The position numbers were made by a program, and so were the translations under genes. From contig CAWDGW010000017.1 in the NCBI GenBank assembly GCA_963801995.1, forward strand, positions 27,690 through 91,689: a stretch of 64,000 nucleotides of DNA, written 5' to 3'. This document shows, piece after piece, positions 1 through 64,000 of the stretch. How positions within the stretch are numbered: position 1 is the stretch's first letter; each line of letters starts with the position of its first letter. This DNA comes from an uncultured Holophagae bacterium (lineage in GTDB: Bacteria > Acidobacteriota > Thermoanaerobaculia > Thermoanaerobaculales > Sulfomarinibacteraceae). A model generated the notes under the pieces. That model was not told the DNA's origin. It was given only the letters and a program-made list of their open reading frames with translations, and searched no databases.

Positions 1-458
1 GCAACCTCTACCAGTTCCTGCCGAACGGGACTCTTGTGGGCACCGGTTCGGCCCCAACCAGCAAACCAACCGGCCTGACCTGGGACGGAACATATCTCTG
101 GACGGCAGATTACCAGGCCGATATGATCTACCAGTTCGACACCAGTGGGGCGGTTGTCCACTCCTTTCCCTCCCCGACTCCAAACCCATGGGGTGTCGCC
201 TGGTGCAGCGGTTCGCTATGGACCTCTGCAAGCGTTGACAACATGTATATCAAGGTGAACCCCACCACGGGAGCGGTGATCGAGTCGTTTCCGGCACCAG
301 CAGGCGCCTGGCCGCTGGGACAGGACTGCCAATCGGCCAACCTGCTCTGGTCAGTAGGGAACCACAACAACCTGATCTACCTCATCGACCTCGGCGTGCT
401 GTTCACCGACGGCTTCGAATCCGGCGACACCTCGGCGTGGTCGCAGACCGTGCCGTAA
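1..458 (+). CDS. 3' part of a secreted beta-propeller-like repeat protein (5' end outside window) ending in the DGFESGDTSAWS tail
   Basis: The reading frame is open from the window edge (track ORF 36..458). It has repeated blade-like segments (YLWTADYQADMIYQFD, SLWTSASVDNMYIKVN, LLWSVGNHNNLIYLID). The C-terminus is LFTDGFESGDTSAWSQTVP-stop. Confidence 0.6.
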   Translation, partial: NLYQFLPNGTLVGTGSAPTSKPTGLTWDGTYLWTADYQADMIYQFDTSGAVVHSFPSPTPNPWGVAWCSGSLWTSASVDNMYIKVNPTTGAVIESFPAPAGAWPLGQDCQSANLLWSVGNHNNLIYLIDLGVLFTDGFESGDTSAWSQTVP

Positions 459-483
459 CGGCGGGAAATGACCTTCCGAAGTC

Positions 484-632
484 AGTGCCATGACCGACAC
501 CTTTGGCATTGTGGTTCCCCAAGATCACAGACCGTTCACGACGTAGAGGCTCAAGATTCTCGGCCATGAACCGAGTCCATCGCGCGAAGTGTCATAAGTG
601 TCGGCCCTGGCACCAGAACTTGGCACCAGAAC
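484..632. repeat. REP/MITE-like element, long (~130 bp) variant
   Basis: Termini are AGTGCCAtgaCCGACA ... TGTCGGCCCTGGCAC. It is the reverse-oriented homologue of the element at 36401..36551. It is followed by a GGCAC-N8 tandem tail (cagaacttggcaccagaac). Confidence 0.6.
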
Positions 633-884
633 TTTTTGGGACACTATCCATTGTTCGACAGGTGCCAATCCAAACGGCGCAAACCAGAATCGCTGCGCAA
701 AACAGCAGGCTCACGAGGATCAGAGTCTTATTCACCCTTTTCTTCCCGGAGTTGCCTTACGATACGAATTCAGAGGACGTAAGCCGCGCTCGCGCGGGTC
801 GCGGTCCGCCTGAAACGACCCTGTTAGGCGTGTGTCACTCTTCATACCTGGATCTGGATGATAGCCCTGATTGGCAAATGACTG

Positions 885-1850
885 TCAAGTGCCGGGGAGT
901 CTCCCTGTGTCCTTCAGGAATCGCTGCAGATCGTCGTGGAGCTTGTCGAGACGCGGTCGTTGATTCTCGTCGATTGCGCTCCGGAGTCTTCCAATTCGGG
1001 TGAGAGTCTCGGGGTAGCTCGAAACGTAGAGCGCTATTTTTGCTTCATTCGCGACTGGATCTGAGTGGTACTCAAGAAATGCCCACAGAGCTGCGTTTGA
1101 AGCCGTGGTTCTGGTGAGCTGTTCCTCATTGGCGTGAGGATTCGACGTGGACCAGCCAACGGAGTTGCCTGTCTTGCCCAGAGCGGTGAGGAGTTGCCGA
1201 GCGAATTCGGGCGGAGGATGTTTGTACAGTTCTGTGGCCAGTCTCTTGGCCGCGATCTCTCGTCTGGCTGCTCCGAGGCCCGTCAGGACAGCGTGCCGAA
1301 ACCACTCAGGTTGATCCTGATCATCTGCCAGGCCCAGCAGAATCTCGAGCGCCTGGTCGGATTCAAGTCTTGCAATAGACTCCGCAATCACGTGCGCTGT
1401 TGGGGCGTCATCCTCAATTCGAAGAAGAGCGACAAGCGATGGTAGGGATCTACTATCTCGCATCAAGCCAACTGCGAAGATTAGGTTGTGTCTGACCTGC
1501 GCCCAATAGTGGTCTGAGAGCTGATCGAGAGGTGGCTCCGCGACCACCAGGAGTTCCAAAGCTGGGGCCAGGAAGCGGGGTTCTTGACCGAGATGGAAGG
1601 CGAATGACACGACACCGGCATGTGACCGCGCGGCCATTTGAGGAGCCTCGGCGACAAGATCCTGGAGAGCGAAAAAGAAATCGGGATGTTGTTTCCGTGA
1701 CTCAAGAATCCAATCAAGCAAGGCTTCCCTGTCAGATGAGGACAAAAGGTCGAGGGGTCTTGCGGGAGGGGGGAATCCTTCGAGGTCTTGACACGACGGC
1801 AAGGCCAGCGAAGTGATGAGAATGAGGGCGTGTATCGAAGTTCGCCTCAT
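885..1850 (-). CDS. putative lipoprotein, helical (HEAT/ARM-like) repeat protein
   Basis: 321-aa ORF. The N-terminus MRRTSIHALILITSLALPSCQ looks like a signal peptide with a lipobox-like Cys. The sequence is helix-rich and I recognised no catalytic motif. Confidence 0.5.
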   Translation of the reverse strand: MRRTSIHALILITSLALPSCQDLEGFPPPARPLDLLSSSDREALLDWILESRKQHPDFFFALQDLVAEAPQMAARSHAGVVSFAFHLGQEPRFLAPALELLVVAEPPLDQLSDHYWAQVRHNLIFAVGLMRDSRSLPSLVALLRIEDDAPTAHVIAESIARLESDQALEILLGLADDQDQPEWFRHAVLTGLGAARREIAAKRLATELYKHPPPEFARQLLTALGKTGNSVGWSTSNPHANEEQLTRTTASNAALWAFLEYHSDPVANEAKIALYVSSYPETLTRIGRLRSAIDENQRPRLDKLHDDLQRFLKDTGRLPGT

Positions 1851-1941
1851 GGCAAGGGTTCCCTCCTACAGCCTACCGATTTCGAGCTAAGCGGACCAAA
1901 CCCGGAAGGGTTTGGGTCCGCTTGAGCGAGTGGTTAGGCAT

Positions 1942-2211
1942 TCACTTCCCCTTGTAAACCGTGCTGCGGTGGCCGACCTTGACCACAATGACGATTAGAA
2001 CGTCGTCCTCGATCGAGTAGACGATCCTGTAGGGGCCCTGACGGACACGATACCTGCTTGAGTGCCCGGCGAGCTTCTCGCAACCAGGTGGTCGAGGGTC
2101 ATCAGACAATCGCGCGATACGGTTGACGATCTGACGCCGCACCTTTTTTGGCTCGATATGCTCGATTTCCTTTGCGGCGGAGGCTTTGAGCCGGACGCTA
2201 TATTTTGCCAC
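1942..2211 (-). CDS. type II toxin, RelE/ParE family
   Basis: 89 aa. The pattern ...DDPRPPGCEKLAGHSSRYRVRQGPYRIVYSIEDDVLIVIVVKVGHRS is typical of RelE/ParE toxins. It overlaps the upstream antitoxin ORF by 14 nt. Confidence 0.85.
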   Translation of the reverse strand: MAKYSVRLKASAAKEIEHIEPKKVRRQIVNRIARLSDDPRPPGCEKLAGHSSRYRVRQGPYRIVYSIEDDVLIVIVVKVGHRSTVYKGK

Positions 2212-2428
2212 TGCGTTTCAGCGCTTTAACGAAGGTGTCGAAATCAAGGTCCGGTTCAGAAGCTCGAACGTCGAACGCTTCAAGGTCTTCTGCATCTTCG
2301 GCCAGCGCCAATCGGACGGCATCATTTACCATTTCGGATATCGATTGGTCTGTAGACGCTGCCTTGAGTTTCAACGCCCTGTGAATCTCGGGATCAAGAT
2401 ATACGGTAGCTCGACGAAGTTCGCTCAT
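2198..2428 (-). CDS. ribbon-helix-helix (CopG-like) antitoxin
   Basis: 76 aa. The N-terminal RATVYLDPEIHRALKLKAA is an RHH beta-strand plus helix signature. It lies immediately upstream of, and overlaps, the RelE/ParE ORF. Confidence 0.8.
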   Translation of the reverse strand: MSELRRATVYLDPEIHRALKLKAASTDQSISEMVNDAVRLALAEDAEDLEAFDVRASEPDLDFDTFVKALKRSGKI

Positions 2429-2579
2429 GTTTGAAAGATAACGTCAAAACATCAAAACGTCAACTAGCCCAACGGTCCGCTGGAATGAGTTGTAGTAATG
2501 GTGCCAGGTACGGGTAATGGTGCCAGGTACGGGGGTATTGATGTTAAGATGACTCTACCGAATCCAGTGGAGATAGGGG

Positions 2580-3575
2580 ATGGGTCGTCGACCAAGGGTT
2601 CTTGTTGCGGGTGGTATATACCATGTGTACAACCGGGTAACTCGCGGCGCGGATGTTTTTAAGAACGAGGACGAGGCGGACAGGCTGGAAGCCCTCGTTG
2701 CCGAGACCAAGAAGAGAGACGATTTTCAGATCCTCGCCTGGTGCGTGATGTCGAACCACTACCATCTCGCCGTAAGAATGGGGGAGGTATTGCTGTCGCG
2801 ATCGATGCGAAGGATCCACCATCGGTTTTCGCAGAGTTACAACGGCAGGAATCGGCTGTTCGGTCCTTTCTGGCAGGGTCGCTACCGATCGAAGATTGTG
2901 GATGACGACGAGTATCTGAGGCAACTCATCGCGTACATTCATCTCAATCCGGTAGCTGCAGGCATTGTCACCGACGCAGCAGAATACCGATGGTGCGGGC
3001 ATCGGGAGGTACTGGGGAAGGCGCTTGGGCGTCGTTTGGTCGACGTTGACGAGACCCTATTGGCTTTCGGCCCCAAGCGGCGCAGCGCGTTGGCTGGATA
3101 TCGTTCGACGATGTCAAGTGGGCATGAACAGGATTGGTGGGGGGAAGGTCCTGGTCGGCTGCCCTGGTGGCGGGTGGGGCGTCCTCCGAACAGCGATGAC
3201 GGAATGGAGATCGCCGTCGACGACAAACGTCCACGGATTGGGGTGGACGGGCTGAGTAGTGTCATGCCGAGGCCGAGGATGGCGCTCGAAGAATTTCTCG
3301 AGCACGGTGCAGGAGCGTGCGGGATCACGCTGACAGATCTCAGGAGCCGAAAACGACGGGCGTCGATTGTAGAAGCTCGAGAAATACTGGCCTGGATTGG
3401 TGTTGAGTTGTTTGGTTTTTCGGTCAAGGAAATGGCCGAAGGGCTCGAAAAGTATGTTGAAACTGCCAGTCGGCTGGTCAGCAGGGCTTCGCAGCGAAGG
3501 ATTGTGGATCAGGGCTTTGAGGATCAGGTAAGGCGGGTTGATTCTGTACTCGCGGGGACGACGGAAACGCAATGA
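2580..3575 (+). CDS. REP-associated tyrosine transposase (RAYT, IS200/Y1 HUH family) with C-terminal DnaA-C-like HTH region
   Basis: YHVYNRVTRG start, HUH motif in WCVMSNHYHLAV, and a Tyr helix in LIAYIHLNPVAAGIV...YRWCGH. The C-terminal REILAWIGVELFGFSVKEMAEGL resembles a DnaA domain IV-type HTH. Confidence 0.85.
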   Translation: MGRRPRVLVAGGIYHVYNRVTRGADVFKNEDEADRLEALVAETKKRDDFQILAWCVMSNHYHLAVRMGEVLLSRSMRRIHHRFSQSYNGRNRLFGPFWQGRYRSKIVDDDEYLRQLIAYIHLNPVAAGIVTDAAEYRWCGHREVLGKALGRRLVDVDETLLAFGPKRRSALAGYRSTMSSGHEQDWWGEGPGRLPWWRVGRPPNSDDGMEIAVDDKRPRIGVDGLSSVMPRPRMALEEFLEHGAGACGITLTDLRSRKRRASIVEAREILAWIGVELFGFSVKEMAEGLEKYVETASRLVSRASQRRIVDQGFEDQVRRVDSVLAGTTETQ

Positions 3576-3712
3576 GGAGTCAAAACATCAATACCCCAGT
3601 ACCTGGCACCTTTACGCTCTTAAGGCGGGTTGATTCTGTACTCGCGGGGACGACGGAAACGCAATGAGGAGTCAAAACATCAATACCCCAGTACCTGGCA
3701 CCTTTACGCTCT
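3529..3712. repeat. perfect 92-bp tandem duplication (3529..3620 and 3621..3712)
   Basis: The two copies read identically by eye: taaggcgggttgattctgtactcgcggggacgacggaaacgcaatgaggagtcaaaacatcaataccccagtacctggcacctttacgctct. The duplication covers the last 47 nt of the RAYT gene plus its right inverted repeat. Confidence 0.9.
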
Positions 3713-3789
3713 TACCCGGGACGGTGCTACACTCGCATCGAGCTCGGTTCCAGCAGCGTGAGAGTTCAGGTCGGCAGGAGGAAGCGGGA

Positions 3790-4515
3790 GTGAAGCGAGC
3801 AATCGTCATCATCGCTCTGGCGGCCGTTCCGGCTCTCGCGGACGACGTCTACCTGAAGGGCGGCGGCCGATTCTCGGGCGAGATCGTCGAGCGCACGGAG
3901 GACTCGGTTACAGTGGACATCGGTGGGGGCGTTTTGACCGCGCCGATGTCGAGCGTCGTCCGCATCGAAGAGGGCGTGTCCCCCCTCCAGGATTATCGGG
4001 AGCGAGCTGCGGCCGTCCCCGCCGGCGACGCCGAGGCGTGGCGGCAGCTCGCGCGGTGGGCGCAGGATCAGAGCCTGTCGAGCCAGGCGTGGGAGGCGTA
4101 CACCGAGGTGGTCGAGATCCTGCCGGACGACGAGGAAGCCAACCGCGCGCTCGGCCGGGTGCCGCTCGACGGGCGGTGGGTCACCGAGGAGGAGAGCTAT
4201 CGCGCCCAAGGTTACGTGGAGTTCGAGGGCGAGTGGATGACACCGGGCGAGCGGCAGGCGATCGTCAAGGAGCGGCGGGCCCGCGAGGAGGCGGATCGGA
4301 AAGCGAACGAGGCCGAGATCCGGGCCATCCAGGCCGAGATCGATGCCGAGAAGGCGCGCGAGGACGAGGAGTTCGAACGACAGTCGTCGAGGTACGACCG
4401 CCTGCCGGAGTACGATCCGACCACCTGGGGATGGGGAACCGGTCCCGGAAATTGGCCCCGCCCGGCTCGATACTCCAAACCACAAGAGCTGGCCGGCCCG
4501 CTCGAAGGACCGTGA
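3790..4515 (+). CDS. secreted hypothetical protein with charged coiled C-terminal half
   Basis: GTG start at 3790 preceded by GGAGG. Signal peptide VKRAIVIIALAAVPALADD. I judge the track ORF 3664..4515 to be over-extended into the duplicated repeat. Confidence 0.6.
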   Translation: MKRAIVIIALAAVPALADDVYLKGGGRFSGEIVERTEDSVTVDIGGGVLTAPMSSVVRIEEGVSPLQDYRERAAAVPAGDAEAWRQLARWAQDQSLSSQAWEAYTEVVEILPDDEEANRALGRVPLDGRWVTEEESYRAQGYVEFEGEWMTPGERQAIVKERRAREEADRKANEAEIRAIQAEIDAEKAREDEEFERQSSRYDRLPEYDPTTWGWGTGPGNWPRPARYSKPQELAGPLEGP

Positions 4516-4532
4516 TGAACAGGGAGGCTCCC

Positions 4533-5261
4533 ATGAGGGGTCGCTTCATTGCACTTCCGCTCCTCGGCGCCCTCCTCGCGGGGTGCTCCTCACCCTCGCC
4601 GGTCGACGAGATTGTCGCTTCCAACCTCGCCGCTCGTGGCGGCAAGGTGCGGCTCCAGGAGCTCCAGTCGATCCGCGAGTCCGGCACGGCGACCGCGAGT
4701 GGCGGGCGGATCGCCCACGTGGTCCGCGAGATCAAGCGGCCGGGCCTCTTCCGGCTCGAGTTCTCCTACCAGGGAACGACCAGCGTCTTCGCCAACGACG
4801 GCGAGATCGGCTGGCAGGTCGCGCCGTTGCAGGGCCAGTTCGAGCCCCAGGTGATGCCACCGGAGACTGACGCGGCCGCTGGGGTCGACCAGCGCGACAT
4901 CGAGGGCCCTCTCGTCGACTGGCGAGAAAAGGGGCACGTCGTCGAGCTCGTTGGCAGTGAGGCCCTGCCCGGCGGAGAGGCCTTCAAGCTGAAGGTGACG
5001 CTCGCGAGCGGCGCGGTCCGATACGACTACGTCGACGTGGCGTCGCGCCAGGTCGTCCGCTCCGACTTCAAGCGGATGATCCGGGGGCGCCCGGTCGTGC
5101 TCCAGAACACCTTTTCGGACTTTCGGGAGGTCGGTGGGCTCGCCTTCCCTCACCTCATCGAAACTCACGCCAAGGACCGCCCCGAGGTCCTCAGGATCGA
5201 GATCGAGGAGATCGAGCTCGACCCAGAGCTCGACGACGCGCGGTTCCGGTTGCCCGAATAG
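4533..5261 (+). CDS. LolA-like outer-membrane lipoprotein-sorting family lipoprotein
   Basis: MRGRFIALPLLGALLAGCSS is a lipoprotein signal. The region EIVASNLAARGGKVRLQELQSIRESG...KRPGLFRLEF...NDGEIGWQV matches the pattern I recall for this family. GGGAGG precedes the ATG at 4533; an alternative ATG lies at 4515. Confidence 0.6.
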   Translation: MRGRFIALPLLGALLAGCSSPSPVDEIVASNLAARGGKVRLQELQSIRESGTATASGGRIAHVVREIKRPGLFRLEFSYQGTTSVFANDGEIGWQVAPLQGQFEPQVMPPETDAAAGVDQRDIEGPLVDWREKGHVVELVGSEALPGGEAFKLKVTLASGAVRYDYVDVASRQVVRSDFKRMIRGRPVVLQNTFSDFREVGGLAFPHLIETHAKDRPEVLRIEIEEIELDPELDDARFRLPE

Positions 5262-5292
5262 CGACTCCCACCACCCGCGTATCGAACCACCC

Positions 5293-5335
5293 GGTGCCAG
5301 GGCGGACACTATTGACGGTTTTGGGTGAGTCGATG
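5293..5335. repeat. partial REP copy
   Basis: GGTGCCAGGGCGGACACTATTGACGGTTTTGG resembles the left part of the 84-bp REP at 6924. Confidence 0.4.
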
Positions 5336-5495
5336 AGGCTGACTGACGTGCTCCCCATTTTCATACCACGAGGAATGAGAGAGATCAACACGGTTGGTGC
5401 TCCTCGTGGGTCCCGGTGGGGGGAGCAATCAGGACGGAGGTCGACGTAGTCGGCCGGAGTCCGGATTGCTCGGCGAACTCGACTCGAGGGGTGCC

Positions 5496-5727
5496 ACGTG
5501 AGCCTCTTGCAAAACCCCCATGGCTGTCATCCTGAGCGGAGCGGCCCGAAGGGTCGCGGAGTCGAAGGATCTCAACCAGTACAGAGGAGTGATGCTTGCC
5601 CAGCAACTTTCTTCTCAACGTGTGGAGACCCATCGACTCGCTCGTCGAACTCGCTCGCTCAGGGTGACAGGAGGGAGCGGTATCGATCAAACATCGCCGA
5701 ACGTGGGGTTATGCATGAGGCTCACGT
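5496..5727. repeat. ~230-bp MITE-like structured element, copy A
   Basis: Near-identical over ~200 bp to 16164..16387. Terminal inverted repeats are ACGTGAGCCTCTTGCAAAACCCC / GGGGTTATGCATGAGGCTCACGT. Internal arms are complementary (gtcatcctgagcggagcgg...cgaagg vs ccatcgactcgctcg...gctcagggtgac). Confidence 0.8.
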
Positions 5728-5892
5728 ATCACGTTATTACTTTGCGTCACCCAACGTTGTCATTCGATACGTGTCACCAACCATTTTCGGTTTCGCGACG
5801 AAGGCTGTGAGAGGATTGGAGGCGTGCTGGGATTCGAAAGGGAAAAAATCATGTTTCGGAATGATGCGACGATTTTCGGTCTCGTGCCCGCG

Positions 5893-6908
5893 ATGAAACT
5901 CATAACTCATCACGGGAGTCGACTCGCCCTTTGCTTGGCAATCGTCACAGTGGCGGCGTTGCCCGCTCTGGCGGCGGATGAAACCGAGCTCCTCCTCGCG
6001 TCCGACATTTGGCCGCCGTTCACCGACCAGGACGGCAAGCATCGTGTCGCGATCGAGATTGCCCACACCGCGCTCGAGCGAGCCGGAATCCAGGCAGCGA
6101 CCACGGTGGTCGACTGGAAGGATGTCGAGCGCGGGATTCAGCGCGGATCTTTTGACGGGAGCGCCGCCATGTGGCGATCCATCCAACGGGAACGGGAATT
6201 CCTGTTTTCCGATCCGTACCTCGAAAACCGCCTCGTGCTGATTGGACGCAAGGGAACCGATGTCAGAGCAACACAATTTCGGACCTCGGCGGCAAGAGGG
6301 TGGCGGTGGTCGGTCACTACGCCTACGGCGAGGAGATCGACTCGGCCCAAGGCGTGTTCTTTGTGAGCGGGCGCAACGATCAGGAGAACCTCGACAAGCT
6401 GCTGACTGGGGACGTGGACTACATGCTGGGGCGGATGAGCTGGTGGCGCGCTACCTGCTGACCTACCAGCCGGAAGAGGCCGCCGCGAAGCTCGAGATCG
6501 GGACCACACCGCTGGCTCGACGGACACTCCACTTTGTGTTGCGGCGGAACATGGTCGGCGCCGCACAGATCATCGGGGCTTTCAACCGGGAGATCCGCAG
6601 TATGCTGGCCGACGGAACGTGTCGCCAAGATCCTGCAGCTTGGCTGGATTCAGGTGGACATCGACGGCGACGGTCGTGATGAGGTGGTCGCGCTGGGAGA
6701 TAGGGTGGGCCTCGCGCCACCGGGATCGGTTTACGATATCTTCGGGACGATGCCCGAGACCGACCCGGAGAAGCAGCGCTTTTTCATTGAAGGGAACATC
6801 TACGACAGCTGGGACGCGATCCCGGAGCAGTACAAAGCCCGAGGACCGTCGGAACCCATGGACACGTCCATTTCGCAGGGCGTAACGATGTTCACTCTCA
6901 AGTTCTGA
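5893..6908 (+). pseudogene. periplasmic solute-binding protein (family 3, amino-acid-ABC-type SBP) disrupted by three frameshifts
   Basis: Signal peptide MKLITHHGSRLALCLAIVTVAALPALA. The homology-like sequence continues across four track ORFs (5824.., 6171.., 6242.., 6534..). Frame switches occur near 6265, at the G4 run 6428..6431, and near 6620. Confidence 0.7.
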
Positions 6909-6923
6909 ACACGAATAATTGCA

Positions 6924-7007
6924 GGTGCCAGGGCCGACATTTTTGACAGTTTCAGACGAGCGGATTACGGCGGAGCGCGAAGTGTCATACGTGTCGGCCC
7001 TGGCACC
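6924..7007. repeat. 84-bp REP element (reverse orientation)
   Basis: GGTGCCAGGGCCGACAtttttgacagtttcagacgagcggattacggcggagcgcgaagtgtcatacgTGTCGGCCCTGGCACC. It is the reverse complement of the copies at 11604 and 12133. Confidence 0.85.
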
Positions 7008-7210
7008 GTATTTGCCCTGGTGCGGGAGTGGTGCCCGGCACCACGGAACCACTGCCAAACGTGATGTTTTCGTTACATCCGTATGATGACTTCGTGACCT
7101 CCGGGACCTACATTGAGATTGGAGACAAACACCGTGTGACGGCAGGTGGCTACCGTCGCGTGCCGGAGCGGCGGTGCCAGATCGAATCGAACTGTCTCAG
7201 GAGGTCAGTC

Positions 7211-9177
7211 ATGTTCGCACTCGCACGCAAGAATGTACTTTGGGCGGCCGTCGTGCTTGACGTTGCCGTTATCGGCCGCTGCCGGCGCCGAGGCCTCTCT
7301 GGAGCAGATGGAGGGATGGCCTTACGCGGGGCGAGCGCTGTCGCCGTCGATGCCGATCGCGACCTGGTCTATTCGGGCAGCGGTGGGGTCATTCTCGTGC
7401 TGGACGTGGCTGATCCTGCCATGCCGCAACTGTTGCATGACGGTCTGCACACCGACGGCCATGTTCGCGATCTGGGTTACGTCGGTGCGGACAAGCGTCT
7501 ATACGTGGCCGATTGGCGGGGCGGACTTGAAATCTGGGATGTCCAAGACCCGCAGAACCCGGTGCGGCTCAGCACCGTGCCGGTGTACTGCATCGGAACA
7601 GACAGCGACCAGCCGACCGATGGGCTGGTCCTTGCGGGTGGCTACCTGTATGTCAACGCCAACGAGGCCCGCGTCCACGCCTCGACATCTCTGATCCCGC
7701 CAATCCCGTCGATCTGGGCGTGCAGGCCGGTCCGTTGTGGTACTACACCTACGAGCGCGACACGGACGATGTTGCCGCTGAGGGTGGCTACGTCTACGTC
7801 GTGGGCAGCGGCATCGCCAAGTATCTCATCCGCAGCAGACGGAACCCTCGACAAGGTCGGCGAGAACACGTACATCGATAAAATCAGCTGCATTGAGGTT
7901 CAGGGATCTTACGCGTACGCGGGCGAATCAATCAATCCTGGGGGTCATCGATGTCAGTTCCTCCTACCCAAATACGGTGGGGAGCGTCGCCGTGTCCGAG
8001 GGTCTGAATGATCTGGCGTTGACCGGGAACTTCGTGGTGGGGGTGAACCGCAACGGCCTCCTCATCTTCGACGTTTTCAACGCCGCAACAGCCGCAGCAG
8101 ATCGCTTCTCTGCTTCTGCCTGACGGATACCGTGTGCGCCTGGACGGCGACCTTGCTTTCGTGTCCAGCGACGCCGCTGGCTTGCAGGTGATCGACATCA
8201 GCGACGTTCATAACCCCGTCCTGATCGGCAGCTTCGACACGGTGGGTACGACCTCCGGTGTGACGGTCGCAGGGAACTACGCATTCCTCGGCCAGAGCAC
8301 CGAAGGCCTCGTGATCACGGATGTCAGCGATCCGAGCGCGGTGCAATTCGCAGGCCGGTCCGACGATGGTGGCTCGGATCGCGGGATCCCTGCTGATCGG
8401 AAACTATCTGTACGTTTCGGACTGGTACGCACCTGCACTGAGGGGGCTCGATGTCAGCGACCTGTCCAACCCGGTCGAGGTGGGCGGCATCTTGGACTTC
8501 ACAGGCGGTTGGATCTGGCGACCGACGGGGAGGCACCTGTACGCGACGCGCTTCTCGGTCGATACGCAGTTGTACTACCTGCACGTTTTCGACCTGACGG
8601 ATCCTGCATCGCCGACGGAGCTGAGCATGATTCCGGTGTCACATCACGTTCTCGAAATTCAGTACGCAAATGACCATCTTTTTGCCATCGAGTTCTACGA
8701 CATGGGCTTGCACATTATCAACGTCGCCGATCCGAACAATCCGTTTGAAGACGCCTTCTATCCCGTTGATTGGGGTGAGGATGTCTGGATCCAGGGGGAT
8801 TATGCGTATGTGACGTCATTCCACCAGGGTCTGCTGGTGATGAACATCGGCGATCCCGCCAATCCGACCCTGGCCGGGAGCTTCTACGAGGTATTCCAGT
8901 TCGGCGATGTGGCCGTTTCCGGAGAGCCTGGCCTTCATCACAACTGGGACGACCGGAGAGCAGCACTTGCGGCTGTACGACGTGAGCGATCTGGACAACA
9001 TCTATGAGCTCGACCGGATCCGCTTGCCCGGCGACGCCTGGGATCTGACGGCGCAAGGTAACTATGCGTACGTGGCGGATGGCTTTGCCGGCCTGCCAGA
9101 TTCTACGCGCCGGGACCTGGGACGGGATGATGTTCGCCGACGGCTTCGAGTCGGGCGACATGTCGAGGCCTTCGTAG
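7211..9177 (+). pseudogene. LVIVD-repeat secreted protein, heavily frameshifted (about ten frame switches)
   Basis: ATG at 7211 after GGAGG. Repeated LVIVD-type units occur (GLEIWDVQDPQNP, GLQVIDISDVHNP, GLVITDVSDPSAV, GLDVSDLSNPVEV, LHIINVADPNNP, GLLVMNIGDPANP, LRLYDVSDLDNI). They are spread over track ORFs 7028, 7146, 7893, 8134, 8321 and 8907. The gene ends MMFADGFESGDMSRPS-stop at 9177. Confidence 0.7.
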
Positions 9178-9221
9178 CAACTGTCGGACTGATCTCCGTG
9201 CAGGTCGGGGTTGTCCGATCC

Positions 9222-9305
9222 AGTGCCGGGCCGACAGGTGTGACACTTCGCGCTCCGCCGGTGATCTACTCGTCTGAAACTGTCAAAGCTGTCGGCTCTG
9301 ACACC
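9222..9305. repeat. 84-bp REP element (diverged copy)
   Basis: AGTGCCGGGCCGACAGGTGTGACACTTCGCGCTCCGCCGGTGATCTACTCGTCTGAAACTGTCAAAGCTGTCGGCTCTGACACC. Confidence 0.8.
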
Positions 9306-9391
9306 TGAATTCGGTAACCCCGTGCGCCTTGAATCCGTTTGTCCGACCGTTGAGTGGTAGCCTGAAGAGAACCAGATAGGGGAAAATCAAT

Positions 9392-9684
9392 ATGCCGGAG
9401 GTCGGATCACCATTCAGGGTTGGCAAACGACAAAAGCTCACAGACGAGGAACTGGTCAGAGCAATTGGCTTCATGGTGGCTGCAGAATACGAAGCGATCC
9501 AGCTGTACATGCAGCTTGCGGAGTCAACGGACAATAAACTCGCTACGGAAGTGCTCGAGGACATCGCGGACGAGGAACGTGTCCATGCCGGTGAGTTCCT
9601 GAGATTGCTCCGAGAGCTATCCCAGATGAAGAGAAGTTCTATGCCGAAGGGGCACAAGAAGTGGAAGAAGAAATCGCGAAATGA
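9392..9684 (+). CDS. small ferritin-like (EncFtn/rubrerythrin-like half-ferritin) protein; needs a 1-nt correction at 9621..9623
   Basis: The metal-site pattern AAEYEAIQLY ... DIADEERVHAGEFLRLL follows the ExxH type. After the C3 run at 9621..9623 the +1 neighbouring frame gives a sensible acidic tail, PDEEKFYAEGAQEVEEEIAK-stop (9682..9684). The track frame instead runs into the repeats. Confidence 0.6.
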
Positions 9685-9730
9685 AGTGAGGGAACCCCAA
9701 AATACTGCCAGCCAGAGGGTCCAAGTGATG

Positions 9731-9950
9731 GATTCGGTACCACGTATCTCACTGTTGCATTCCTGGACATCGGATTTGGTACCACGTATCTCACTGTTGC
9801 ATTCCTGACGCCCTACTCACCCCTTGCGTTGCGTCCCTCCCGCGCCGCGCAGGTGGGTCCATGGCGCGAAAACCACGAGTTTTCGTTGCCATTGGCATCC
9901 ACCGTATCGACGTCGAGATCGTGCAACAGTGAGATACGTGGTACCCATCG
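9731..9950. repeat. 35-bp repeat family: two direct copies and one inverted copy
   Basis: GATTYGGTACCACGTATCTCACTGTTGCATTCCTG occurs at 9731..9765 and 9773..9807 with a 7-bp gap. An inverted copy (gtgcaacagtgagatacgtggtaccc) lies at about 9921..9946. Confidence 0.8.
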
Positions 9951-9996
9951 AACTCGGTTATGGTGGGCGATGGCTGCGTTGCAGCTCTCGCTCATC

Positions 9997-10026
9997 AAAA
10001 GAACGCAGGGGCGTTCGCCCCTGCGG
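9997..10026 (-). terminator. rho-independent terminator of the 10057..10647 gene
   Basis: The minus strand reads ccgcaggggcgaacgcccctgcg followed by ttctttt, about 30 nt after the stop codon. Confidence 0.6.
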
Positions 10027-10056
10027 ATCGGTTGATTCAAGGAGTCCCCTGTCGGT

Positions 10057-10647
10057 CTACTCGACCGAGAACGACATCAGCTCCACGGGGACGATGTTCT
10101 GGCCGTAGACGGCGTCGTCTAACCTGACCTCATAGTCACTTGGGCTGGAGCAGAGGATATTGAATTGAACTGATTCCGCCGTTGCGGGGGCGACATGGCT
10201 CTCTAATGTCTCCTGCCATGTGGAGTCAACGACGAGAAGCGTGTCGAATTCATAGGCAAGAAAGAAACTGCAGCTTGTGTCGGTGTAGTAGTTTGCGCGA
10301 GCATAGCATGAGGTTTGACCGGACGCGATTTTGACTGAGAATCCCATGTCATAGGTCTCACCAGCGGTCACAGAAAAACACCCCTGTGCGATATGGACAT
10401 GATAGTTCGCGCCGTCGTACTGACCGTCCACCTCGATGCACCCGGCCGCCGTCGCGCCGTCGGCCGGCTGGTGCAGAAACGTGTCACCGTGAGTGAGCCA
10501 CCAATCGGTCAGATCGGTTGTGAAGTCGCAGTTGCTCAGGGAATTTCCCGCCTGATTGCAGTCCACGGCCCCGGCCGGTGCGGCGATCAGCCCGGTCAAC
10601 GCGATTAGCCCGATGATCATTGCGCCCCGATGTATCCCGTTCATCAT
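10057..10647 (-). CDS. secreted CBM4_9/jelly-roll-like protein ending in VPVELMSFSVE
   Basis: Signal peptide MMNGIHRGAMIIGLIALTGLIAAPAGA. The segment NCDFTTDLTDWWLTHG resembles the first strand of CBM4_9-type modules. The C-terminus is IVPVELMSFSVE-stop. Confidence 0.55.
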   Translation of the reverse strand: MMNGIHRGAMIIGLIALTGLIAAPAGAVDCNQAGNSLSNCDFTTDLTDWWLTHGDTFLHQPADGATAAGCIEVDGQYDGANYHVHIAQGCFSVTAGETYDMGFSVKIASGQTSCYARANYYTDTSCSFFLAYEFDTLLVVDSTWQETLESHVAPATAESVQFNILCSSPSDYEVRLDDAVYGQNIVPVELMSFSVE

Positions 10648-10951
10648 CTGAGTGCCTCCGTTTGAGTGAGAGTTCGGAATCTTTTCTGATCCAATTCTGG
10701 GATTGTATCACGTAATCAAAAAAGCGCGGATTCCTGAGATAAATATTCAATTAAAAGGAGGCGTCGGACGTTGAGGTCGTCTTTTCCCGGCCAACTCTCA
10801 AAGCATCAAAGCATGGGTGCCAGGTCCGCAGTTCCGTAGTTGTCAGGCCGTAACTGCGGAACTACGAACCTGGACCGAAGGAGGTATCCTTGGCAGATGT
10901 GCGATAATATGTTTTGGTGCTTATGTGCAAGATTGAAAAAGGAGAGCGACT

Positions 10952-11188
10952 ATGGCCCGTGTGACCATCAACCTGCCTGACGAGCTCCACCGCGCCCTCA
11001 AGGCTGCGGCGGCCAGACGCGGAAGCACCATCGGTTCGCTCGTGGCGGAGAGCCTCACCTCCTACGGCATCAAGAGCGCCGATGAGGCCGCCGACCTGGT
11101 GGCTCAGGCCCGCCGGTGCGCCGCCATGTCCGAGCACGACGCCCTCGCGCTCGCAGTGAAAGAGACCACCGGCGAACGAGTCCGATGA
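10952..11188 (+). CDS. ribbon-helix-helix antitoxin (VapB-like)
   Basis: MARVTINLPDELHRALKAAAARRGSTIGSLV is an RHH signature. Its stop overlaps the ATG of the PIN gene (ATGA). Confidence 0.75.
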   Translation: MARVTINLPDELHRALKAAAARRGSTIGSLVAESLTSYGIKSADEAADLVAQARRCAAMSEHDALALAVKETTGERVR

Positions 11189-11646
11189 CGGCGCGTGTCG
11201 CCGTTGTCGACACCAATGTGGTCGTGAGCGGGCTCTTGACCTCGAGTATCGACGCTCCCACCTCAAGGATCCTCGATTCCATGCTTTCCGGTGCGCTGCG
11301 GTTCGCCCTTTCCGTCGAACTGCTCGCGGAGTACAGGTCGGTCCTGCTTCGCAAGAAGATTCGATCGCGCCACGGGCTCGATGAGGCCCAGATCGACACC
11401 ATCCTGACCGCCGTTGCGGAGAACGCCGTCATCTGCGAACCCGCCGATCCACCCTCGTATCCCCCGGATCGCGGCGATCTTCACCTATGGGCCCTGCTCG
11501 CCGCCCGCCCGGGAACCGTCCTCGTCACCGGCGATCAGGCTCTCGTAGACAACCCCCCGAACTGGGCGTCGGTGGTCACACCGCGGACCTTTCTCTCCAA
11601 TCCAGTGCCAGGGCCGACAGGTATGACACTTCGCGCTCCGCCGTAA
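11185..11646 (+). CDS. PIN-domain toxin (VapC-like)
   Basis: MTARVAVVDTNVVVSGLL has the acidic PIN start, and later ...LVTGDQAL. The ATG at 11185 is in frame with track ORF 11116..11646. The 3' end runs into the REP at 11604. Confidence 0.8.
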   Translation: MTARVAVVDTNVVVSGLLTSSIDAPTSRILDSMLSGALRFALSVELLAEYRSVLLRKKIRSRHGLDEAQIDTILTAVAENAVICEPADPPSYPPDRGDLHLWALLAARPGTVLVTGDQALVDNPPNWASVVTPRTFLSNPVPGPTGMTLRAPP

Positions 11647-11687
11647 TCTACTCATCTGAAACTGTCAAAAATGTCGGCCCTGGCACC
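11604..11687. repeat. 84-bp REP element (forward orientation)
   Basis: AGTGCCAGGGCCGACAGGTATGACACTTCGCGCTCCGCCGTAATCTACTCATCTGAAACTGTCAAAAATGTCGGCCCTGGCACC. Confidence 0.9.
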
Positions 11688-11691
11688 TGGA

Positions 11692-12051
11692 TTAGGATTC
11701 AGGTTCGTCGTCGAGGGTCAGGAAAAAGGCCCGGTCGGAGATGAAGTGCACACCGCGCAGGGAAGGTTCTTGAAGGAAATCTCCCTCCGCGTCGGATGGA
11801 GGTTCGGTCCACGTGTCGGCTTGCAGCTGGACCAACCAGCCCGAGATTTCCGGTTCTCCCGTGATCATGTCCGCGAGGGTCTGTTCTACGAACGCAATCG
11901 CTTCAGCGTAGCTCGACGCCGTCACGCCGAACAGCTGATAGTATCCGTTGGCCGCATTCGGCGAGTCCTCGTCATCGGCGTCGAACTCCAGCGGCTCCTC
12001 GAGCGCCATTTCGATTTCGACGCGAAAAAAGCCCAGATCATCAGCGACCAT
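11692..12051 (-). CDS. small acidic hypothetical protein
   Basis: 119-aa ORF with GC-rich third positions and no recognised motif. It is bracketed by two same-orientation REP copies. Confidence 0.4.
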   Translation of the reverse strand: MVADDLGFFRVEIEMALEEPLEFDADDEDSPNAANGYYQLFGVTASSYAEAIAFVEQTLADMITGEPEISGWLVQLQADTWTEPPSDAEGDFLQEPSLRGVHFISDRAFFLTLDDEPES

Positions 12052-12132
12052 GTCGTCTCCTTGCTGTTCGAGCTCAGCGGACCGAAGCCGTGCCCCGGCC
12101 AGTTTGGGTCAACCGAGACGGGGTTTGAATTC

Positions 12133-12240
12133 ACTGCCAGGGCCGACAAGTATGACACTTCGCGCTCCGCCGTGATCTCCTGATCTGAAACTGTCAAAAA
12201 TGTCGGCCCTGGCACCTGGATTTCGGCACCTGGATTTCGG
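12133..12240. repeat. 84-bp REP element (forward) plus GGCAC-N9 tandem tail
   Basis: CTGCCAGGGCCGACAAGTATGACACTTCGCGCTCCGCCGTGATCTCCTGATCTGAAACTGTCAAAAATGTCGGCCCTGGCACC is followed by tggatttcggcacctggatttcgg. Confidence 0.9.
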
Positions 12241-12251
12241 CCGCTGCGGCT

Positions 12252-13004
12252 TCAGCTTTCAGCGAGAGGATGGGCGAGAAGGTCTGCGACGAGGCGGAAG
12301 ACCTGGGGTGAGTTGACCATGCCGAGGTGACTCGAGTGGATTTCATGGTGCTGGACAAGAGGGTTGTCGAAACGATCGATGCACGCGCGCCAGGCGACGA
12401 CGCCGTCGGAGCGGCTGTAGACGGCAAACACCGGGACGGTGATTGATCGGCGCTCGCGTTCGAGGACTCCCTCCCTGATCTCTTTTAAATCGTAACCTTT
12501 ACGAACGTATCTTGACGCCGTGGCGGTGTATGACGGGCCTCCCACGATGGGCGCGCCAAGAGTGACAACCCGTTCGACAATCTCCGGCTGCTCGCGAGCG
12601 ACCTCGCGCGCGAGGTAGCCACCGAGGCTCCATCCGATGAGGCGCACCGGATGTCCGCAGTCCTTCTCCAGGCGCTCGGTCTGTTGGATCATCGCCGGAA
12701 TGAGCTTTGGAACATTCCCGCGATTGCGACCCAGCCCCCAACCGACCGCGTTGTAGCCGATGGTGGTCAAGAAATTGCGCAGCCGCGTGGTCCACCCGTC
12801 GTCGGTCGCGAAACCCGGCACGACCATCACGGGCTCCCCGTTCCCTCGAGGAGCCTCGGCGCGAATTTTCTCAGTCGTGGCGCGGAGCGCCAGGTGCTCG
12901 ATCAGCACTCGACACTCGCGTAGCAACTCCCACCGCGTCGGTGGCGCAAGCTCCCGCGCCTCGATATCGGGGGGTATCGCGCGATCAAAATCAACTGTTC
13001 TCAT
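12252..13004 (-). CDS. alpha/beta-fold hydrolase (esterase/lipase-like)
   Basis: 250 aa with the nucleophile elbow GWSLGG in HPVRLIGWSLGGYLA. Confidence 0.75.
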   Translation of the reverse strand: MRTVDFDRAIPPDIEARELAPPTRWELLRECRVLIEHLALRATTEKIRAEAPRGNGEPVMVVPGFATDDGWTTRLRNFLTTIGYNAVGWGLGRNRGNVPKLIPAMIQQTERLEKDCGHPVRLIGWSLGGYLAREVAREQPEIVERVVTLGAPIVGGPSYTATASRYVRKGYDLKEIREGVLERERRSITVPVFAVYSRSDGVVAWRACIDRFDNPLVQHHEIHSSHLGMVNSPQVFRLVADLLAHPLAES

Positions 13005-13160
13005 GGCGGCCTAATAACCCTTCGGCGAGCGAGGATATTCCGTCCGCATCGTCTGACCTGAAACTGATACGCTTTGTTGCCGGAAGCCGGTGAAACGGCT
13101 GGGCTAGAATTGGCCTGTCAAATCGTCAAGGCGAGAAATGTCTCCAGAGGGGGAGGACTG

Positions 13161-13556
13161 ATGCGTCATAACCACGTCTCTTTCGTTGTCGCAGCGACTG
13201 TCGCACTGTTCGTCGGGATGTCGGCGAACCTCGTCACGTCGTACGATCCTTTTGTTCAGGACGCTTTTCTTGAAGAGGGTCAAGAGCTGAGAGTAGCCAC
13301 CGACTGCGAGACCCACGAAGAGGTGGCCGTGTCGATTCAGAACCGGGGTGACGGGATCTGCAGGTGTTCGTTCACAGCGTTCAGGAATGGCGAAGAGCTT
13401 GCAGAGGAGGAGTTTGCCTCGTTTTCCGGTCGCACTGTGGAGATCCAGAAGAACTACAAGAAGATCGTGGGCTTCGACTGCGTCATGGAGGAGTTCGTCG
13501 TGCACATGGACGAGGGGAAGGCCGACATCCGGGTGTCACAGGTGTCGTACGAGTGA
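13161..13556 (+). CDS. membrane-anchored hypothetical protein
   Basis: ATG at 13161 after GGAGG. The N-terminal helix is HVSFVVAATVALFVGMSANLV. Part of track ORF 13074..13556. Confidence 0.45.
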   Translation: MRHNHVSFVVAATVALFVGMSANLVTSYDPFVQDAFLEEGQELRVATDCETHEEVAVSIQNRGDGICRCSFTAFRNGEELAEEEFASFSGRTVEIQKNYKKIVGFDCVMEEFVVHMDEGKADIRVSQVSYE

Positions 13557-13577
13557 CGCGCTAGACCCGGAGAAGTA

Positions 13578-13628
13578 CCAGGTTTGCGAACCTTGCGGAC
13601 GCCACTTCCGCAAGGTTCGCAAACCTGG
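13578..13628. repeat. perfect 22-bp-arm palindrome (hairpin)
   Basis: ccaggtttgcgaaccttgcgga cgccact tccgcaaggttcgcaaacctgg. It lies 22 nt after the stop of the 13161..13556 gene. No U-tract follows. Confidence 0.7.
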
Positions 13629-13872
13629 AGCCCAAAAATCGACAAACCTGTGGACCAGGATGATGAAGTTGACGATGCTGCCCCGCATGCCGTCGAGCAT
13701 GCTGATCTCAATCGCAGCGCCGGTCAGCCGCTCCACCAGCGGATCGATGACAACGACAGAGACCGTCTGGAGGACGAAACCCAGTCCGAGCGCGAGCGCG
13801 ATCGTCTTGGGCTCGAGGGCCGGGTGAAGCCGATCTCGGCGAAGCTGCCCTGGCGGATGCAGAGCAGCTTCG

Positions 13873-14373
13873 TCATGCCTGGGTCAGGTAACGCACCCTC
13901 ATCTCGTCGACCTGTTTCTTGAAGTCCGGGAAACGGCGCCACAGGTCCTTGTCACAGCCGCCCAGGTCCGGGCATTCGATGCAGCATTCGAGCTTTTTCT
14001 CACTCGCGCACGCCCTGACGGTGCAGTTGCCGACGACAACTCCCTCGGGTTTGCCGGGCGCCTTGCAGCCGTGGCAGATGGCGGTCTCCGGATTGAAGGC
14101 GATGTCGTACCGCTCCTCGATCTTCCACGCCTCGAAGGCTTGCCTCTTCAGCTGCTCATCGTCCTCAAGGGTCCCCAGCTTGAACTTGCAGTCTCCGGGA
14201 CAGGTGTAGCCGCAGAAGTTGAGTTCCTTCGGATCAAGCGCCGCTGTCGGTTGGCCCTTTGTGGCGTCGGCAAAGGTCGGAAAAACTGGACACAAGCATG
14301 CTCCGCACAACGCGATGCCCGCACGGGACCCTGCGACGAGAAAGTCTCGCCGGTCGAGATCGTTGCGTTTCAT
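13873..14373 (-). CDS. Cys-rich protein with twin-arginine signal (DUF3795-like from memory)
   Basis: MKRNDLDRRDFLVAGSRAG is a Tat motif. There are many CxxC/CC pairs (CGYTCPGDCKF, CHGCKAPG, ECCIECPDLGGC). Confidence 0.6.
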   Translation of the reverse strand: MKRNDLDRRDFLVAGSRAGIALCGACLCPVFPTFADATKGQPTAALDPKELNFCGYTCPGDCKFKLGTLEDDEQLKRQAFEAWKIEERYDIAFNPETAICHGCKAPGKPEGVVVGNCTVRACASEKKLECCIECPDLGGCDKDLWRRFPDFKKQVDEMRVRYLTQA

Positions 14374-14396
14374 GGATCAGCCCTCCCGCATTTCAG

Positions 14397-15080
14397 ATGC
14401 GGGAGGTACTGTGGCGACCGGCCATTTGTTTCAATTCCGACCCGGTAGATCAGACCGAATGGCAGAAACGGGGACGGGTCGAGTCTCGATCGGTGCATTC
14501 TATCCCCGTGCCGAAAAAAAACCTGGCGAAGGACGAGCTGTCGACGTTCGCGATCTGCAGGGTTGACCGGAGCTTCAACCCGCTCTCGCTGTACAAGACG
14601 ACGTGGGAGGGGAACAACCTCACGCAGCTTCACTCCGTCATCGATGGACTGGAGCTGTCAACCACCGTCCGCTTCGACGGCGAGACAGTAGACCAGAGCA
14701 TGTCGGCTCCCGGGCCCTTCTCGGTCACGGTGAGTCCCGTCCGTGTGGACGCGTTGCACTTCGCCCGCTACGACAACCAGGCCTCCCATGTCCTCGGTAC
14801 GGTTGCCGCCGGTGCCCAGCGCACCGACATCGGCCGCGCAGCGAGGACGCCACGCGACAGCGTGGGCATGAAACTCTTCATTCCCGTCAACCTCGAGTGG
14901 CTGGGTGAGGAAACGGTGACCGTTCCCGCCGGTCGATTCGTCTGCGATCACCATCGCATCGAGAAGCTGGTCGACATGTGGGTCCACGGGCCGGACTACC
15001 TGCTGGTCAGCTACCAGTGGCACCCCAACCAATACTTCTATGAGCTGGTGGAGTACGCCTTCGGACCCGCGCCGGACTGA
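14397..15080 (+). CDS. hypothetical protein
   Basis: Long GC3-rich ORF (track 14259..15080). I chose the first ATG that does not overlap the opposite-strand gene. No motif recognised. Confidence 0.4.
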   Translation: MREVLWRPAICFNSDPVDQTEWQKRGRVESRSVHSIPVPKKNLAKDELSTFAICRVDRSFNPLSLYKTTWEGNNLTQLHSVIDGLELSTTVRFDGETVDQSMSAPGPFSVTVSPVRVDALHFARYDNQASHVLGTVAAGAQRTDIGRAARTPRDSVGMKLFIPVNLEWLGEETVTVPAGRFVCDHHRIEKLVDMWVHGPDYLLVSYQWHPNQYFYELVEYAFGPAPD

Positions 15081-15171
15081 CGCGCCTTCGGCACCGACAC
15101 CGACCACTCCAAGGTATCGCCGTTCTCGAATCCGTCCGCGAAGATCGGCCCTGGCACTGACGTGTATCTGA

Positions 15172-16095
15172 TCAGTTGACCTTGAAAGTGACATCTCCGT
15201 GTTCGAAGAAGTTGACGATCTGGGTTGCGGCTGCCACGCCCGCGTTGATGTTGGCTTCTGCGGTCTGGGCACCCATCTTCTTGGGCGTGAAGAAATAGCG
15301 GCCTTCGTACTGAGCCACGATACCGTCCTTACAGGTTGGCGCAATGTCCGAGAGATAGGCGAAATCGTCGCGTTCGGCGAACACTTTCATGAGGCCATCT
15401 TCATCGATGACTCCAAGCCGGGCGGTGTTGATCAGCGTACCGCCCCGGGGCATCTTCGAGAGCAGCTCGAAGTTGATTGATTTTGTTGTCTGTGGGTTCT
15501 CCGGGATGTGGAGAGAGACGTATTGGCAGGTCTCGTACAGCTCTTCGACCGAGCTGACCGGCGTGACGTCGTCCCTTTTGATGACCTTGTCGTCAACGAA
15601 TGGATCGAACGCATACACATCCATCCCGAATCCGTGGGCCACTTTCGCAACAAAGATGCCGACGTTTCCATAGGCGTGGATACCGATCTTTTTGCCGCGA
15701 AGCTCGGTGCCTGGTTTCCCGTTGTAGTTGTTGCGTGCGCTCATGACCATCATGCCGAACACGAGCTCCGCCACGGCGTTCGAGTTCTGTCCTGGGGTGT
15801 TCATGGCGACCACGTTCTTCTCAGCGGCCTTGGCACAGTCGATATTGTCGTATCCCGCGCCTGCGCGGACGACGATCTTCAATTGTTTGGCGGCATCCAG
15901 AACTTCGGCGGTGACTTTGTCACTGCGGATGATCATCGCGTCCACGTCGACGACCGCCGCCAGCAGATCCGCTTTGTCCGTATAGCTTTCGAGAAGCTGG
16001 ACATCGTAATGTGCGGTTTCGAACACTTCTACGAGCTGTTCGACTGCCGCCGGTGAAAACGGTTTCTCGGTCGCTACCAGAACTTTTTTCGGCAT
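15172..16095 (-). CDS. D-isomer-specific 2-hydroxyacid dehydrogenase (phosphoglycerate-dehydrogenase-like)
   Basis: MPKKVLVATEK start after GGGAGG. The NAD fold is KIGIHAYGNVGIFVAKVAHGFG. The overall family pattern is present (RAGAGYDNID, NTPGQNSNAVAE). Confidence 0.85.
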   Translation of the reverse strand: MPKKVLVATEKPFSPAAVEQLVEVFETAHYDVQLLESYTDKADLLAAVVDVDAMIIRSDKVTAEVLDAAKQLKIVVRAGAGYDNIDCAKAAEKNVVAMNTPGQNSNAVAELVFGMMVMSARNNYNGKPGTELRGKKIGIHAYGNVGIFVAKVAHGFGMDVYAFDPFVDDKVIKRDDVTPVSSVEELYETCQYVSLHIPENPQTTKSINFELLSKMPRGGTLINTARLGVIDEDGLMKVFAERDDFAYLSDIAPTCKDGIVAQYEGRYFFTPKKMGAQTAEANINAGVAAATQIVNFFEHGDVTFKVN

Positions 16096-16144
16096 CGGAT
16101 CCTCCCTGTTGGCCCGACTTGGCAATGTAACACAATGTCAACTC

Positions 16145-16408
16145 AGTGCCAGGGCCGACACTTGAGCTTCTTGCAAAACCCCCATGGCTGTCATCCTGAG
16201 CGGAGCGGGCCGAAGGGTCGCGGAGTCGAAGGATCTCAACCGGCGCAGAGGCGTGATGCTTGCCCAGTAGCTCTCTTCTCAACTTGTGGAGACCCTTCGA
16301 CTCGCTCGTCGAACTCGCTCGCTCAGGGTGACAGGAGGGAGCGGTATCGATCAAACATCGCCGAACTTAGGGTTTTGCAAGAAGCTTACTTATGACACTT
16401 CGAGGTGG
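16145..16408. repeat. REP half-site interrupted by MITE copy B (16164..16387)
   Basis: AGTGCCAGGGCCGACACTT | GAGCTTCTTGCAAAACCC...GGGTTTTGCAAGAAGCTT | ACTTATGACACTTCG. ACTT is present on both sides of the insert. The insert is ~90+% identical to 5496..5727. Confidence 0.8.
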
Positions 16409-16424
16409 TTCGCCACCACGTCGT

Positions 16425-17975
16425 CTACCTCTCACCCTTGAGCTTGGCGAGCATCTCCGCGGCATTGCTGTTGCCGGGATTCAGTTCCAACGACCTCTCG
16501 TAGCTGACGATGGCGCGCTCGGTCTGGCCGTCGATCATGTAGACCTCGCCCTGGCTGTCATAGGTATTCGCGGATTCCGGATACTCCTCGACGTTCAGTT
16601 CGAACAGCTTGATCGCCGCCGCCAAGCGGTCTTCCTTGAGCATCTGGTAACCGAGGCTGTTGAGCTGGTCCTCGTCGAAGACGAAGCTGTTCCGCGCGGG
16701 GCTCGCCGCGATCCGCCGGTAGGCCGCGATGGCCTTGTCCACGCCATGCAGGTGGATGATGTCGTACATATAGACGCCGATCGCCGTCGGCTTCACGTCG
16801 TAGTAGGGGACGTAGCCTTCCCACTCCCAGGGCGTGCAGGTGTCGCCGATCGTTCTCTCCAGCAGGTCCTTGAAGATCTTCTCGCCATTGTCGCTGTTGG
16901 TCATGATGATGATCGACGTCCGGCGGTCGATGAAGTTGACGTTGTAGTTCTGCCAGCCGCTGCCGTGTCCCTCCTTGAAGAACGCCGCGCCGTGCCCGCA
17001 CGTGAAGAGGCCCCATCCGAGGCCGTAGGACAGCTCGATCGCATCGTACTTCTCGGTCGTCCCCGCCTGGAGGGTCGGGAACTGGCGTTCCGACGTGATC
17101 CTGATCGAGGGGGACAACATCGTGCGCCAGGTGTCCGCGTCCAGTCCTTGGCCGCCCATGACGGCCGCGACGAATCGCGCGTAGTCGGAGATGGTCGTGA
17201 GCAGGGAACCACCGGCGCTCGCGCGCGTCCACCGGATGGGTTCCAGCGGCCATTGGGTGATGTCGTGGCCGACGGCGAAGTCGCCCGTGAACCGGTCCTG
17301 CCAGACATAGCTGGTCCTGGTCATGCCCAGGGGCTCGAACACCCTACGGGCGGCGAGTTCCTCCACACCCGTGCCCGTGACCTTCTCCACCACGAACTGC
17401 AGCAGACTCACTCCCTCGCCCGAGTACGCGTATCTCGTTCCGGGTTCGAAGAAGATCTCGAGCTTGCCGTTGCCCCGCGGATTGACCGCCCGCAGGTTCG
17501 GGAATCCGGTCGTGTGGCTCAGGCAATGGCGTATGGTGAGCGATTTCCATTGATCATCGTCGGCGAGGTCCCGGTAGTCTTCATAGTCGGGCAGGGGCCG
17601 CTCGAGATAGGTGTGAAGCGGCCGGTCGAGTTCCAGGACGCCCTCCTGGACCAACTGCATCACCACGTAGGCGAAGACGGCCTTGCTGAACGAAGCCCCC
17701 AGCATCACGCTGTCGGTAGTGAGCGGCTCGTTCCGGCCTTTGTCACGATAACCGTAGGCCTTCAGGTGGGTCGGTTCGTTGTCGTTCAGTATGGCCAGGC
17801 AGAGTCCGGTGACACCGGCCGCATCCATCAACTCGTTCACGATGCGATCCACCTCGCTGGTGCCGATCGGGTCGTTGTCGAGCGTGCTGATATCGCCGGT
17901 CCCGGTGCAGGCGACGTTCATCGTGGCCACGAGCAGGGACATCGCGCCGAATGCCTTCATCTTGCTTGCCGTCAT
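16425..17975 (-). CDS. serine hydrolase of the beta-lactamase/PBP (class-C-like) family with C-terminal TPR repeats; lipoprotein
   Basis: ATG at 17975 after AAGGAG. Signal MTASKMKAFGAMSLLVATMNVAC. The SxxK motif is in GASFSKAVFAYV and a YxS/N-like motif in RYAYSGEG. The TPR-like tail is YDSQGEVYMIDGQTERAIVSYERSLELNPGN. Confidence 0.8.
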   Translation of the reverse strand: MTASKMKAFGAMSLLVATMNVACTGTGDISTLDNDPIGTSEVDRIVNELMDAAGVTGLCLAILNDNEPTHLKAYGYRDKGRNEPLTTDSVMLGASFSKAVFAYVVMQLVQEGVLELDRPLHTYLERPLPDYEDYRDLADDDQWKSLTIRHCLSHTTGFPNLRAVNPRGNGKLEIFFEPGTRYAYSGEGVSLLQFVVEKVTGTGVEELAARRVFEPLGMTRTSYVWQDRFTGDFAVGHDITQWPLEPIRWTRASAGGSLLTTISDYARFVAAVMGGQGLDADTWRTMLSPSIRITSERQFPTLQAGTTEKYDAIELSYGLGWGLFTCGHGAAFFKEGHGSGWQNYNVNFIDRRTSIIIMTNSDNGEKIFKDLLERTIGDTCTPWEWEGYVPYYDVKPTAIGVYMYDIIHLHGVDKAIAAYRRIAASPARNSFVFDEDQLNSLGYQMLKEDRLAAAIKLFELNVEEYPESANTYDSQGEVYMIDGQTERAIVSYERSLELNPGNSNAAEMLAKLKGER

Positions 17976-18297
17976 GTCGACCACTCCTTCGCCCCGCATG
18001 TTGAGGGCTGGTGCTGCGCCCCAGAAATAGCGGTACAGTCTTTTCTCATTGCACTCACTACGGTGCCGCGTTCCGCATTGTTGCATTGTCGTCGAGGGGG
18101 CGTGAGATTGAGCGGTCGGGATTGGCACCAGGGACACATTTGGACGATTTTTCAATGATGCGCCTGGTACGAATTCAGGTGAGGGCCCGGCACCTCTATT
18201 CAACGGAGAGAGTGGACGGCGAACAGGGGTTTGACTTTTCCTTCGAGGACGTCTATTCCTTATCTGTTGGATGACCGTTTCCGTCAAGGAGGAGTGG

Positions 18298-20092
18298 ATG
18301 AAACCGGTAGCTCTCGCACTTTGCGTACTGATGTTGACCCTTTTCGCCGCTGCCGATGCCCAGGCAGCTTATGTTGTGGGAGACCCAATCGCCGATTTCA
18401 CGTTGAATGACGCTTTTGGCACGCCGGTCTCGCTGAGCGACTTCGAAAACAAGGTGATCTGGCTGGATTTCTGGGCCGACTGGTGAAGCTTCTGTGGTGC
18501 GGAGGCTCCGCACGTACAGGAAATCTGGGAAACCTATCGTGATCGAGGGCTCATGGTGCTCAGCATCGGGGACAATATGACGCAGGCCAAATGCCAGGCG
18601 TGGATAGCCACTCTACGGCATGACCCATCCGGTGCTGGCCGACCCAGGCAGCGTCGTCAGTGATTTGTTCGGCAGCGCTCTGCCGCACAACTCCATCATC
18701 GACGGTGAGATGATCCTGCAGTACACCGCAGCTGGGTTCTACCACACAGCAGTCATCAACAAGATTGAGGAACTGCTGGACGAGCTGCTCTGGATCGATC
18801 ACGTCCCGGTGTTCGACTCGGAAGACGACGTGAATCCCTACTCAACCCACTGCTCGATCACATCGGAGTACCCGCTGATCCCCGATGATCTGATGCTGCA
18901 CTGGAACCTGGACGGCGGTGGGACCTTCAACGATGTGATCCTGACGGCTCTCGGCGGCGACGAGTACACCGCCGAGATTCCTGCTCAACCCTATGGAACA
19001 ACGGTGTATTACTACCTTTCCTCCGCCGATACGGGTGGCCGAACGATCACCGATCCCTCCGACGCCCCCGCCGAGCTGCACAGCTTCTATGTGGGAGAAG
19101 ACACGACACCGCCGGAGATCGATCATGAGCCACTGACGGATCGGTCCCTGTACATGTGGCCGTCCACGGTCAGTGCCACGGTCACAGATAATCTGGGCAA
19201 CGACAACACGGTCACCCTCGAGTTCATGATCAACGGGGGACCGGTTGAGTCGGTTCCAATGACAGGCATCACGGTTGTGTACGAAGCAGATTTCTTCGGC
19301 ACCTTGTTCGACGGTGACACTGTCGAGTATCGGATCATCGCCGTTGATGCTTCCGCCGCGGCGCACACGACCACCGATCCCGAATCGGGTTACCACTCCT
19401 TTTCTGTCGTCGAGGCGACTCCGGTGTTCATCTTCGAGCCTGGCGGGGCGCCGCTGAGCGGAGCCGCCATTGCTCAAGAGCTGGATGCGTTGGGCGTTGT
19501 CTACGACATGGAGACCACGGTGCCGGACAACTGCCTCCTGTACCGCTCCATATTCATGTGCCTGGGAGTTTACTCAAGCAATCATCAGCTCACGGCGGCC
19601 GAGGGACAGGTGCTGGCCGAGTTTCTTGACAACGGCGGCGGGCTGTACATGGAGGGCGGAGACACGTGGGCCTACGATCCCACCACGGCTGTGCACCCGT
19701 ACTTCAATATCAACGGCCTGGCCGACGGTACCGGCGACGCCGGGCCCATCCAGGGAACGGTCGGGACCTTTACCGAAGGGATGTACTTCACCTATGGGGG
19801 GGCGGGGACCAACAGCTATATCGATCACATCGCGCCCATGGGCGGTGCCCAAGCGATCTTCCTGAATGTCGCGCCGGCGTACATCAACGGGGTCGCCTAT
19901 GACGGGGGCACCTATCGCACCGTTGGAACGAGCTTCAAATTCGCGGGCCTGCAGGACGGGCCCGAGCCGAGCACCAAGAACGAGCTACTTGTGAAGATCC
20001 TCGAGTTCTTCGAAATGAACCCACGCGGCATTCTGCTCGAGGACGGCTTCGAGTCGGGCGACACGTCGGCGTGGAGCTCTACAGTGCCCTGA
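18298..20092 (+). CDS. secreted TlpA/ResA-like thioredoxin-fold domain (in-frame UGA in WUSFC) fused to a ~450-aa domain; ends in the DGFESGDTSAWS tail; one frameshift near 18613
   Basis: AAGGAGG precedes the ATG at 18298, followed by signal MKPVALALCVLMLTLFAAADAQA. The sequence reads VIWLDFWADW-TGA(18484..18486)-SFCGAEAP and continues in frame. The Trx fold resumes in track ORF 18620.. (YGMTHPVLADPGSVVSDLFG...PHNSIIDGEMIL) after a 1-nt shift. The C-terminus is LLEDGFESGDTSAWSSTVP-stop. Confidence 0.65.
18497..18513 (+). promoter_or_regulatory. candidate bacterial SECIS hairpin
   Basis: gtgcgga GGC tccgcac forms a perfect 7-bp stem. The loop G residues lie 20 nt after the U of the in-frame UGA. 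Flanking tgt/aca could extend the stem. Confidence 0.5.
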
Positions 20093-20167
20093 TCGGATCT
20101 CCGGGAGTGGGTGAGGGGGGATCCACAAATTGGTACCGGTGACACATCCGGACAGTCAGAACATCAT

Positions 20168-20201
20168 GTACCTGGTACGACTTCGTACCAGGTACTTTTT
20201 T
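20168..20201 (+). terminator. rho-independent terminator
   Basis: gtacctggtacg actt cgtaccaggtac forms a 12-bp stem followed by tttttt. It lies 75 nt after the stop at 20092. Confidence 0.8.
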
Positions 20202-20392
20202 GCGACGTTGTGTAGGCACCGATCATCGACGCCGGAGTTGAGACGGTGTCATCAGCGCCACCTTCAGAATGTACAGGGGTCGTCGGCAGGGTTATAGTGG
20301 ATCCCAGAATGATCTCAGATGAAGCCGGAGCCGCAGCTCGACTCTGCAGGGCCAACGGCCGAGACTTCGCCGACTTGCGGAAGGAGTGAATC

Positions 20393-22825
20393 ATGCGTCC
20401 ATCCATCTTGAAGCTGAGTCTATTGATTCTGGCCGTGGCGGTCGCGGCCCCCGTCGCGAACGCCGATGATCCGCCGGTCACCACCACGCGCGACGCCCAG
20501 GGCGTCTGGTTCATCGAGGGCGGCTCGCTCTACGATGTCTTTGAGGCCCAGGGCTACGCTGTAGCGACGGACCGACTGTTTCAGTTGGATTTCAACCGGC
20601 GTCAGAGCGCCGGCACCCTTTCTGAAGCTCTTGGTCCCGACTACGTTGAAACCGACTACTTCCTCCGCACGATTGGCTACTCGGACGACGAGTTGGCGGC
20701 GCAGTTCGACACGTTCTCTGAAGACGGTCAGACGGCAATCCTGGCCTACGTGGACGGCATCAACAGGCGCATCGCCGAGATTCAGAGCGATTGGCATTTG
20801 ATGCCCTACGAGTACTGGATCGCCAGCTTCTACTATTTCTTCATGGAGGATCTGGGCTTCAACTTCCTGCCGGAACCCTATACGGTGAACGATGTCCTGC
20901 GCTGGACGATGATATTCCTACGGAACATTGATCCCGAGGGGATGCCCAACTCAAGAAACGGACAGACCGGCAATCTCGAGTTGTATATGACGTGGGCGGC
21001 GGTCTACCCGTCCGATTTCCAGGCGATGTTTTCAGACGTGCGCTGGCTCAACGACCCGTCGGCTCAGACCATGATCCCGCCTGAGGGCGAACCGGCGCCC
21101 GTCGACGCGCCTCAGCTGCCGATATTTCCCGGCGATTGGCTCCCCGAAGTGAGTGAGGCCACCAGGGAAATCCAGTCCCTGGTCGACACCTACAGACAGC
21201 AAATGAAGGATCTCGGAATCCTGCCCAAGATGGGGAGCTACGCCTGGGCCATCTCGGGCGAAAAGACAGCCTCCGGCAACCCCATGGTCTACTCGGGTCC
21301 GCAGATGGGGTTTGAGGTGCCGTCCGTCATTTGCGAGGGCTCTCTCCGCGGTGGCGGGCTCGAGGTCTCCGGCATGCACGTGCCGGGGATTCCCGGCATC
21401 GCCATCGGGCGCACGCCGCACCACGCGTGGTCGATGCAGGTGGGTCATGCCCACACGGCCGATTTCTTCTTCGACCCGCCGCAGGCCGTCTTCCTCCATC
21501 GGTGGGAGACCATCGACATCGCGGGAGCGGAGTCCGTAACCGTCCCGATATTTCACACCTCGCACGGGCCGGTCATCCGCCCGCTGCCGTTTGATCCGGG
21601 CAATCCGCCCGAGTTCGTCGTCTCCTGGGCCTACGCGAACCGAAACCATGAGCTCAAGATGGCGCAGCTGCTGATCGAGGGCGCCAAAGCCCAGAGCATC
21701 GAGGACTTCGACGCTGCGATGGAGCAGGGCGGTGTCAGCCAACACACCTGTTACGCCGACAGAGACGGCAACATCGCCTACTGGATGACGGGTTGGGATC
21801 CGATTCGCGCACCGGGCGTCGACCCGCGGTTCCCGCAGATCGGCAACGGAACCCAGGAGTGGACCGGAGAACGCCGTCCGCGCGCCCACGACTCGAACAC
21901 CGCCCAGGGCTACTACGGCGGCTGGAACAACAAGGCGCAGCTCGACTACGGCAGCGCGCCCAACAGCCAATATTACGGACCGGCCCACCGTGCACAAGTC
22001 GTCGAGGATTACCTGTCAACTCATGACGATCTGACCTTCGAGGAAGTCCGCGACCTCGCCCTCGACATTGCCACCACCAAGTCATTCATGGGCGGTGGCA
22101 ACACGTGGGCATTCGTGGCCGACGACTTCACGGCGGCGGTGGCGGCCGACCCGACGGACGACCGCAATGCGGCCATCGCCATGCTCGACGCCTGGGACGG
22201 GCACTTCGTCGCGGGTGGTCCGGCCGCCTGGCGCTTCGGGCCCGACGCCGCCGACGCCTGGGTCCTGCAGGACGCGTGGATCGATGAGGTCCTGCGATTG
22301 ACCTTCGAGGACGAGTTCGCCGGCTCGGGGTTTGACTGGACCCAACAGCCGAAATCCATTCTCTTCAACGTTCTGATCCGCGCCCTCCAGGGCTTCGATG
22401 CGCAGCTGCCCACCTTGTACGACTGGTTCCAGGACACGCTGGGCTCCGGCAAACCGACCGACAGTGACGGCATCATCCTGCTGGCTCTGGACAACGTCAT
22501 CGCGAGCATGGGACTTGGTCCTTATGGCCATGAGCGCGGTGTGATCACGTTCGGCCACAAGGTCCTCGCCGGGCTCCTCGACCCGATCCTCGGCAGCAAC
22601 TTCGGCGAGCTGCACACGATCCCGTACTCAAGCCGTTCCACCTATGCCCATGTCGTGGAGTTTGGGGAGACCGGCCCGGTGCGCATCGAGAGCATGTTCC
22701 CGCTCGGCGAATCCGGCCAGCTCTGGTTCAACGGGACCTTCATGCCGGACCTCGACGCCAACTTCGTGACGATGGCGCCGGCGTACGATCCCTTCATGCC
22801 GCGCCCATTCCCGTTGTTCGACTAA
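20393..22825 (+). CDS. penicillin acylase (S45, Ntn-hydrolase) family protein, AHL/penicillin-amidase-like
   Basis: 810 aa with signal MRPSILKLSLLILAVAVAAPVANA. Family patterns are DRLFQLDFNRR and the processing-site-like PKMGSYAWAISGEKTASGNPMVYSGPQMG. Confidence 0.85.
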   Translation: MRPSILKLSLLILAVAVAAPVANADDPPVTTTRDAQGVWFIEGGSLYDVFEAQGYAVATDRLFQLDFNRRQSAGTLSEALGPDYVETDYFLRTIGYSDDELAAQFDTFSEDGQTAILAYVDGINRRIAEIQSDWHLMPYEYWIASFYYFFMEDLGFNFLPEPYTVNDVLRWTMIFLRNIDPEGMPNSRNGQTGNLELYMTWAAVYPSDFQAMFSDVRWLNDPSAQTMIPPEGEPAPVDAPQLPIFPGDWLPEVSEATREIQSLVDTYRQQMKDLGILPKMGSYAWAISGEKTASGNPMVYSGPQMGFEVPSVICEGSLRGGGLEVSGMHVPGIPGIAIGRTPHHAWSMQVGHAHTADFFFDPPQAVFLHRWETIDIAGAESVTVPIFHTSHGPVIRPLPFDPGNPPEFVVSWAYANRNHELKMAQLLIEGAKAQSIEDFDAAMEQGGVSQHTCYADRDGNIAYWMTGWDPIRAPGVDPRFPQIGNGTQEWTGERRPRAHDSNTAQGYYGGWNNKAQLDYGSAPNSQYYGPAHRAQVVEDYLSTHDDLTFEEVRDLALDIATTKSFMGGGNTWAFVADDFTAAVAADPTDDRNAAIAMLDAWDGHFVAGGPAAWRFGPDAADAWVLQDAWIDEVLRLTFEDEFAGSGFDWTQQPKSILFNVLIRALQGFDAQLPTLYDWFQDTLGSGKPTDSDGIILLALDNVIASMGLGPYGHERGVITFGHKVLAGLLDPILGSNFGELHTIPYSSRSTYAHVVEFGETGPVRIESMFPLGESGQLWFNGTFMPDLDANFVTMAPAYDPFMPRPFPLFD

Positions 22826-22850
22826 AACGCGGCCTTCATCATCAACCCCG

Positions 22851-22876
22851 CCCCGCTCTTCGGAGCGGGGCTTTTT
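22851..22876 (+). terminator. rho-independent terminator
   Basis: ccccgctc ttcg gagcgggg forms an 8-bp stem with a UUCG loop, followed by cttttt. It lies 26 nt after the stop at 22825. Confidence 0.8.
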
Positions 22877-23156
22877 GAATTGGAACCGGGTACGCATCCG
22901 GACAGTGATTCAATCGTGCACCTGGCAACCATCAAGCCGCCCCGCGAGAACAAGGTGGACCACAGACAACACTACGGGATCGTGACGCTCCAATCCGACG
23001 TGTGGCTGATATCGACCGATGTGAGATCTCGTGTGATCCCCATCGCCCCCGGTGATTCCACTCCGAAATCTTCCAGGCCTGAAGCCGGCGGCTGCTTCGG
23101 CGCCGCCCGGGCACGGTCCGAGCGCCTCCTCGCCCTGGGCCTCGAGTCAGCTGCGG

Positions 23157-24008
23157 CTACTCGATGCCGAAGGTCTGCAAGTCCACCGGCACGATGCACT
23201 GGTCCGGGACGCCGCCTGACTGAGCGGTGGGCGGCGCGAACACCACCGCTAGACCGGGAGCGAGCGACGCGGTGTTGCACGAGTATTGCAGCGCCCAATC
23301 CGGCGGAGAGACATCGGTGCCCTGAATGCCGATTGTGGAGGAGGCTCCGTTGCTCTGAGCTGCGTCGTCGTTGGCCGGCTGAGCATACTGGAGGATGACC
23401 GTGCCATCGGCGAACAGCACCACCTCGAACTCCATGTCGTCGTCAGTGCTGCCGAAATCCGAAATGTTGTGGAACTGGATCACCGTGCACTGAGAGCCGC
23501 CGGCGCCGACCGGGCAGGTGGCGAAGGTCTCGTAGTAGACGTCGCCGTTGGCCTGGACCTCGAGGTCGTCGTGGTAGGCCGCGATAAAGGTGTTGACACC
23601 GTACGAGCCCTGGGTCGCCGGCAGCGGGCAGACGTTGCCGAGGCCGAGGTAGACGTCAATGAAGTGCACGACCCCATTGCTGCCGACGTAGAATTCGGTG
23701 AGTGGCGTCCCATAGAAGTCAAAGCTGAATCCAACCGGGAACGGACCTTCGTGGCCGTCGTCCACCCCCGCCAGCGCCGCGGCGGTGCCCGTGGCGGTGA
23801 TGTCCACGTAGCTGTAGGTCCCCATGCACGGGGTCTCAGCGGTGTCCATGAACACGTAGCCGTAGTCGTCGGGGCCGCCGACGGCGCGAACCTCTCCGCC
23901 CTGATTCGACGGTCCCGGGCTGTTCGTCTTATCCTCGATTTCAGCGGCGAGCGGCAGTGCCATCACCGCGACCATGACGCCGACCAGGCACACAATGCGT
24001 GAGTTCAT
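23157..24008 (-). CDS. secreted hypothetical protein ending in VPVDLQTFGIE
   Basis: Signal MNSRIVCLVGVMVAVMALPLAA. 283 aa with no catalytic motif seen. The C-terminus is CIVPVDLQTFGIE-stop. Confidence 0.55.
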   Translation of the reverse strand: MNSRIVCLVGVMVAVMALPLAAEIEDKTNSPGPSNQGGEVRAVGGPDDYGYVFMDTAETPCMGTYSYVDITATGTAAALAGVDDGHEGPFPVGFSFDFYGTPLTEFYVGSNGVVHFIDVYLGLGNVCPLPATQGSYGVNTFIAAYHDDLEVQANGDVYYETFATCPVGAGGSQCTVIQFHNISDFGSTDDDMEFEVVLFADGTVILQYAQPANDDAAQSNGASSTIGIQGTDVSPPDWALQYSCNTASLAPGLAVVFAPPTAQSGGVPDQCIVPVDLQTFGIE

Positions 24009-24139
24009 GAGCGGGTCTCCCTCCGTTCTTGGTGGGTCGATTTTACCACCGCCGGGCGGGTGCTGGAATGTGAGGACTGGTTGCGCAGATCTTGGTCAGC
24101 TCCATCACGAAAAAAACGCTGGCCGGCGAGGTCCGGCGC

Positions 24140-24452
24140 AGATTCTCGGTGACGGCCTTCGAGGTGGCGGAGGATCGTCAGACGAAGCCACAGCGTCTGG
24201 AGCGTCCACTCCGCGGTGATCTCAACAATCGTGGGCATGGCTCTTCGCCAGGAACCGGAGCGAAGATACGCCTCGGCCGAACTCGGAAGCGAAGCCGCCA
24301 TCAACCTGGCTCGGGACCCCTGCCGGCTTCTGACCACATACAATCTCGCCGCGAACGAAGCACGAGACGCGGGACGCGACGCGTACCTCTTCGATGCCGA
24401 GCTCGCTCAACGCCTCGAGGCGTTCGAGTCTCGCGCCGAGCCGCAGGGATGA
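24140..24452 (+). pseudogene. remnant of the C-lobe end of a Ser/Thr protein kinase
   Basis: ...KPQRLERPLRGDLNN (one frame) followed by IVGMALRQEPERRYASAELGSEA (track ORF 24216..24452) matches the kinase subdomain XI pattern (L..iv.kaLakdPe.RY.sa.el). No N-lobe or catalytic loop lies upstream. Confidence 0.35.
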
Positions 24453-24586
24453 CCTGAAACCAGCATCGTCGCCATTGGTGACGGGTACCAGGCGCGAGGA
24501 TCTTCGAGCTTCGCAGTCACCCACCGAAATCACTGTTGTCAGTGTGAGCGCAAACACGACGGTGAGTGTGTTTGCTTTTCCTGCGC

Positions 24587-25540
24587 TCAAGGTTTGGCCG
24601 GTGACTCCAAATCGGGTGGGCTCTTCCAATTGCCGGAGTCATGTGACGTGGCGGCAGTAGAGCGCGCGCGGCACCACCGGGGTTCTCCGCACTCGTGAAA
24701 GGCAGCCACCTCGGCCCCCCAGAACCCGAGTTTGAAGCAGGCGCGTCCCACCATGACAATTTGCTGGGCGATCATCAACGCCGCGATGGTGATCGCGGTG
24801 GATGGGGTCCAAGGTGCCCGAAGGGCCGTGTAGACGGCGTGCAAAGCCAACGGCAACAGCAAGAACACCAGGTACAGCGGCACGAACAGTCCGGGTTTCC
24901 GAATCACGGCCCACCAGGCTCGGAAGAAGCCCCGGACCATGGACCGTTCGTCGTGGCGTGCGGCCGAAATGCGCGAAAGATCTGCGGCGAGGTCGAGGGG
25001 CGCCCACAGGACGATGAACAGGACGCCGGCCAGGGTCAAACCGAGAAGATCAATCCGTCCATCCGCTCGTGCTTCGGCAATCCGGAAGAACCCCTTGGCC
25101 AGCAGTCTGCAGCCGATCAGGACGACTGCGGTCGACACCAGCAGCGTGCCCGTGGTGCGCAGGAACCGCAGAAAATTCCTCCGAACACCGAGGACAAAGG
25201 GATGTTCGGACCGACGCCCGATCAGGGTCTCCACAACCCCTGCTGATATCGCCACCTGAAGCAACAATGTCAGGACGGCCATGACGGCGACGCCAACCGA
25301 GACGATCGGCCCGAGTGCAAAGGCGCGGGAAGAACGAAACTCCGACCAGACGACGAACCATCCGCCGTCAAGAGCATAGTCGGCGAAGAGCGATCGCCCG
25401 AGATTGGGGGCGAGGTTTGCCGCCGCCATGGCGCCCAATGCCAGAGCGGGGACCAGGGGAACCAACCAGAGCACGAGGACGAGGCGCTTGTGGCTGCCGG
25501 CGATACTCAACCCCTCACGTACGAGCTTCATGGCTCCCAT
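24587..25540 (-). CDS. polytopic membrane protein of unknown function
   Basis: 317 aa with about 7 hydrophobic segments. It starts 3 nt after the stop of the M1 peptidase gene, so it is probably co-transcribed. Confidence 0.6.
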   Translation of the reverse strand: MGAMKLVREGLSIAGSHKRLVLVLWLVPLVPALALGAMAAANLAPNLGRSLFADYALDGGWFVVWSEFRSSRAFALGPIVSVGVAVMAVLTLLLQVAISAGVVETLIGRRSEHPFVLGVRRNFLRFLRTTGTLLVSTAVVLIGCRLLAKGFFRIAEARADGRIDLLGLTLAGVLFIVLWAPLDLAADLSRISAARHDERSMVRGFFRAWWAVIRKPGLFVPLYLVFLLLPLALHAVYTALRAPWTPSTAITIAALMIAQQIVMVGRACFKLGFWGAEVAAFHECGEPRWCRARSTAATSHDSGNWKSPPDLESPAKP

Positions 25541-25543
25541 CGC

Positions 25544-27760
25544 TCAGCCCACCATCGCGGTCAGTTGGAGCAGGTTTTGGATCCAGAAAACGAAGTGGGC
25601 CACCATCTTGGCGGCGGGTTTTTGGTCTTTCTCGAGGCGAATCGAATTGTTGAGCTGATCAACGTCGAGCATCATGTGATGCTCGGGGTCGACCTCGGCC
25701 GAAACGAGCTTGGCAGGGCGGATCTCGACGTACTTCTTCCAGCGGGAACGGCCGTCCCATTCGTAGCGCAGTTTTTCGCCGTCATCGAAGACCAGCTCGA
25801 CCGTGACCGGGTGGACGAATTCGCCCCGCCGCTCGACCACAACCTCGCTTCGGTATGACTTCTCTTCTTCATCCGGCTCGAGCTCGTCGTCATCGTCCTG
25901 GGCGTCGGATTCGTGACGGTCGGCAACGCCGAGGAGGGTCTTTTGGCCGTCTTCATCCCAGAACCATCCGGCGGGGTCTGGTGCGTGCCGCGAACGCGCC
26001 CTCCGTATCCGGTAGTCGAGTCGGCGGTCGGTGTGAAAGGCCTGGTCCAAAAACCAGCTGATGTCGTCGTCGCACTCTTCGAGGATGATGTCCTTGAAAT
26101 CTCCGGTCGACGGGTGACGGAATCGCCAGGTCTGGAAAAAACGGCGCATGGCGCGGGCAAAGACCTGCTCGCCCATGAGGTGCTCGAGGTGGAGCAAGGT
26201 GATTGCCGGGCGGGAGTAGCTGTTGAGACCATAACTACCGCCGGAACGATAGGACCACGCCGGCTGAACGATCGAGTCGCTGAATCGTCCGTCTCCCAGT
26301 TGCAGCCGATTGAGCTCGAAGGGTGAGACCCTCAGACCGAAGAGTTGGATCATGTACGAGTACTCTTCCTCCATGACCACCGCCTCGTAGAACGAATTGA
26401 TGCCCTCGTCGATCCAGGCCTCCTCGAACTCGTTGGATGCGATCATTCCCTGGAAGAAATTGTGACCGAATTCGTGCACCGTCACCGACTCGGGGGCCAT
26501 CACCCCGCGGAACCCGGGCAGGTCGAGAATCGGGTGGGTGCCGAGGGTGATGAAGGTGGGGTACTCCATCCCGCCCGCGCCCATGGCGCCGCGCGGCGGG
26601 TCGACCATGGTCAGAGTCTTCCATGGATAGGCGCCCAGGGCCAGGCCGTATCCCCGAATCGCGGCCTTGGCCGCCTTCATGTAGCGGTCGGCCTGTTTCC
26701 GATGGGCCGGTTGGAGAAAGAGGGTGATGTCCACAGGCTGAAGCCGCAGTTCTTCGGGGGAGACCGCCAACAACTCCGCCATTCGTTCGGTCTGGGCTCG
26801 TGGAACGTCCGCGTCGGGATCGAATCGGTCTGTGACGACGATGAAATCGGGGCTGGCAGTCCAGGCAAAGTCGTGCACGCCGGGTTGGGAGAAATGCGCC
26901 GTCACCGTTTCGCCATCGATCGATTCCTCCAGCAGGAGGCCGGTTGCTCCGATCTTGCCCGCATATTTGACGGGGAGCTGGAGTTGAACGTCCCAATCTC
27001 CGAAGTCGGCGTAGAACTCGCTGTTCGCGTGAAACTGGTGGGTGTTCCAACCGGGTTCAGGGCGGCCCCGATCACCGGCATCCTCGAAGACGCCGATCTT
27101 CGGGAACCACTGGCCTCCGAGGACAAAATCGCCGTGTACGCCGGTGCGGGCAAAGATCTTCGGCATTTTTGTCTGGAAGTCGATCTCCAGTTCGACCCAT
27201 TCTCCCGGTTGGATCGGTTTCGGCAGTGGATATCGCGCCACGGTCCGATCTTGTTCGTTGCCGTCGTCGGGTCTGATGAACTCCTCCACCTGTTTGAGGT
27301 CGGGTCGTTCATCGACATTCACGGGCTCGGGTTCTCCCGGCACCTCAGGGGAGATGGTTCCGTGAAACGGGTCCGGATGGTCGTCGCTGACGCGACCCGC
27401 CGCAATGAGGTCGGTACCGTATGCCAGACGCATGGAATCGACCTCGATCCAACCCCAACCTTCTTTCGGAATCTCGATGCCCCTCAGCTCGCCGCCGGAC
27501 CCCACCATGAAGGTGCTCCGGTCGTTGGCGAACGCGTTGAGATAGAGGTGGAACTGAAGTTCGTCAACCGGCACAGACGATGTGTTTCGCCAGCGGATGC
27601 GTTCGGTCCCCTGCAGTTGATTTTCTGTGGGTTCAAAGCTCGCGGACATGCTGATCTGGTACACGGGTTCGGGCAGATTCACCTGTGCTTGAACCGACAC
27701 CGAGGTTGCGACCATGATGACCAATGACGCAACGATTCCCTTGGTTCGTTCCGACTGCAT
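25544..27760 (-). CDS. M1-family zinc metallopeptidase (aminopeptidase-N-like), secreted
   Basis: Signal MQSERTKGIVASLVIMVATSVSVQA. The gluzincin site is HEFGHNFFQGMIASNEFEEAWIDEG (HExxH-X18-E). Confidence 0.85.
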   Translation of the reverse strand: MQSERTKGIVASLVIMVATSVSVQAQVNLPEPVYQISMSASFEPTENQLQGTERIRWRNTSSVPVDELQFHLYLNAFANDRSTFMVGSGGELRGIEIPKEGWGWIEVDSMRLAYGTDLIAAGRVSDDHPDPFHGTISPEVPGEPEPVNVDERPDLKQVEEFIRPDDGNEQDRTVARYPLPKPIQPGEWVELEIDFQTKMPKIFARTGVHGDFVLGGQWFPKIGVFEDAGDRGRPEPGWNTHQFHANSEFYADFGDWDVQLQLPVKYAGKIGATGLLLEESIDGETVTAHFSQPGVHDFAWTASPDFIVVTDRFDPDADVPRAQTERMAELLAVSPEELRLQPVDITLFLQPAHRKQADRYMKAAKAAIRGYGLALGAYPWKTLTMVDPPRGAMGAGGMEYPTFITLGTHPILDLPGFRGVMAPESVTVHEFGHNFFQGMIASNEFEEAWIDEGINSFYEAVVMEEEYSYMIQLFGLRVSPFELNRLQLGDGRFSDSIVQPAWSYRSGGSYGLNSYSRPAITLLHLEHLMGEQVFARAMRRFFQTWRFRHPSTGDFKDIILEECDDDISWFLDQAFHTDRRLDYRIRRARSRHAPDPAGWFWDEDGQKTLLGVADRHESDAQDDDDELEPDEEEKSYRSEVVVERRGEFVHPVTVELVFDDGEKLRYEWDGRSRWKKYVEIRPAKLVSAEVDPEHHMMLDVDQLNNSIRLEKDQKPAAKMVAHFVFWIQNLLQLTAMVG

Positions 27761-27926
27761 GCGCCCCCTCCGAAATCCCTCACACAGAAGAACTCTCTTC
27801 GACCTGAAACGTTAACAGGGGGGCTGCCGTGGTCAAAGCACGGAGATCACTTCTTGGTTGATCTGGTGGGCGGTAGTGCATGAATACAAAACGTGGGGTC
27901 CCATATATAGAAAGGCGAGCACGGGT

Positions 27927-28586
27927 ATGGCTCTGGGTGTCCGCCTGAGTGGCTACACGTGGATCGGGTCCCGCGTGCTCGCGGCGGATCGATCGACGCA
28001 GGACGACTGCGTGTTCTCGCCGCCCGATCTCGGAGGATTGATGCAGTTCGGCGATCGGGTCTGCGTGACCGACCACTCCATCGCGTGGTTCGACTACACG
28101 CGCAACGACGGGGTGCCCTTCGGGCCCGCGTTCGGAGCGGACTGGGACCGCTCCGGTGCGCTCGCCGGCTTCTGGACCCTCGATCCCGAGCTCGGAGACT
28201 TTCGCCACTACCGGACCGGGCCCAACGGCTGCGCCTGGCCCCGCAACGAGCTCGTGCCAGGCTCCGCGTCGCCAAACCAGGAGCAGCACTGGTGGGACCG
28301 GTATGCCCCACCGACCGAGCATTCGATCCAGGTCGTCTCGGACTCGCACCGATACTTGTTTTCCTACTACAAGGCGAAGGCCTCTCCGAACTGCTTTGGA
28401 GATTGGCGCTTCGGCCCTAGCCCGCATATCTCACCAGCTTTCTACTGCGGCCGACGATTCGCAGCGCCCAGCGGTGTTTTCTCGCCTCGGGGTGCTCGAC
28501 GTACTGTCGAGTACGCCTCCGCGCCCCTCGGGTCGAAAACCCCACTGGGCACGGCGCCTCGCCGCCCTCGCGACGAAACCTGGTGA
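27927..28586 (+). CDS. hypothetical protein (3' end uncertain, runs into a palindromic repeat)
   Basis: Strong GC3 bias across 27990..28420 in track ORF 27858..28586. No motif recognised and no signal peptide. Confidence 0.35.
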   Translation: MALGVRLSGYTWIGSRVLAADRSTQDDCVFSPPDLGGLMQFGDRVCVTDHSIAWFDYTRNDGVPFGPAFGADWDRSGALAGFWTLDPELGDFRHYRTGPNGCAWPRNELVPGSASPNQEQHWWDRYAPPTEHSIQVVSDSHRYLFSYYKAKASPNCFGDWRFGPSPHISPAFYCGRRFAAPSGVFSPRGARRTVEYASAPLGSKTPLGTAPRRPRDETW

Positions 28587-28596
28587 GATAAGCGGG
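28421..28596. repeat. 176-bp imperfect palindromic (MITE/REPIN-like) element
   Basis: Termini are CCCGCATATCTCACC (28421..28435) and GGTGAGATAAGCGGG (28582..28596). The internal arms are complementary (cccagcggtgttttc...cgagggg...). A third terminal copy, GGTGAGATATGCGGG, lies at 50535..50549. Confidence 0.7.
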
Positions 28597-28641
28597 CTAA
28601 CATAATGGGTGGATCAACCATCAAGGTCAGGTCATTGGAAC

Positions 28642-28878
28642 ATGCCAAAACAACCGGTTCAATCGTCTGTACTCAAAGGGTTTCTCATTCTTTCCTCGGT
28701 TCTCATCCTGGGCATGGCAGTGGTTTTTGTGTTCAACCGGGAGGAAACCACACCAATCGTATGCGCCCAAACGCAGCAAGCTCAGGGCCCTGAAAGCGAG
28801 CGCTGGACCAACAGCATCGGCATGACCTTCGTCGAAGTTTGCGGGACAGTGATCATGAATCACTGCCGCCCGGAATGA
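28642..28878 (+). pseudogene. truncated N-terminal fragment of an FGE-sulfatase (SUMF1-like) domain protein
   Basis: TM anchor VLKGFLILSSVLILGMAVVFVF followed by ERWTNSIGMTFVEV, which matches the usual start of the domain (TNSIGMxFVxIPaG). The ORF stops about 15 aa later and overlaps the convergent thioesterase gene. Confidence 0.4.
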
Positions 28879-29335
28879 GATGTTCGGGCATCTGGACCGC
28901 GACCACCCTCCCACGAGCGCAGACCTCCCCTTCCGCTGAAACGGTTGCCAGAATGACGACCTTACGCCCGGAGACCTCCTCAACCACGCCGCGAATTTCG
29001 AGCGGAACGCCCAGTGGGGTGGGGCGGAGATAGTCCACCTGCAGGGACGCGGTCACAAAGCGGAACGGTGGGTCAGAACCCATCTCCCGCCCTGCCTCCC
29101 GATAGGCGGCGGCGGCCGCAGTCCCGGTGCCGTGGCAATCGATGATCGATGCGATCAAACCGCCATAGACGTAGCCCGGAATCGCGATGTGGTAAGGCTT
29201 TGGGGTGAAAACGGCGACCGTCTCCGCGCCGTCCCAGTGGCTCTTGAGCTGGTGGCCACGTTGGTTGAGCCGGCCGCAACCGTAGCAGTGGGCCAACTCG
29301 TCCGGATAGTGGTCCTGAAAGGCATCGTTTTTCAT
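28853..29335 (-). CDS. PaaI-family (hotdog-fold) thioesterase
   Basis: MKNDAFQDHYPDELAHCYGCGRLN has a Zn-ribbon-like start. The hotdog core is HIAIPGYVYGGLIASIIDCHG. Confidence 0.7.
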   Translation of the reverse strand: MKNDAFQDHYPDELAHCYGCGRLNQRGHQLKSHWDGAETVAVFTPKPYHIAIPGYVYGGLIASIIDCHGTGTAAAAAYREAGREMGSDPPFRFVTASLQVDYLRPTPLGVPLEIRGVVEEVSGRKVVILATVSAEGEVCARGRVVAVQMPEHLIPGGSDS

Positions 29336-29486
29336 GGTGCGGTCCTTCCGCGGTTTGGACGTGCAACCGACCGGTGCGTCCCGCAAATACTATCAGCCCT
29401 CAAGTTGCCTGGTAGGGGGGGCAGTGCAGCGAATCCCACCACATCTCCCGAGTCAGTGCTCGCCATCGCCCGTCATGACCGACGCT

Positions 29487-31454
29487 TCAAACACCTGCGA
29501 TTTCGAGCCCCAACTCCTTCGCAATACGCTCATCCACGTCGCCGCCACCCGTCCATTCCTGAGCGTCGTAATAGGCGTCGAGGATGGCGTCGTGAAAGGC
29601 CTGGTCCACCTTGCGTCCCGCCATGGGTCCGCGGCTCAGCGGCACCGTCAGCTTGGGCGGGGTGAACCCGTCGTAGGCGCGGGTGCGTCCCTGAACCGCG
29701 TTCAGCATCCTCTCCAAGTTGACCGTCCGGCGGCCGCAGCCGACCAACTCGGGGGCGGTGTAGCGGTTGCCGGTGATCGCGTACAGCAGGTCCCTGAAGA
29801 TGTCCGAGGTGACATCGAACGCGAAGAAATCGCAGATGCCCAGCGAGTCGATCACCGCCTTGCCCCACTGGCTCGAGGCGACGTACGGTCCGATCTCCTC
29901 CGGGGTGGTGACGATGCCGGCCTCTTCTACCTGCACCGTCCAGGCGTAGGTGTGGTCTCCACGGCCACGGTTCGAGGTCGCGTAGCAAGCGTTCATGGCC
30001 GGAAACGCCTTGGGTTGGATGCCGGCGTAACCGAGCCCGCCGTAGGCCATCACCATGCACCATTCAACATCCTCGCGGTGGTCGTCTCCGAGACGCTCCA
30101 TCACGGTTCTCGCAGTTCCGTCGGCCGTGTCGCCGAGTAGCTCGCCGAGGCCTTCCTTGGCGTAGGCGATCGCCTCGATGGCGTCGGCCATGGCTTCAGC
30201 GTCGCCGTACGGCAGGGACATGGACATCATGCCGAGAAGCCCCTTGCCGTCGAGGTCCATGGCCGAGGCGATCACCCCGCCGGTGGACATGGTGTCCACA
30301 CCGACTTCGTTGCACAGGTGGTTGAGGTCAACCATGGCCTGGCGGTCGGTGATGCCGCAGTTGATGAACAGGGCCGCGGTCTCGAACTCCGGCCTCGGGT
30401 ACAGTTCGCCGTCCTCGCCCTTGACCAGCCGGGCGCAAATGATCTCGCGACAGCGGGTGCAGATCTTGTACTTGCCCGAGATCTCGAGCAGGGCATCCGT
30501 GCCGACTCCGGCGAAGTCCTCCTCATCGAGGGTCCCTTCATCGAAGTTGTGCCACGGGAGATAGCCGCCCTCCTCTCCAAGATACCCACCCTTGTAGGCT
30601 CGATCCAGCCACCAGGTGGTACCGGTCGTTGGCCGGAAAGAAGCTGTCTGCTGCGGGTCGGCAACCGCCTCCTTGATCGCCCCATCGAGGTCCTTCATTC
30701 GCTGCTTGAACAACTCCTCGTCGTGGAATGTGGTCGACGTGGAACCTGCAAACGAGACGGCGATCAGATTCTTGGCCGCCAGGACCGCGCCGGCGCCACC
30801 GCGGCCGAAATTGCGGTCGAGATCCGAGGTCAGGCAGGCGTACGGCACCCGCGCCCAGCCCGCCGGGCCCGTGTACAGCGACGAGGCTCGCTTGTCGCCG
30901 ACCTTCTCTTTGAGAGCTTCATCCATGGCGTGCGATCGCAGCGGGAAAATCTGGCCACCGACCTCCTCGAAGAGATCCGGCTCGGCGTCGAGAATGCGCA
31001 CCTCGCCGTCGATGACCTCGATGCGCACCGGCGTCTGCGCGCGCCCATCGATGATCAGCTGGTCGATGCCGGACTTCTTGAGTTTGTTGGGCAGCGAACC
31101 GCCGAGGCTCGAGTGGGTCACCAGTCCGTGGACAGGAGGCAGGCCGTCGTCGAGGGGGGCTGTCGATCGGGTCATCGGGCTGAAGAAGCTGGCCGATCCC
31201 CGGCCCGCGGTGTGGATCCGGGTGTCGTTGGGCGCCGAGCAGCCGATGATGATCCGGTTTTCCGGACCCAACGGATCTCGGACCGGGCCACCCAGCTCCT
31301 TGATCCGCTGGGCGAGCAACCAGGTCTGCAGGCCGCGCCCACCGATGAATGCGCGCTCCACCTCGGGATCGCTGTCGACGATCTGAACCGCTCGCGAGCT
31401 CAGGTCCACGAAACCCCAGCGCCCGTTGTAGCCCTTCCGACTGTTTGCAGACAT
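29487..31454 (-). CDS. aldehyde:ferredoxin oxidoreductase (AOR family, tungsto/molybdopterin enzyme)
   Basis: ATG at 31454 after AAGGAGGG. The N-terminus GYNGRWGFVDLSSRAVQIVDSDPEVERAFIGGRGLQTWLL is the classic AOR start. 656 aa, with typical cofactor-region motifs (GLGYAGIQPKAFPAMNACYATSNRGGDH-like). Confidence 0.85.
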   Translation of the reverse strand: MSANSRKGYNGRWGFVDLSSRAVQIVDSDPEVERAFIGGRGLQTWLLAQRIKELGGPVRDPLGPENRIIIGCSAPNDTRIHTAGRGSASFFSPMTRSTAPLDDGLPPVHGLVTHSSLGGSLPNKLKKSGIDQLIIDGRAQTPVRIEVIDGEVRILDAEPDLFEEVGGQIFPLRSHAMDEALKEKVGDKRASSLYTGPAGWARVPYACLTSDLDRNFGRGGAGAVLAAKNLIAVSFAGSTSTTFHDEELFKQRMKDLDGAIKEAVADPQQTASFRPTTGTTWWLDRAYKGGYLGEEGGYLPWHNFDEGTLDEEDFAGVGTDALLEISGKYKICTRCREIICARLVKGEDGELYPRPEFETAALFINCGITDRQAMVDLNHLCNEVGVDTMSTGGVIASAMDLDGKGLLGMMSMSLPYGDAEAMADAIEAIAYAKEGLGELLGDTADGTARTVMERLGDDHREDVEWCMVMAYGGLGYAGIQPKAFPAMNACYATSNRGRGDHTYAWTVQVEEAGIVTTPEEIGPYVASSQWGKAVIDSLGICDFFAFDVTSDIFRDLLYAITGNRYTAPELVGCGRRTVNLERMLNAVQGRTRAYDGFTPPKLTVPLSRGPMAGRKVDQAFHDAILDAYYDAQEWTGGGDVDERIAKELGLEIAGV

Positions 31455-31661
31455 CCCACCCTCCTTTATTCTGTGAATGATATCCCAGCCACGCCGCCGA
31501 TCGACGCCCGGTCGCACCGGCTTCGCAGACCTTCGCGCTCTTTCGTCGCGACCCTGTTGGGGGTTCTGGGGCCGAGAAGGGCGCCCGACCACCGGCGGTC
31601 GAAAATGCGGAACCAGGTCCGGAGACCAATAGCTTGAGTGCCCCACACGTCTCAAACGCAC

Positions 31662-31690
31662 TTGAAACTGAGTCTAAATTTTGATATAAA
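31662..31690 (+). promoter_or_regulatory. sigma-70-like promoter candidate
   Basis: TTGAAA (31662..31667), a 17-nt spacer, then TATAAA (31685..31690). It lies in an unusually AT-rich stretch about 50 nt upstream of the 31740 gene. Confidence 0.45.
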
Positions 31691-31739
31691 ATAGGATCAC
31701 ATACCTAAGGCGCTCGGTTTTTCGGGCCTGGAAATCAAG

Positions 31740-34556
31740 GTGAGGATGGCTTCAATGCGGACGATTCGGTTGTTGGGACTTGTTGGGGGCGTGCTGTTTC
31801 TGCTCACCCGGGGCGCGGTTCTGGTCGAGGCTCAGGAACCACCTGACATTTCCGTGGAAGTTGTGGAAGTTGCGGCCGGGTCGGTCAACTCAAACCCGTC
31901 GGATCCGATCGTGTGGAACGGCCGTGTGTTCTTCTCAGCCGACGACCAGTTTGAGTGCGCCGGCAACATTCCGGGGGAGCCGACAGGGGATGAATTGGGC
32001 GAGTATGGCAGGGAACTCTTCACCGCTGAAATCGGAACCGGACCAATCCTCGTCGACGACATCAACACCAATACCAGTGGAAATTGCGACGGCGTCAGCT
32101 CCCTTGTTCATGAGCAGGCAGCTGGATATGCCGGCGCGCTCCTGTTCAGAGCTCGTGATCGAGCAGGCTCATCAAACTCTACTGGTTGGGAACCGTGGCG
32201 AACAGAGGGCACGCCCGAGACCACTCAGGTTGCGGCCAATATATGGACCGGTTCAGGCCACTCGTACCCCTATGGGATGGCGACCGTTCTCGACGGATCT
32301 CGCGTGGCTTTTGGGGCAACTCACGGTCTGTGGGGCACCGAACCGTGGATCAGCGACGGCACCCAGGGAGGAACCCATCCGACTGGCAACATCGCTGCGG
32401 ACGACTACGACAGCGATCCGCGTTCATTTACGCCGCTGGATTCCACCCGATTTGTCTTTGCCGCCACCGACGACGACGTGTTGGACGAGGAGCTCTACGT
32501 CTCGGACGGCTCGACGTCCACCCTGGTGGCAGACATCAACCCGGCGGCCTTTGTCGGATCGAGCATCCGCTTCCTGACAACCTTCGCGGGCCAATCAAGA
32601 GTGGTCTTCTTTGCGGATGATGGAAGCAGTGGCAGCGAACCCTGGGTCAGCGACGGAACCGCAGGCGGGACATTTCGACTCGCAGACATCAACCCCGGAA
32701 CTGGCTCATCGAACACGACTCCCGAGGACAGTCACAACAAGGTCTTTACCCAGGTGGGCGATCTCATGTTCTTCTCGGCCACCGACGGTGCGACGGGCAA
32801 CGAGCTTTGGGTCACCGACGGGACCGGCGCCGGAACCCGGTTGGTGGCGGAGATCGTGCCTGGCTCGAGCGGCGGGTTCTCCGGGCAAGCCGCCGAATTC
32901 CAGGGCCTTCTTTTCTTTGGAGCGCCGGGAATAGGTTTGTGGACGAGTGATGGAACCGAACTGGGCACCGGTCCGCTGGTGGAGGGGGTTTTCCCTTCTG
33001 CGCTGCGGGAACTCACGGTTGTCGGCGACCTGCTCTACTTTGCCTCGGAGGAGGACCTTTGGGTCTCGGACGGAACCGTATCCGGCACGGTGCAAGTGCA
33101 GACCTTTCCGAACGGCAATGTGCCGCGGGCGCTGACCGCGGTTGGTACGACCATGCTCGCGTTCATCTCGCGGACCGCTGAAAGCGGCGAAGAGATCTTC
33201 CTGGCCTACGACGCGAGCCTCGGTCCCGACACAACGGGCCCGGCAATCGCGATAGGTTTTGCGCCAATTCCGATTGGTGTGTTCGAAGACGGAACCCTTA
33301 CGGGCACCGCGAATGAAGCGAATACGGGCGGTGCCGACATCTCGCTCATCGAGTTCCAGCTCGATGGACTTGATTGGGTACCAATGGAAGCCGCTGATGG
33401 TGCCTATGACTCGCCGCTGGAAACCGGCTTTGAGATCGTCAGCTTTGGGACCGAGGGACTGCACCAAGCGTGCGTGCGGGCCACGGATTCGCTGGGCAAC
33501 CTCGGCGACACGACCTGTATCGACATCCAGGTGGGTGCCGGTGATTCGACTCCGCCGCCACCTCCCACGATGAGTGTCGATCCAAACCCGGTCCTGGTGG
33601 ATGATCCAGCGACATTGAGCGTCACGGCGAGCGACGTGACCACCGGCAACTCTCAGATCCTGATCATCGAGTACAGCGTCGACGGAGGAAACTGGATCTC
33701 CATCCTGACCCCGGTAGACGGCTTCTACGACGAGCCCACCGAAGAGGGTGAGGTGGAGCTCAGTTTCAGCACCGCCGGCGTCCACGCCGTCTGCACTCGA
33801 GCTGCCGACGTTGCCAACAACGTGGGCGATCCGTCCTGCGTCGACGTCCAGGTGGATGCGCCCGAGCCGACCATCCGGTTGCGTGGGATCGAGGTCAACC
33901 AGGTGATCCAGTCGTGGCGCAACGACGTCCCGCTGTATCGCAAGAAGCCGACAGTCGTCCGTGTGTTCCTGGAGAAGGTCGCACCAGATGGGCCGACGGC
34001 CGCCCGCGGATCGCTCCACGGATCGATTGGCGGGTCCCCGTTGCCTGGGAGCCCCCTGCCCTCGGACGGTCTCCGTTTTGCACAGCTCGCCGAAGACGCC
34101 ACGGTGGCGGATGACCCGGAGACTCCCGAGACCAACGAGTCCTGGCGGGCCCACCTCGAGAACAGCCTTCAGTTCACTCTTCCGGACAGCTGGATCGATC
34201 ACGCCGAGGCCGTCGATTTGGAGTTCAGGGTGAGCAGTCCGCTGAATTCCGTTCTCGCCTGTGAAGAGCCGGACGGAAGTCCTGACTGCGTCGCACGGGT
34301 GATCTTCGAGAACGCGGAGCGGCCGCTGATCGAGTTCTTTGCCGCCGCTTACAATCAAAACCACGATTTCAAGCTGGAGGTCAACGCCACCGGCGGGACG
34401 TTCATTCTGAGCAGTGACGGACGCGACAGCGACCCGATCCCCTTCGACGCGACTGTGGAGGAGCTCGAGGACGCGGTTGAAGACGTTTTGAATTCGCGCG
34501 ATGGTCGAGTCCGCGTCTGGTGCGATGAATGTGGATGCGAACCCGCGCGGGTATGA
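31740..34556 (+). CDS. giant secreted ELWxxDGT-repeat protein, N-terminal ORF (probably continuous with 34501..36390)
   Basis: Signal MRTIRLLGLVGGVLFLLTRGAVLVEAQE. Repeated units include EPWISDGTQGGT, ELYVSDGSTSTL, EPWVSDGTAGGT, ELWVTDGTGAGT, GLWTSDGTELGT and DLWVSDGTVSGT, followed by Ig-like segments. Confidence 0.75.
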   Translation: MRMASMRTIRLLGLVGGVLFLLTRGAVLVEAQEPPDISVEVVEVAAGSVNSNPSDPIVWNGRVFFSADDQFECAGNIPGEPTGDELGEYGRELFTAEIGTGPILVDDINTNTSGNCDGVSSLVHEQAAGYAGALLFRARDRAGSSNSTGWEPWRTEGTPETTQVAANIWTGSGHSYPYGMATVLDGSRVAFGATHGLWGTEPWISDGTQGGTHPTGNIAADDYDSDPRSFTPLDSTRFVFAATDDDVLDEELYVSDGSTSTLVADINPAAFVGSSIRFLTTFAGQSRVVFFADDGSSGSEPWVSDGTAGGTFRLADINPGTGSSNTTPEDSHNKVFTQVGDLMFFSATDGATGNELWVTDGTGAGTRLVAEIVPGSSGGFSGQAAEFQGLLFFGAPGIGLWTSDGTELGTGPLVEGVFPSALRELTVVGDLLYFASEEDLWVSDGTVSGTVQVQTFPNGNVPRALTAVGTTMLAFISRTAESGEEIFLAYDASLGPDTTGPAIAIGFAPIPIGVFEDGTLTGTANEANTGGADISLIEFQLDGLDWVPMEAADGAYDSPLETGFEIVSFGTEGLHQACVRATDSLGNLGDTTCIDIQVGAGDSTPPPPPTMSVDPNPVLVDDPATLSVTASDVTTGNSQILIIEYSVDGGNWISILTPVDGFYDEPTEEGEVELSFSTAGVHAVCTRAADVANNVGDPSCVDVQVDAPEPTIRLRGIEVNQVIQSWRNDVPLYRKKPTVVRVFLEKVAPDGPTAARGSLHGSIGGSPLPGSPLPSDGLRFAQLAEDATVADDPETPETNESWRAHLENSLQFTLPDSWIDHAEAVDLEFRVSSPLNSVLACEEPDGSPDCVARVIFENAERPLIEFFAAAYNQNHDFKLEVNATGGTFILSSDGRDSDPIPFDATVEELEDAVEDVLNSRDGRVRVWCDECGCEPARV

Positions 34557-36390
34557 CATCATCGTATCGCGAGGCCAGGCGGAAGAACTCCTCGTCGACG
34601 ACGCCCTTCTGGCCGGGACAGCGGTCGTGACCACCACCCAGATTGGGGGGCCGAGGAAGGTCCCAACCGACGAGCATCTTCGCGAACAGATGCGGCGAAT
34701 TTCCGATGTTTTCCCCACCAACTCCGTGGACTACCGGCTTCGCGATCTGGGTGGGTTCAACAAAGCACCGACTCTGCTGAAGGTGAACAAACGGCTCAAG
34801 ACCGTTCGTGCCATGGACAAGGCCTGGGGCGACATCAACCCCGGCATCAGGAGTTTCGCGTTCCTCCTCGATATCGGTCCGTCCTCGACCAAGACCGGCA
34901 TGGCGTGGCTCAAGGTTTCTTCGACGTACGGGTTGTGGGCAGAGGCTCCAACCGCGGGAGGCAGATCAAGGAGCACCGGCGCGCACGAAGGTGCCCACAC
35001 CTGGGGACGAGCCCACGCAGTCTTCTTGTACCGACCGCCATGGGGATCGATCGGATTGTGTGGTTCGAAGTACAATGATTTGGCGTCACCCCATCATCCC
35101 TTTATCGAGTGGACCGGGATCGAGCACGATCTGGTGCACGATATCGATGACGCATGGCGCTTCTTCTGGCCGACGATTGGACCTTTGTCGGAGCCTGACG
35201 ATGAGATATGGGGTTTCTCTCCTCGGGCCTACGCCAACGGCGTGGGTTTCGATCATCTTGTTGTCATCGATCCCAGACTCAGCGCCGAGTTGATGTCCTA
35301 CTGCGATCAAGGCCGCGGTGAACAGGATCGCTGGGTGTCGTCCTTTTCGTACGAAAAGTTGCGGCAGCGGTTGGGAAGCGGAAATGGGGAGTCCGGATCT
35401 GACGGGGAGCTCGGAGGAGAAGGCGATTACATGATCATTGCCGGAGCCATCGATGATGTGACCGGCGAGGTCGAGATGGAGCCCGCTCTTCGCGTCACGG
35501 GATTCGACCCGGGTAACGACGTCGGAGAGGTGCACGTAGCGCTCGTGGATAGTCAGGGTGCCGAGATCTCGGCGCAGGACGTTGCGCTTCTGGTGGACGG
35601 TGACCACTCCTCGATGTCAGACGGTGTGGGCCCCGAGCCGGGTGCCTTTTTTGCGGCAGTAGAGATCCCGGCGGGGATAACCCCGGCAGGAATCGTCGTT
35701 TCCCTTGACGGCATCGAGATCGCGCAGGTCGAAGGGTCGGCGAATCCGCCAACCGTCGAGATCATTTCGCCCGTTGGAGGAAGTTCCGCCAGTGGATCGA
35801 TACCGATCAATTGGAACTTCGCGGATGTGAACGGCGATCTGCTGACGACGACGATCGTGTACAGCATCGACGGAGGTCTGACCTGGGAAACTCTCGCGGT
35901 CGATGTGGAAGGCACCGAATACGACGCTCCAACTCGTTTCCTCAGAGGCAGCGATCAGGCGCGGATTCGCGTGCTGGTGTCGGACGGATTCCACACCGCC
36001 GAGGCAACCTCGGAGATCTTCTCGGTGGATGCCGGATATCCCTTGGCGTCGATCGAATCTCCCATCAACGGCGCCGCGGTTGTGACCGATGGAATCGTCC
36101 ATCTGCGCGGCGATGGCTGGGATCCGGAGGATGGCGTGTTGGATGGCGTCCAGTTGGTCTGGGCATCCGATGTCGATGGTGTGCTCGGCACGGGTACGAG
36201 CATGTCGATTGCGGCCATTGAGTTGACCAGCGGGTGCCAATGGGTATCTCTCACCGCGACGGACGGCGATGGCCAATCGGACACCCGTGAAGTCGAAATC
36301 GACGTTGGCGCCACAGGATGCCTGGGACGGGAGTTCTCCGACGGATTCGAGTCCGGGGACACCTCAGCGTGGAGTGCGACATCACCGTAG
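34501..36390 (+). CDS. C-terminal ORF of the same protein: metzincin-motif protease region plus Ig-like domains, ending in the DGFESGDTSAWS tail
   Basis: HEGAHTWGRAH matches HExxHxxGxxH. It has no signal peptide of its own. Its frame opens only at 34492, overlapping the end of the upstream ORF. The C-terminus is EFSDGFESGDTSAWSATSP-stop. Confidence 0.7.
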   Translation: MVESASGAMNVDANPRGYDIIVSRGQAEELLVDDALLAGTAVVTTTQIGGPRKVPTDEHLREQMRRISDVFPTNSVDYRLRDLGGFNKAPTLLKVNKRLKTVRAMDKAWGDINPGIRSFAFLLDIGPSSTKTGMAWLKVSSTYGLWAEAPTAGGRSRSTGAHEGAHTWGRAHAVFLYRPPWGSIGLCGSKYNDLASPHHPFIEWTGIEHDLVHDIDDAWRFFWPTIGPLSEPDDEIWGFSPRAYANGVGFDHLVVIDPRLSAELMSYCDQGRGEQDRWVSSFSYEKLRQRLGSGNGESGSDGELGGEGDYMIIAGAIDDVTGEVEMEPALRVTGFDPGNDVGEVHVALVDSQGAEISAQDVALLVDGDHSSMSDGVGPEPGAFFAAVEIPAGITPAGIVVSLDGIEIAQVEGSANPPTVEIISPVGGSSASGSIPINWNFADVNGDLLTTTIVYSIDGGLTWETLAVDVEGTEYDAPTRFLRGSDQARIRVLVSDGFHTAEATSEIFSVDAGYPLASIESPINGAAVVTDGIVHLRGDGWDPEDGVLDGVQLVWASDVDGVLGTGTSMSIAAIELTSGCQWVSLTATDGDGQSDTREVEIDVGATGCLGREFSDGFESGDTSAWSATSP

Positions 36391-36400
36391 GGTCAAAGTC

Positions 36401-36551
36401 AGTGCCAGGGCCTACACTCGTGACACCTTGCGCGAAAGACCTCAGTTCATGACCGAGAGTCTTGGCCCTCTGCGTCGTACAAGAACCGGCGTATTTTTGG
36501 GGACCAATCGTCAAAGGTGTCGGCCCTGGCACTGATTTGGCACTGATTTCG
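36401..36551. repeat. REP/MITE-like element, long variant, plus GGCAC-N7 tandem tail
   Basis: AGTGCCAGGGCCTACA...TGTCGGCCCTGGCAC followed by tgatttggcactgatttcg. It is the reverse-complement homologue of 484..632. Confidence 0.75.
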
Positions 36552-36699
36552 TGTCCCCATCTGTTCATATTGGTTTTTGTTGTGTGGTGACCGCGGGGCA
36601 CGGATCAGCGGGTGGGCGAGGGTTGACCCGCACCTCGGAGATCCCGCGCCCGTCGAGAGCGGGTATTCTGGTGGCCGAAACCGAGACGCCATTAAGACC

Positions 36700-38292
36700 A
36701 TGACAGTCCTTCTTCGCAATCTGCCACTGCCGCTCGACCGGGACGAGGTCGAACTGGGGCCCACCGCGGCCGCGGCCCTCGGCGTTGACGCCGGCGGGGT
36801 GGCCATTCACGCCATTGTCAGAAAGTCCCTCGACGCCCGCCGTCGGCGCGAGCCGCGATTTCTCTACACCCTGGCACTCGATCTCGATCCCGGGATCGAG
36901 GCCGACCTGCTCGGCCGTGAGCCTCCACCGGTGGAGCTCTTCGTCCCACCTCCCGAAGTCGGGTTGCGCGTCCGCCCAGCCGCCGTCCACGGGCCATCCC
37001 CGGTTGTGGTGGGAACCGGTCCAGCCGGGCTGTTCGCCGCCTGGCGGCTGGTCGAGGCCGGTTTGGCGCCCACCGTCATCGAGCGCGGGCCGGACGTCAC
37101 CGAACGGACCCGGCGGTGGAACCGCTTCCTGCGCGGCGAGGCCTTTGATCCCGAGTGCAACCTGCTGTTCGGTGAGGGCGGCGCCGGCGCCTACTCCGAC
37201 GGCAAGCTCTACACGCGGGTCCACGACCCGCGGGTGCGCGTGGTCCTGGAGGTCCTCGCGGCGAGTGGCGCTCCGGGGTCGATCCTCTATGACGCCAAGC
37301 CGCACATCGGCAGCAACCTGCTGCCGTCGGTGGTGCGCCGCCTGCGTCGGAGACTCGCCGACCGCGGCGCGGAGTTTCGCTTCTGCACCCGCATGACGGG
37401 TTTGGTCATCGACGACGGTCGCGTGCGTGGAGTCGAGCTCGATACGGGCGGTGTGCTCGCCGCTGACGCGGTGTTTCTGGGGCTCGGCCACTCCGCGCGC
37501 GAAACCATCCGCCGCCTGCACAACGACGGTGTTGCCATGGAGCGCAAGCCCTTCCAACTCGGCGCCCGCATCGAGCACCCTCAACGGGTCATCAACCGTA
37601 TGCAGTACGGGGATTACTGCGACCACCCGAAGTTGCCGCCGGCCGACTACCGGCTTGTGGCCAAGCTCCCCGACGGCGATGTATTCAGCTTCTGTATGTG
37701 CCCCGGTGGCGAGATTCTGCCCGCCACCGAGAAGCCGGGTTTCATTTGCGTCAACGGTGCGTCGCCGCTCGGTCGCCGCGGCCGCTTCGCCAACTCGGGC
37801 TTCGTGATCACGCTCGATCTGGACCGCTTCGGTGGGGACGGCCCGCTCGCTGGGATCGAGCTCCAGGAACGGATCGAGGCGCGGGCCGCCGCCCTCGCCG
37901 AGCACCCCTTCGGTGTTCCGGCGATGCGCTTCGTGGACTTTCTTGGAGCGCGTCTGACCACCGGCGCCCTGCCCGAGTCGAGCTACCCGTTTTCGCTGAC
38001 GGTCGCTCCGTTCGAGGAGTTCCTGCCGGAGCCGGTGGTCGAGGCGTTGCGCAGAGGGCTCCGAGGGTTGTGTGAGCGACTGCCGATCTTGCGCCATCCG
38101 GAGGCCGTCATTGTCGGTCCCGAGTCGCGAAGTTCGTGCCCTGTGCGGATCGTCCGCGACACCGAGACCCTGGAGTCGCCGTCGGCCGCCGGCCTCTACC
38201 CCATGGGCGAGGGTGCCGGCTACGCAGGCGGCATCGTGTCGGCTGCCATCGACGGTCTTCGCTGCGCCGAGACCTTCCTCGCACGCTCGTAG
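36700..38292 (+). CDS. FAD-dependent oxidoreductase (COG2509-like uncharacterised dehydrogenase)
   Basis: Dinucleotide fold VVVGTGPAGLFAAWRLVEAGLAPTVIERG. The family pattern NLLFGEGGAGAYSDGKLYTR is present. The ATG at 36700 is in frame with track ORF 36577..38292. Confidence 0.8.
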   Translation: MTVLLRNLPLPLDRDEVELGPTAAAALGVDAGGVAIHAIVRKSLDARRRREPRFLYTLALDLDPGIEADLLGREPPPVELFVPPPEVGLRVRPAAVHGPSPVVVGTGPAGLFAAWRLVEAGLAPTVIERGPDVTERTRRWNRFLRGEAFDPECNLLFGEGGAGAYSDGKLYTRVHDPRVRVVLEVLAASGAPGSILYDAKPHIGSNLLPSVVRRLRRRLADRGAEFRFCTRMTGLVIDDGRVRGVELDTGGVLAADAVFLGLGHSARETIRRLHNDGVAMERKPFQLGARIEHPQRVINRMQYGDYCDHPKLPPADYRLVAKLPDGDVFSFCMCPGGEILPATEKPGFICVNGASPLGRRGRFANSGFVITLDLDRFGGDGPLAGIELQERIEARAAALAEHPFGVPAMRFVDFLGARLTTGALPESSYPFSLTVAPFEEFLPEPVVEALRRGLRGLCERLPILRHPEAVIVGPESRSSCPVRIVRDTETLESPSAAGLYPMGEGAGYAGGIVSAAIDGLRCAETFLARS

Positions 38293-38437
38293 CCCGCGAG
38301 CCTGCCGGATCGGCGCGCTCAGCAGGCTGCCCGTTTGCGGGGTTCGTTTTCAGAACTCGCATTACCGGGTAGGGGACGAACTGGATTCCGTCGACCGAAT
38401 TGTCGGAGCTCCCCCAAAACGGGCAACTGGAGGAAAT

Positions 38438-39103
38438 ATGAGACGAACACTGATTATCGTGGCAGTCATCGCTCTTTGCGGTTCCATCGCGGTGCCGGCA
38501 TCGGCGGCTGACAAGGGTTGGCATCTTCGGGTCTTTGCCGCAGGCTTCGACCCGGACCTCGACGTGGTCGTCCCTGCCGAAAACCCCGACGAAGTGAGGA
38601 TCACGGCCGACAGTGATCTCGGTTTCGGCGCCAGCCTCGAGTACCAGTTCACCGATCTCCTCGGGCTCGAACTCGGGGTGATGCAGGCAAGCCCTTCGGT
38701 GGAACTGAGCGCCGACATTCCAGACTACGGTCATCTGTCACTGAAAGACTCGATGTCAACCCTGGTCATCACCCTGGACCTCGACGTCCACCTGACACCA
38801 AACAGCCAGTCTTTCGACCTCTACCTGGGCGGCGGGATTGCCAACGCGGGATACAGCGACCTTCACTACGTTGATCCGGATGGAGACCCCCTGGACCTCG
38901 TCGTCAGCGATGATCTCACCTATTCCGCCAAGGTCGGCCTCGATATTCTCTTGGGCAAGAGCAGCCATTGGAGGGCGACCGGCGGACTCCGTTACATCTG
39001 GTCAGACCTCGAAATCAGGCAAGCGGAAGAACCAAACGATGACACGGCGACCTTCGATTTCAACGTCTTCAACTTCACGGTCGGTGTCGCGTACAGCTTT
39101 TAG
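38438..39103 (+). CDS. outer-membrane beta-barrel protein (OmpW/porin-like)
   Basis: GGAGG precedes the ATG at 38438. Signal MRRTLIIVAVIALCGSIAVPASA. Alternating amphipathic strands end in the C-terminal FTVGVAYSF-stop. Confidence 0.7.
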   Translation: MRRTLIIVAVIALCGSIAVPASAADKGWHLRVFAAGFDPDLDVVVPAENPDEVRITADSDLGFGASLEYQFTDLLGLELGVMQASPSVELSADIPDYGHLSLKDSMSTLVITLDLDVHLTPNSQSFDLYLGGGIANAGYSDLHYVDPDGDPLDLVVSDDLTYSAKVGLDILLGKSSHWRATGGLRYIWSDLEIRQAEEPNDDTATFDFNVFNFTVGVAYSF

Positions 39104-39150
39104 CCCGCTCTTCTCACCGGGTATCGTGACGAGGGCGGCGAATCACGGAA

Positions 39151-40564
39151 TCAGAGATAGGGCGACAGCAACCAGGCCAGGCCATCCCGGATCCTGACTG
39201 GCAGGCGTCGCCCGTCGACCTCTTCGAGAGTGACCTCTCGCGATCGCTCCCGGATGGCCTCGAAGTGTGCATCGACGGTCGCCGCGAACTCGCGGTCGTA
39301 GATCTCGACGACCAGCTCGAAGTTGAGCCGGAGACTTCGCGGATCCATGTTCGCCGAACCCACCTGCACATAGTGTCCGTCGACGAGAAAGAGCTTGGTG
39401 TGGACGAAGGGCGGCGGTTGGAGAAAGACGCGCACTCCCCTTTGCAGGACCTCCCAGAGCATGTTCGTGCTTGCCCAGCGGACGAGGGGCAGGTTGTTCT
39501 TTTCCGGGAGGATCACGGTGACCTCCACTCCGCGAAGGGCGGCGGCCTGGAGGGCCCCGACCAGCTCACGAGGTGGGATGAAGTAGGGCGTCATGATGGC
39601 CACCTGCCGGCGTGCGGAGGAGACGGCCCCAACGAGGACTGCAAGCAGCTTGTCGATGTCCTCATCAGGGCCTTCGACGATGGTCCGACACTTGGCGCCT
39701 CCCGCCTCGAGACAAACTCCGGGGAACCGATCCACCTCCTGGCCGGTGACGAACGACCAGTCCTCGAGAAACACCTGCTGAAGCTGCCGGACCACAGGGC
39801 CCACCAACCGGAAGTGGGCGTCCACCACGCGGTCGGGATTGTCGATGCGATCGGCCAGATGCCGGTCACCGATGTTCATTCCTCCGGTGAAAGCCACTCG
39901 ACCGTCAGCGATCAAGATCTTGCGGTGATTGCGGAGGTTGATGTGCAACTCCGGCAGGATCGTTCTGCGGGGGCAAGAACGTAGCGACTTTGACTCCCTT
40001 CTTGGCCAGCAACCTGCGCGCTCGGGGGCGTGAATAAAGCTGTCCCACCCCGTCGACGATGACCCGGGTGTCGACGCCGCGATCCGCGGCCCTGGTGAGC
40101 GCCTCGATGAATTCGAGCCCTGCCTGGTTGGTTTCGAAAATATAGGTCGACAGGAAAACATGGTCTGTTGCGGAGTCGATCTCCCGGAGCATGGCCGGGT
40201 AGGCATTTTCTCCGTTGTGCAGCATCGCGATGCTGTTCCCGCCGGTCAGGTCGAAGCTCGAGACGGCGTCGGAGATCCCCGCGAGTTCCGAGAATTCGAG
40301 CGGCAAATCCGCGGTCGAAACACTGGTTGGTTGTTGCCGGCCGTGCGGGCGGCGGAGTCTGGGCAGCACCTGCGCCTTCGTGCGGATCCGATTGATTCCG
40401 AAGAAGAAGTACAGGAGCGGTCCCGCCAGGGGTATGAACAGGGAAACGACGATCCATCCCAGGGCCGCCCTGGGATCGCGCTTGTTGATCAAAGCATGAC
40501 CTGCAGCCCAGGCAGCGGCCGCAACCCAGATTCCGACAAGCACCCATCTCAGTGGTTCGTACAC
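39151..40564 (-). CDS. cls: cardiolipin synthase (PLD superfamily) with a 1-nt frame disruption in a C5 run (39969..39973)
   Basis: Two HKD motifs: NLRNHRKILIADG and FVHTKLFLVDGHYVQVGSANMDPRS. The N-terminal TM part is in track ORF 39905..40564 and the rest in 39151..40206. Removing one C restores FLPRRTILPELHINLRNHRK. Confidence 0.8.
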
Positions 40565-40753
40565 GGGACCAGGTTACACGTACGGCTCCCAATGGTGGCG
40601 GACACGGTGATATCCAGATCCCGAATATGGGTTTTGTCAGACTCAACCGCAACGTATGCAGCCGACCGTCAGCCGGTGGATCACCGACTGAGCACATGGG
40701 ACTTTCGATGAAGCTCATCAACCTGCCCCCTGGATCGCTGGCGGCAGTGATAT

Positions 40754-41671
40754 TCAGGCGCGTGAATCCCCCGAGTCTTCCAATCCGTAGACCTGCGGGG
40801 GCCCGAGAGCACCGGGAAACCGTTCACGAAGGGCGGTCCGAGCCTCGTAGCAGAGGTGGCAGGCGTCCACGTATCCGTCCTCGTGAGGAAGGTCGAATCG
40901 GCGAACCAGCTCGGCGGGACCGCCGGCGACCAGAGGGCCGATGATCGGGTGTGAGTGCGGTTCGTAGTCGTCGAGCAGCGTCTTGAGCCCGGTTTCTTCC
41001 AGATTGCCGAGCAGGAGACCCTGGCAGAGGTGGACGTTGCCGTGGCCATCGATGTGGACTCGGCCTGGGTCGAGAAAGTCCTCGTCGGGACATTCGTTGA
41101 AGTCGGTCCACGGCCGGCGGGGCAGGCCCTGGGTGAGCTCGGCAACCGCACGTCCCCGGAAACGAACCGAACCTCCGACGATGGGTTGACCCTTCTCGTC
41201 CGGGGAGACACAGACTGACGGAGGGTCGATGGTGATGACCCCCTCGTCGATGCCGAGACGTCGAGCCGCCTGGACGGCGAAACCGGGACGCGGGTCATCC
41301 ACCTCGCCGGCGTGGAAGGCATCGCTCGACACACTCAGGTCGGCCACCTCGAGGTCCCGGAGTGGTTCGAGCCACAGAGCGGCATCGTCCTCGGCGGTGG
41401 CCCAGTAGCAGTTGGTGACGACCCCCGTTGAGAAACCCCGAAGCCTGGCCTGGCGAATTCCCTCGACCAGCAGCGGGAAAAACAGGAAGGGCTCGCCGCC
41501 TTCGAAGTAGATGTCCTCGACGGTGCCCAGCTCTTGCGCCTGGTCGAGAACGCTGAGAAGGGATTCGAGACGAATGGTGCCGCCGGCGCGGGGGCTGGCC
41601 CACACGAAGCAGTGGTCGCACTCGTGGGTGCACTGGTAACTGAGCAGGAAGTGGATTCCGGTCAGGGGCAT
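40754..41671 (-). CDS. radical SAM enzyme (COG0535/SPASM-twitch-like)
   Basis: The CxxxCxxC motif at residues 14-21 is SYQCTHECDHCF. Also present are FEGGEPFLF and C-terminal Cys residues (NECPDEDF...GNVHLCQG...DACHLCYEAR). Confidence 0.8.
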   Translation of the reverse strand: MPLTGIHFLLSYQCTHECDHCFVWASPRAGGTIRLESLLSVLDQAQELGTVEDIYFEGGEPFLFFPLLVEGIRQARLRGFSTGVVTNCYWATAEDDAALWLEPLRDLEVADLSVSSDAFHAGEVDDPRPGFAVQAARRLGIDEGVITIDPPSVCVSPDEKGQPIVGGSVRFRGRAVAELTQGLPRRPWTDFNECPDEDFLDPGRVHIDGHGNVHLCQGLLLGNLEETGLKTLLDDYEPHSHPIIGPLVAGGPAELVRRFDLPHEDGYVDACHLCYEARTALRERFPGALGPPQVYGLEDSGDSRA

Positions 41672-41773
41672 GGCAACCTCCGTGAAAGACCCACCGCAGG
41701 CGTTACGGCACGGCGAGTCTTCGAAGAGTCTGTGGATTGCGCGGCATCTGCCAGGTCCTCAAGGGCCACCGTG

Positions 41774-41908
41774 TCAGTGGCCGATTCGACCCGTCGGGCG
41801 CCTGGGTGCCCGCAGGCTGTTCCAGGAGTGGGCGTCGATGTTGTCGAGGTTGTGTGTGACAATCCACCTCAGGAGGAAATTGTTGTAGCGGGGTCCGTGA
41901 TTGGACAT
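41774..41908 (-). CDS. 44-aa small ORF upstream of the radical SAM gene (candidate precursor peptide)
   Basis: GGAGGAGG, 5 nt, then ATG at 41908. About 80% G/C at third positions. The sequence is MSNHGPRYNNFLLRWIVTHNLDNIDAHSWNSLRAPRRPTGRIGH. It ends 102 nt before the rSAM start. Confidence 0.45.
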   Translation of the reverse strand: MSNHGPRYNNFLLRWIVTHNLDNIDAHSWNSLRAPRRPTGRIGH

Positions 41909-42032
41909 CTTTGCCTCCTCCCGTGGTCTGCACCAATTATCCATTGATCCTACCACCGCGGTTGTCGATGCGATCGCGGTCGTCGTGCTCCTCGGGGCCC
42001 CAACCAGACGGAAACCCTGGCTGTGATGCGGC

Positions 42033-42357
42033 TCAAGGAAGCCGTAAACGACGACCGTTCATGCGGCGGGGCGCAGGCATCTCGAGGCGGATGATGGTCC
42101 CCTCATGGACGACGAGGCGGGGCTCCTGAAGGGCTCTGAGATCCACCCTCCACGACAAGGATGTCAGCCAACCTGCCGGTGGAGAGGGTGTCCAACAAAT
42201 CCTCCCGGCGGCAGACCACCGCGGCGTCGGATGTGGCGGCGACGATGATCTGCATTGGGGCCATTCCGGCGAATTCCATCCCCTCGATCTCTGCCATTGG
42301 CATTCCGCTGGTCAGGCCTGTCAACCAAAACCAGAACAGCGAGTGGTACGATCCCAA
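42033..42357 (-). pseudogene. C-terminal remnant of an amidohydrolase-family gene (frameshifted, N-terminus missing)
   Basis: GMAPMQIIVAATSDAAVVCRREDLLDTLSTGRLADILVVEG, then in another frame DLRALQEPRLVVHEGTIIRLE. This matches the usual amidohydrolase C-terminus (mtp.eal.aaT.naA...g.l..GklADlvvl.gdPl.di..l..v..V...G). Confidence 0.5.
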
Positions 42358-42392
42358 TCACCACACCACTCGGATTCGATTCGGAGGGGTCA

Positions 42393-42875
42393 ATGCCCAA
42401 TACAATTCGGTTCACGCTCAACGGACGGTCCACGGCACTCGACGTCGAGAATGGGCGGATGCTGCTGTGGGTGCTGCGTACCGAGCTCGGGCTCACCGGT
42501 ACGAAGTACGGCTGCGGTGAAGGGCACTGCGGTGCGTGCACGGTGTTGGTGGATGGAAAGGCCGAGCGCTCGTGCCACATTCCGGTAGAAGGAGTGGCGG
42601 GCAAAGAGGTCATCACCATTGAGGGCCTGGCCAAGAATGGGACCCTGCACCCGGTTCAGGCTGCTTTCGTGGAGCACGACGCTCTGCAATGTGGGTTCTG
42701 CACGCCAGGGATGGTCCTCAACGCCTATGGTCTGCTGCTCGAGAACCCGAGTCCGTCGCGCCAGCAGATCCTCGATCATTTGGAGGACAACCTCTGCCGG
42801 TGCGGTGCCCATGTCCGGATCGTCAAAGCGGTTCAGGCGGCGGCGGTTGAAATGCGGAAGGCGGTGCGGTCATGA
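42393..42875 (+). CDS. (2Fe-2S)-binding small subunit of a molybdenum hydroxylase (IorA/CoxS-like)
   Basis: GGAGGGG precedes the ATG at 42393. The cluster motifs are CGEGHCGACTV and CGFCTPG...CRCG. Confidence 0.85.
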   Translation: MPNTIRFTLNGRSTALDVENGRMLLWVLRTELGLTGTKYGCGEGHCGACTVLVDGKAERSCHIPVEGVAGKEVITIEGLAKNGTLHPVQAAFVEHDALQCGFCTPGMVLNAYGLLLENPSPSRQQILDHLEDNLCRCGAHVRIVKAVQAAAVEMRKAVRS

Positions 42876-45046
42876 CCTGGCGTTCGGACGAGATCCTCGA
42901 CTACCTCGGCATCGACCGACCGCCCGAGGTCAGCCGGCGCCGGTTCCTCGAGCTTTTCGGCGGTGGAATCGTGGTCATGATCTCGGCCGGGGACCTGGCT
43001 GCGGTGCAGGGGGCCCAGGTACGGCGGAGAGTCAGCCCCGAGTTGCCGAGTGACTTCAACGCTTTCTTACGCATCGGTGAGGACGGTCGGGTGACCTGTT
43101 TCACCGGAAAAATCGAGATGGGGCAGGGGGTGATCACCTCACTTGCCCAGATGTTGGCCGACGAGCTCGAGGTGTCGCTCGAAGACGTGGATATGATCAT
43201 GGGTGACACCGATCTCTGCCCATGGGACATGGGGACCTTTGGTTCCATGACGACGCGTTTCTTCGGTCCACCCTTGCGAGCCGCCGGCGCCGAGGCGAGA
43301 GAAGTGTTGCTCGAGTTGGCGGCCGAACGTCTCGAGGTGCCGCGAGATCGGCTGGCTGTTTCGAACGGTGTTGTCTCCGACTCGGCCGATTCGGGCCGCG
43401 CGGTCAGCTATGCCGATCTCGCCAAGGGTCAGAAGATCAACCGTCGGCTCGGCCTTGAGGCGGTGCTCGAGTCGGTCGAGAATTTCAGCGTGGTGGGTCG
43501 GCCTGTGAACCGGCGTGATGCAGTGGCCAAGGTGACCGGCGAGGCTGAGTTTGCAGGCGACATTCGGCGCGAGGGAATGGTGTATGCGAGTCTGCTGCGG
43601 CCGCCTGCACACGGTGCCGAACTGCTGGAATTGGATCTCTCGGGAGTCGAGGCCGTCGTTGGCGCGGCGGTGGTTCGTGAGCGTGATCTGGTGGCGGTTG
43701 TGCACGCGACGCCGGACGGGGCGGCGCGGGCACTCGCCACGCTGAAAGCGAAGTGGGGGACTCCGAAACTCGACCTCGATGAGGACTCCATCTTCGAACA
43801 CCTTTTGGGGGTTGCGCCGCCGACCGAGGAATTGGCCTCGGGGGGAAACCTCACGGCCGGGCGCCAGCAGGCGGGGAAAAGGGTTGCGCGCACCTACCTC
43901 GATGGCTACGTGGCCCACGCTCCTGTCGAGACGCACACAGCCGTTGCCGAGATTTCAGACGGCAGGTGCACCCTCTGGGCGTCGACTCAAAATCCCTTCC
44001 GGCTGCGGGAGGAAGTGGCCGAAGCACTGGGTCTGCCGGAGGACATGGTCCGGGTGATTTCACCCTTTGTCGGAGGTGGATTCGGTGGCAAGACCGCCAA
44101 CCGGCAGGCGGTGGAAGCGGCGCGACTCGCCCGACTCACCGGGAGGCCGGTGCAGGTGGCGTGGTCGCGGGCAGAGGAATTTTTCTACGACACCTTTCGG
44201 CCGGCGGCGGTGGTGAAGATCGACGCCGGCGTTGGCGATGGCGGGCGCATTGCCTACTGGGATTACACCACCTACTTTGCGGGCGCCCGCGGAGCGGAGC
44301 ACTTTTACGACATCGCAAACCACCGCACCCTCGCCGCTCCCGGAGGCTGGCGTGGCGGGCCGGGTACCCATCCCTTCGCCACCGGGGCATGGCGGGCACC
44401 GGGCAACAACACCAACACCTTCGCGCGCGAATCGCACATGGACGTTCTTGCCGCGGAGGCGGGGCTGGATCCAGTGGAATTCCGTCTCCGAAACCTGAAG
44501 GATCCGAGAATGAAGCGGGTGCTCGAAACAACGGCCACCAGCTTCGGCTGGAAAACGGCGCCCACGCCGAGCGGGCGCGGGGTAGGAGTGGCCCTCGGCA
44601 TGGACGCTGGCACATTGGTGGGTCTGATCGTTGAGGTGTCTGTGGACCGCACGTCGGGCCGCGTGAGGGTCGGGCGGATGGTCTGTGCCCAAGACATGGG
44701 GCTGGCCATCAATCCCGAAGGGGCCACGATCCAAATGGAAGGGTGCCTGACCATGGGGCTCGGGTACGCCCTCGCCGAGGAGGTGCGTTTCAGTGGAGGG
44801 GAGATCCTCGACACCAACTTCGATACCTACGAAATACCGCGTTTCTCCTGGCTTCCCCAAATCGAGACGGTCATCATCGAGGCCAAGGAGGATCCCCCAC
44901 AGGGAGGTGGCGAACCCGCCATTATCGTGGTTGGGGCAGCCGTTGCGAATGCCGTCTTTGATGCGGTCGGGGCGAGGGTGCTCCGAATGCCAATCACATC
45001 GAAACGGGCCAAGGCAGAAATGGGGAATCCCTCGACGCAGGATTGA
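42872..45046 (+). CDS. molybdopterin-binding large subunit of a xanthine-dehydrogenase/aldehyde-oxidase family enzyme (IorB-like), Tat signal
   Basis: ATGA overlap with the upstream gene. The Tat motif is SRRRFLELFGGGIVVM. 724 aa with family-typical segments (GKIEMGQGVITSLAQMLADEL, GGGFGGK, EDPPQGGGEPAI). Confidence 0.85.
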   Translation: MTWRSDEILDYLGIDRPPEVSRRRFLELFGGGIVVMISAGDLAAVQGAQVRRRVSPELPSDFNAFLRIGEDGRVTCFTGKIEMGQGVITSLAQMLADELEVSLEDVDMIMGDTDLCPWDMGTFGSMTTRFFGPPLRAAGAEAREVLLELAAERLEVPRDRLAVSNGVVSDSADSGRAVSYADLAKGQKINRRLGLEAVLESVENFSVVGRPVNRRDAVAKVTGEAEFAGDIRREGMVYASLLRPPAHGAELLELDLSGVEAVVGAAVVRERDLVAVVHATPDGAARALATLKAKWGTPKLDLDEDSIFEHLLGVAPPTEELASGGNLTAGRQQAGKRVARTYLDGYVAHAPVETHTAVAEISDGRCTLWASTQNPFRLREEVAEALGLPEDMVRVISPFVGGGFGGKTANRQAVEAARLARLTGRPVQVAWSRAEEFFYDTFRPAAVVKIDAGVGDGGRIAYWDYTTYFAGARGAEHFYDIANHRTLAAPGGWRGGPGTHPFATGAWRAPGNNTNTFARESHMDVLAAEAGLDPVEFRLRNLKDPRMKRVLETTATSFGWKTAPTPSGRGVGVALGMDAGTLVGLIVEVSVDRTSGRVRVGRMVCAQDMGLAINPEGATIQMEGCLTMGLGYALAEEVRFSGGEILDTNFDTYEIPRFSWLPQIETVIIEAKEDPPQGGGEPAIIVVGAAVANAVFDAVGARVLRMPITSKRAKAEMGNPSTQD

Positions 45047-45135
45047 GCCGGTGTGTCGATAGTACAATCGATGGCACGAATTTTTTGGGAAGATTGCAGC
45101 GCCACCGGGCTGCGAAATAATCCGGGAGGTGGATC

Positions 45136-46470
45136 ATGACGCGCCGCTTTTCGCTCGTATTGAGCTTGGCCGTGCTGGGCGGAATGTGTTTCAACTCCGG
45201 TGCCGCTCACGCCGACACCTACAACGTGCAGCCCACCGGGTGCGATGATTCGACCTGTTTGCCGTGCTGCACGATTCAAGCGGCCGTGGACCACTGCGGA
45301 CCGGGGGACACTGTGGCGGTTCACACCGGCGACTACGTGGAAAACGTCGTGTTGAGCACCATGGGAAACCTCGGCAGCATCACTCTCATGGCGGCCGACG
45401 GTCCGGGAACCGTCACTTTGACCAGCAACGACAACCCGGCAATCCAGTGCTGGTGGGCCCATCCTGGGGACATACATATCGAGGGTTTCACCGTGAGCGC
45501 ATTGGTTGCCGCGGGACTTTGGCTGCACGCCGAGGGCGACGTCACGGTCATCGACGTCACGGTCACCGCCGTGGGCCTCGACGGATTTCAAGTGCACTCG
45601 CAGGCCGACGTGCTCATGAATAACTGTGTGGCGAACGGAACCGGTGAAAACGGGATTGAAATCCACGCACGGGGTGATGTCAGGCTCGAGGGCTGCACCG
45701 CCAACAACAACCCCAACGGCGGAATCTGGGTTGATGAGTACACCGAAAGCGCGCCAATTTCAGGGCCAACAAATGTCACCGTGGTCGCTTGCCAGGCGCA
45801 CGACAATGGCACCCTCGGTGTGAACTGGCGAGACGGGGTCAAGACCTCGGGTGTCGATGGAGTCGTGGAGGTGACAAGGACCGAGACCAACGGGAACTCC
45901 GGCGACGGTCTCAAGATTGAGGCGCATGACGGCATCACGGTGCGCGGTTGTGAGGCGCGGAATAACGGCCTCGGGCCTGGGCTCGCGAACTCCGGCTTCG
46001 ACATGATCATGACCGATGTAGGTCCCGTGGCGGTCAGCGGAAGCACAATGGACGGCAACGGAAAGCACGGCATCGAGATCCAGGCCGGCCACACATGGGA
46101 CATCGTGGACCTCTGGATTCAATACAGCTCAATCACCAATAACGCCGACAGCGGAATCGATCTTTCCGATATGTCCGGTGACGGCCACCTCGTGAACTGG
46201 ACGGAGGTGGCGGGAAACGGAGTGGACGGACTCGTGCTGCACAGTAACGTGTATCTCCACGCCGAGAACAACTGGTGGGGCGATCCCTCGGGTCCATCGG
46301 GGGATGGTCCCGGAGGCGGTGACACAGTGGACCAAGGTCCCGGTGTCGTCTATTTTGACCCGTGGTTGCCGTTGCCGGTGGGGGAGATACCAGGCAGTCC
46401 GGTGTACGACGATCCCTTCGAAACCGGGGGCACCGACGGCTGGGATGTGACGGTCGGTTTGCAGGGTTGA
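45136..46470 (+). CDS. secreted right-handed parallel beta-helix repeat protein
   Basis: Signal MTRRFSLVLSLAVLGGMCFNSGAAHA. Periodic NG..GI..../GNSGDGL turns occur. The C-terminus DDPFETGGTDGWDVTVGLQG is a diverged relative of the DGFESGDTSAWS tail. Confidence 0.7.
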   Translation: MTRRFSLVLSLAVLGGMCFNSGAAHADTYNVQPTGCDDSTCLPCCTIQAAVDHCGPGDTVAVHTGDYVENVVLSTMGNLGSITLMAADGPGTVTLTSNDNPAIQCWWAHPGDIHIEGFTVSALVAAGLWLHAEGDVTVIDVTVTAVGLDGFQVHSQADVLMNNCVANGTGENGIEIHARGDVRLEGCTANNNPNGGIWVDEYTESAPISGPTNVTVVACQAHDNGTLGVNWRDGVKTSGVDGVVEVTRTETNGNSGDGLKIEAHDGITVRGCEARNNGLGPGLANSGFDMIMTDVGPVAVSGSTMDGNGKHGIEIQAGHTWDIVDLWIQYSSITNNADSGIDLSDMSGDGHLVNWTEVAGNGVDGLVLHSNVYLHAENNWWGDPSGPSGDGPGGGDTVDQGPGVVYFDPWLPLPVGEIPGSPVYDDPFETGGTDGWDVTVGLQG

Positions 46471-46809
46471 TCCACGCGAGGCACCACCACCGAGGGTCGT
46501 AGGTCGGGGGGGTGTCCCCCCAATCGCGGCCGCAGGGCGCGAGCAACTGCCTGTTCCCGCCTCCTCCGGCAGGGTGGCAGCTACGAAGCACAGTATCTCG
46601 ACCCCGACGAAATGGCCGCGATTCTCGCATCGGAACCCGAGAAGGGAGTGGTCTACGACGAGTTCGGCGACGTACTGGCGCAGTGTGGCGGTCCCCGAGG
46701 TCGGCGTGACAGCGCTCAGGGTGCCCCGTCGAGACAGGGCGCCACGGACTGACGGATGCAGCAGGGCGGCGCAGCTGCTGGTTGACTTGGTGGAGTGTTC
46801 CGGGCTGTC

Positions 46810-47691
46810 TTAACCGCGCTCGGTGAGCGCGACGCCGGCGATGACGAGAATCGTGCCAATCACCAGGTTGATCGTGATCGTTTCGCCAAGTACCAGCGCT
46901 GCCACCGCCGCCGTCATCGGCGGGATGGCGTAGAGGTAGACGCCCACCTTCTGCGATTCGGTGCGCTGGAGCGCCACGAAGTACAGCAGCACGGCGAGGA
47001 AGTTGCAGCCCGCACCGAGAAAGGCGATGGCTGACCAACCCTGTATAGAGATGGTCCCGAGCGAGTAATGCACTCGCTGCATTTCGGTCCATCCCACCGG
47101 CGCCATCCAGGTGGCGCCGATCACGGTCACCGCTGCCGCCACGGTGACGGCTCCCAGTCGGTCGGTGAGTCGCTTGCCGAAGACGGTGAAGCAGCCCCAC
47201 ATGACGATGCTGGAGATCACCAAAAGATCGCCCGCCACCCGAGCCGGTAGCTGAAAACCTGCGATCGCGTCGGTTCCCATGACCACCAGCACGCCGATCA
47301 CCGCAATTCCAATTCCGAATACCTTCTTCGGAGTCAGCCGCTCACCCAGGAAGATGACCGCTAGCAGCAGGATGGTGATCGGGCCGGTGGCCACGTACAG
47401 CGAGGCGTTGGAGGCGGTGGTGTACTGAAGCCCCACTGTCTGGAATCCGTAGTGAAGGCCGGCTCCGAACAGGCTGAGGCCGAACAGTCCCAACGCGGTG
47501 GTGGGGTTGGAGATTCTGCGCAACCGGCCGCCGGTCAGGAGCAGGGGCAGGAAGCAGAGCGCCGCCACCATCAGCCGAAGGGACACCACGGTGAGGGGCG
47601 GGATCTCCTCCAGGGCGATCTTGGTGGCCACGAAGGACACCGACCACAGCAGGCAGGCGGTGAGCAGCGCGAGGCGAGTGAGAGCCGGCAT
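46810..47691 (-). CDS. DMT-superfamily (EamA-type) transporter
   Basis: 293 aa with about 10 TM segments and two EamA-like halves (WSVSFVATKIALEEIPPLTVVSLR..., WGCFTVFGKRL...). Confidence 0.8.
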   Translation of the reverse strand: MPALTRLALLTACLLWSVSFVATKIALEEIPPLTVVSLRLMVAALCFLPLLLTGGRLRRISNPTTALGLFGLSLFGAGLHYGFQTVGLQYTTASNASLYVATGPITILLLAVIFLGERLTPKKVFGIGIAVIGVLVVMGTDAIAGFQLPARVAGDLLVISSIVMWGCFTVFGKRLTDRLGAVTVAAAVTVIGATWMAPVGWTEMQRVHYSLGTISIQGWSAIAFLGAGCNFLAVLLYFVALQRTESQKVGVYLYAIPPMTAAVAALVLGETITINLVIGTILVIAGVALTERG

Positions 47692-47757
47692 GGCGCGTCA
47701 TGATAATCGATCACCGCCTCAGGGAATTCATCTTGGGCGTGCGGCTGTTGTCATGCG

Positions 47758-48507
47758 GTGATGACGACATCACGAACGAACCACCTGGTGTGGATCGGGG
47801 CGATTGTTTCGGTCGGCGCTTTGATCAGTTACTTCGTCTTCTTCGCTCGATTTCCGCTCCTGCGAGACACCCCGTGGGTCAACCTACCGGCCGTCGTTCT
47901 CGGCCTGGGGCTGTCGATCTTCGCGGTTGTGCGGAGACGGTCGATCTGGTCGATCGCTGGGTTGGTGCTGTCAGGGGCCTGCGTGGCTCTGCTGTTCGGA
48001 TATGTGTACGGACTGTCAAGCCAGTTGCCGGACGTTGAGGGTGTCGTTTCCGTGGGAGACGTGGCGCCGACTCTCGAGCTCGCGAATCACGACGGCCAAC
48101 TGGTCCGCCTCGAGGATTTCGGTGAAACCCAGGTCGTGCTGGTTTTCTACCGCGGCTTCTGGTGACCGTTCTGCATGTCAGAGCTGCAGGGCCTGCAGTC
48201 ACGTATCGCAGACATCAGGGCGGCCGGGGCCGAGGTGGTTGCCATTTCGGTGGATTCCCCGGAGGACAATCGCAGGGTGGCGAAGAAGCTCGACATCGAC
48301 TATTCGATCCTGTCGGATCCCGAGGCCAAGGCGATCACAGCCTATGGTGTGCTCCACCCGGAGGGTGGGATGGGCGGCAAGGATATTGCACGACCAGCCA
48401 TCTTCCTGATCGACACTGATGGAGTGATCCTGTGGCGCCGGCTCACCGAGGATTGGCGCGTGCGGGTCCGGCCGGAGCAGTTGATCGAGGCGATCCGCAG
48501 TCATTGA
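47758..48507 (+). CDS. membrane-anchored peroxiredoxin-like (AhpC/TSA-redoxin) protein with in-frame UGA in the FWUPFC redox motif (candidate selenoprotein)
   Basis: Track ORFs 47758..48165 and 48175..48507 are in the same frame. They are separated only by TGA (48163..48165) plus ccgttctgc. The joined sequence reads VVLVFYRGFW-U-PFCMSELQGLQ...VVAISVDSPEDN...ILSDPEAKAITAYGV...PAIFLIDTDGVI. The N-terminus has 3 TM helices. Confidence 0.7.
48183..48199 (+). promoter_or_regulatory. candidate bacterial SECIS hairpin
   Basis: g ctgcag GGC ctgcag t forms a 6-7 bp stem. The loop G residues lie 27 nt after the U of the in-frame UGA. It has the same GGC loop as the hairpin at 18497. Confidence 0.45.
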
Positions 48508-48524
48508 AAGCGGTCTGCTGAGGT

Positions 48525-49466
48525 TCAACCAGGCAGCGACTTGGGCTTCATCAGGTTGTCTTCCATCATCTTGAGCTCGTCGATCCCGGAGATGATGATC
48601 TCGGGGTCAATCTCCAGCGCAGTGACTGTGGACTTGTCCTTGTAGTCGATCTGCGACAGGACGAATTTGATGCAATTGAGCCGCGCCTGCTTCTTGACGT
48701 CGGAGCGGACGATTGTCCACGGTGCGACGGTCCGGTTGGTTTCGGAAAGCATCTGGAACTTCTTGACGGTGTATTGGTCCCAGAGTTCCTGCGACCGTTC
48801 ATCCACGGGTGAAATCTTGTACTGCTTGAGCAGGTCGCCGTGGCGCGATCTGAACCGGCGGAGCTGCTCCTTTTTCGACACCGAAAAATAGAACTTGAAG
48901 AGCTTGATGCCATCCTTGACCAACATCTGTTCGAACATCGGCACATCTTTGAGAAAGCGCTTGTTCTCCTCGTCGGTGCAGAAACCCATGATCGGTTCCA
49001 CCATGGCGCGGTTGTACCAGGAGCGGTCGAAGAAGACGATCTCGCCGGCCGCCGGCAGGTTCGCCACATAACGCTGGAAAAACCACTGGGTTCGTTCCTT
49101 GTCGCTCGGTTTCTCCAGGGCGACCACCCGGGCTCCGCGGGGATTCATGTGCTCGGTGAAACGCTTGATGGTGCCACCCTTTCCGGCCGCGTCCCGTCCC
49201 TCGAAGAGCATCACGATCCGCAGGCCGTCGCGCCGCACCTGGGACTGCATCTTCATGAGTTCGATCTGGAGATCGTGGAGTTCCCGTTCGTACTCCAGGG
49301 TCGCTTTCTTGACCCAGACAGCTACCCGGTCCTTGCCGTTTTTGTCCTCGTGGCTCTTGAACGAAGTGTGTTCGCGGAGCTTCACCGCGCTCGGTTTTGC
49401 CGGGGTTTTGGTCTGCGCTTTTTTCGGCTTAGGGCTTTTCTTCTTGGAAGTCATGACTGTTGACAT
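48525..49466 (-). CDS. ppk2: polyphosphate kinase 2 family protein
   Basis: The P-loop is FEGRDAAGKGGTIKRF. Family motifs are FFDRSWYNRAMVEPIMGFC and ...PWTIVRSDVKKQARLN. Confidence 0.85.
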   Translation of the reverse strand: MSTVMTSKKKSPKPKKAQTKTPAKPSAVKLREHTSFKSHEDKNGKDRVAVWVKKATLEYERELHDLQIELMKMQSQVRRDGLRIVMLFEGRDAAGKGGTIKRFTEHMNPRGARVVALEKPSDKERTQWFFQRYVANLPAAGEIVFFDRSWYNRAMVEPIMGFCTDEENKRFLKDVPMFEQMLVKDGIKLFKFYFSVSKKEQLRRFRSRHGDLLKQYKISPVDERSQELWDQYTVKKFQMLSETNRTVAPWTIVRSDVKKQARLNCIKFVLSQIDYKDKSTVTALEIDPEIIISGIDELKMMEDNLMKPKSLPG

Positions 49467-49500
49467 CTCCTCGCTGCCATCAATCGACGGCCCGGAATTT

Positions 49501-50475
49501 TCAGCGGACGAACCTGCCCAGCTTCCTCTTCTGTTTTTGCATGATCTTCAACTCCTTGTCACCGGGGATGACGATGTCCGGATTCGGTGTGAAATCGAGG
49601 GTCCGGCTTCGCCCCGTGTACTTGATCTGGCTCAAGATCAATTTGATTGTTTCGAGCCGGGCGAGGGCCTTGTCGTCGGAACGGATGACGTACCAGGGCG
49701 TTTTCGGTGTGTGGGTCTTTTTCAGAAGGCGATACTTCATGTGGGTGAATTCGTCCCACAGGTCCTGGGCCTGGAGGTCGACTTCGCTCAGTTTCCACTG
49801 GCGCAGGGGATCGTTTTTCCGTCGTTCGAAGCGGCGGGCCTGTTCGTCCTTGGAAACCGAAAAGTAGAGTTTGATCAGGAAGGTCGCCTTGTCGGCGATG
49901 ATCCGCTCTTCGTACCCCACGACCTTGTCCATGAAACCTCTGTACTGCGCTTTGGTGCAAAACCCCATGACCGGCTCGACGAGAGCCCGGTTGTACCAGC
50001 TGCGATCGAAGAGAACGATCTCGCCGGCGTGCGGGAAATTCTCGATGTACCGTTTCATGTGGAGTTCGGTTCGCTGCTGAACCGTGGGTTTGCCGAGGGC
50101 GACGACGCGGTAGCGTTTTTCGTTCATGTAGCGGATCACGCGTCGGATCGTCCCGCCCTTGCCGGAGGCATCTCTGCCGTCAAACAGGATGATGGCCTTC
50201 TTGTTGGTCCGCTCGATGTGCTGCTGGAGCTTGATCAGCTCAGACTGATAGGGTTTGAGGACCTCAGATCTGAAGTACTTGGTGAGAGCCGCATTCAACA
50301 ACTCCTTGCGTTCCTTCTTTTTCAGGCCCTCTTGCACTGCCTGGATTTGATCGATGAGGGCCAGCCCGTACCCGTGGGACTCGATCCTCTCGACCACCGA
50401 CCGGATCCTCGAGGTGGACCCTTCGAGGCCTTCGGCTTTTGGCGCTGTCTGCTTTTTCTTGGATCCTGTTCCCAT
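49501..50475 (-). CDS. ppk2: polyphosphate kinase 2 family protein (second paralogue)
   Basis: FDGRDASGKGGTIRRV, LFDRSWYNRALVEPVMGFC and PWYVIRSDDKALARL. It lies 34 nt upstream of the first PPK2 gene on the same strand. Confidence 0.85.
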   Translation of the reverse strand: MGTGSKKKQTAPKAEGLEGSTSRIRSVVERIESHGYGLALIDQIQAVQEGLKKKERKELLNAALTKYFRSEVLKPYQSELIKLQQHIERTNKKAIILFDGRDASGKGGTIRRVIRYMNEKRYRVVALGKPTVQQRTELHMKRYIENFPHAGEIVLFDRSWYNRALVEPVMGFCTKAQYRGFMDKVVGYEERIIADKATFLIKLYFSVSKDEQARRFERRKNDPLRQWKLSEVDLQAQDLWDEFTHMKYRLLKKTHTPKTPWYVIRSDDKALARLETIKLILSQIKYTGRSRTLDFTPNPDIVIPGDKELKIMQKQKRKLGRFVR

Positions 50476-50563
50476 GAACCCACCTTCCTGGCTATCGATA
50501 TGAGTCGGTCCGTCAGTATATAGGAATCAAAATCGGTGAGATATGCGGGTCAGGGTGTGCTGG

Positions 50564-51274
50564 TCAGTCCGTGAACGCCTCGGCGAGCTCTTCGAATTCG
50601 GCAAGCTCTTCGATGACGGTGGTCACCGACTTGGAGGAGGAGCCCCCGTGGGCATCTCGCTCGGCGAACAGCCACCAACCGGTGGATTCCACACTCCAGC
50701 CGTCGTGGCGAGACAGCGCGTTGATGACATCGTGAGTCAGAACCTGGAGCCCCACATCTCGAGATTCGGCGAACATCAGACTTTGGGCAAGGTCTGGCGA
50801 GACCATTTCGAGCGGCACCTGGGTGAACTCCGGATAGCGGAGCCGGATGAGCTTTTCCAGGCCGGCGACCAACAACTTCGGCATCTTGAATTCCGAACGT
50901 CGGAATAGGAAGCGGGGGAGTCTCTCGCCGTCCAGGCGAATGACGAACATGGTTCCACGTTCGTCCGCGGAGCCGCCAGTGCGGCCGGACGCGGAGTAAT
51001 CCAGGATGAACCGATCCCCTCCGGGAGCCTCCTTTGCCAGCAGGTGGGTCAGGTGGAGATTCTTGTTCTGGAACCGTGGTGCTGCTTCAAGGTCTTGAAC
51101 GATGGATTCGAGCCGGTCAGGGGCGGGCCGGTAGCCGTAGTCTGCGGCGCCCGCCTCCAACTCCTTGGGTCGCTCCCCGAGCTGGCGCTTGAGGGAGGCC
51201 ATGTGACGAAACATCAGCACCAAGCCGACGGTGACGACGGCCAGCACGGCGAATGGAGCCAACTCTGCCAGCAT
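50564..51274 (-). CDS. membrane-anchored hypothetical protein
   Basis: GGAGG precedes the ATG at 51274. The N-terminal helix is MLAELAPFAVLAVVTVGLVLMF. No motif recognised. Part of track ORF 50564..51490. Confidence 0.5.
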   Translation of the reverse strand: MLAELAPFAVLAVVTVGLVLMFRHMASLKRQLGERPKELEAGAADYGYRPAPDRLESIVQDLEAAPRFQNKNLHLTHLLAKEAPGGDRFILDYSASGRTGGSADERGTMFVIRLDGERLPRFLFRRSEFKMPKLLVAGLEKLIRLRYPEFTQVPLEMVSPDLAQSLMFAESRDVGLQVLTHDVINALSRHDGWSVESTGWWLFAERDAHGGSSSKSVTTVIEELAEFEELAEAFTD

Positions 51275-51399
51275 TTGCACCTCCAACAACCGATAGCGAA
51301 TGAGCGAATGCCGTGATCGGATTGTAGCAGTGGGGCCGGTTCCTGGGGTGGTAGTCTGTCGAGGGACACACAACAGAGCGGTTACTGCGAAAGCGGGGT

Positions 51400-52437
51400 A
51401 TGTCCATGAAGCGAATCGGTATTCTGGCGTGCGTGGCCACCTTGATTGCAGCACCTCTTTTCTCCAACAGCCCCGGTATGGAGGCGACACCAGGCTTGGA
51501 GAATCGTGATGTTTCGGCCGTTTACATCTCCGATATAGACGGGGGATTCGTCGCGGTTGTGGATGTGTTGACCGACTCGATCATTGCGCTCAAGAAGACC
51601 GGTACGAATCCAGCAGAGACAGCCGTTTTCGGCGCTCTGGATCGCGCCTATGTGGCGGATCTGACCGACGGCACGGTTTCGGTGATCGACACGACGAACC
51701 ACCGGATCGTCCATACGGTCAATCTGGGAAGCCCGGTTGCGACGGTCGGTGTGGACGAAACCACCGGCACGGTGTACGCCCTCGATTTCAGCAATGGCAC
51801 ACCCGGAACGAATTTGCACATCATCGATGCCGACACCAACACCGAAATCGACGACGTCGTGATCGGTACACGACTCCAGAACCTCGCGGTCCACGCCAGC
51901 GAAAGCCGTGTCTACGCGACCGATTTTGTCGACGGAATCGTCGTGGTGGACACCACCAACAACACGGTTTCAACCACGATTCCGTTGCCCAACTCACCGC
52001 ACGGGATCGCCGTGAATCCTGCCACCGACAGTCTCTACGTGACGCAGCTGGACAACGATTCCGTAACGGTGTTCGATACCGGCACCCTGGGTGTCACCGC
52101 AACACTGGCGGTTGGTGACACGCCGCAGTGGATCGCACTGGACATCCCTCGAGGGAAGGCCTTTGTGACCAACGAAGGCGAAGGAACGGTATCGGTGATC
52201 GACATTGGCAGTAATACCGTGCTCCCGGGCCCGATTCAGGTGGGAGCCAATCCACTCACCGTGACCGTCCATTCCGGAGCCGCCAAAGCCTACGTCTTCA
52301 ACATCGGGGACGGCACGATTTCGGTCATCGATACGGTCAGCCAGGTCGTGATCGGTACCATCGATCTGGGGTTTGTGGTGTTCGCGGACGGGTTCGATTG
52401 GGGAGACACCACTGCCTGGTCTGTGGCGATCCCGTAG
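51400..52437 (+). CDS. secreted YVTN-type beta-propeller repeat protein ending in a DGFDWGDTTAWS tail
   Basis: Signal MSMKRIGILACVATLIAAPLFS. About 40-aa repeats occur (AYVADLTDGTVSVIDTTNHRIV, VYATDFVDGIVVVDTTNNTV, LYVTQLDNDSVTVFDTGTL, AFVTNEGEGTVSVIDIGSN, AYVFNIGDGTISVIDTVSQ). The C-terminus is VFADGFDWGDTTAWSVAIP-stop. Confidence 0.75.
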   Translation: MSMKRIGILACVATLIAAPLFSNSPGMEATPGLENRDVSAVYISDIDGGFVAVVDVLTDSIIALKKTGTNPAETAVFGALDRAYVADLTDGTVSVIDTTNHRIVHTVNLGSPVATVGVDETTGTVYALDFSNGTPGTNLHIIDADTNTEIDDVVIGTRLQNLAVHASESRVYATDFVDGIVVVDTTNNTVSTTIPLPNSPHGIAVNPATDSLYVTQLDNDSVTVFDTGTLGVTATLAVGDTPQWIALDIPRGKAFVTNEGEGTVSVIDIGSNTVLPGPIQVGANPLTVTVHSGAAKAYVFNIGDGTISVIDTVSQVVIGTIDLGFVVFADGFDWGDTTAWSVAIP

Positions 52438-52457
52438 CGCGCAGAGGGCCGGCTTTC

Positions 52458-53174
<717 letters not shown>

Positions 53175-53186
53175 GGTGTTCTTGGT

Positions 53187-54257
53187 TCACGATTCAACCC
53201 CGGAAGGGGAGGACGGGATCACCGGGAATGCCACCACTACCGTGGTGCCTTCGCCCTCCTCAGACCGGGCCTCTATGGTGCCTCCGTGGGCGGTCACCAG
53301 CGCCTTGACGATGGCCAGACCGAGGCCCGTCCCTGCGGCCTGACCGCGGAGCCGGTTGTCACTGCGATAGAAGGGTTCGAAGATCTTCTGTCGGTCGGCC
53401 GGTGGGATACCGATCCCGTTGTCCTCCACCTCGAGAACCATTTCCCCGGGCCGATCGAAGGCACGAACAGCGATGCGCTTGTCCTTTCCGGTGTACTTGT
53501 AGGCGTTGATCAACAGATTCAAGAGCACCGTCCCGATGGCGCCCTGGTCGTGGGCCACCGGCTGCACCGTGGTGATCTCCGACGTGAGCTCCACCTCTCC
53601 GGGGGCCGTCAGCGCGCCGAACCGTTCCAGGGCCCCCTCGAGGGCGTCGCCCATGGGCCGGGAAATCAACTCCAGCACCTGACGGTCCTTGGCCGCGCTC
53701 CGCCAGGTGAGCACCCGTTCGACCATGGTTTCCAGCCACTCGGTCTCGCGAACGATGGTGTCCAGACATTCCTCGAGCTTTTCCGGGTGTTCCCTCAACC
53801 TGCCGCCCTGCAGAGTCTGGGTGTACATGCGGATGGCCGCCAGCGGCGTGCGCAGCTCGTGGCTCACGTTGGCTAGGAAGTCGGCCTGGAGTCTGGCAGT
53901 GCGTGCCTTGCGGCCGAGCAGCACCGTGGCCGTCACCGCCCCGCCGATGGAGGCGGCCGCAAAGCACACTACCAACACGCCCACCACCAGGTTGTTGGTC
54001 CGTTCGCCGAGGGCGATGCTGACGATGCCCACCGAGGTGGACAGCAGTACCGGCAGGATCACTCCCACCGCCAGAGTGATGATCACCGCGGTCAGGCTGA
54101 GGTTGGGTCCCAATTTTTTGAGCCGGGTCACCACCTTGGCGGGTCGATCACCGAAGGTCTCGGTGGCGAAATCCGAGAGGCGAGATTTCGTCGGGGCACT
54201 CCCTTTGACTTCGGCCGGTTCTGCTTCGCGTTTCATCGCGGTCAAGTATTGCCCCAT
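53187..54257 (-). CDS. sensor histidine kinase (HisKA + HATPase_c)
   Basis: Two TM segments, the H-box FLANVSHELRTPLAAI, and the N/G boxes LLNLLINAYKYT, DNGIGIP and GTGLGLAIV. It lies 12 nt upstream of the response regulator gene. Confidence 0.85.
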   Translation of the reverse strand: MGQYLTAMKREAEPAEVKGSAPTKSRLSDFATETFGDRPAKVVTRLKKLGPNLSLTAVIITLAVGVILPVLLSTSVGIVSIALGERTNNLVVGVLVVCFAAASIGGAVTATVLLGRKARTARLQADFLANVSHELRTPLAAIRMYTQTLQGGRLREHPEKLEECLDTIVRETEWLETMVERVLTWRSAAKDRQVLELISRPMGDALEGALERFGALTAPGEVELTSEITTVQPVAHDQGAIGTVLLNLLINAYKYTGKDKRIAVRAFDRPGEMVLEVEDNGIGIPPADRQKIFEPFYRSDNRLRGQAAGTGLGLAIVKALVTAHGGTIEARSEEGEGTTVVVAFPVIPSSPSGVES

Positions 54258-54356
54258 CGGGCCTCCTTGTCACTTGCCATCATTGCCGATGACAAAACCG
54301 TGACGTTCGCTTTTTAGGGTCATTCTCAAGGGACGCTCTGGCCACAGAGGGCCCGA

Positions 54357-56108
54357 ATGTTGAGCAAGGAGACTGAGATGGATGTGAGCACGGGAACAGC
54401 GGCCGGCCGCAAGATCCTGCTGACCGGAGTTTTTGGTCCGTTTGGGGTTGACGATGAATTCGGTCGCAAAGAGAACATCATGGAGCTCTTTCACAACCAG
54501 GTGACCAAGGAACAGGGGGTGGCCTCCTTCCGTTTTCACCACCGGTCCTTCGGCCTGTATTTCATCGCCGCTAACCTCGATGCCGACGTGACGGTCCTCG
54601 ATTTTCCGAGCCGGGAGCGCTTTGCCCGAGCGGTGGAACGAGGCGGGTACGACATTGTCGGCATTTCCTTCATCGCCCCGAATCTCGACAAGGCACGGGA
54701 AATGGCGCGCATTGTCCGTCTTCTTTCGCCGAACACAGAGATCATTCTGGGTGGGCACGGCGCCGCCATCGAGGGAGTGGAGGAGACCGTCAGCTGCGAC
54801 CATGTGGTCAAGGGCGAGGGCATTCGTTGGATGAGGAACCACCTGGGTCAGGATCCGGATGCGCCCATCCGGCACCCCGCGCTGCGCAGCACCGAGCGGA
54901 TGAGCATCCTCGGTGTACCGCTGCTGGGCTCCACCGCGAGTCTTTTGGTGCCAGGCGTGGGCTGCGTCAACGGCTGCTCCTTCTGTTCCACCTCCCACTT
55001 CTTCGGACGAAGCTACACCTCGTTCATCGAGTCCGGCGAGGAGCTTTTTCAGACCGCCTGCCGGGTGGCGGAAGAGCGGGGGACAGACGATTTCTTCGTC
55101 ATGGACGAGAACTTCCTCAAGAACCGCGAGCGCGCTCTGGGGCTGCTCGATGCCATGGAGCGCCATCAGCGGTTCTTCCGCTTCCACATCTTCTCGTCGG
55201 CCGAGGCCATCACCGCCTTCGGCATCGACAACATGGTGCGCCTCGGAGTGGACCTGGTGTGGATCGGTTTCGAGTCGCAGAGTCGGCAGTCCGCCTTCGC
55301 CAAGAACGCGGGCATCGAACCTCGAAAGCTCGTTCAGGAACTCAGGGATCGCGGCATCGCGGTGCTCGCCTCCGGGATCCTCTGCATGGAACACCACACC
55401 CCGGAAAACATGCAGGACGACATCGACTTTCTGGTGGGGCTGGAGTCGGATTTTGTCCAGTTCATGCTGCTGACGCCGGTGCCGGTGACCGAGCTCTACC
55501 GTGATCAGAGACGACGGGGGATCCTGCGGGATGACCTCCCCTTGCAGGAGTGCCACGGCCAGACCAAGCTCGCCTTCCACCACCCTGCATTCACCGACGA
55601 CGAGCCCGAACAGTGGATGAAAAAGGCCTTTCGCCAGGATTACGAGGAGAACTCCAGCTCCATGCTCCGCATGGTGGAGACCTCCATTCGCGGCTACGAA
55701 CACCTGGCGTCACTGCCGAGTCGCGATGCCTGCCTCGAGGCTCGGCTCCAGCAGTTCGAGAGGCAGGCGCGATTCTGGCGCCTGATCCTGCCGGCGGTGA
55801 TGGACAACGCCGTCAACGACCTCGAGAGGCGGCGGGCCGGGGATCTGATGGAGCGCGCCCGGCTGCTTTTCGGCCTGCGCCTGTGGGAACGCCTCGCCGG
55901 CCGGGCCACCGTCGGCCTGGCCGCCCTGTGGAACCTCCGGCTCAAGCTGGTGGGGGACGGTATCCAGCCACGGACCATCGTCACTCGCTACGATCGACGT
56001 GGGCAGGTGGGAGGGGTTGTGACTCTTCGTGACGAGGCTCAGTCCGCGGCAAAGAGTCGTCAAGAGCTGCCGTCCGTCGCAGCTGCGTGTGTGGGGAGCA
56101 GGCAGTAG
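54357..56108 (+). CDS. B12-binding-domain radical SAM protein
   Basis: N-terminal Rossmann-like B12 region (YDIVGISFIAPNLDKAREMARIVR). The radical SAM motif is VPGVGCVNGCSFCSTSHFF. 583 aa; alternative ATG at 54378. Confidence 0.8.
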   Translation: MLSKETEMDVSTGTAAGRKILLTGVFGPFGVDDEFGRKENIMELFHNQVTKEQGVASFRFHHRSFGLYFIAANLDADVTVLDFPSRERFARAVERGGYDIVGISFIAPNLDKAREMARIVRLLSPNTEIILGGHGAAIEGVEETVSCDHVVKGEGIRWMRNHLGQDPDAPIRHPALRSTERMSILGVPLLGSTASLLVPGVGCVNGCSFCSTSHFFGRSYTSFIESGEELFQTACRVAEERGTDDFFVMDENFLKNRERALGLLDAMERHQRFFRFHIFSSAEAITAFGIDNMVRLGVDLVWIGFESQSRQSAFAKNAGIEPRKLVQELRDRGIAVLASGILCMEHHTPENMQDDIDFLVGLESDFVQFMLLTPVPVTELYRDQRRRGILRDDLPLQECHGQTKLAFHHPAFTDDEPEQWMKKAFRQDYEENSSSMLRMVETSIRGYEHLASLPSRDACLEARLQQFERQARFWRLILPAVMDNAVNDLERRRAGDLMERARLLFGLRLWERLAGRATVGLAALWNLRLKLVGDGIQPRTIVTRYDRRGQVGGVVTLRDEAQSAAKSRQELPSVAAACVGSRQ

Positions 56109-56152
56109 GCGACTTTCGGGAACCCCAGCTACCGACCTGAACCACGGGGAGG

Positions 56153-56403
56153 AATCGTGGTGCAGCCGTCTCGGCTGGTTTGAATCGAAAATCGAAAATC
56201 GAAAATCGAAAATCCACCCTCCCACCCAAGCGATGCGGATAGGCGTCACCGTCTTCGACCTCCCATACCCCCCCCACACATACCTTCCACACCCTGACCT
56301 TTGAGCTGTGCAGGCTGGAAGCCCGCACCACAATCAGGCACAGCCAACAGCGGCAAGGAACCGGCGGGAGGAGATTGCGGTGCAGCCATCCTGGCTGGAC
56401 ATC
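56153..56403. repeat. cluster of GCTGTGCAGGCTGGAAGCCCGCACCACAAT-family units plus a (ATCGAAA)x4 microsatellite
   Basis: An inverted-type unit (aatcgtggtgcagccgtctcggctgg) lies at 56153..56183. The heptamer array is at 56184..56214. A forward unit at 56303..56337 faces an inverted unit at 56373..56403. Confidence 0.8.
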
Positions 56404-56445
56404 ACGACGGTGGAGCCCGAAGGGCGCGAGCAACTGCCCGCGGGG

Positions 56446-56991
56446 CTAACGGTCTTCGGGCAACGTCAGGGGAGGGAGGTGAAAAGGGGCGAGTTTGTTC
56501 GCTCCATCGAAGTCCTCGTGGGTGCCGACGAAGAAACCGCTCTGCCGGCCGCTCCCGCCGCTGTCACCTTCGTTATCGCTCACACGGCTGAGATCGTACT
56601 GCCCCCATATGCTTCTGTTCGAGCCCAATTTTGGCAGGGCTATCCGGCCGTCCGCGCCGTAGGAGAAATACTCCTTGTGCTTCAGGCCGGGATTCCACCG
56701 GCTTGATGTTTCAAGAGTGCCAGACTCCGGGTACCGAAAGACGAGAATGCCGTCTTCGACCGGCAGCTCCGGACCGCCCGGGATGTTGTAGGCCACGGCG
56801 GCCCATCCTCGGTAGCCCTCCGGCACGAGATGCCGTTCCGGCAGGCCCTCTTCAATACCGTGGGCGCGTCGAAAGTCGTCTTTAGCGCTCTCGGGAACAA
56901 CGAACCAAACGAACGCAAGCGCCCCTGCACCCACCACGATGATGGTGCCGACGGCCCAAGCGAAGATACGAGCGATGCTGTCGTGTGCCAA
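56446..56991 (-). CDS. membrane-anchored hypothetical protein
   Basis: 181 aa. The N-terminal helix is IARIFAWAVGTIIVVGAGALAFVWFVV. No motif recognised. Confidence 0.5.
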   Translation of the reverse strand: MAHDSIARIFAWAVGTIIVVGAGALAFVWFVVPESAKDDFRRAHGIEEGLPERHLVPEGYRGWAAVAYNIPGGPELPVEDGILVFRYPESGTLETSSRWNPGLKHKEYFSYGADGRIALPKLGSNRSIWGQYDLSRVSDNEGDSGGSGRQSGFFVGTHEDFDGANKLAPFHLPPLTLPEDR

Positions 56992-57179
56992 ACCTCACCT
57001 CAGTTCACCCTGCGCTGCCAACTCACCGACAACAGCAGGCCACAGCCGTAGCCAGGGGGGTCGTCTCGAGGGAGGGGGCTGGTGTACGGCTGTCTGCTGG
57101 TGGCGGGGAGTCGCGTTGAAGCAGCCAACGGCTGCGACAACGTAAACTGCCAACGGCCAACGGCCAACTGCCAACCTGC

Positions 57180-58647
57180 CTACGGAACCGTCACCGACCA
57201 GGCCGTGGTATCTCCCGATTCGAACCCGTCTCCAAAGATCGCGGCGGGCCCCAGGCTGCCGTCGCCGTTCACGTTCTGGGCGAGGATGTCGCCATCCGAG
57301 AAGCCCCCGTCACTCCACGCGTAGGCTGCAAAGCCCTGCGAGGAGAGGGCACCGACGAGCCTCGATGACTCTGTGGGCAGGATGTCCACCTCGGTGATCG
57401 GCGGCGACCACGCGAAGTCCCCGTTGGTGTCGACCCGGATCGCATACACCGGATCGTTGCCGAGGCCATCACTGTGAATCCAGGCCACCATCGCTCCGTC
57501 GTTGAAGGCCAAGGTGGCGATATCCCTAATCTGGACCGGGCTGATGGGCATCAGCTCGCGGCCGCTGTCGTCCCACTGCCGGACGCCACCGGCATCGAGC
57601 TTCTGGCCGTAAAGGCCCCACTGGCTTTGCCCGAGGTTCTCCTCGGTCCAGAAGACGACGATCTCCTGGGTCGACGGGAGGAATGCGGCCCTCGGGCCGA
57701 CCCGCTGCTGCGTGGCGTTGGTGGAGACCTCGACGCCCTGGTGGGCGAAGGCTTCGGATCCATTGGCGAGGATCCGCTGGACACGGCACTGGAGCGACGG
57801 AGAGGTGATGTACCAGGAGAAGACCGCACCGCCGGCACCGTCGCTGACGAACGGCGGCCAGTTGCCCATTTGCAGGGAGGAACCGCCGTCGTAGACCTGA
57901 ACGTGCCCCGCACCCCACAGCAGGGCACCGTCCGCGGCGGCCAGCTTCTGCGCCCACAGGTGTCGCGTCCAGAAAACGGGGCTGGCGACGAACGACACGA
58001 TCGCGGTGCCGGCGTCAGAGGCGCGGAGATCACCTACGGAGAACGAGTCGGATGCCGAGGACAGGGTCACCCCGGCACCCCACAGTGCCGTTCCGGTGGG
58101 ATCGAGCTTCTGCGCCGCCACGCTGTCGTCGCTGGTCCATGCCACCACCACGTTCCCGTCGGTGGTGCCGGCGACTTTTGGTGCGGCGAAAAAGTTCGGT
58201 CCAGTGGCTACCTGCACGCCGTCTGCGCCCCATAGTAGGGTGCCGTCCGGGGAGACCTTTGCGACCGTGATTTCGTCGGACCCGCTGCGGTTGTCTCGGA
58301 AGGCGAGCAGGGCATTGCCCCCGGTGTCGATGCTCAGACCATAGTCCTGGGTCGAGCTGTACGTCCGATCCGCCACCAACACCCCGTTGTGGGCCCATTG
58401 CTCGTCGCCCGCCGCATCGAGACGCTGCAGGTAGACGTCGTAGCCACCGGTGGAGTTGTCGAACCAGCTGATATAGAAGCCTCCGTCGCCGGTGGCCACG
58501 ATTTTGGGTTGTACCTGTGCCCCTGAACGGTTGGCCACTATCAGGTTGGTTGCCGGGTCGCTGGACCACTCGGCCTAGGACAGACACTGAAGACTGCGGT
58601 CAAGACGATCAACACCAGGACCAGGGATCGTGGTACGCGGAATGCAT
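57180..58647 (-). CDS. secreted repeat protein ending in the DGFESGDTTAWS tail; N-terminal signal region out of frame
   Basis: Track ORF 57180..58538, whose frame opens at 58574. Upstream are an ATG at 58647 and a signal-like LVLVLIVLTAVFSV, both in other frames, so two shifts are needed. The C-terminus is IFGDGFESGDTTAWSVTVP-stop. Confidence 0.55.
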
Positions 58648-58751
58648 CTCCGGACCCCCTTCGATGAGCAGCCTCCCTCGCTCCGGGTTCGAAAACGTTT
58701 CGCAGAATGTGGCGGGTACATCATCACACAGTTTCCCCAGCTGAGCTGGTG

Positions 58752-58785
58752 GCTGTGCAGGCAGGCGAAAGCCCGCACCACAATC
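58752..58785. repeat. diverged copy of the GCTGTGCAGG...CCGCACCACAAT unit
   Basis: gctgtgcaggcaggcgaaagcccgcaccacaatc. Confidence 0.7.
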
Positions 58786-58856
58786 TGCCCAAACTTGAGG
58801 GCTGCCGACTTCCCACGGGCGGGTGGGGGAACTGCTCCAACCGCCCACTGCCATGG

Positions 58857-60101
58857 TTATGCCGCGGAAGCTCGGTGATTCCCGAATCGTCGGAACCTCC
58901 GGACGCCCAATGACTCCAACCGCCACGGCGACCAAGAGAAGCCGAGCTTTGCTGCCGACACCACCCCGGGGCCCCTGAGACCGAATACGTGTTCGGCGAG
59001 GCCGGTGGCGACGGCGAGAGCGAGAGCGAGGGCAGCCAGAATCTGGAGGCCGCCGATGTACGGGCGATCGCCGCCCCGAAACGCTGCGATGACGATGGCC
59101 AAAGCTGCAATCCAGAGACCGGTCTTGATCAGGTCCTTGACCCGATGCCAACGACTGCTGCGGGCGAAGAGCTGTTCTGTGTCGGAGATCGAGTACACCT
59201 CGGAGAGGGTCGACCCAACGTGGTTTCCGCCAAGGACGCGGGCGTAGAACGTCTGGAGCTTGCGCACGCCGTGGCGCTGAGCCAGGTAGAAGAACAGATC
59301 CTGGAACTCCTGGTAGCTCGGGCTCAGACCCGAGTGAGGGTCGGCCGCGAGGTAGGTGGCGGTTCCTTCGTGGAACCAGGTGGGGAACGCGATCCGGTCC
59401 GAGTACGAGGGAACGTCGAGGGCGGAGTTGGTGTGGACGTGGACCAGTTCGTGGCGGAAGGTGTTGACCAGATTGGCGAATGACTCGCGCTGCCATCGCC
59501 GGACGGTTTCGTCCACATCGAGGGACGGGTTGATCGCCGCCGACCGGCGGAGCTCGCGGAGATTCTCTTCACCGACGTACGACAGTGGCAACACCATGTA
59601 CCGGCAGTAGTACGTGACACCGCCCACCTGGGTCATCTTCTCGGAGGAGGCCGTGTTGAGGTGGGAGAAGGCGTCGACGCTCTCCACCAGGCGGCAATAG
59701 ACCAGTCCGGGCAGCTCGGGATAGCCGAATCGGGCCAGTCGCTTTTCCAGCACGGCTCGCTGGCGGGGCATTTCGTTCCGGAATCTCTCGATGGTCCGTC
59801 GTTGCACCTCGTTGTGAACGAAGGAGGTGGGGTGGGTGAGGAGGAAGCTCTCGACCACCTCCCGGGTGATGGTCGAGGACGGATAGTGGCCGCTCAAATC
59901 CCCTTCTGCGAGGGTGAGGTCCACAAAGAGCCGCAGTCCGGCAGGGTCGTCAGTGTGGAGCCTGGGCACATTTATTTTCGCGGCAGCCACCGCTTCATCC
60001 GCAGATTGGAAGACCGGATTCTCCCACCCTCTATCGGCGGCCGCGAGGCTGATGGCGTGGGCGGCAACAAGGAGAATCGAGAAGGGGAGGCGGACCCTCA
60101 C
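58857..60101 (-). CDS. putative zinc metallopeptidase (HExxH, MA-clan-like) with C-terminal TM helices
   Basis: Signal MRVRLPFSILLVAAHAISLAAA. FRHELVHVHTN is followed downstream by WFHEGTATYLA, a gluzincin-like third ligand. It overlaps the upstream PrsW-like gene by 4 nt. Confidence 0.55.
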   Translation of the reverse strand: MRVRLPFSILLVAAHAISLAAADRGWENPVFQSADEAVAAAKINVPRLHTDDPAGLRLFVDLTLAEGDLSGHYPSSTITREVVESFLLTHPTSFVHNEVQRRTIERFRNEMPRQRAVLEKRLARFGYPELPGLVYCRLVESVDAFSHLNTASSEKMTQVGGVTYYCRYMVLPLSYVGEENLRELRRSAAINPSLDVDETVRRWQRESFANLVNTFRHELVHVHTNSALDVPSYSDRIAFPTWFHEGTATYLAADPHSGLSPSYQEFQDLFFYLAQRHGVRKLQTFYARVLGGNHVGSTLSEVYSISDTEQLFARSSRWHRVKDLIKTGLWIAALAIVIAAFRGGDRPYIGGLQILAALALALAVATGLAEHVFGLRGPGVVSAAKLGFSWSPWRLESLGVRRFRRFGNHRASAA

Positions 60102-60961
60102 GATTCCGGTTCCAGCTGTGCCTCATGGGGCTGGTGGTGTTGGGAATATTCAATTTCCGGAGGGTCGGGTTGATCAACGACGGCCTGGAGAATGACGGTG
60201 GCCAGGAGAACGGCACCGAAGACCATCAGGACCGTCTTGAGCCCCATGACGAGAACATCACGCTCGGGCGGTTCAGGCCGATTCCTGAAGACCGAGCGCC
60301 GTTTCGCCGCCAGGGCGGCGGCGAGTGCCGCCACAGCCAGCGTGCCCCGCACAGGCCAATTCCCGCCGGTGAGGAGGTCGAGGCCGATGGCGGTTCCGGC
60401 CACCGAGACGGTGACCATCGCCGTCTTCCACGGTGACCAACCCCGCAGCTGGAGGGTGCCCAGGAGGGCTCCAACCAGAACCGCCACGAGGATGGCCACA
60501 AGCCCCTGACCAAGCTCGTCTGTAAATCCCGGGGAGGCAGCGAGGATCAGCAGATCGCGGAGGTCGGGTTCGGCGCCCGGAGTGAGGGCGTCGCGGTAGG
60601 GCGACGCCGCGATCACCCGAGGAAGATTGTGGAGGTGGATCACACAGACGGCACCGCCGACCAGCGCCACGCTGTAGACGATCCCATCGAAAATTTCGTC
60701 CATCTCGGCCACGCTGTGGAGCTGGAAAGACAGATAGAGGGCGGCGGCGACCATGGTGACCAGAATCAACGGTCCGGACCAGGACACACTGCCGGCCACG
60801 GTAGAGGCTCCGAGAATGAACACGAGCTGACCCACCAACCCGGACAGGAAGGAGTTCTGGATCAGCTCGATGGGTTCGCGCTCGTACCGATCGGCGAGAT
60901 AGACGACTGCGAGCAGCAGCGTGCTCAGCAGGCCGGCAAAGGTCGCGATGTAGATCTCCAC
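60098..60961 (-). CDS. prsW: PrsW-family intramembrane protease-like protein
   Basis: The N-terminal LAVVYLADRYEREPIELI matches the PrsW DRYE(x)EP signature. About 8 TM segments. There is a later FTDELGQG and an HLHN region. Confidence 0.6.
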   Translation of the reverse strand: MEIYIATFAGLLSTLLLAVVYLADRYEREPIELIQNSFLSGLVGQLVFILGASTVAGSVSWSGPLILVTMVAAALYLSFQLHSVAEMDEIFDGIVYSVALVGGAVCVIHLHNLPRVIAASPYRDALTPGAEPDLRDLLILAASPGFTDELGQGLVAILVAVLVGALLGTLQLRGWSPWKTAMVTVSVAGTAIGLDLLTGGNWPVRGTLAVAALAAALAAKRRSVFRNRPEPPERDVLVMGLKTVLMVFGAVLLATVILQAVVDQPDPPEIEYSQHHQPHEAQLEPES

Positions 60962-61013
60962 GAGGAGCGATAGTAGTCATGCCGCCGGTAACTGTCGAGC
61001 TGCCATCCGCAGA

Positions 61014-61245
61014 CGCAGAGGGGAAAAGGAGCAGAGGAACAGAGGAGATTCATGCCCGCGTGATTCTTCTCCACGCCCCCCTCCCGGTCGGTCGATTCGG
61101 GGAGCTGTGCAGGCTGGAAGCCCGCACCACAAATCCGTCGTGCTGATTCGCCCTTCGAATCGGCTGTGCCCAATTGTGGTGCGGCCATCTTGGCTGCACA
61201 TCTCGGCGATGGAGCTGTGCAGGCTGGAAGCCCGCACCACAATCA
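61014..61245. repeat. repeat cluster: GCAGAGG-rich motif plus three GCTGTGCAGGCTGGAAGCCCGCACCACAA units (forward, inverted, forward)
   Basis: The purine-rich cagaggggaaaaggagcagaggaacagaggag lies at 61014..61045. The units lie at 61102..61133, 61172..61203 (aattgtggtgcggccatcttggctgcaca) and 61212..61245. Confidence 0.8.
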
Positions 61246-61342
61246 GGCAGCGGGAGGAAAGAGCGTACGAACGATCGGACGGGGACGCGGGTGCGGACTC
61301 GGACGGCGGAACTGCTGCCCGCGAGAGGCAGACAATGGCACA

Positions 61343-62971
61343 ATGCCAATCGTGGTATCCACGGGGTTCAACGACCGACTGACGGTGTTGCTTCCGGGCA
61401 TTCTGATTGCTGTCGGGATTGTCGCCGTCTTGGCGGCTACTGCGGCGGTGGAGCAGAGCGGGGACTCGCTGGCCTATTTGACCAAAGCCCGCGCCGGAGA
61501 GGGGCTGTTTCATCCGCACCACCTGATCTTCAACGCTGCGGTGCGCTCGGTGTACCTCGGGCTCGGGGCGCTGACGGGTGTTCGCGACGTCGTGCTTGCC
61601 GCTCAGCTGCACAACCTCGCCTTCACATTCATCGCGCTCCTGGCTGTTTATTGGATCGGACTCCGGTGGCTGGGTTCGCAGAGGCTGGGGCTGCTCGGCC
61701 TCCTGCTGTACGGAAGCACAACCGGGATTCTGGTCTTCGCCACTCAGGCCGAGGTCTACGTTCCGGCAGCTGCGGCCCTCGGTGTGGCTGCAGTCTTCCT
61801 GTTGCGGTTGCTCGAGACGCCGGAGTCAAACGGCGCCCGCACCGGCCTCGTCGTCGCCTGGGTGGTCGCGGTGCTCTACCACCAAACCGCGGTGTTGTTT
61901 CTGATCCCGATGGCGGCTGCGGTCCTGGTTTCGAAGAATCGAGATTTCGCCAAGGCCCTGACCGCAGTGAGTGGGGTTGCCGGTGTGGTCGTCCTGGCAG
62001 CCTACGGGTTCGCCTTTCGATTCGCTGCTGCCGAGGCGGACGAACCACTGACCTTTATGACCTTCGTCTTCAGTTACGTCGTTCGCGGCGGAGATCAGTG
62101 GGGGACCGTCTCGAATGTTGGCGCCACCGGCGGGGTCCGGTTGCTCGAAAATCACATATGGGGCCTTTCGGCCCTTCTGCCCGCCCGCCCCTGGGTGCTG
62201 GTCTCCCTGGTGGTGGTTGGCGGTGCTGCGGCGCTGGTGGCCTGGCGTTTCGCGGATAGGCGGGCGCGGTTGCTGCTCTGCTTTGCCCTCACATGGGCGG
62301 TGACCTTCCTCGGCTTCTTCCTGTGGTGGTTCCCTGGAGAGGTGGAGTTCTCGGTGTTGACCTCGATGCCCGTGTGCATTGCCGCCATTGCCGGCGCGAG
62401 TCCTCTTCTGCAGGAATCCCGGGTCGGCTCTGCCGGGTCTCGGATCGCCGTTGTTGCGATCATCGTTGTGGCTGCCGCCAATTTTGTCGGCGGCCTGTGG
62501 TTCGAGGTGGTGCCCCGGCATCGAAGCCGGAGCGAGTTCTTTCATCGATCCCGTTTCCTGTCCACCTTTGACGACGGGTCGACCCTCAGGCTGACAAAGT
62601 ACAAGGTGGCCACGTCGATCCGCTTCTACTTCGGCGCATCAGCGGATTCCATCGGCGAGGTCAATCTGCTCGAACGCGCCATGCACGACGGAGAATCCGA
62701 TCAGCCGTGGATGACGAGGTCCGCCTGGGATCGGGCCATCGTCAACCTCGCCGAGATCCAGCCCTGGGCCTGGCACAACGGACGCAATGGCTTTCGCGAG
62801 CCCGAGACGTGGACGCGCATGATTCACTGGATCTTCAATCTCCGCGGTGATGGCGAAGGCTGGATGGTGGATTCGTGGGAGGTTGTTTCCGATGCTCGGG
62901 GGAACGACTATCTGCTGGTCACCTCGGGCAGCATTATGCTGACCGATCCCACCAGCTTTTTCAGTTGCTGA
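61343..62971 (+). CDS. polytopic membrane protein, possibly GT-C-fold (ArnT/PMT-like) glycosyltransferase
   Basis: The ATG at 61343 is in frame with track ORF 61166..62971, whose 5' part is repeat sequence. There are about 11 TM segments followed by a soluble C-terminal domain. The assignment rests on architecture only. Confidence 0.45.
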   Translation: MPIVVSTGFNDRLTVLLPGILIAVGIVAVLAATAAVEQSGDSLAYLTKARAGEGLFHPHHLIFNAAVRSVYLGLGALTGVRDVVLAAQLHNLAFTFIALLAVYWIGLRWLGSQRLGLLGLLLYGSTTGILVFATQAEVYVPAAAALGVAAVFLLRLLETPESNGARTGLVVAWVVAVLYHQTAVLFLIPMAAAVLVSKNRDFAKALTAVSGVAGVVVLAAYGFAFRFAAAEADEPLTFMTFVFSYVVRGGDQWGTVSNVGATGGVRLLENHIWGLSALLPARPWVLVSLVVVGGAAALVAWRFADRRARLLLCFALTWAVTFLGFFLWWFPGEVEFSVLTSMPVCIAAIAGASPLLQESRVGSAGSRIAVVAIIVVAAANFVGGLWFEVVPRHRSRSEFFHRSRFLSTFDDGSTLRLTKYKVATSIRFYFGASADSIGEVNLLERAMHDGESDQPWMTRSAWDRAIVNLAEIQPWAWHNGRNGFREPETWTRMIHWIFNLRGDGEGWMVDSWEVVSDARGNDYLLVTSGSIMLTDPTSFFSC

Positions 62972-63087
62972 TCGATGATCTCGATCCCCAATCACCGGCC
63001 CGACGGTTCTTCAGGAAGTGGTTGGAGGAGAATCCCGGCCCGTGAGGACAGACGGAAAGCAGAATTCGGAATTTCGTCCCGAGTAGT

Positions 63088-63439
63088 CCTTAGTTCTTAG
63101 TTTTGAGTTCTTAGTTTCCCCTTCCGCCCTTGAGGAGCCGCAGAGGAGCAGAGGGGCGGGGGAGCAGAGGAGAAACTGCCTTCTACGATTCGGGTGCGTC
63201 TTCCCCTCTGCCCCTTTTCTCCTCTGCCCCTCTGCCGACCAGGAAGCTGCCTCGCCCGATTGAGCCGGTAGGCAGAAGCGCGAATCACTGCACAGGTTTC
63301 AATGACACCTTGCCAACAGCCAACTGCCAACTCACCGACAGCAGCAGCCCCCAGCTGCGACTTTCTAAACGGCCAACTGCCGACTGCCAACTGCCGACTG
63401 CCAACTGCCAACTGCCGACTGCCGACTGCCAACTGCCAA
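63088..63439. repeat. low-complexity repeat tract: TTAGTTC units, inverted GCAGAGG-rich arms, and a 7-bp microsatellite (CCRACTG x ~9.5)
   Basis: ttagttcttagttttgagttcttagttt (63090..63117). gcagaggagcagaggggcggggg...(63139..) faces cccctctgccccttttctcctctgcccctctgcc (63203..63237). ccaactgccgactgccaactgccgactgccaactgccaactgccgactgccgactgccaactgccaac (63373..63439). Related ccaac(t/g)gcc units lie at 57146..57180. Confidence 0.85.
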
Positions 63440-63445
63440 CGGATG

Positions 63446-64000
63446 TCACTCGCCGGCATCGCCACCGTCCTGCACCGGCGGAGCGGCAAACTGGACTGGC
63501 GGTGGAATTTCCTCACCCAGGGCGTCATCGACCAGCTGCTGAGCCGACCGACGGGCTGCCCGGCCCTGGGCCCGACTGGCTTCGGGATAGGCCCTGCCAG
63601 CCGTGTCCGGCCTTTTCCACTGCTCCTCGCGGAGATAGAGGGTCTGGGTGGGGAATGCGAACTCCACGCCCTGATCGTGCGCCAGGCGCAGGACGTCCAC
63701 CGCCAGCCGGTGCCGTTCGCGCAGTTCCGTGGCCCAATCGGGCGTTTCGAAAAAGACGTAGAGCAGGAGCTCGAGACTGGCCGCGCCGAACTCGTTGAAG
63801 TAGACGTGGTAGTAGTCCTTGCGGGTGTAGGGATGGCGTTCGACCAGCTCTCGGATCCCCTCGCAGAAGGCATCCACCGTCTCCGGTGGGGTGTTGTAGG
63901 CGATGCCCAGCCGGGTGCTCCACCGCCTGAATCGGCGCGCCCCGAGATTGTCCACCGACGCCTTGATGAGGTTCGAATTCGGAAGGGTGATGAGGGAGTT
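63446..64000 (-). CDS. MscS-family mechanosensitive channel, C-terminal part (5' end outside window)
   Basis: The frame is open to the window edge. ...SLITLPNSNLIKASVDNLGARRFRRWSTRLGIAYNTPPETV is the MscS beta-domain pattern. Confidence 0.75.
   Translation of the reverse strand, partial: NSLITLPNSNLIKASVDNLGARRFRRWSTRLGIAYNTPPETVDAFCEGIRELVERHPYTRKDYYHVYFNEFGAASLELLLYVFFETPDWATELRERHRLAVDVLRLAHDQGVEFAFPTQTLYLREEQWKRPDTAGRAYPEASRAQGRAARRSAQQLVDDALGEEIPPPVQFAAPPVQDGGDAGE

Follow-up and report, generated by a model that had tools for sequence, protein, structure and literature searches.

The stretch of DNA analysed here (the window, 64 kb from an uncultured Holophagae bacterium) raises the question of why secreted proteins of unrelated architecture should end in nearly the same short peptide, and whether this peptide is a sorting or attachment tag, as the original prediction had it.

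Tail copies in the window

The window contains five intact copies of the tail; in addition, one copy is decayed and another is an orphan. The intact copies follow the pattern [ILV]-F-x-DGFESGDT[ST]AWS-x-x-V-P-stop and are all terminal where this had been claimed, with stops at 458, 20092, 36390 and 52437 on the plus strand and at 57180-57182 on the minus strand.

3..458, plus strand: propeller fragment with tail copy 1 at its end, continuing beyond the left edge of the window
399..458, plus strand: tail copy 1, LFTDGFESGDTSAWSQTVP and stop (HMM 41.7 bits; back-translated pattern)
about 7028..9177, plus strand: LVIVD-type gene with several frameshifts, ending in the decayed copy
9130..9177, plus strand: decayed tail copy, MFADGFESGDMSRPS and stop (HMM 11.2 bits)
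15089..15145, minus strand: orphan tail copy, PIFADGFENGDTLEWSVSVP / IFADGFENGDTLEWSVSVP (HMM 22.3 bits; back-translated pattern)
18620..20092, plus strand: ORF ending in tail copy 2
20033..20092, plus strand: tail copy 2, LLEDGFESGDTSAWSSTVP and stop (HMM 39.4 bits; back-translated pattern)
31740..34556 plus 34501..36390, plus strand: giant ELWxxDGT-repeat protein ending in tail copy 3
36331..36390, plus strand: tail copy 3, EFSDGFESGDTSAWSATSP and stop (HMM 33.4 bits; back-translated pattern)
51400..52437, plus strand: YVTN beta-propeller with tail copy 4 and an in-frame signal peptide
52378..52437, plus strand: tail copy 4, VFADGFDWGDTTAWSVAIP and stop (HMM; back-translated pattern)
57180..58538, minus strand: sialidase/PL25-like propeller with tail copy 5
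57180..57239, minus strand: tail copy 5, IFGDGFESGDTTAWSVTVP and stop (HMM 39.6 bits; back-translated pattern; stop at 57180-57182)

The four best copies gave HMM E-values of 5e-12 to 1e-14, and the back-translated pattern D-G-F-[DE]-x-G-D-T-x-[AE]-W matched six times in the window, as compared with 0.00 matches in 100 shuffles. Several genes in the window are frameshifted. The overlapping ORFs 31740..34556 and 34501..36390, which lie in different frames, are read here as what seems to be one frameshifted gene, and the Trx-like part upstream of tail copy 2, which has a signal peptide, lies in another frame with a start near 18299. The degenerate copy predicted at the end of the LVIVD pseudogene proved real, whereas another, predicted at the end of a beta-helix protein (46408-46467), gave no match to an HMM built from 77 tails and is not counted. 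The original observation was also understated, in that the orphan copy had been missed. This copy is not immediately followed by a stop and belongs to no long ORF. It lies out of frame with a cytoplasmic 2-hydroxyacid dehydrogenase gene (15172..16125, minus strand), in the spacer that follows that gene, and is probably the relic of a lost gene.

Conservation of the peptide

Pairwise comparison of the six copies gave 57 differences at first, 52 at second and 128 at third codon positions, and serine codons swap between TCN and AGY. This excess at third positions argues for selection on the peptide and not on the DNA, in agreement with the earlier claim. Among 31 orthologues of the 51400..52437 propeller, the mean column identity was 0.68 in the tail, 0.71 in the propeller and 0.32 at the N-terminus. 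The codon pattern and these alignments indicate that the tail is under selection as a peptide. DNA likeness between the copies ends at the stop codon, bar an unrelated REP-like element. This element is a separate 21-nt DNA repeat, found just 3' of two to three tail copies.

Terminal position and distribution

Scanning 185,579 species genomes yielded at least 117 loci; among those listed, all were from MAGs and nearly all were labelled Thermoanaerobaculia, Holophagae or Acidobacteriota. Every carrier known is a MAG or metagenome sequence, and, on the labels that most of the MAGs bear, the tail is evidently restricted to one uncultured clade. Among the motif matches listed in the genome scan, the stop lay within 30 codons in 119 of 127 and exactly 16 codons after the Asp in 77 of 128. 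In a profile search of 1.84 billion proteins, 4,528 cluster representatives reached E<=1e-3, and the C-terminus lay within three residues of the tail in 100 of the 110 single-copy top matches. The extreme C-terminal position thus holds beyond the window, and it is seen again in over 100 assemblies that are independent of one another and come from differing technologies.

Some variations on this arrangement were observed. Short tail variants end at W, WS or W-S-x-P and keep the core; three proteins (P0006, P0008 and P0013) carry the tail in tandem duplicate, and in P0010 the copies are spaced by linkers. In an orthologue, P0375, a Laminin_G_3 domain is inserted at 505-668 and the protein still ends in ...IFADDFESGDTDRWSTALP, which supports the terminal position as a kept feature.

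Carrier proteins and their export

The carriers include YVTN propellers, sialidase-like propellers and an ELWxxDGT repeat protein and, judged by eye, beta-helices (with GA[FY]E endings) and some proteins with seemingly subtilisin-like or BNR/sialidase-like motifs. Signal-peptide-like N-termini were found in 65 of 84 carriers, as compared with 88 of 370 neighbouring ORFs at the same loci (odds ratio 11, p=6e-20, by a crude heuristic), so carriers do not generally lack signal peptides. Some carriers show what by eye seem to be lipoprotein signal peptides. In the window, the original prediction that all visible N-termini bear signal peptides held clearly and in frame for the carriers of tail copies 3 (start 31740) and 4 (51400), but for those of copies 2 and 5 the signal peptide lies only upstream of a frameshift and, in the case of copy 2, also upstream of an in-frame TGA.

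In AlphaFold2 models of two unrelated carriers, both of them propellers, the body had a pLDDT above 90 and the tail one of about 40-50, with no contact between them; the tail is thus predicted not to pack on its carrier protein. Low AlphaFold2 confidence is equally expected of a functionless appendage.

Homology to the first hairpin of jelly rolls

The tail aligns to the start (positions 1-17) of a jelly-roll profile of 214 positions, which was built from six multi-domain or phage proteins with the full domain, and these positions are taken as its putative first beta-hairpin. A likeness to the first strand of CBM4_9/LamG-type jelly rolls had been suspected, and the profile alignments bear it out; they indicate homology of the tail to the N-terminal beta1-turn-beta2 hairpin of a concanavalin-like jelly roll of the PF14099 / CBM4_9 / NTTRR-F1 kind. 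In multi-domain and phage proteins, the identical motif aligns to profile positions 1-40 (PF14099 Polysacc_lyase), 3-46 (PF02018 CBM_4_9) and 4-22 (NF033675 NTTRR-F1). However, the tail lacks the remaining 110-200 residues of these domains and ends the protein after unrelated domains, which argues that it is a domain fragment turned module of its own, not a jelly-roll family member.

The motif is indeed internal in some proteins, where it starts full jelly rolls in other organisms and phage contigs, but only outside this clade. The full domain follows it in the related locus L049 and in several phage contigs, and in domain arrays of other organisms each unit starts with the motif; the array proteins P0015 and P0006 close with one extra hairpin. 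Past the tail stop, none of the reading frames in the window or the loci gave jelly-roll sequence. A jelly roll without its first hairpin is what strand complementation would predict as receptor; none was seen in the window or in about 0.9 Mb of related loci, a sample far too small to exclude one.

The tail has neither a hydrophobic helix nor a basic cluster, as stated originally. It gave no match to curated Pfam and NCBIfam models, even alone at E<=10, and no Pfam model, NCBIfam model or paper describing it was found. It thus matches no described sorting signal and would be a tag of an undescribed kind.

Replacement by other C-terminal modules

In a few orthologues, other modules were found in place of the tail, two of them scoring below the curated cut-offs. 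P0167 has an IPTL-CTERM-like helix followed by RRKK (16.2 bits, below the cut-off of 20.5), and the Phycisphaerae-labelled P0385 carries dockerin-like repeats, weak ones that score 14.8 bits and fall short of their cut-off. A longer C-terminal extension with DPCP at its end is present in P0374, P0382, P0384 and P0387. In some orthologues of the 57180..58538 protein (P0349, P0363, P0369 and P0370), the position of the first tail is occupied by a second one, VPVELM.FSVE-stop, which also occurs in the window.

10057..10647, minus strand: secreted CBM4_9-like protein ending in VPVELMSFSVE
10057..10092, minus strand: second short tail, VPVELMSFSVE and stop

The stop directly follows the second tail in 30 of 34 metagenome matches, its carriers are diverse, and some of these contigs also carry the first tail. 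The CBM4_9-like protein, earlier considered as a partner of the first tail, has its own first strand and this different C-terminal tail, and that role is not supported. True IPTL-CTERM tags are also present within the clade (locus L083, 26.7 bits), and therefore these bacteria use C-terminal tags.

Discussion

Replacement by other C-terminal modules strengthens the case that the tail may be a sorting or attachment tag, although its function is still a matter of inference. We estimate a probability of about 0.55 that it serves, with no membrane anchor of its own, as a docking or sorting tag read in trans by a putative common partner. According to this hypothesis, a stand-alone acidic module of about 19 residues, [ILV]-F-x-D-G-F-E-[ST]-G-D-T-[ST]-A-W-[ST]-x-x-V-P-COOH, would be appended to unrelated Sec-exported proteins and bound by a putative common partner in the envelope, most plausibly by beta-strand pairing with the hairpin, and the exported enzyme would be held at the cell surface or passed across the outer membrane. 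Neither a partner nor a processing enzyme or receptor was found. The window is ordinary chromosome and contains nothing sortase-like. Inspection of the 117 listed loci revealed no recurrent non-carrier family beside the tail genes beyond generic-looking ones (kinase-like, SDR-like and sulfatase-like ORFs).

Alternatively, the tail may act in cis or be a relic, that is, the leftover first hairpin of a C-terminal jelly roll (CBM/LamG-like) after many losses of that domain, or else a generic cap formed by an acidic beta-hairpin, which could shield beta-rich exported proteins from edge aggregation or carboxypeptidases with no partner needed. The restriction of the match to positions 1-17 of the profile, the full domains and arrays described above, the beta-rich nature of the carriers examined (propellers and, by eye, beta-helix-type endings) and the fact that a C-terminal proline hinders many carboxypeptidases are consistent with this alternative. 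We nevertheless consider it unlikely: at least 13 residues are nearly invariant across thousands of unrelated proteins, unlike in a relic, the x-x-V-P end is precise in 77 of the 128 matches listed, and the tail is conserved as well as the folded core in one orthologue family. In addition, AlphaFold2 leaves it undocked on both carriers, it stays last after the insertion in P0375, other terminal modules take its place in orthologues, and the last domains of the carriers are very different and therefore offer no common cis-binding surface.

It seems improbable that the tail marks proteins for processing or turnover, in which case its free C-terminus would be read by a periplasmic or extracellular protease, such as a PDZ-containing C-terminal processing protease, so that tail removal activates the enzyme or export failures are degraded. 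Hydrolases of the carrier kinds are often made as pro-forms, and a strictly terminal, conserved end (V-P-COOH, or W-COOH in the short forms) that is flexible and accessible in the models would suit such a signal. However, PDZ proteases read the last 3-4 residues, whereas here the conserved core is set back from the end by 5-16 residues and is kept in the short variants, in which the terminus changes. No protease gene is linked to the carriers in the window or loci, and tandem duplicated tails are hard to account for. An artefact, either a DNA repeat or mobile element or a full CBM/LamG start made terminal by frameshift or truncation in a low-quality assembly, could be suspected from the frameshifted genes, the REP-like repeat and the full domains headed by the motif in other taxa, but is highly improbable and effectively refuted by the codon pattern, the loss of DNA likeness at the stop codon, the independent assemblies and the lack of a downstream jelly roll.

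The docking or sorting tag that we prefer would resemble the tripartite tags (PEP-CTERM/exosortase, IPTL-CTERM, MYXO-CTERM, GlyGly-CTERM/rhombosortase and LPXTG/sortase) in being short and clade-restricted, in its extreme C-terminal position on unrelated Sec-exported proteins, in its many copies per genome and in being swapped for other C-terminal tags in orthologues of other lineages, as in P0167. Unlike these, it has no transmembrane helix or basic cluster, is strongly acidic, ends in V-P, has no known candidate sorting enzyme and matches no curated model, though the same test detects IPTL-CTERM. With the T9SS CTD it shares an anchorless, beta-structured character and a place on Sec-exported, largely hydrolytic and adhesin-like proteins, to be read after periplasmic export; the CTD, however, is a folded beta-sandwich of 70-100 residues and the tail a hairpin of 17-19 residues at most. 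No T9SS CTD model gave a match, and the T9SS itself is characteristic of Bacteroidota and their relatives. To our knowledge, short anchorless C-terminal signals on Sec-exported proteins are not read by any known pathway of secretion or sorting. As working analogies, a small C-terminal module docks many secreted enzymes to a common scaffold in the dockerin-cohesin system, and a donated strand completes the incomplete beta-sandwich of a partner in the donor-strand complementation of chaperone-usher pili. No cohesin-like or strand-deficient receptor was found in the window or about 0.9 Mb of related loci. Dockerins differ in being Ca-binding duplicated helical modules of 60-70 residues, and pilin donor strands are N-terminal whereas the tail is C-terminal; in P0385, weak dockerin-like repeats occupy the site of the tail.

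Copies of the tail in the window and their carriers

Six-frame translation recovered all of the tail sites named in the original prediction, with stop codons at 458, 20092, 36390 and 52437 on the forward strand and at 57180 on the reverse strand. The carriers, i.e., the proteins ending in the tail, are as follows:

Ending at 458 (+): propeller fragment
Ending at 20092 (+): unknown fold, read as fused to a Trx-like part
Ending at 36390 (+): giant ELWxxDGT-repeat protein with Ig-like domains
Ending at 52437 (+): YVTN propeller
57180..58538 (-): sialidase/PL25-like propeller

The back-translated pattern gave 6 matches in the window and none in 100 shuffles, and a profile (HMM) of 77 tails from other genomes found the four best window copies with E values of 5e-12 to 1e-14. 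Two degenerate copies had also been proposed; the one ending an LVIVD-type gene with several frameshifts was present as the decayed peptide MFADGFESGDMSRPS-stop (9130-9177), and the one at the end of a beta-helix protein (46470) went undetected by this HMM. We found an additional copy that had been overlooked, PIFADGFENGDTLEWSVSVP, at 15089-15145 (-), located in the spacer after a gene for a cytoplasmic 2-hydroxyacid dehydrogenase, in another frame and with no ORF of its own; this orphan remnant is probably all that is left of a carrier gene lost by deletion. Frame changes are needed to read the LVIVD-type gene (~7028..9177), the Trx-like fusion (~18600), the giant ELWxxDGT protein (34500..34556) and the N-terminus of the 57180..58538 protein (~58540..58610), and represent either assembly indel errors or true pseudogenes.

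The copies had been held to be conserved as a peptide and not as a DNA repeat, and pairwise comparison of six copies agreed with this, the differences numbering 57 at the first, 52 at the second and 128 at the third codon position, as under selection on the peptide. The serine codons alternate between TCN and AGY, and similarity between the copies at the DNA level reaches its limit at the stop codon, with the sole exception of a separate 21-nt REP-like repeat. The codon-position pattern and the end of DNA similarity at the stop speak against a DNA repeat or mobile element, and this reading of the tail is rejected.

A crude heuristic called signal-peptide-like N-termini in 65 of the 84 complete carriers (77%); for the remaining ORFs of these loci, the figure was 88 of 370 (odds ratio 11, p = 6e-20). 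Some carriers had lipoprotein-like signal peptides by eye. The related claim that every visible N-terminus in the window carries a signal peptide held in frame at 31740 and 51400, but for the carriers ending at 20092 and 57180 such peptides occur only upstream of a frameshift. For the 57180..58538 protein, orthologues have a length of about 490 residues, most of them with additional N-terminal residues absent from the window copy. Carriers elsewhere, assigned mostly by eye from sequence motifs, include subtilisin-like and BNR/sialidase-like proteins, beta-helices and others; several identities of carriers and neighbours are by-eye sequence assignments of this kind and not results of model searches.

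Distribution and terminal position of the tail

A scan of one genome per species (185,579 species) with the pattern D-G-F-[DE]-x-G-D-T-x-A-W yielded at least 117 loci, all from MAGs. Nearly all of the listed loci are labelled Thermoanaerobaculia, Thermoanaerobaculales, Holophagae, 'Candidatus Multivoradales' or Acidobacteriota, and a few carry other labels (Deltaproteobacteria, 2 loci; Polyangiaceae; Gemmatimonadota; Kangiella; Acidimicrobiia), these taxon counts being a sample. Labelled relatives of the window are MAGs of Thermoanaerobaculia, Holophagae and Acidobacteria. The carrier clade is abundant in soil, sediment and marine settings and has essentially no cultured members.

The tail proved to be nearly always C-terminal, a point that the original prediction had proposed to check. 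Among the listed matches, the stop codon lies exactly 16 codons past the Asp (DGFESGDTSAWS-x-x-V-P-stop) in 77 of 128 and within 16 codons in 104 of 128, and it lies within 30 codons in 119 of the 127 that could be scored. Pro is the last residue in 64 of the 77 canonical copies, and only 8 of the 128 listed matches end at Trp. Shortened tails end at W, WS, W-S-x or W-S-x-P; since these short forms lose residues after W, the invariant core is [ILV]-F-x-DGFE-x-GDT-x-AW, in which nine residues were fixed by the search pattern, so that a logo overstates the invariance there. The eight longer cases comprised one read-through into a sigma-factor-like gene (by eye), one full jelly roll (locus L049), one with acidic dockerin-like repeats (by eye), two with other sequence and three with short extensions.

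Among 1.84 billion protein cluster representatives, 4,528 matched a profile made from the six tails of the window at E<=1e-3. In 100 of the 110 single-copy matches among the best 150, the motif lies within 3 residues of the C-terminus.

Relation of the tail to jelly-roll domains

In the best multi-copy matches to the tail profile (P0002, P0004, P0005, P0009, P0015 and P0020), the motif opens every repeat unit of about 200 residues. Within these full domains, it maps to positions 1-40 of PF14099 (Polysacc_lyase), 3-46 of CBM_4_9 and 4-22 of the NCBIfam model NTTRR-F1, which are taken as the first beta-strands of a concanavalin-like jelly roll. The tail contains the GFE-x-G...W N-terminal hairpin of such a fold and not the complete beta-sandwich of about 130-210 residues, the remainder of the domain being present in only 1 of the 128 listed matches (L049). 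Every tail matched a 214-position jelly-roll profile, built from nine repeat units, at positions 1-17 only. The earlier structural hunch, that the tail resembles the first strand of CBM4_9/LamG-type modules, is thus upheld in the form of homology to the beta1-turn-beta2 hairpin of the jelly roll. As judged from these sequence comparisons, the tail is a jelly-roll fragment and not a member of that domain family.

The notion that the motif is commonly internal, as the start of a full domain, is correct for other organisms; in this clade it occurs as a free-standing terminal module. An explanation of the tail as a truncated CBM/LamG domain is rejected for this clade by the terminal position and the lack of the remaining domain. 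Both arrangements were found in viral sequences: in low-GC phage contigs (L152, L154, L157 and L158), proteins have a full jelly-roll domain of 230-620 residues that starts with an identical DGFESGDTSAW motif, and in high-GC viral contigs (L153, L155 and L156) the motif forms a terminal tail. Tandem duplicates of the tail were found in P0006, P0008 and P0013, and linker-separated copies in P0010.

Neither the window nor the 117 loci listed contained a jelly roll without its first hairpin. The L049 domain minus its hairpin retrieved no homologues as a database query, and no PDB entry was related in sequence to the full jelly-roll unit. A possible partner suggested earlier, the CBM4_9-like protein at 10057..10647 (-), does not suit that role, as it already has a first strand (positions 2-128 of the CBM_4_9 profile) and a different C-terminal tail.

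Conservation, packing and replacement of the tail

In AlphaFold2 models built from orthologue alignments, pLDDT was >90 over residues 40-322 of the YVTN propeller and residues 8-424 of the sialidase-like propeller, and the tails of both showed pLDDT values of about 40-50 and no contacts, suggesting that the tail apparently does not pack on its carrier. Among 31 YVTN orthologues, 49-69% identical, the mean column identity was 0.68 for the tail, 0.71 for the propeller and 0.32 for the N-terminal region; the tail pattern was matched in 30 of the 31, the exception being P0182 with the diverged tail DGFESADSDTWSFVTP. A segment that is conserved yet unstructured has the profile expected of a motif read by another protein.

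The tail ends about 106 of 120 orthologues of the 57180..58538 protein. Four others (P0349, P0363, P0369 and P0370) end instead in [IV]PVEL[MQ]-x-F-[ST]-[VI]-[ER]-stop, four have a longer extension ending in DPCP, and two terminate at ...IF-x-NGFE; in P0375, a Laminin_G_3 domain is inserted and the tail is still terminal. At the equivalent position, the Phycisphaerae-labelled orthologue P0385 shows weak dockerin-like repeats (14.8 bits), and the YVTN orthologue P0167 shows an IPTL-CTERM-like helix followed by RRKK (16.2 bits over the whole model, cut-off 20.5), both of these replacement modules scoring under the curated cut-offs. IPTL-CTERM also occurs on other proteins of the clade, at 26.7 bits in L083, above the cut-off, just below it in L077 and L064, and well below it in L067. 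Weak 'midcut-by-XrtH' matches give a hint of an exosortase-type system alongside the anchorless tails in the clade.

A second tail, VPVELMSFSVE-stop, is found in the window on the CBM4_9-like protein as ...NIVPVELMSFSVE-stop at 10057..10092 (-). A metagenome scan yielded 34 loci (L118-L151) with diverse carriers, in 30 of which the stop directly follows the motif, and four of the second-tail contigs also encode the first tail. To judge by these replacements at the sequence level, the tail belongs to a set of terminal modules that can stand in for one another.

Comparison with described systems

Neither tail was matched by any Pfam or NCBIfam model, whether as peptides alone (E<=10) or as whole proteins, and NCBIfam sorting models (TIGR02595, TIGR04174, TIGR01167 and others) matched neither whole carriers (E<=1) nor isolated tails (E<=10). 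The same NCBIfam procedure detected the true IPTL-CTERM of a related locus at 26.7 bits as a positive control. A full-text literature search returned nothing relevant on the tail motif, on sorting signals in Thermoanaerobaculia/Acidobacteriota or on strand complementation. The carriers all come from MAGs, which curated resources under-sample, and this may be why the tail has gone unnoticed so far.

Signals of the PEP-CTERM, IPTL-CTERM, MYXO-CTERM, GlyGly-CTERM and LPXTG class consist of a motif, a hydrophobic transmembrane helix and a basic cluster, whereas the tail has no hydrophobic stretch, Arg or Lys, but three acidic residues and a V-P end. The T9SS CTD is a folded C-terminal beta-sandwich of 70-100 residues (TIGR04183/PF18962); the tail, in contrast, has 17-19 residues and no model match, and AlphaFold2 placed no folded domain after the body of the carrier. 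Type I secretion substrates lack an N-terminal Sec signal peptide and usually have RTX repeats upstream of the signal, unlike the complete carriers, 77% of which have signal-peptide-like N-termini, and RTX repeats were not apparent in the carriers of the window. The OMP beta-signal is the last strand of a transmembrane beta-barrel with an aromatic end residue, but the carriers are soluble propellers and beta-helices and their tails end mostly in Pro; the V-P end of the commonest tail does not fit this signal. Dockerin (PF00404) is a duplicated Ca-binding loop-helix module of about 60-70 residues, and no Dockerin_1 match was obtained on window carriers, P0385 being the only, sub-threshold, case. 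A Bacteroidota-type O-glycosylation sequon, D-[ST]-[AILVMT], was also considered and does not fit the D-T-S of the commonest tail. For every described system considered, the tail thus lacks the defining features.

Possible function of the tail

We prefer the hypothesis that the tail is a tag read in trans, by which exported proteins would be marked for docking or sorting and which a putative envelope partner would recognise, and give it a probability of roughly 55%. The partner would bind the tail, probably via beta-strand pairing, and the carrier would thereby be retained at the surface or moved across the outer membrane. The analysis shows that the tail exists, is terminal, is selected, is associated with export, is homologous to the hairpin, lacks predicted packing and can be exchanged for other terminal modules, whereas reading in trans, the way of pairing and the destination are inferred. 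In a bolder and more tentative version, the DGFESGDTSAWS-x-x-VP and VPVELMSFSVE tails might both be short anchorless beta-strand address labels, on Sec-exported proteins, of an undiscovered envelope pathway of uncultured Acidobacteriota, read by a putative periplasmic, outer-membrane or surface receptor through strand complementation, in which the jelly-roll hairpin would complete a strand-deficient sandwich; if true, this would constitute a new secretion or surface-display principle in diderm bacteria.

It is rather unlikely that the tail works as a cap in cis or is the evolutionary remnant of a jelly-roll domain since lost, as the conservation is precise and strong, the tail does not dock on the carrier in the models, and modules are swapped at its position. 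Some explanation outside those considered here has a small chance of being correct. It is improbable that the tail is a processing or degradation signal, since the conserved core lies too distant from the terminus and tandem copies would be awkward for such a role. An artefact or truncation is effectively refuted.

C-terminal sorting tags have more than once pointed the way to their machinery, as LPXTG did to sortase, PEP-CTERM to exosortase, the CTD to the T9SS and GlyGly-CTERM to rhombosortase. The present tag-like peptide occurs on thousands of proteins at the least, as represented by the 4,528 cluster representatives, and is invisible to current annotation resources. Should it serve for sorting or docking, it would define the secreted or surface-displayed enzyme set of the clade, offer a clean handle for a partner search by phylogenetic profiling and AlphaFold-multimer screens, and represent the first short anchorless signal of such a kind on Sec substrates. 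Even if merely structural, its profile would sharpen annotation and domain-boundary calls in Acidobacteriota MAGs, and it would document the first hairpin of a jelly roll turned into an independent module.

Other features of the window

No exosortase, rhombosortase, sortase or sortase-like genes were found within the 64-kb window, and the recurring non-carrier families inspected in the neighbourhoods of tails across the 117 loci listed look generic by eye (kinase-like, SDR-like and sulfatase-like). The window also encodes a beta-lactamase/TPR protein, a penicillin amidase, an M1 peptidase, an aldehyde:ferredoxin oxidoreductase, a phospholipase D, radical-SAM enzymes, a molybdopterin enzyme, two PPK2 (polyphosphate kinase 2) genes and a two-component system; this remainder is ordinary chromosome. 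The PPK2 genes form a tandem pair at 48525..50475 (-).

The REP-like 21-mer, AGTCAGTGCCAGGGCCGACAC, has at least 7 copies in the window, as compared with 0.14 expected, and lies 3' of two to three tail copies:

REP-like 21-mer sites: 480, 6991 (-), 11600, 12129, 16141, 36397, 36517 (-)

The copies are apparently intergenic, two of them being paired in inverted orientation at a distance of about 100 bp. A gene at 2580..3575 (+) encodes an IS200-like Y1 transposase domain with a DnaA-C-like HTH, and its product could be a REP-associated tyrosine transposase.

The Trx-like ORF at 18299..18610 (+) lies 5' of the carrier ending at 20092; it encodes a signal peptide and contains an in-frame TGA (18485-18487) exactly at the position of the first Cys of the redox motif (FWADW-TGA-SFCG). 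A strong hairpin is predicted a few bases 3' of this TGA (dG -18.9 kcal/mol, z -2.65), and the TGA is possibly a selenocysteine codon with a SECIS-like element.

Follow-up and report, generated by a model that had tools for sequence, protein, structure and literature searches.

A TIRYT cassette with lineage-specific terminal repeat bodies and tandemly duplicated ends

The window, the whole 64-kb stretch of DNA that was analysed, contains near its left end a gene for a protein of 331 aa (2580..3575, + strand) that lies between two terminal inverted repeats. The left repeat (2514..2545, + strand) is 32 nt long and is made up of the tip GTAAT, the head GGTGCCAGG and a lineage-specific body finishing TATTGATGTT. 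The right repeat (3584..3615, − strand) agrees with it at 30 of 32 positions (94% complementary), against a best of 22/32 in 30 shuffles of 2000..4200. An earlier note on this DNA had described the repeats as 27 bp long and as perfect reverse complements of one another. The 27-bp repeats are indeed present, though they agree at 26/27 positions, with a G/T at position 13, and the match extends to 32 nt. The left head lies 60 nt before the ATG of the gene, a spacing like that seen in close relatives. Within the 64-kb window the full head GGTGCCAGGTAC is found in this cassette only, and the motif GGTGCCAGG occurs 12 times where 0.8 occurrences would be expected.

Both tips of the cassette are tandemly duplicated. 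On the left an outer partial copy of the tip (2495..2513, + strand; GTAATGGTGCCAGGTACGG) repeats the start of the terminal repeat with a period of 19 nt, such that 2495..2513 is identical to 2514..2532; the doubling had been seen earlier and placed at 2500..2518, and only its coordinates required correction. On the right, a unit of 92 nt (3529..3620, + strand), which takes in the gene's final 47 nt, a spacer and then the right repeat, plus 5-6 nt matching the host flank, is followed directly by a second unit (3621..3712, + strand) that is identical to it at 92/92 positions. Besides an ATG at 3664, this second unit carries another copy of the right repeat (3676..3707, − strand). The perfect duplication, the second right end and the spurious nature of the ORF start at 3664 had all been recognised in the earlier note and stand as described. 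The ATG is in frame with the downstream gene (3790..4515, + strand; 241 aa), which lies outside the element and is likely to start at the GTG at 3790, where there is a ribosome-binding site, GGAGGAAG, followed by a signal-peptide-like N-terminus. No RNA family was found by Rfam in 1800..4200, and a scan for promoters and terminators gave nothing above chance. The sole promoter-like site of that scan is part of an upstream toxin-antitoxin operon.

The right boundary of the element can be placed by comparison with a related genome (L163), in which an 894-kb contig carries a homologue of the downstream gene with 92% identity and the cassette is missing from this place. Nucleotide homology to this contig, at 94%, extends from 3707 to 5284 of the window (+ strand), and since it begins there the boundary of the element must lie at 3706/3707, which in the first unit corresponds to 3614/3615. 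The element ends ...GGCACCTTTA(C) and the host flank begins (C)GCTCT. The 92-nt unit therefore holds 5-6 nt of host DNA, which are conserved in L163, and because it includes this flank the duplication was made in place, with the cassette already at the site. L163 has nothing that corresponds to the left flank, and hence neither a target-site duplication nor a clean empty site can be defined.

The motifs SNHYHLAV and AYIHLNPV that the earlier note had read in the 331-aa ORF are both encoded in 2580..3575. Pfam assigns the protein to Y1_Tnp (E = 3e-13), with Bac_DnaA_C remaining below threshold on the single sequence (22.3 bits vs 31.5), and the NCBIfam model REP_Tyr_transpos (NF047646) scores 92.7 bits, above its cut-off of 80. 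In an alignment of 37 sequences of the TIRYT family His60, His62 and Tyr119 are invariant, as is a linker motif, PGRLPWW. The profile made from this alignment matches the E. coli TnpA-REP structure (4er8) over residues 5-145 with E = 8.6e-10 and domain IV of DnaA (2hcb/1l8q) over residues 220-321 with E = 2.7e-6, whereas IS200/IS605 transposases reach an E of only ~0.9 against the same profile. The AlphaFold2 model of the protein, with a mean pLDDT of 85, gives a consistent picture: Foldseek finds 4er8 at E = 9e-8, which is the best PDB match of the catalytic domain, and the C-terminal part superposes on the DNA-binding domain of DnaA with a target TM-score of 0.91 and an rmsd of 1.5 Å for 3pvp and a target TM-score of 0.86 for 1j1v. 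An HUH/Y1 nuclease domain (residues ~5-145) is thus followed by a helix-turn-helix domain (HTH; residues ~220-321), and the DnaA-domain-IV-like tail that had earlier been proposed is borne out by both profile and model. It had also been considered that the protein might align better with an ordinary IS200/IS605 TnpA, but TnpA-REP is clearly the closer relative. Homologues with a length of about 330 aa number more than 1000, chiefly in Thermoanaerobaculia-like Acidobacteriota; in a library of representatives at 50% identity 132 clusters match at E <= 1e-30, a figure that rises to 27,539 when the limit is relaxed to E <= 1e-3. A plasmid search returned distant relatives of the N-terminal part only, at 34% identity or less, and so gave no sign of a plasmid-borne clade.

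The gene had been called a RAYT in the earlier note, which is appropriate for the protein but not for its flanks. When each flanking repeat was folded as single-stranded DNA, in either strand, the energies were 0 to -2.2 kcal/mol, no better than those of shuffled sequences, such that the hairpins that had been envisaged for these repeats are not supported and a reading of them as REPs is ruled out. Likewise the repeat tip is GTAA(T/A), as against the GTAG foot of classical REPs. Non-hairpin inverted repeats around a RAYT-like gene are instead what defines a TIRYT gene in a TIRtron, as distinct from a REPtron. A hairpin in the conserved head was also considered, but the palindromes GGTGC-CAG-GCACC or GGTAC-CAG-GTACC are present in some relatives and not in others. 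To our knowledge TIRYTs have no established substrate, cleavage site or role, and we know of no biochemistry for the class.

The names TIRYT and TIRtron were given, in the account of Di Nocera 2013 (BMC Genomics 14:522, PMC3733652), to RAYT-like genes lying in long inverted repeats that are not REPs. That account describes repeats whose distance to the gene varies little and which in some genomes also form moderately abundant families as single copies, dimers or clusters, and several TIRYT genes with differing repeats in one genome, with three in the acidobacterium Koribacter versatilis (PMC3733652). The locus resembles these in having a RAYT-like gene between long terminal inverted repeats. 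The motif GGGGWSAS, described there as common to most though not all TIRYT repeats and hence a majority feature rather than a defining one (PMC3733652), is absent from both strands of 2480..2580 and 3575..3720, and the clade has the head GTGCCAGG instead, the published repeats being compared here by their description. In the classification of Quentin 2018 (PMC6006769) TIRYTs are subclass 2.1 of the TnpA-Y1 proteins, with subclass 2.1.2 equivalent to RAYT Group 1 of Bertels 2017 (PMC5581495). Subclass 2.1 has the HuH motif NH[YF]H, the tyrosine motif Y---NP, a C-terminal HTH of the Bac_DnaA_C, HTH_23 or HTH_28 kind and no REP-like structures; it occurs in ~15% of the strains sampled, TIRYTs being the largest RAYT-like group, and 2.1.2 is patchily distributed across taxa (PMC6006769). 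With SNHYHL and YIHLNP the protein fits class 2 / subclass 2.1 (PMC6006769), and its length, its Bac_DnaA_C-like HTH and the lack of REP-like hairpins nearby agree with 2.1.2. The classification against published RAYT groups that had been suggested therefore leads to subclass 2.1.2 or Group 1 on motifs and domain architecture, rather than on tree placement, and with GGGGWSAS as the feature that does not fit. The region would thus belong to a known but little-studied class, and for annotation it follows that REPs need not be present where a protein model names a gene "REP-associated".

Comparison with better-known systems shows where the element differs. Among solved structures the catalytic domain is closest to E. 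coli TnpA-REP (4er8; Ton-Hoang et al. 2012), a protein of 165 aa without a DnaA-like domain, compared with 331 aa and such a domain here. The E. coli REPtron similarly has a short conserved tag, GTAG, beside a variable part, corresponding to GTGCCAGG in this family, but E. coli REPs are hairpins recognised as single-stranded DNA while the repeats in the window do not fold. The HUH/Y1 fold is also shared with IS200/IS605 TnpA proteins (IS608, ISDra2). These however are of ~150 aa, have a tyrosine motif of the Y..NQ type, subterminal hairpins and no inverted repeats, and are found in many near-identical copies. Given a protein of 331 aa with YIHLNP, and inverted repeats without hairpins in one copy in the window, an IS200/IS605 identity was rejected.

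To see how far the repeat is conserved, relatives were taken from GTDB genomes, JGI metagenomes and other assemblies. In 36 loci, with protein identities of 36-80%, the gene is bracketed by paired inverted repeats, which start about 41-101 nt before the ATG (mostly 54-75) and about 34-147 nt after the stop. Aligning the 72 ends on the head gives 1.5-2.0 bits for each position of GTGCCAGG and mostly less than 1 bit for the remainder. The repeat is thus bipartite, with a conserved 8-nt head, GTGCCAGG, in about 36 relatives and then a lineage-specific body. The bodies usually contain two direct repeats of ~8 nt, for example TTAGGAAC/TTAGGAAG, GACGATCC/CGACGATC or TTATGATG/TTATGATG, and in the window cassette there is an imperfect pair, TTGATGT/TAAGATG. 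The head is found in a clade of Acidobacteriota and in one of Bacillota (Syntrophomonas and relatives), and was absent from relatives in Verrucomicrobiota, Pseudomonadota and Myxococcota that match the N-terminal domain only. Solo and paired copies of the window cassette's type of repeat are present in three related loci (L014, L084 and L086). The class itself was already known, though uncharacterised; what is modestly new is the conservation of the head, the bipartite build of the repeat and the recurrence of the end duplications described below.

The body of the repeat appears to vary with the protein. A TGATGTT core goes with E-T-[AV]-S-R in the predicted recognition helix, down to relatives of 47-54% identity, while L003, at 57% identity, has K-T-A-S-Q in this helix and a different body. 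Together with the paired ~8-nt direct repeats this tracking argues weakly that the HTH reads the repeats, contrary to the doubt expressed on this point by Quentin et al. (PMC6006769); it is a hint that is confounded by shared descent, L003 being the single informative exception. It would seem plausible that the conserved HUH domain recognises the conserved head and nicks there, while the DnaA-IV-like HTH binds the body and sets the specificity. If the one domain reads the head and the other the body, each enzyme lineage would therefore act on DNA bounded by its own type of repeat, that is on its own cassette and on gene-less dimers of that repeat type. For such questions this locus and its relatives, roughly 36 in number, form a natural substrate set in which the 8-nt head does not vary and the bodies can be exchanged, and they offer a candidate nick site and a testable role for the DnaA-like domain.

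Beyond the cassette the window has six gene-less dimers of 82-131 bp with GTGCCAGGGCCGACA ends, and a few solo ends. On folding, one of the dimers gives a long hairpin at -28 kcal/mol (z = -7.9). In having two inverted recognition repeats with a short spacer, in their intergenic dispersal and in the long-hairpin fold these elements resemble REPINs (Bertels & Rainey 2011, PMC3116915), but their halves are non-palindromic. They look rather like internally deleted cassettes, as one of them can be aligned to both ends of the cassette at locus L009 beyond the repeat itself. The dispersed ends match the TIRYT repeat of L009/L102 at 22-27/32 positions, with lower values for the end at 9223, which is shifted by an indel, and for a doubtful solo end at 15157. 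Against the repeat of the window cassette the match is 13-18/32, amounting to the head only. The L009/L102 protein is 41% identical to the window enzyme. While the earlier note looked to genome-wide numbers of paralogues and repeats, within the 64-kb window there is one TIRYT gene, tblastn finding no second, and no further copy of the cassette's own type of repeat.

These observations bear on whether the locus is a classical RAYT/REP system, with REPs as flanks and an enzyme that mobilises the dispersed repeats headed by GGTGCCAGG. The NCBIfam RAYT model scores above its cut-off, TnpA-REP is the closest solved structure, and the head is both common to the dispersed repeats and over-represented in the window, such that cross-mobilisation of the dimers through it is conceivable. 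Nevertheless the flanking repeats are not palindromic hairpins, each enzyme lineage in about 36 loci has its own repeat body, the cassette's own type has no extra copy in the 64-kb window and the dispersed bodies fit the repeat of another paralogue, all of which makes the RAYT/REP explanation improbable. The earlier note was thus right that the head is shared with the dispersed repeats, over 8-9 nt as measured here, but the step from there to this enzyme as their mobiliser does not hold up against matches of 13-18/32 here and 22-27/32 with L009/L102. As the common part is the head, and the bodies are those of a different paralogue, the window enzyme is probably not the mobiliser, and the dimers likely answer to an L009-type paralogue elsewhere in the genome; more generally a common repeat head is insufficient to assign one. 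The TIRtron interpretation predicts that such a paralogue, bounded by GGTGCCAGGGCCGACA ends, is present and that dispersed copies of the GGTACGGGGGTATTGATGTT type are rare or missing, whereas many dispersed copies of the GGTGCCAGGTACGGGGGTATTGATGTT type with no second TIRYT paralogue genome-wide would speak against it. It is also possible, if rather less than probable, that the element is an autonomous insertion sequence which still transposes as a whole through its inverted repeats, with the end duplications as by-products of the transposition chemistry. Whole cassettes do seem to move occasionally: relatives occupy unrelated gene contexts, one contig has three cassettes within 6 kb, two of which are of the same type, lie 4 kb apart and are 95.7% identical in nucleotide sequence (one of them frameshifted), and L163 lacks the cassette at the matching place. 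Many relatives were moreover assembled as contigs of 1.1-1.5 kb, and Bertels Group 1 has a duplication rate of 6.3%, the highest among true RAYT groups and exceeded only by the IS200-like Group 6, and some plasmid-borne members (PMC5581495). Copy number, on the other hand, looks low. There is one copy in the 64-kb window, most relatives have one copy per type per locus, paralogues within a genome are divergent, and the L163 comparison leaves no target-site duplication or clean empty site definable. A TIRtron with lineage-specific repeats, dispersed dimers of another type and end duplications made in place is the best overall explanation, and in our view a probable one; it includes the 92-nt and 19-nt duplications as local tandem events at the two tips that belong to a class recurring in the family.

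End duplications of 10-267 nt are found in independent assemblies: L080, 77% identical and from a different assembly, has four right ends, which come from duplications of 61, 267 and 34 nt that are nested and take in the 3' end of the gene, and in L004, L101 and L102 there are duplications of 155, 43 and 27 nt. Over all loci there are 31 cases in which a short stretch, a few nucleotides of tip or flank and the first part of the head, has been copied in tandem immediately outside a head. An adjacent outer duplication of this kind accompanies 29 of 259 heads, whereas among random positions of that DNA the rate is 0.55%. The inner breakpoint of the 31 cases follows GTGCCA in 13, GTGCC in 5 and GTGCCAG in 3, and these 21/31 span different flank sequences and types of repeat, with three of the dimers in the window among them, while the outer breakpoints vary from the tip of the repeat to 6 nt outside it. 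In the window itself the identity at period 92 spans 94 nt, implying a 2-nt TA microhomology at the junction, and over the 92-nt and 19-nt junctions the microhomologies are 1-2 nt.

The earlier note had left the 92-nt duplication as either a very recent event or an assembly artefact, and of these a real and recent event is favoured because similar duplications recur elsewhere and because the unit spans the junction of element and host. That this duplication, and perhaps the 19-nt one, arose in assembly or polishing at a repeat would account for the perfect identity of the two units in a metagenome-assembled contig, but is unlikely given the equivalents in the independent assemblies of L080, L004, L101 and L102 and the more than 20 short ones. 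A unit that crosses the element-host junction with only 2 nt of microhomology is what a genuine local duplication leaves behind, as opposed to the collapse or expansion of a dispersed repeat, and with no other copy in the window the unit would be a poor substrate for mis-assembly. Ordinary replication slippage or microhomology, with the enzyme uninvolved, is harder to set aside but still appears doubtful. The microhomologies of 1-2 nt speak for it, and the variable outer breakpoints fit untargeted slippage as well as they fit enzyme action. It does not readily explain why such duplications are 20-fold more frequent at heads than at random positions of these loci, or why the inner breakpoint follows GTGCC, GTGCCA or GTGCCAG in 21/31 cases, and the repeats have no hairpin potential with which to stall replication. 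The positions of these breakpoints suggest that nicking by the enzyme near GTGCCA^GG may provoke the end duplications, and a nick-provoked local duplication at the head is favoured over plain slippage or a by-product of transposition. More specifically, and tentatively, the short duplications beside the head might be footprints of the enzyme, with GTGCCA^GG as the favoured site of one break and the other lying at the tip or slightly outside it. Were this so, the bipartite repeat would give a concrete model in which the HUH domain reads the head and the DnaA-IV-like domain two lineage-specific repeats of ~8 nt, and end duplication would be one route to new arrays of repeats and to dimers that lack a gene.

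Dispersed over the window are short repeat dimers, gene-less elements of two inverted repeat ends, that terminate in GTGCCAGGGCCGACA and are 82-131 bp each (479-620, 6919-7013, 9217-9311, 11599-11693, 12128-12222 and 36396-36540). Solo ends of the same family, each a single repeat end, lie on the forward strand at 5293 and 16146. The repeats of a paralogous TIRYT type, found at two related loci from other assemblies (L009 and L102) and encoding a protein 41% identical to the window enzyme, match these dimers. Judged by their sequence, the dimers look like internally deleted cassettes. A direct repeat of 257 nt, 89% identical between its copies, is also present at 5476-5732 and 16140-16396; the latter copy opens with a GTGCCAGGGCCGACA head, the conserved start of a terminal repeat, and the former lies about 180 nt past the solo head at 5293.

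Comparison with L163, a related genome that lacks the cassette at the matching place, showed that window 3707-5284 is 94% identical to L163 7918-9493, the common block being only 1.58 kb and two genes long. As this block is limited on the left by the right end of the cassette and on the right by the head at 5293, repeat elements lie at both synteny breakpoints.

Tandem duplications of 10-19 nt abut the repeat heads on their outer side, with a unit made up of a few bases of the tip or flank followed by GTGCC(A), and are enriched 20-fold relative to random positions. They are seen in the window at 613, 12215 and 36532, all three on the reverse strand, and in many related loci, for example at L002 3930, L028 2947, L089 4028, L103 158 and L107 1608. 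Directly upstream of the cassette, on the reverse strand, is a pair of ParE toxin and ribbon-helix-helix antitoxin genes (1942-2428), whose promoter region (2443-2458) matches the inner part of the cassette right end (3579-3594) at 15 of 16 positions. The match could be left over from another end, or could have arisen by chance in A-rich sequence.

Among the related loci, L079 has three cassettes of two types within 6 kb (1-6100), one of them frameshifted, and the cassette of L002 (2061-3931) is interrupted by around 0.8 kb in its 5' part. Gene matches in L011, L012 and L013 are stretched to 1.3-1.45 kb, and the left and right repeats of L012 differ in type. These arrangements suggest nested insertions or chimeras.

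At 20113-20200 two heads of different type stand tip to tip with 6 nt between them (GTACCTGGTAC-GACTTC-GTACCAGGTAC). The left head is similar to the right-hand repeat of L089, whose enzyme is a relative of the cassette enzyme at 61% identity, and the 63-nt left part has a 71%-identical copy at 22863-22928. A palindromic dimer of about 60 nt at 10815-10875 represents a further repeat type (GGTGCCAGGTCCGCAGTTCCGTAGTT...), with its two 8-mers exchanged between the arms.

Seven ORFs of the window close with a DGFESGDTSAWS..VP-like C-terminal motif (ends 458, 9177, 20092 and 36390, and also 52437, 57180 and 15038), and in four of the seven a repeat-derived element follows 12-46 nt past the stop. 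Inside the coding sequence, and shortly ahead of such a motif, there is a 13-nt head-like match at 15157(-). Tandem repeats of 7 nt (GCCAACT/GCCGACT) occur at 57145-57179 and 63301-63451, building up an array longer than 100 nt.

Follow-up and report, generated by a model that had tools for sequence, protein, structure and literature searches.

A mid-gene UGA is almost certainly a selenocysteine codon for a membrane-anchored, peroxiredoxin-like redox enzyme of a Holophagae bacterium

Results

A single reading frame spans an internal UGA

The DNA analysed here, referred to as the window, is a stretch of 64,000 nucleotides from an uncultured Holophagae bacterium. The locus of interest is made up of the following features, all on the forward strand.

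47758..48507, +, complete candidate selenoprotein gene, start GTG 47758 or ATG 47761; 249 aa
47782..48021, +, N-terminal membrane domain with three hydrophobic helices (approximately residues 9-35, 39-59 and 61-88), from hydropathy windows
48052..48435, +, AhpC/TSA domain (peroxiredoxin-like, thioredoxin-fold), residues 99-226, PF00578
48163..48165, +, in-frame UGA, predicted to be read as Sec (U136); TGA in 76 of 76 Sec-type genes, TGC in relatives
48163..48174, +, redox motif U-P-F-C (UxxC), from residue-by-residue alignment to Aeropyrum pernix (A. pernix) BCP
48183..48199, +, candidate bacterial SECIS hairpin with a 7-bp stem and the loop GGC at 48190..48192, 24 nt after the UGA
48505..48507, +, true stop TGA of the gene, in the same frame

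Two ORFs of 135 aa (47758..48165) and 110 aa (48175..48507) flank the internal TGA and, as the first-pass annotation had reported, they lie in the same frame with only that TGA and nine nucleotides encoding PFC between them. The codons preceding the TGA are GTT TTC TAC CGC GGC TTC TGG and those following it are CCG TTC TGC ATG, such that the apparent start of the downstream ORF, ATG 48175, comes directly after the PFC codons ccg ttc tgc. Read through, the sequence around U136 is VVLVFYRGFW-U-PFCMSELQGLQS, and the peptide spanning this residue is GFW-U-PFCMSELQGLQSR. With Cys substituted for the stop, the Pfam AhpC-TSA profile (PF00578) matches residues 99-226 of the read-through product over profile positions 1-123 of 124 (110 bits, E = 9.7e-32), and the Redoxin profile also matches the 249-aa read-through (2e-21). 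Because the AhpC-TSA match crosses the TGA, neither ORF half constitutes a complete domain, which bears out the earlier proposal that the AhpC/TSA fold is complete only on read-through. The membrane anchor proposed at the same time is likewise apparent from hydropathy as three hydrophobic N-terminal helices.

Homologues in several phyla carry UGA at the same position

A protein search returned 56 homologues of the gene product, and all 41 of those aligned over the N-terminal region (137-150 aa) terminate exactly at VFYRGFW, which is the expected output of a gene caller halting at an in-frame stop. Full-length but more distant homologues (P0028, 246 aa; P0040, P0047, P0050 and P0054, each ~280 aa) read FYRGFWCPFC, FYRGNWCPFC or FYRGNWCPLC, and each is a single polypeptide. 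In the DNA of two of the shortened homologues the sequence is TGG TGA CCN TTC TGC, followed by GAGCTGCAGGGTCTGCAG.

We also scanned genomes, one per GTDB species, for the peptide pattern [LV]VFYRGFW, which omits the next codon and is therefore unbiased as to whether TGA or another codon follows. The scan yielded 293 relatives, of which the best 80 were analysed; these come chiefly from Acidobacteriota, Myxococcota/Deltaproteobacteria and Planctomycetota. Among the best 80 of the 293 loci, TGA occupies the Sec position in 73, giving 76 genes together with two further loci (L001 and L002) and the window, and TGC is found in six Gemmatimonadales-type relatives and one paralogue. Neither TAA nor TAG occurs at this position in any of the 80 loci, L001, L002 or the window. 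By their labels, the TGA carriers belong to Holophagae/Thermoanaerobaculia, other Acidobacteriota, Myxococcota/Deltaproteobacteria, Planctomycetota/Phycisphaerae and Verrucomicrobia, with one from Acidimicrobiales. The check on Cys and Sec in orthologues that the first-pass annotation had proposed thus comes out as it anticipated, with TGA in 76 genes and TGC in the Cys relatives. Of the 73 homologous loci in which a stop is reached after the TGA, 72 have 109-131 open codons in frame before it. The closest family matches to the window gene, at 65% identity, come from Holophagae MAGs. A radical-SAM gene near the window gene is 75% identical to one in a related locus (L008). Both similarities assign the window to Thermoanaerobaculia/Holophagae-like Acidobacteriota. 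No gene neighbourhood of the family gene is conserved across the 80 loci.

The same comparison bears on a reading in which the UGA is simply a stop, so that the product is a 135-aa three-helix membrane protein and the 110-aa ORF beginning at ATG 48175 is either translated separately or not at all. Such an arrangement would suit the position of this ATG in the window, 9 nt after the TGA, and the fact that gene callers have annotated the halves separately in public data. Across the family, however, an ATG stands at +4 after the TGA in just 12 of 76 genes and in 16 of the 76 the downstream half contains no ATG at all; that half therefore lacks a conserved start of its own. Furthermore, neither half would be a whole domain, and the Cys homologues are made as single polypeptides. 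We consider separate ORFs to be a very unlikely explanation.

A SECIS-type hairpin follows the UGA

The hairpin at 48183..48199, described earlier as ctgcag-GGC-ctgcag, folds as proposed: ctgcag at 48184..48189 pairs with ctgcag at 48193..48198, and a G48183-U48199 wobble pair extends the stem. The distance of 27 nt first assigned to it holds if one counts from the U of the UGA to the first loop base, but corresponds to 24 nt by the SECIS convention. As quoted in PMC13188914, the published bSECIS model specifies an apical loop of 3-9 nt, an upper stem of 4-16 bp and a G in the first two loop positions, along with a spacing of 16-37 nt from the UGA and an MFE of no more than -7.5 kcal/mol. SECIS prediction had been suggested as a check on the first reading of this locus, and the window hairpin, with its GGC loop, 7-bp stem, 24-nt spacing and energy of about -9 kcal/mol, conforms to this model in every respect; an identical hairpin in the related locus L019 folds at -9.1 kcal/mol. 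Scanning the whole 64-kb window at Rfam gathering thresholds matched no family.

Taken by itself, the window hairpin does not stand out statistically: the 60-nt fold containing it has a z of -1.27, with 20 of 200 shuffles folding equally well, and the case for a more-than-chance structure therefore rests on comparative data. A perfectly paired hairpin of 5 bp or more (6 bp or more in 71 genes) is present in each of the 76 TGA genes; it has a G within the first two loop bases, and the loop begins 16-29 nt after the UGA. When the same test was applied to nine in-frame control sites elsewhere in these genes, a hairpin of at least 6 bp with G was found in 12.6% of cases, as compared with 93% of TGA genes at the UGA-proximal site. 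Five of six TGC genes show just 2-3 bp there.

Covariation is also evident. In the main clade of 35 sequences, 96.7% of the cells of the stem pair, and the closing pair (27-31) is GC in 21 sequences and AU in 10. CUGCAG/CUGCAG in some sequences corresponds to CUGCAA/UUGCAG in others, a compensatory synonymous change in which the Gln codon goes from CAG to CAA and the Leu codon from CUG to UUG. The covariation score observed for this clade exceeds that of all 500 column shuffles, and wobble bases are fixed within the stem and free to vary just outside it. The 76 genes present 43 distinct stem/loop variants, and unrelated stems are found in Myxococcota (GCUCGCC-GGUCU-GGCGAGC), Planctomycetota (CUCCGA-GGUC-UCGGAG) and some Thermoanaerobaculia (ACUCCG-AGUUA-CGGAGU). 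An MFE test by synonymous recoding shifted the energy only weakly (mean z -0.6), as the hairpin is nearly dictated by the peptide LQGLQ together with GC-rich codons. This suggests that the LQGLQ peptide has itself been shaped by the RNA requirement.

With the hairpin data in hand, it is possible to weigh the proposal that TGA 48163..48165 is a nonsense mutation in a pseudogene or a base-call error for TGC or TGT. An apparent 1-nt frameshift near 18612 in another gene of the window indicates that the assembly or the genome does have lesions. A chance lesion is nevertheless at odds with the recurrence of TGA, and never TAA or TAG, at this very position in 75 further genes spread over several phyla, with a downstream frame open in 72 of 73 loci and with a position-specific hairpin that is missing from the TGC genes. 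The comparative TGA, frame and hairpin data effectively refute this proposal, and we regard it as vanishingly improbable.

Selenocysteine machinery

No tRNA-Sec was found in the 64-kb window or in 60 related loci, and Pfam/NCBIfam searches of 30 window ORFs, among them all predicted ORFs of at least 280 aa, revealed no selA, selB or selD. The sole call by ARAGORN in the window is an 88-nt 'tRNA-Gly (tcc)' at 49758..49845 (+); it lies wholly within the opposite-strand PPK2 ORF 49501..50475 (-), is no tRNA-Sec and is probably a false positive. A tblastn search of the window and the related loci with E. coli SelA and SelD sequences as queries identified just one SelD, in the Polarisedimenticolaceae locus L012, and NCBIfam confirmed it.

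The selD gene of L012 (16538..17572, -) scores above cut-off with both TIGR00476 (341 bits) and NF002098 (305 bits). It lies 7 kb from the family gene of that locus and has an in-frame TGA at its catalytic position (SGG-U-AAK), by which sequence it would itself be a selenoprotein gene. On the metagenome contig L001, shared with a family member, an AhpC-TSA gene at 1155..1874 (-) is split into calls of 84 and 151 aa and probably encodes a Sec-containing peroxiredoxin. The Sec reading of the window gene gains indirect support from the L012 selD, from the split L001 gene and from a second TGA-in-CxxC gene in the window described below.

A further possibility is decoding without selenium, whether a near-cognate or suppressor tRNA inserts, for example, Cys or Trp, or the whole lineage has reassigned UGA; Sec machinery was indeed not seen in the 64-kb window. 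As for reassignment, TGA terminates 30 of the 45 genes in the window that encode 150 aa or more, gene 47758..48507 itself among them, and its role as an ordinary stop therefore excludes a reassigned genetic code. Against selenium-free read-through more generally stand the conserved SECIS-type hairpin, with its G-containing loop and canonical spacing, which is a hallmark of SelB-dependent decoding, and the presence of selD in L012. We therefore hold selenium-free decoding to be highly unlikely, and favor the insertion of Sec.

A second TGA gene and other features of the window

The other in-frame UGA put forward by the first-pass annotation, at 18484, is also present. Gene 18298..20092 (+) encodes a signal peptide and a TlpA/ResA-like domain with a TGA in a CxxC-type motif, DW-TGA(18484..18486)-SFC. 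The hairpin reported near this TGA as a match to that of the window gene is also present (gtgcgga-GGC-tccgcac, 18497..18513), its GGC loop at 18504..18506 beginning 17 nt after the TGA. The gene nonetheless appears to be frameshifted: the frame after the UGA closes near 18660 and the domain goes on in the +1 frame (ORF 18620..20092, YGMTHPVLADPG), which implies a 1-nt frameshift near 18612, whether from a pseudogene, a programmed shift or an erroneous indel. Once repaired, the product is 597 aa long with the C-terminal end SGDTSAWSSTVP.

A C-terminal motif, DGF[ED][SW]GDT[ST]AWSxx[VS]P at the very end of the protein, is shared by five otherwise unrelated window proteins and by one at the Holophagae locus L009 near 12836 (-). 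The carriers in the window are:

36..458, +
18620..20092, +
34501..36390, +
51400..52437, +
57180..58538, -

The motif has no match in Pfam or NCBIfam and may act as a signal, particular to this lineage, for C-terminal sorting or attachment. Two signal-peptide proteins, 10057..10647 (-) and 23157..24008 (-), have another ending in common, IVPV[ED]L[MQ][ST]F[SG][VI]E before the stop, and match no family. Directly downstream of the window gene lie tandem polyphosphate kinase 2 genes, 48525..49466 (-) and 49501..50475 (-), which match TIGR03707 with 362 and 292 bits and have a lower GC content (0.577) than their surroundings (~0.63). An IS200-like Y1 transposase domain (PF01797) is encoded at 2580..3575 (+), within the initial 4 kb of the window, where the GC content is lower.

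Protein architecture and active site

The membrane domain has no match in Pfam. Between helices 1 and 2 it carries a family motif, SYFxFFARFPxLRDxPWxN, and Y25, D37 and N42 are invariant in the 42 sequences of this domain. For the Cys homologue P0028, the AlphaFold model (pLDDT 85.9) begins with three long helices and continues into a thioredoxin/peroxiredoxin fold whose nearest solved structures are Bcp4 (3hjp, TM 0.85), BcpB, AhpE and PrxQ. By sequence, the solved proteins nearest to the window domain are likewise BCP/PrxQ, with 2cx3 at 9.6e-17.

Alignment to A. pernix BCP (2cx3) sets FFPAAFSPVC against FYRGFWCPFC, such that C139 falls at the position of the peroxidatic Cys and U136 at that of the Ser/Thr. 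The Pro and Thr/Ser of the PxxxT/SxxC motif are absent from the window protein, with Arg in place of Pro and Sec in place of Ser/Thr, and, as to the active-site Arg conserved in classical peroxiredoxins, the Arg in DIARPAIF aligns one position off register from the Arg of 2cx3. Since the Sec occupies the Thr/Ser position, not that of the peroxidatic Cys, the active site is a thioredoxin-like UxxC and not TxxC or TxxU. The first-pass description of a peroxiredoxin-like protein with a catalytic UGA is thus right as to the AhpC/TSA fold and in placing the UGA where a CxxC-type motif has its first Cys, although the protein is better described as a Prx-like UxxC thiol:disulfide oxidoreductase.

The most positive segments of the family proteins are the N-terminus and the helix 2-3 loop (mean net charge +1.9 and +3.2, respectively), and the segment after helix 3 is negative. 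In relatives such as L065, L070, L077 and L082 a signal peptide takes the place of the N-terminal helices. Based on the charge pattern and on these replacements, we place the catalytic domain outside the cytoplasm, where it probably faces the periplasm or the exterior.

Discussion

Our analysis indicates that the mid-gene "stop" at 48163..48165 is almost certainly read as selenocysteine, and that the product is a redox enzyme anchored in the membrane. That 47758..48507 is a single gene for a 249-aa selenoprotein is the best overall explanation of the locus, and one in which we have high confidence. By analogy with E. coli fdhF, a ribosome arriving at the UGA would be met by the hairpin 48183..48199, whose GGC loop would recruit SelB and Sec-tRNA(Sec). 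Sec would then be inserted at position 136 and, on the same analogy, translation would run on to the TGA stop at 48505. The predicted product has three N-terminal transmembrane helices, with the Arg-rich N-terminus and the helix 2-3 loop likely to lie on the same side of the membrane, and a C-terminal peroxiredoxin-fold domain with the active site FW-U136-P-F-C139. We suspect that the nucleophilic attack is made by Sec136, which would then be linked to Cys139 as a selenenylsulfide. In terms of enzyme type, the protein would be a thioredoxin-type UxxC thiol:disulfide (or peroxide) oxidoreductase, as opposed to a classical TxxC peroxiredoxin.

For annotation, the finding corrects a systematic error, as public gene calls split the family gene into two 'hypothetical' fragments. 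Judged by its sequence, the gene would also mark its Thermoanaerobaculia/Holophagae-like host as a selenocysteine user. What is known of Sec decoding is unchanged by the finding. The diversity of stems amounts to a clean natural collection of variants of the bacterial SECIS. The class of Prx-like UxxC selenoproteins, for its part, gains a widespread membrane-anchored and probably extracytoplasmic branch, with 293 relatives among GTDB species representatives.

A more speculative possibility, which we put forward tentatively and think somewhat doubtful, is that the FYRGFW-U-PFC proteins form a distinct, nearly always Sec-dependent subfamily, widespread in Acidobacteriota, Myxococcota and Planctomycetota, in which the three-helix domain is a functional module and not a plain anchor. 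If this is correct, the module could place an extracytoplasmic selenol at the membrane surface for the reduction of lipid or periplasmic peroxides or disulfides, and the protein would represent a type of membrane-integrated selenoenzyme so far undescribed.

The protein scores below the cut-off of every NCBIfam model. The best are thiol peroxidase (62 vs 140) and SelL_rel_redox NF040769 (57.2 vs 120); PrxU NF040737 gives 40.6 vs 270 and WAxxUGC_long NF041054 19.2 vs 300. The membrane-anchored FYRGFW-U-PFC branch thus seems to be uncurated there. The combination of the RFPxLRDxPWxN membrane domain with FYRGFW-U-PFC is unmentioned in the selenoprotein reviews consulted, and a full-text search with the motif strings returned no relevant paper.

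Relationship to known systems

The SECIS of E. coli fdhF is a SelB-binding hairpin within the coding region that follows closely on the UGA and, like the window hairpin, is capped by a small G-rich loop (GGU/GGC). The window hairpin differs from it in a spacing that is a few nucleotides longer and in that a bulged U is not evident; binding of SelB to the window hairpin is proposed by analogy.

Several redox families offer points of comparison for the protein. With TlpA/ResA/CcmG and the Sec-containing 'thiol:disulfide interchange protein' family it shares a thioredoxin fold, a CxxC-type motif, an anchor or signal peptide and a site of action that is probably extracytoplasmic, but its ResA score is 50 against a cut-off of 170 and its domain is nearer to Prx than to TlpA. 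PrxU of Eubacterium acidaminophilum (NF040737) is likewise a selenoprotein of the AhpC/TSA fold; there, however, Sec is the peroxidatic residue (TxxU), whereas the window protein has its Sec three residues before that position (UxxC). The BCP/PrxQ peroxiredoxins (A. pernix 2cx3, S. solfataricus Bcp4 3hjp and M. tuberculosis AhpE) have the same fold, with C139 at the position of their peroxidatic Cys. In contrast to these, the window protein is membrane-anchored and probably extracytoplasmic, and has Arg and Sec in place of the Pro and Thr/Ser.

The closest likeness is to the Prx-like selenoproteins with PF00578 and UxxC, known since the earliest selenoproteome surveys of prokaryotes (Kryukov & Gladyshev 2004); a 'Prx-like protein' is also part of the Sargasso Sea set. 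Such proteins are common in marine metagenomes, where 'Prx-like 1' (pfam00578, UxxC) accounts for 225 sequences in GOS. Like these thiol:disulfide oxidoreductases, the window gene has the PF00578 domain, UxxC in place of the TxxU of Sec-peroxiredoxin, Cys homologues and a candidate SECIS 3' of the UGA, and by the definition of domain and motif it fits as a member of the class. As a difference, its subfamily joins a conserved three-helix membrane domain (RFPxLRDxPWxN) to FYRGFW-U-PFC, and gene 47758..48507 possibly represents an undescribed subfamily of a well-known selenoprotein class.
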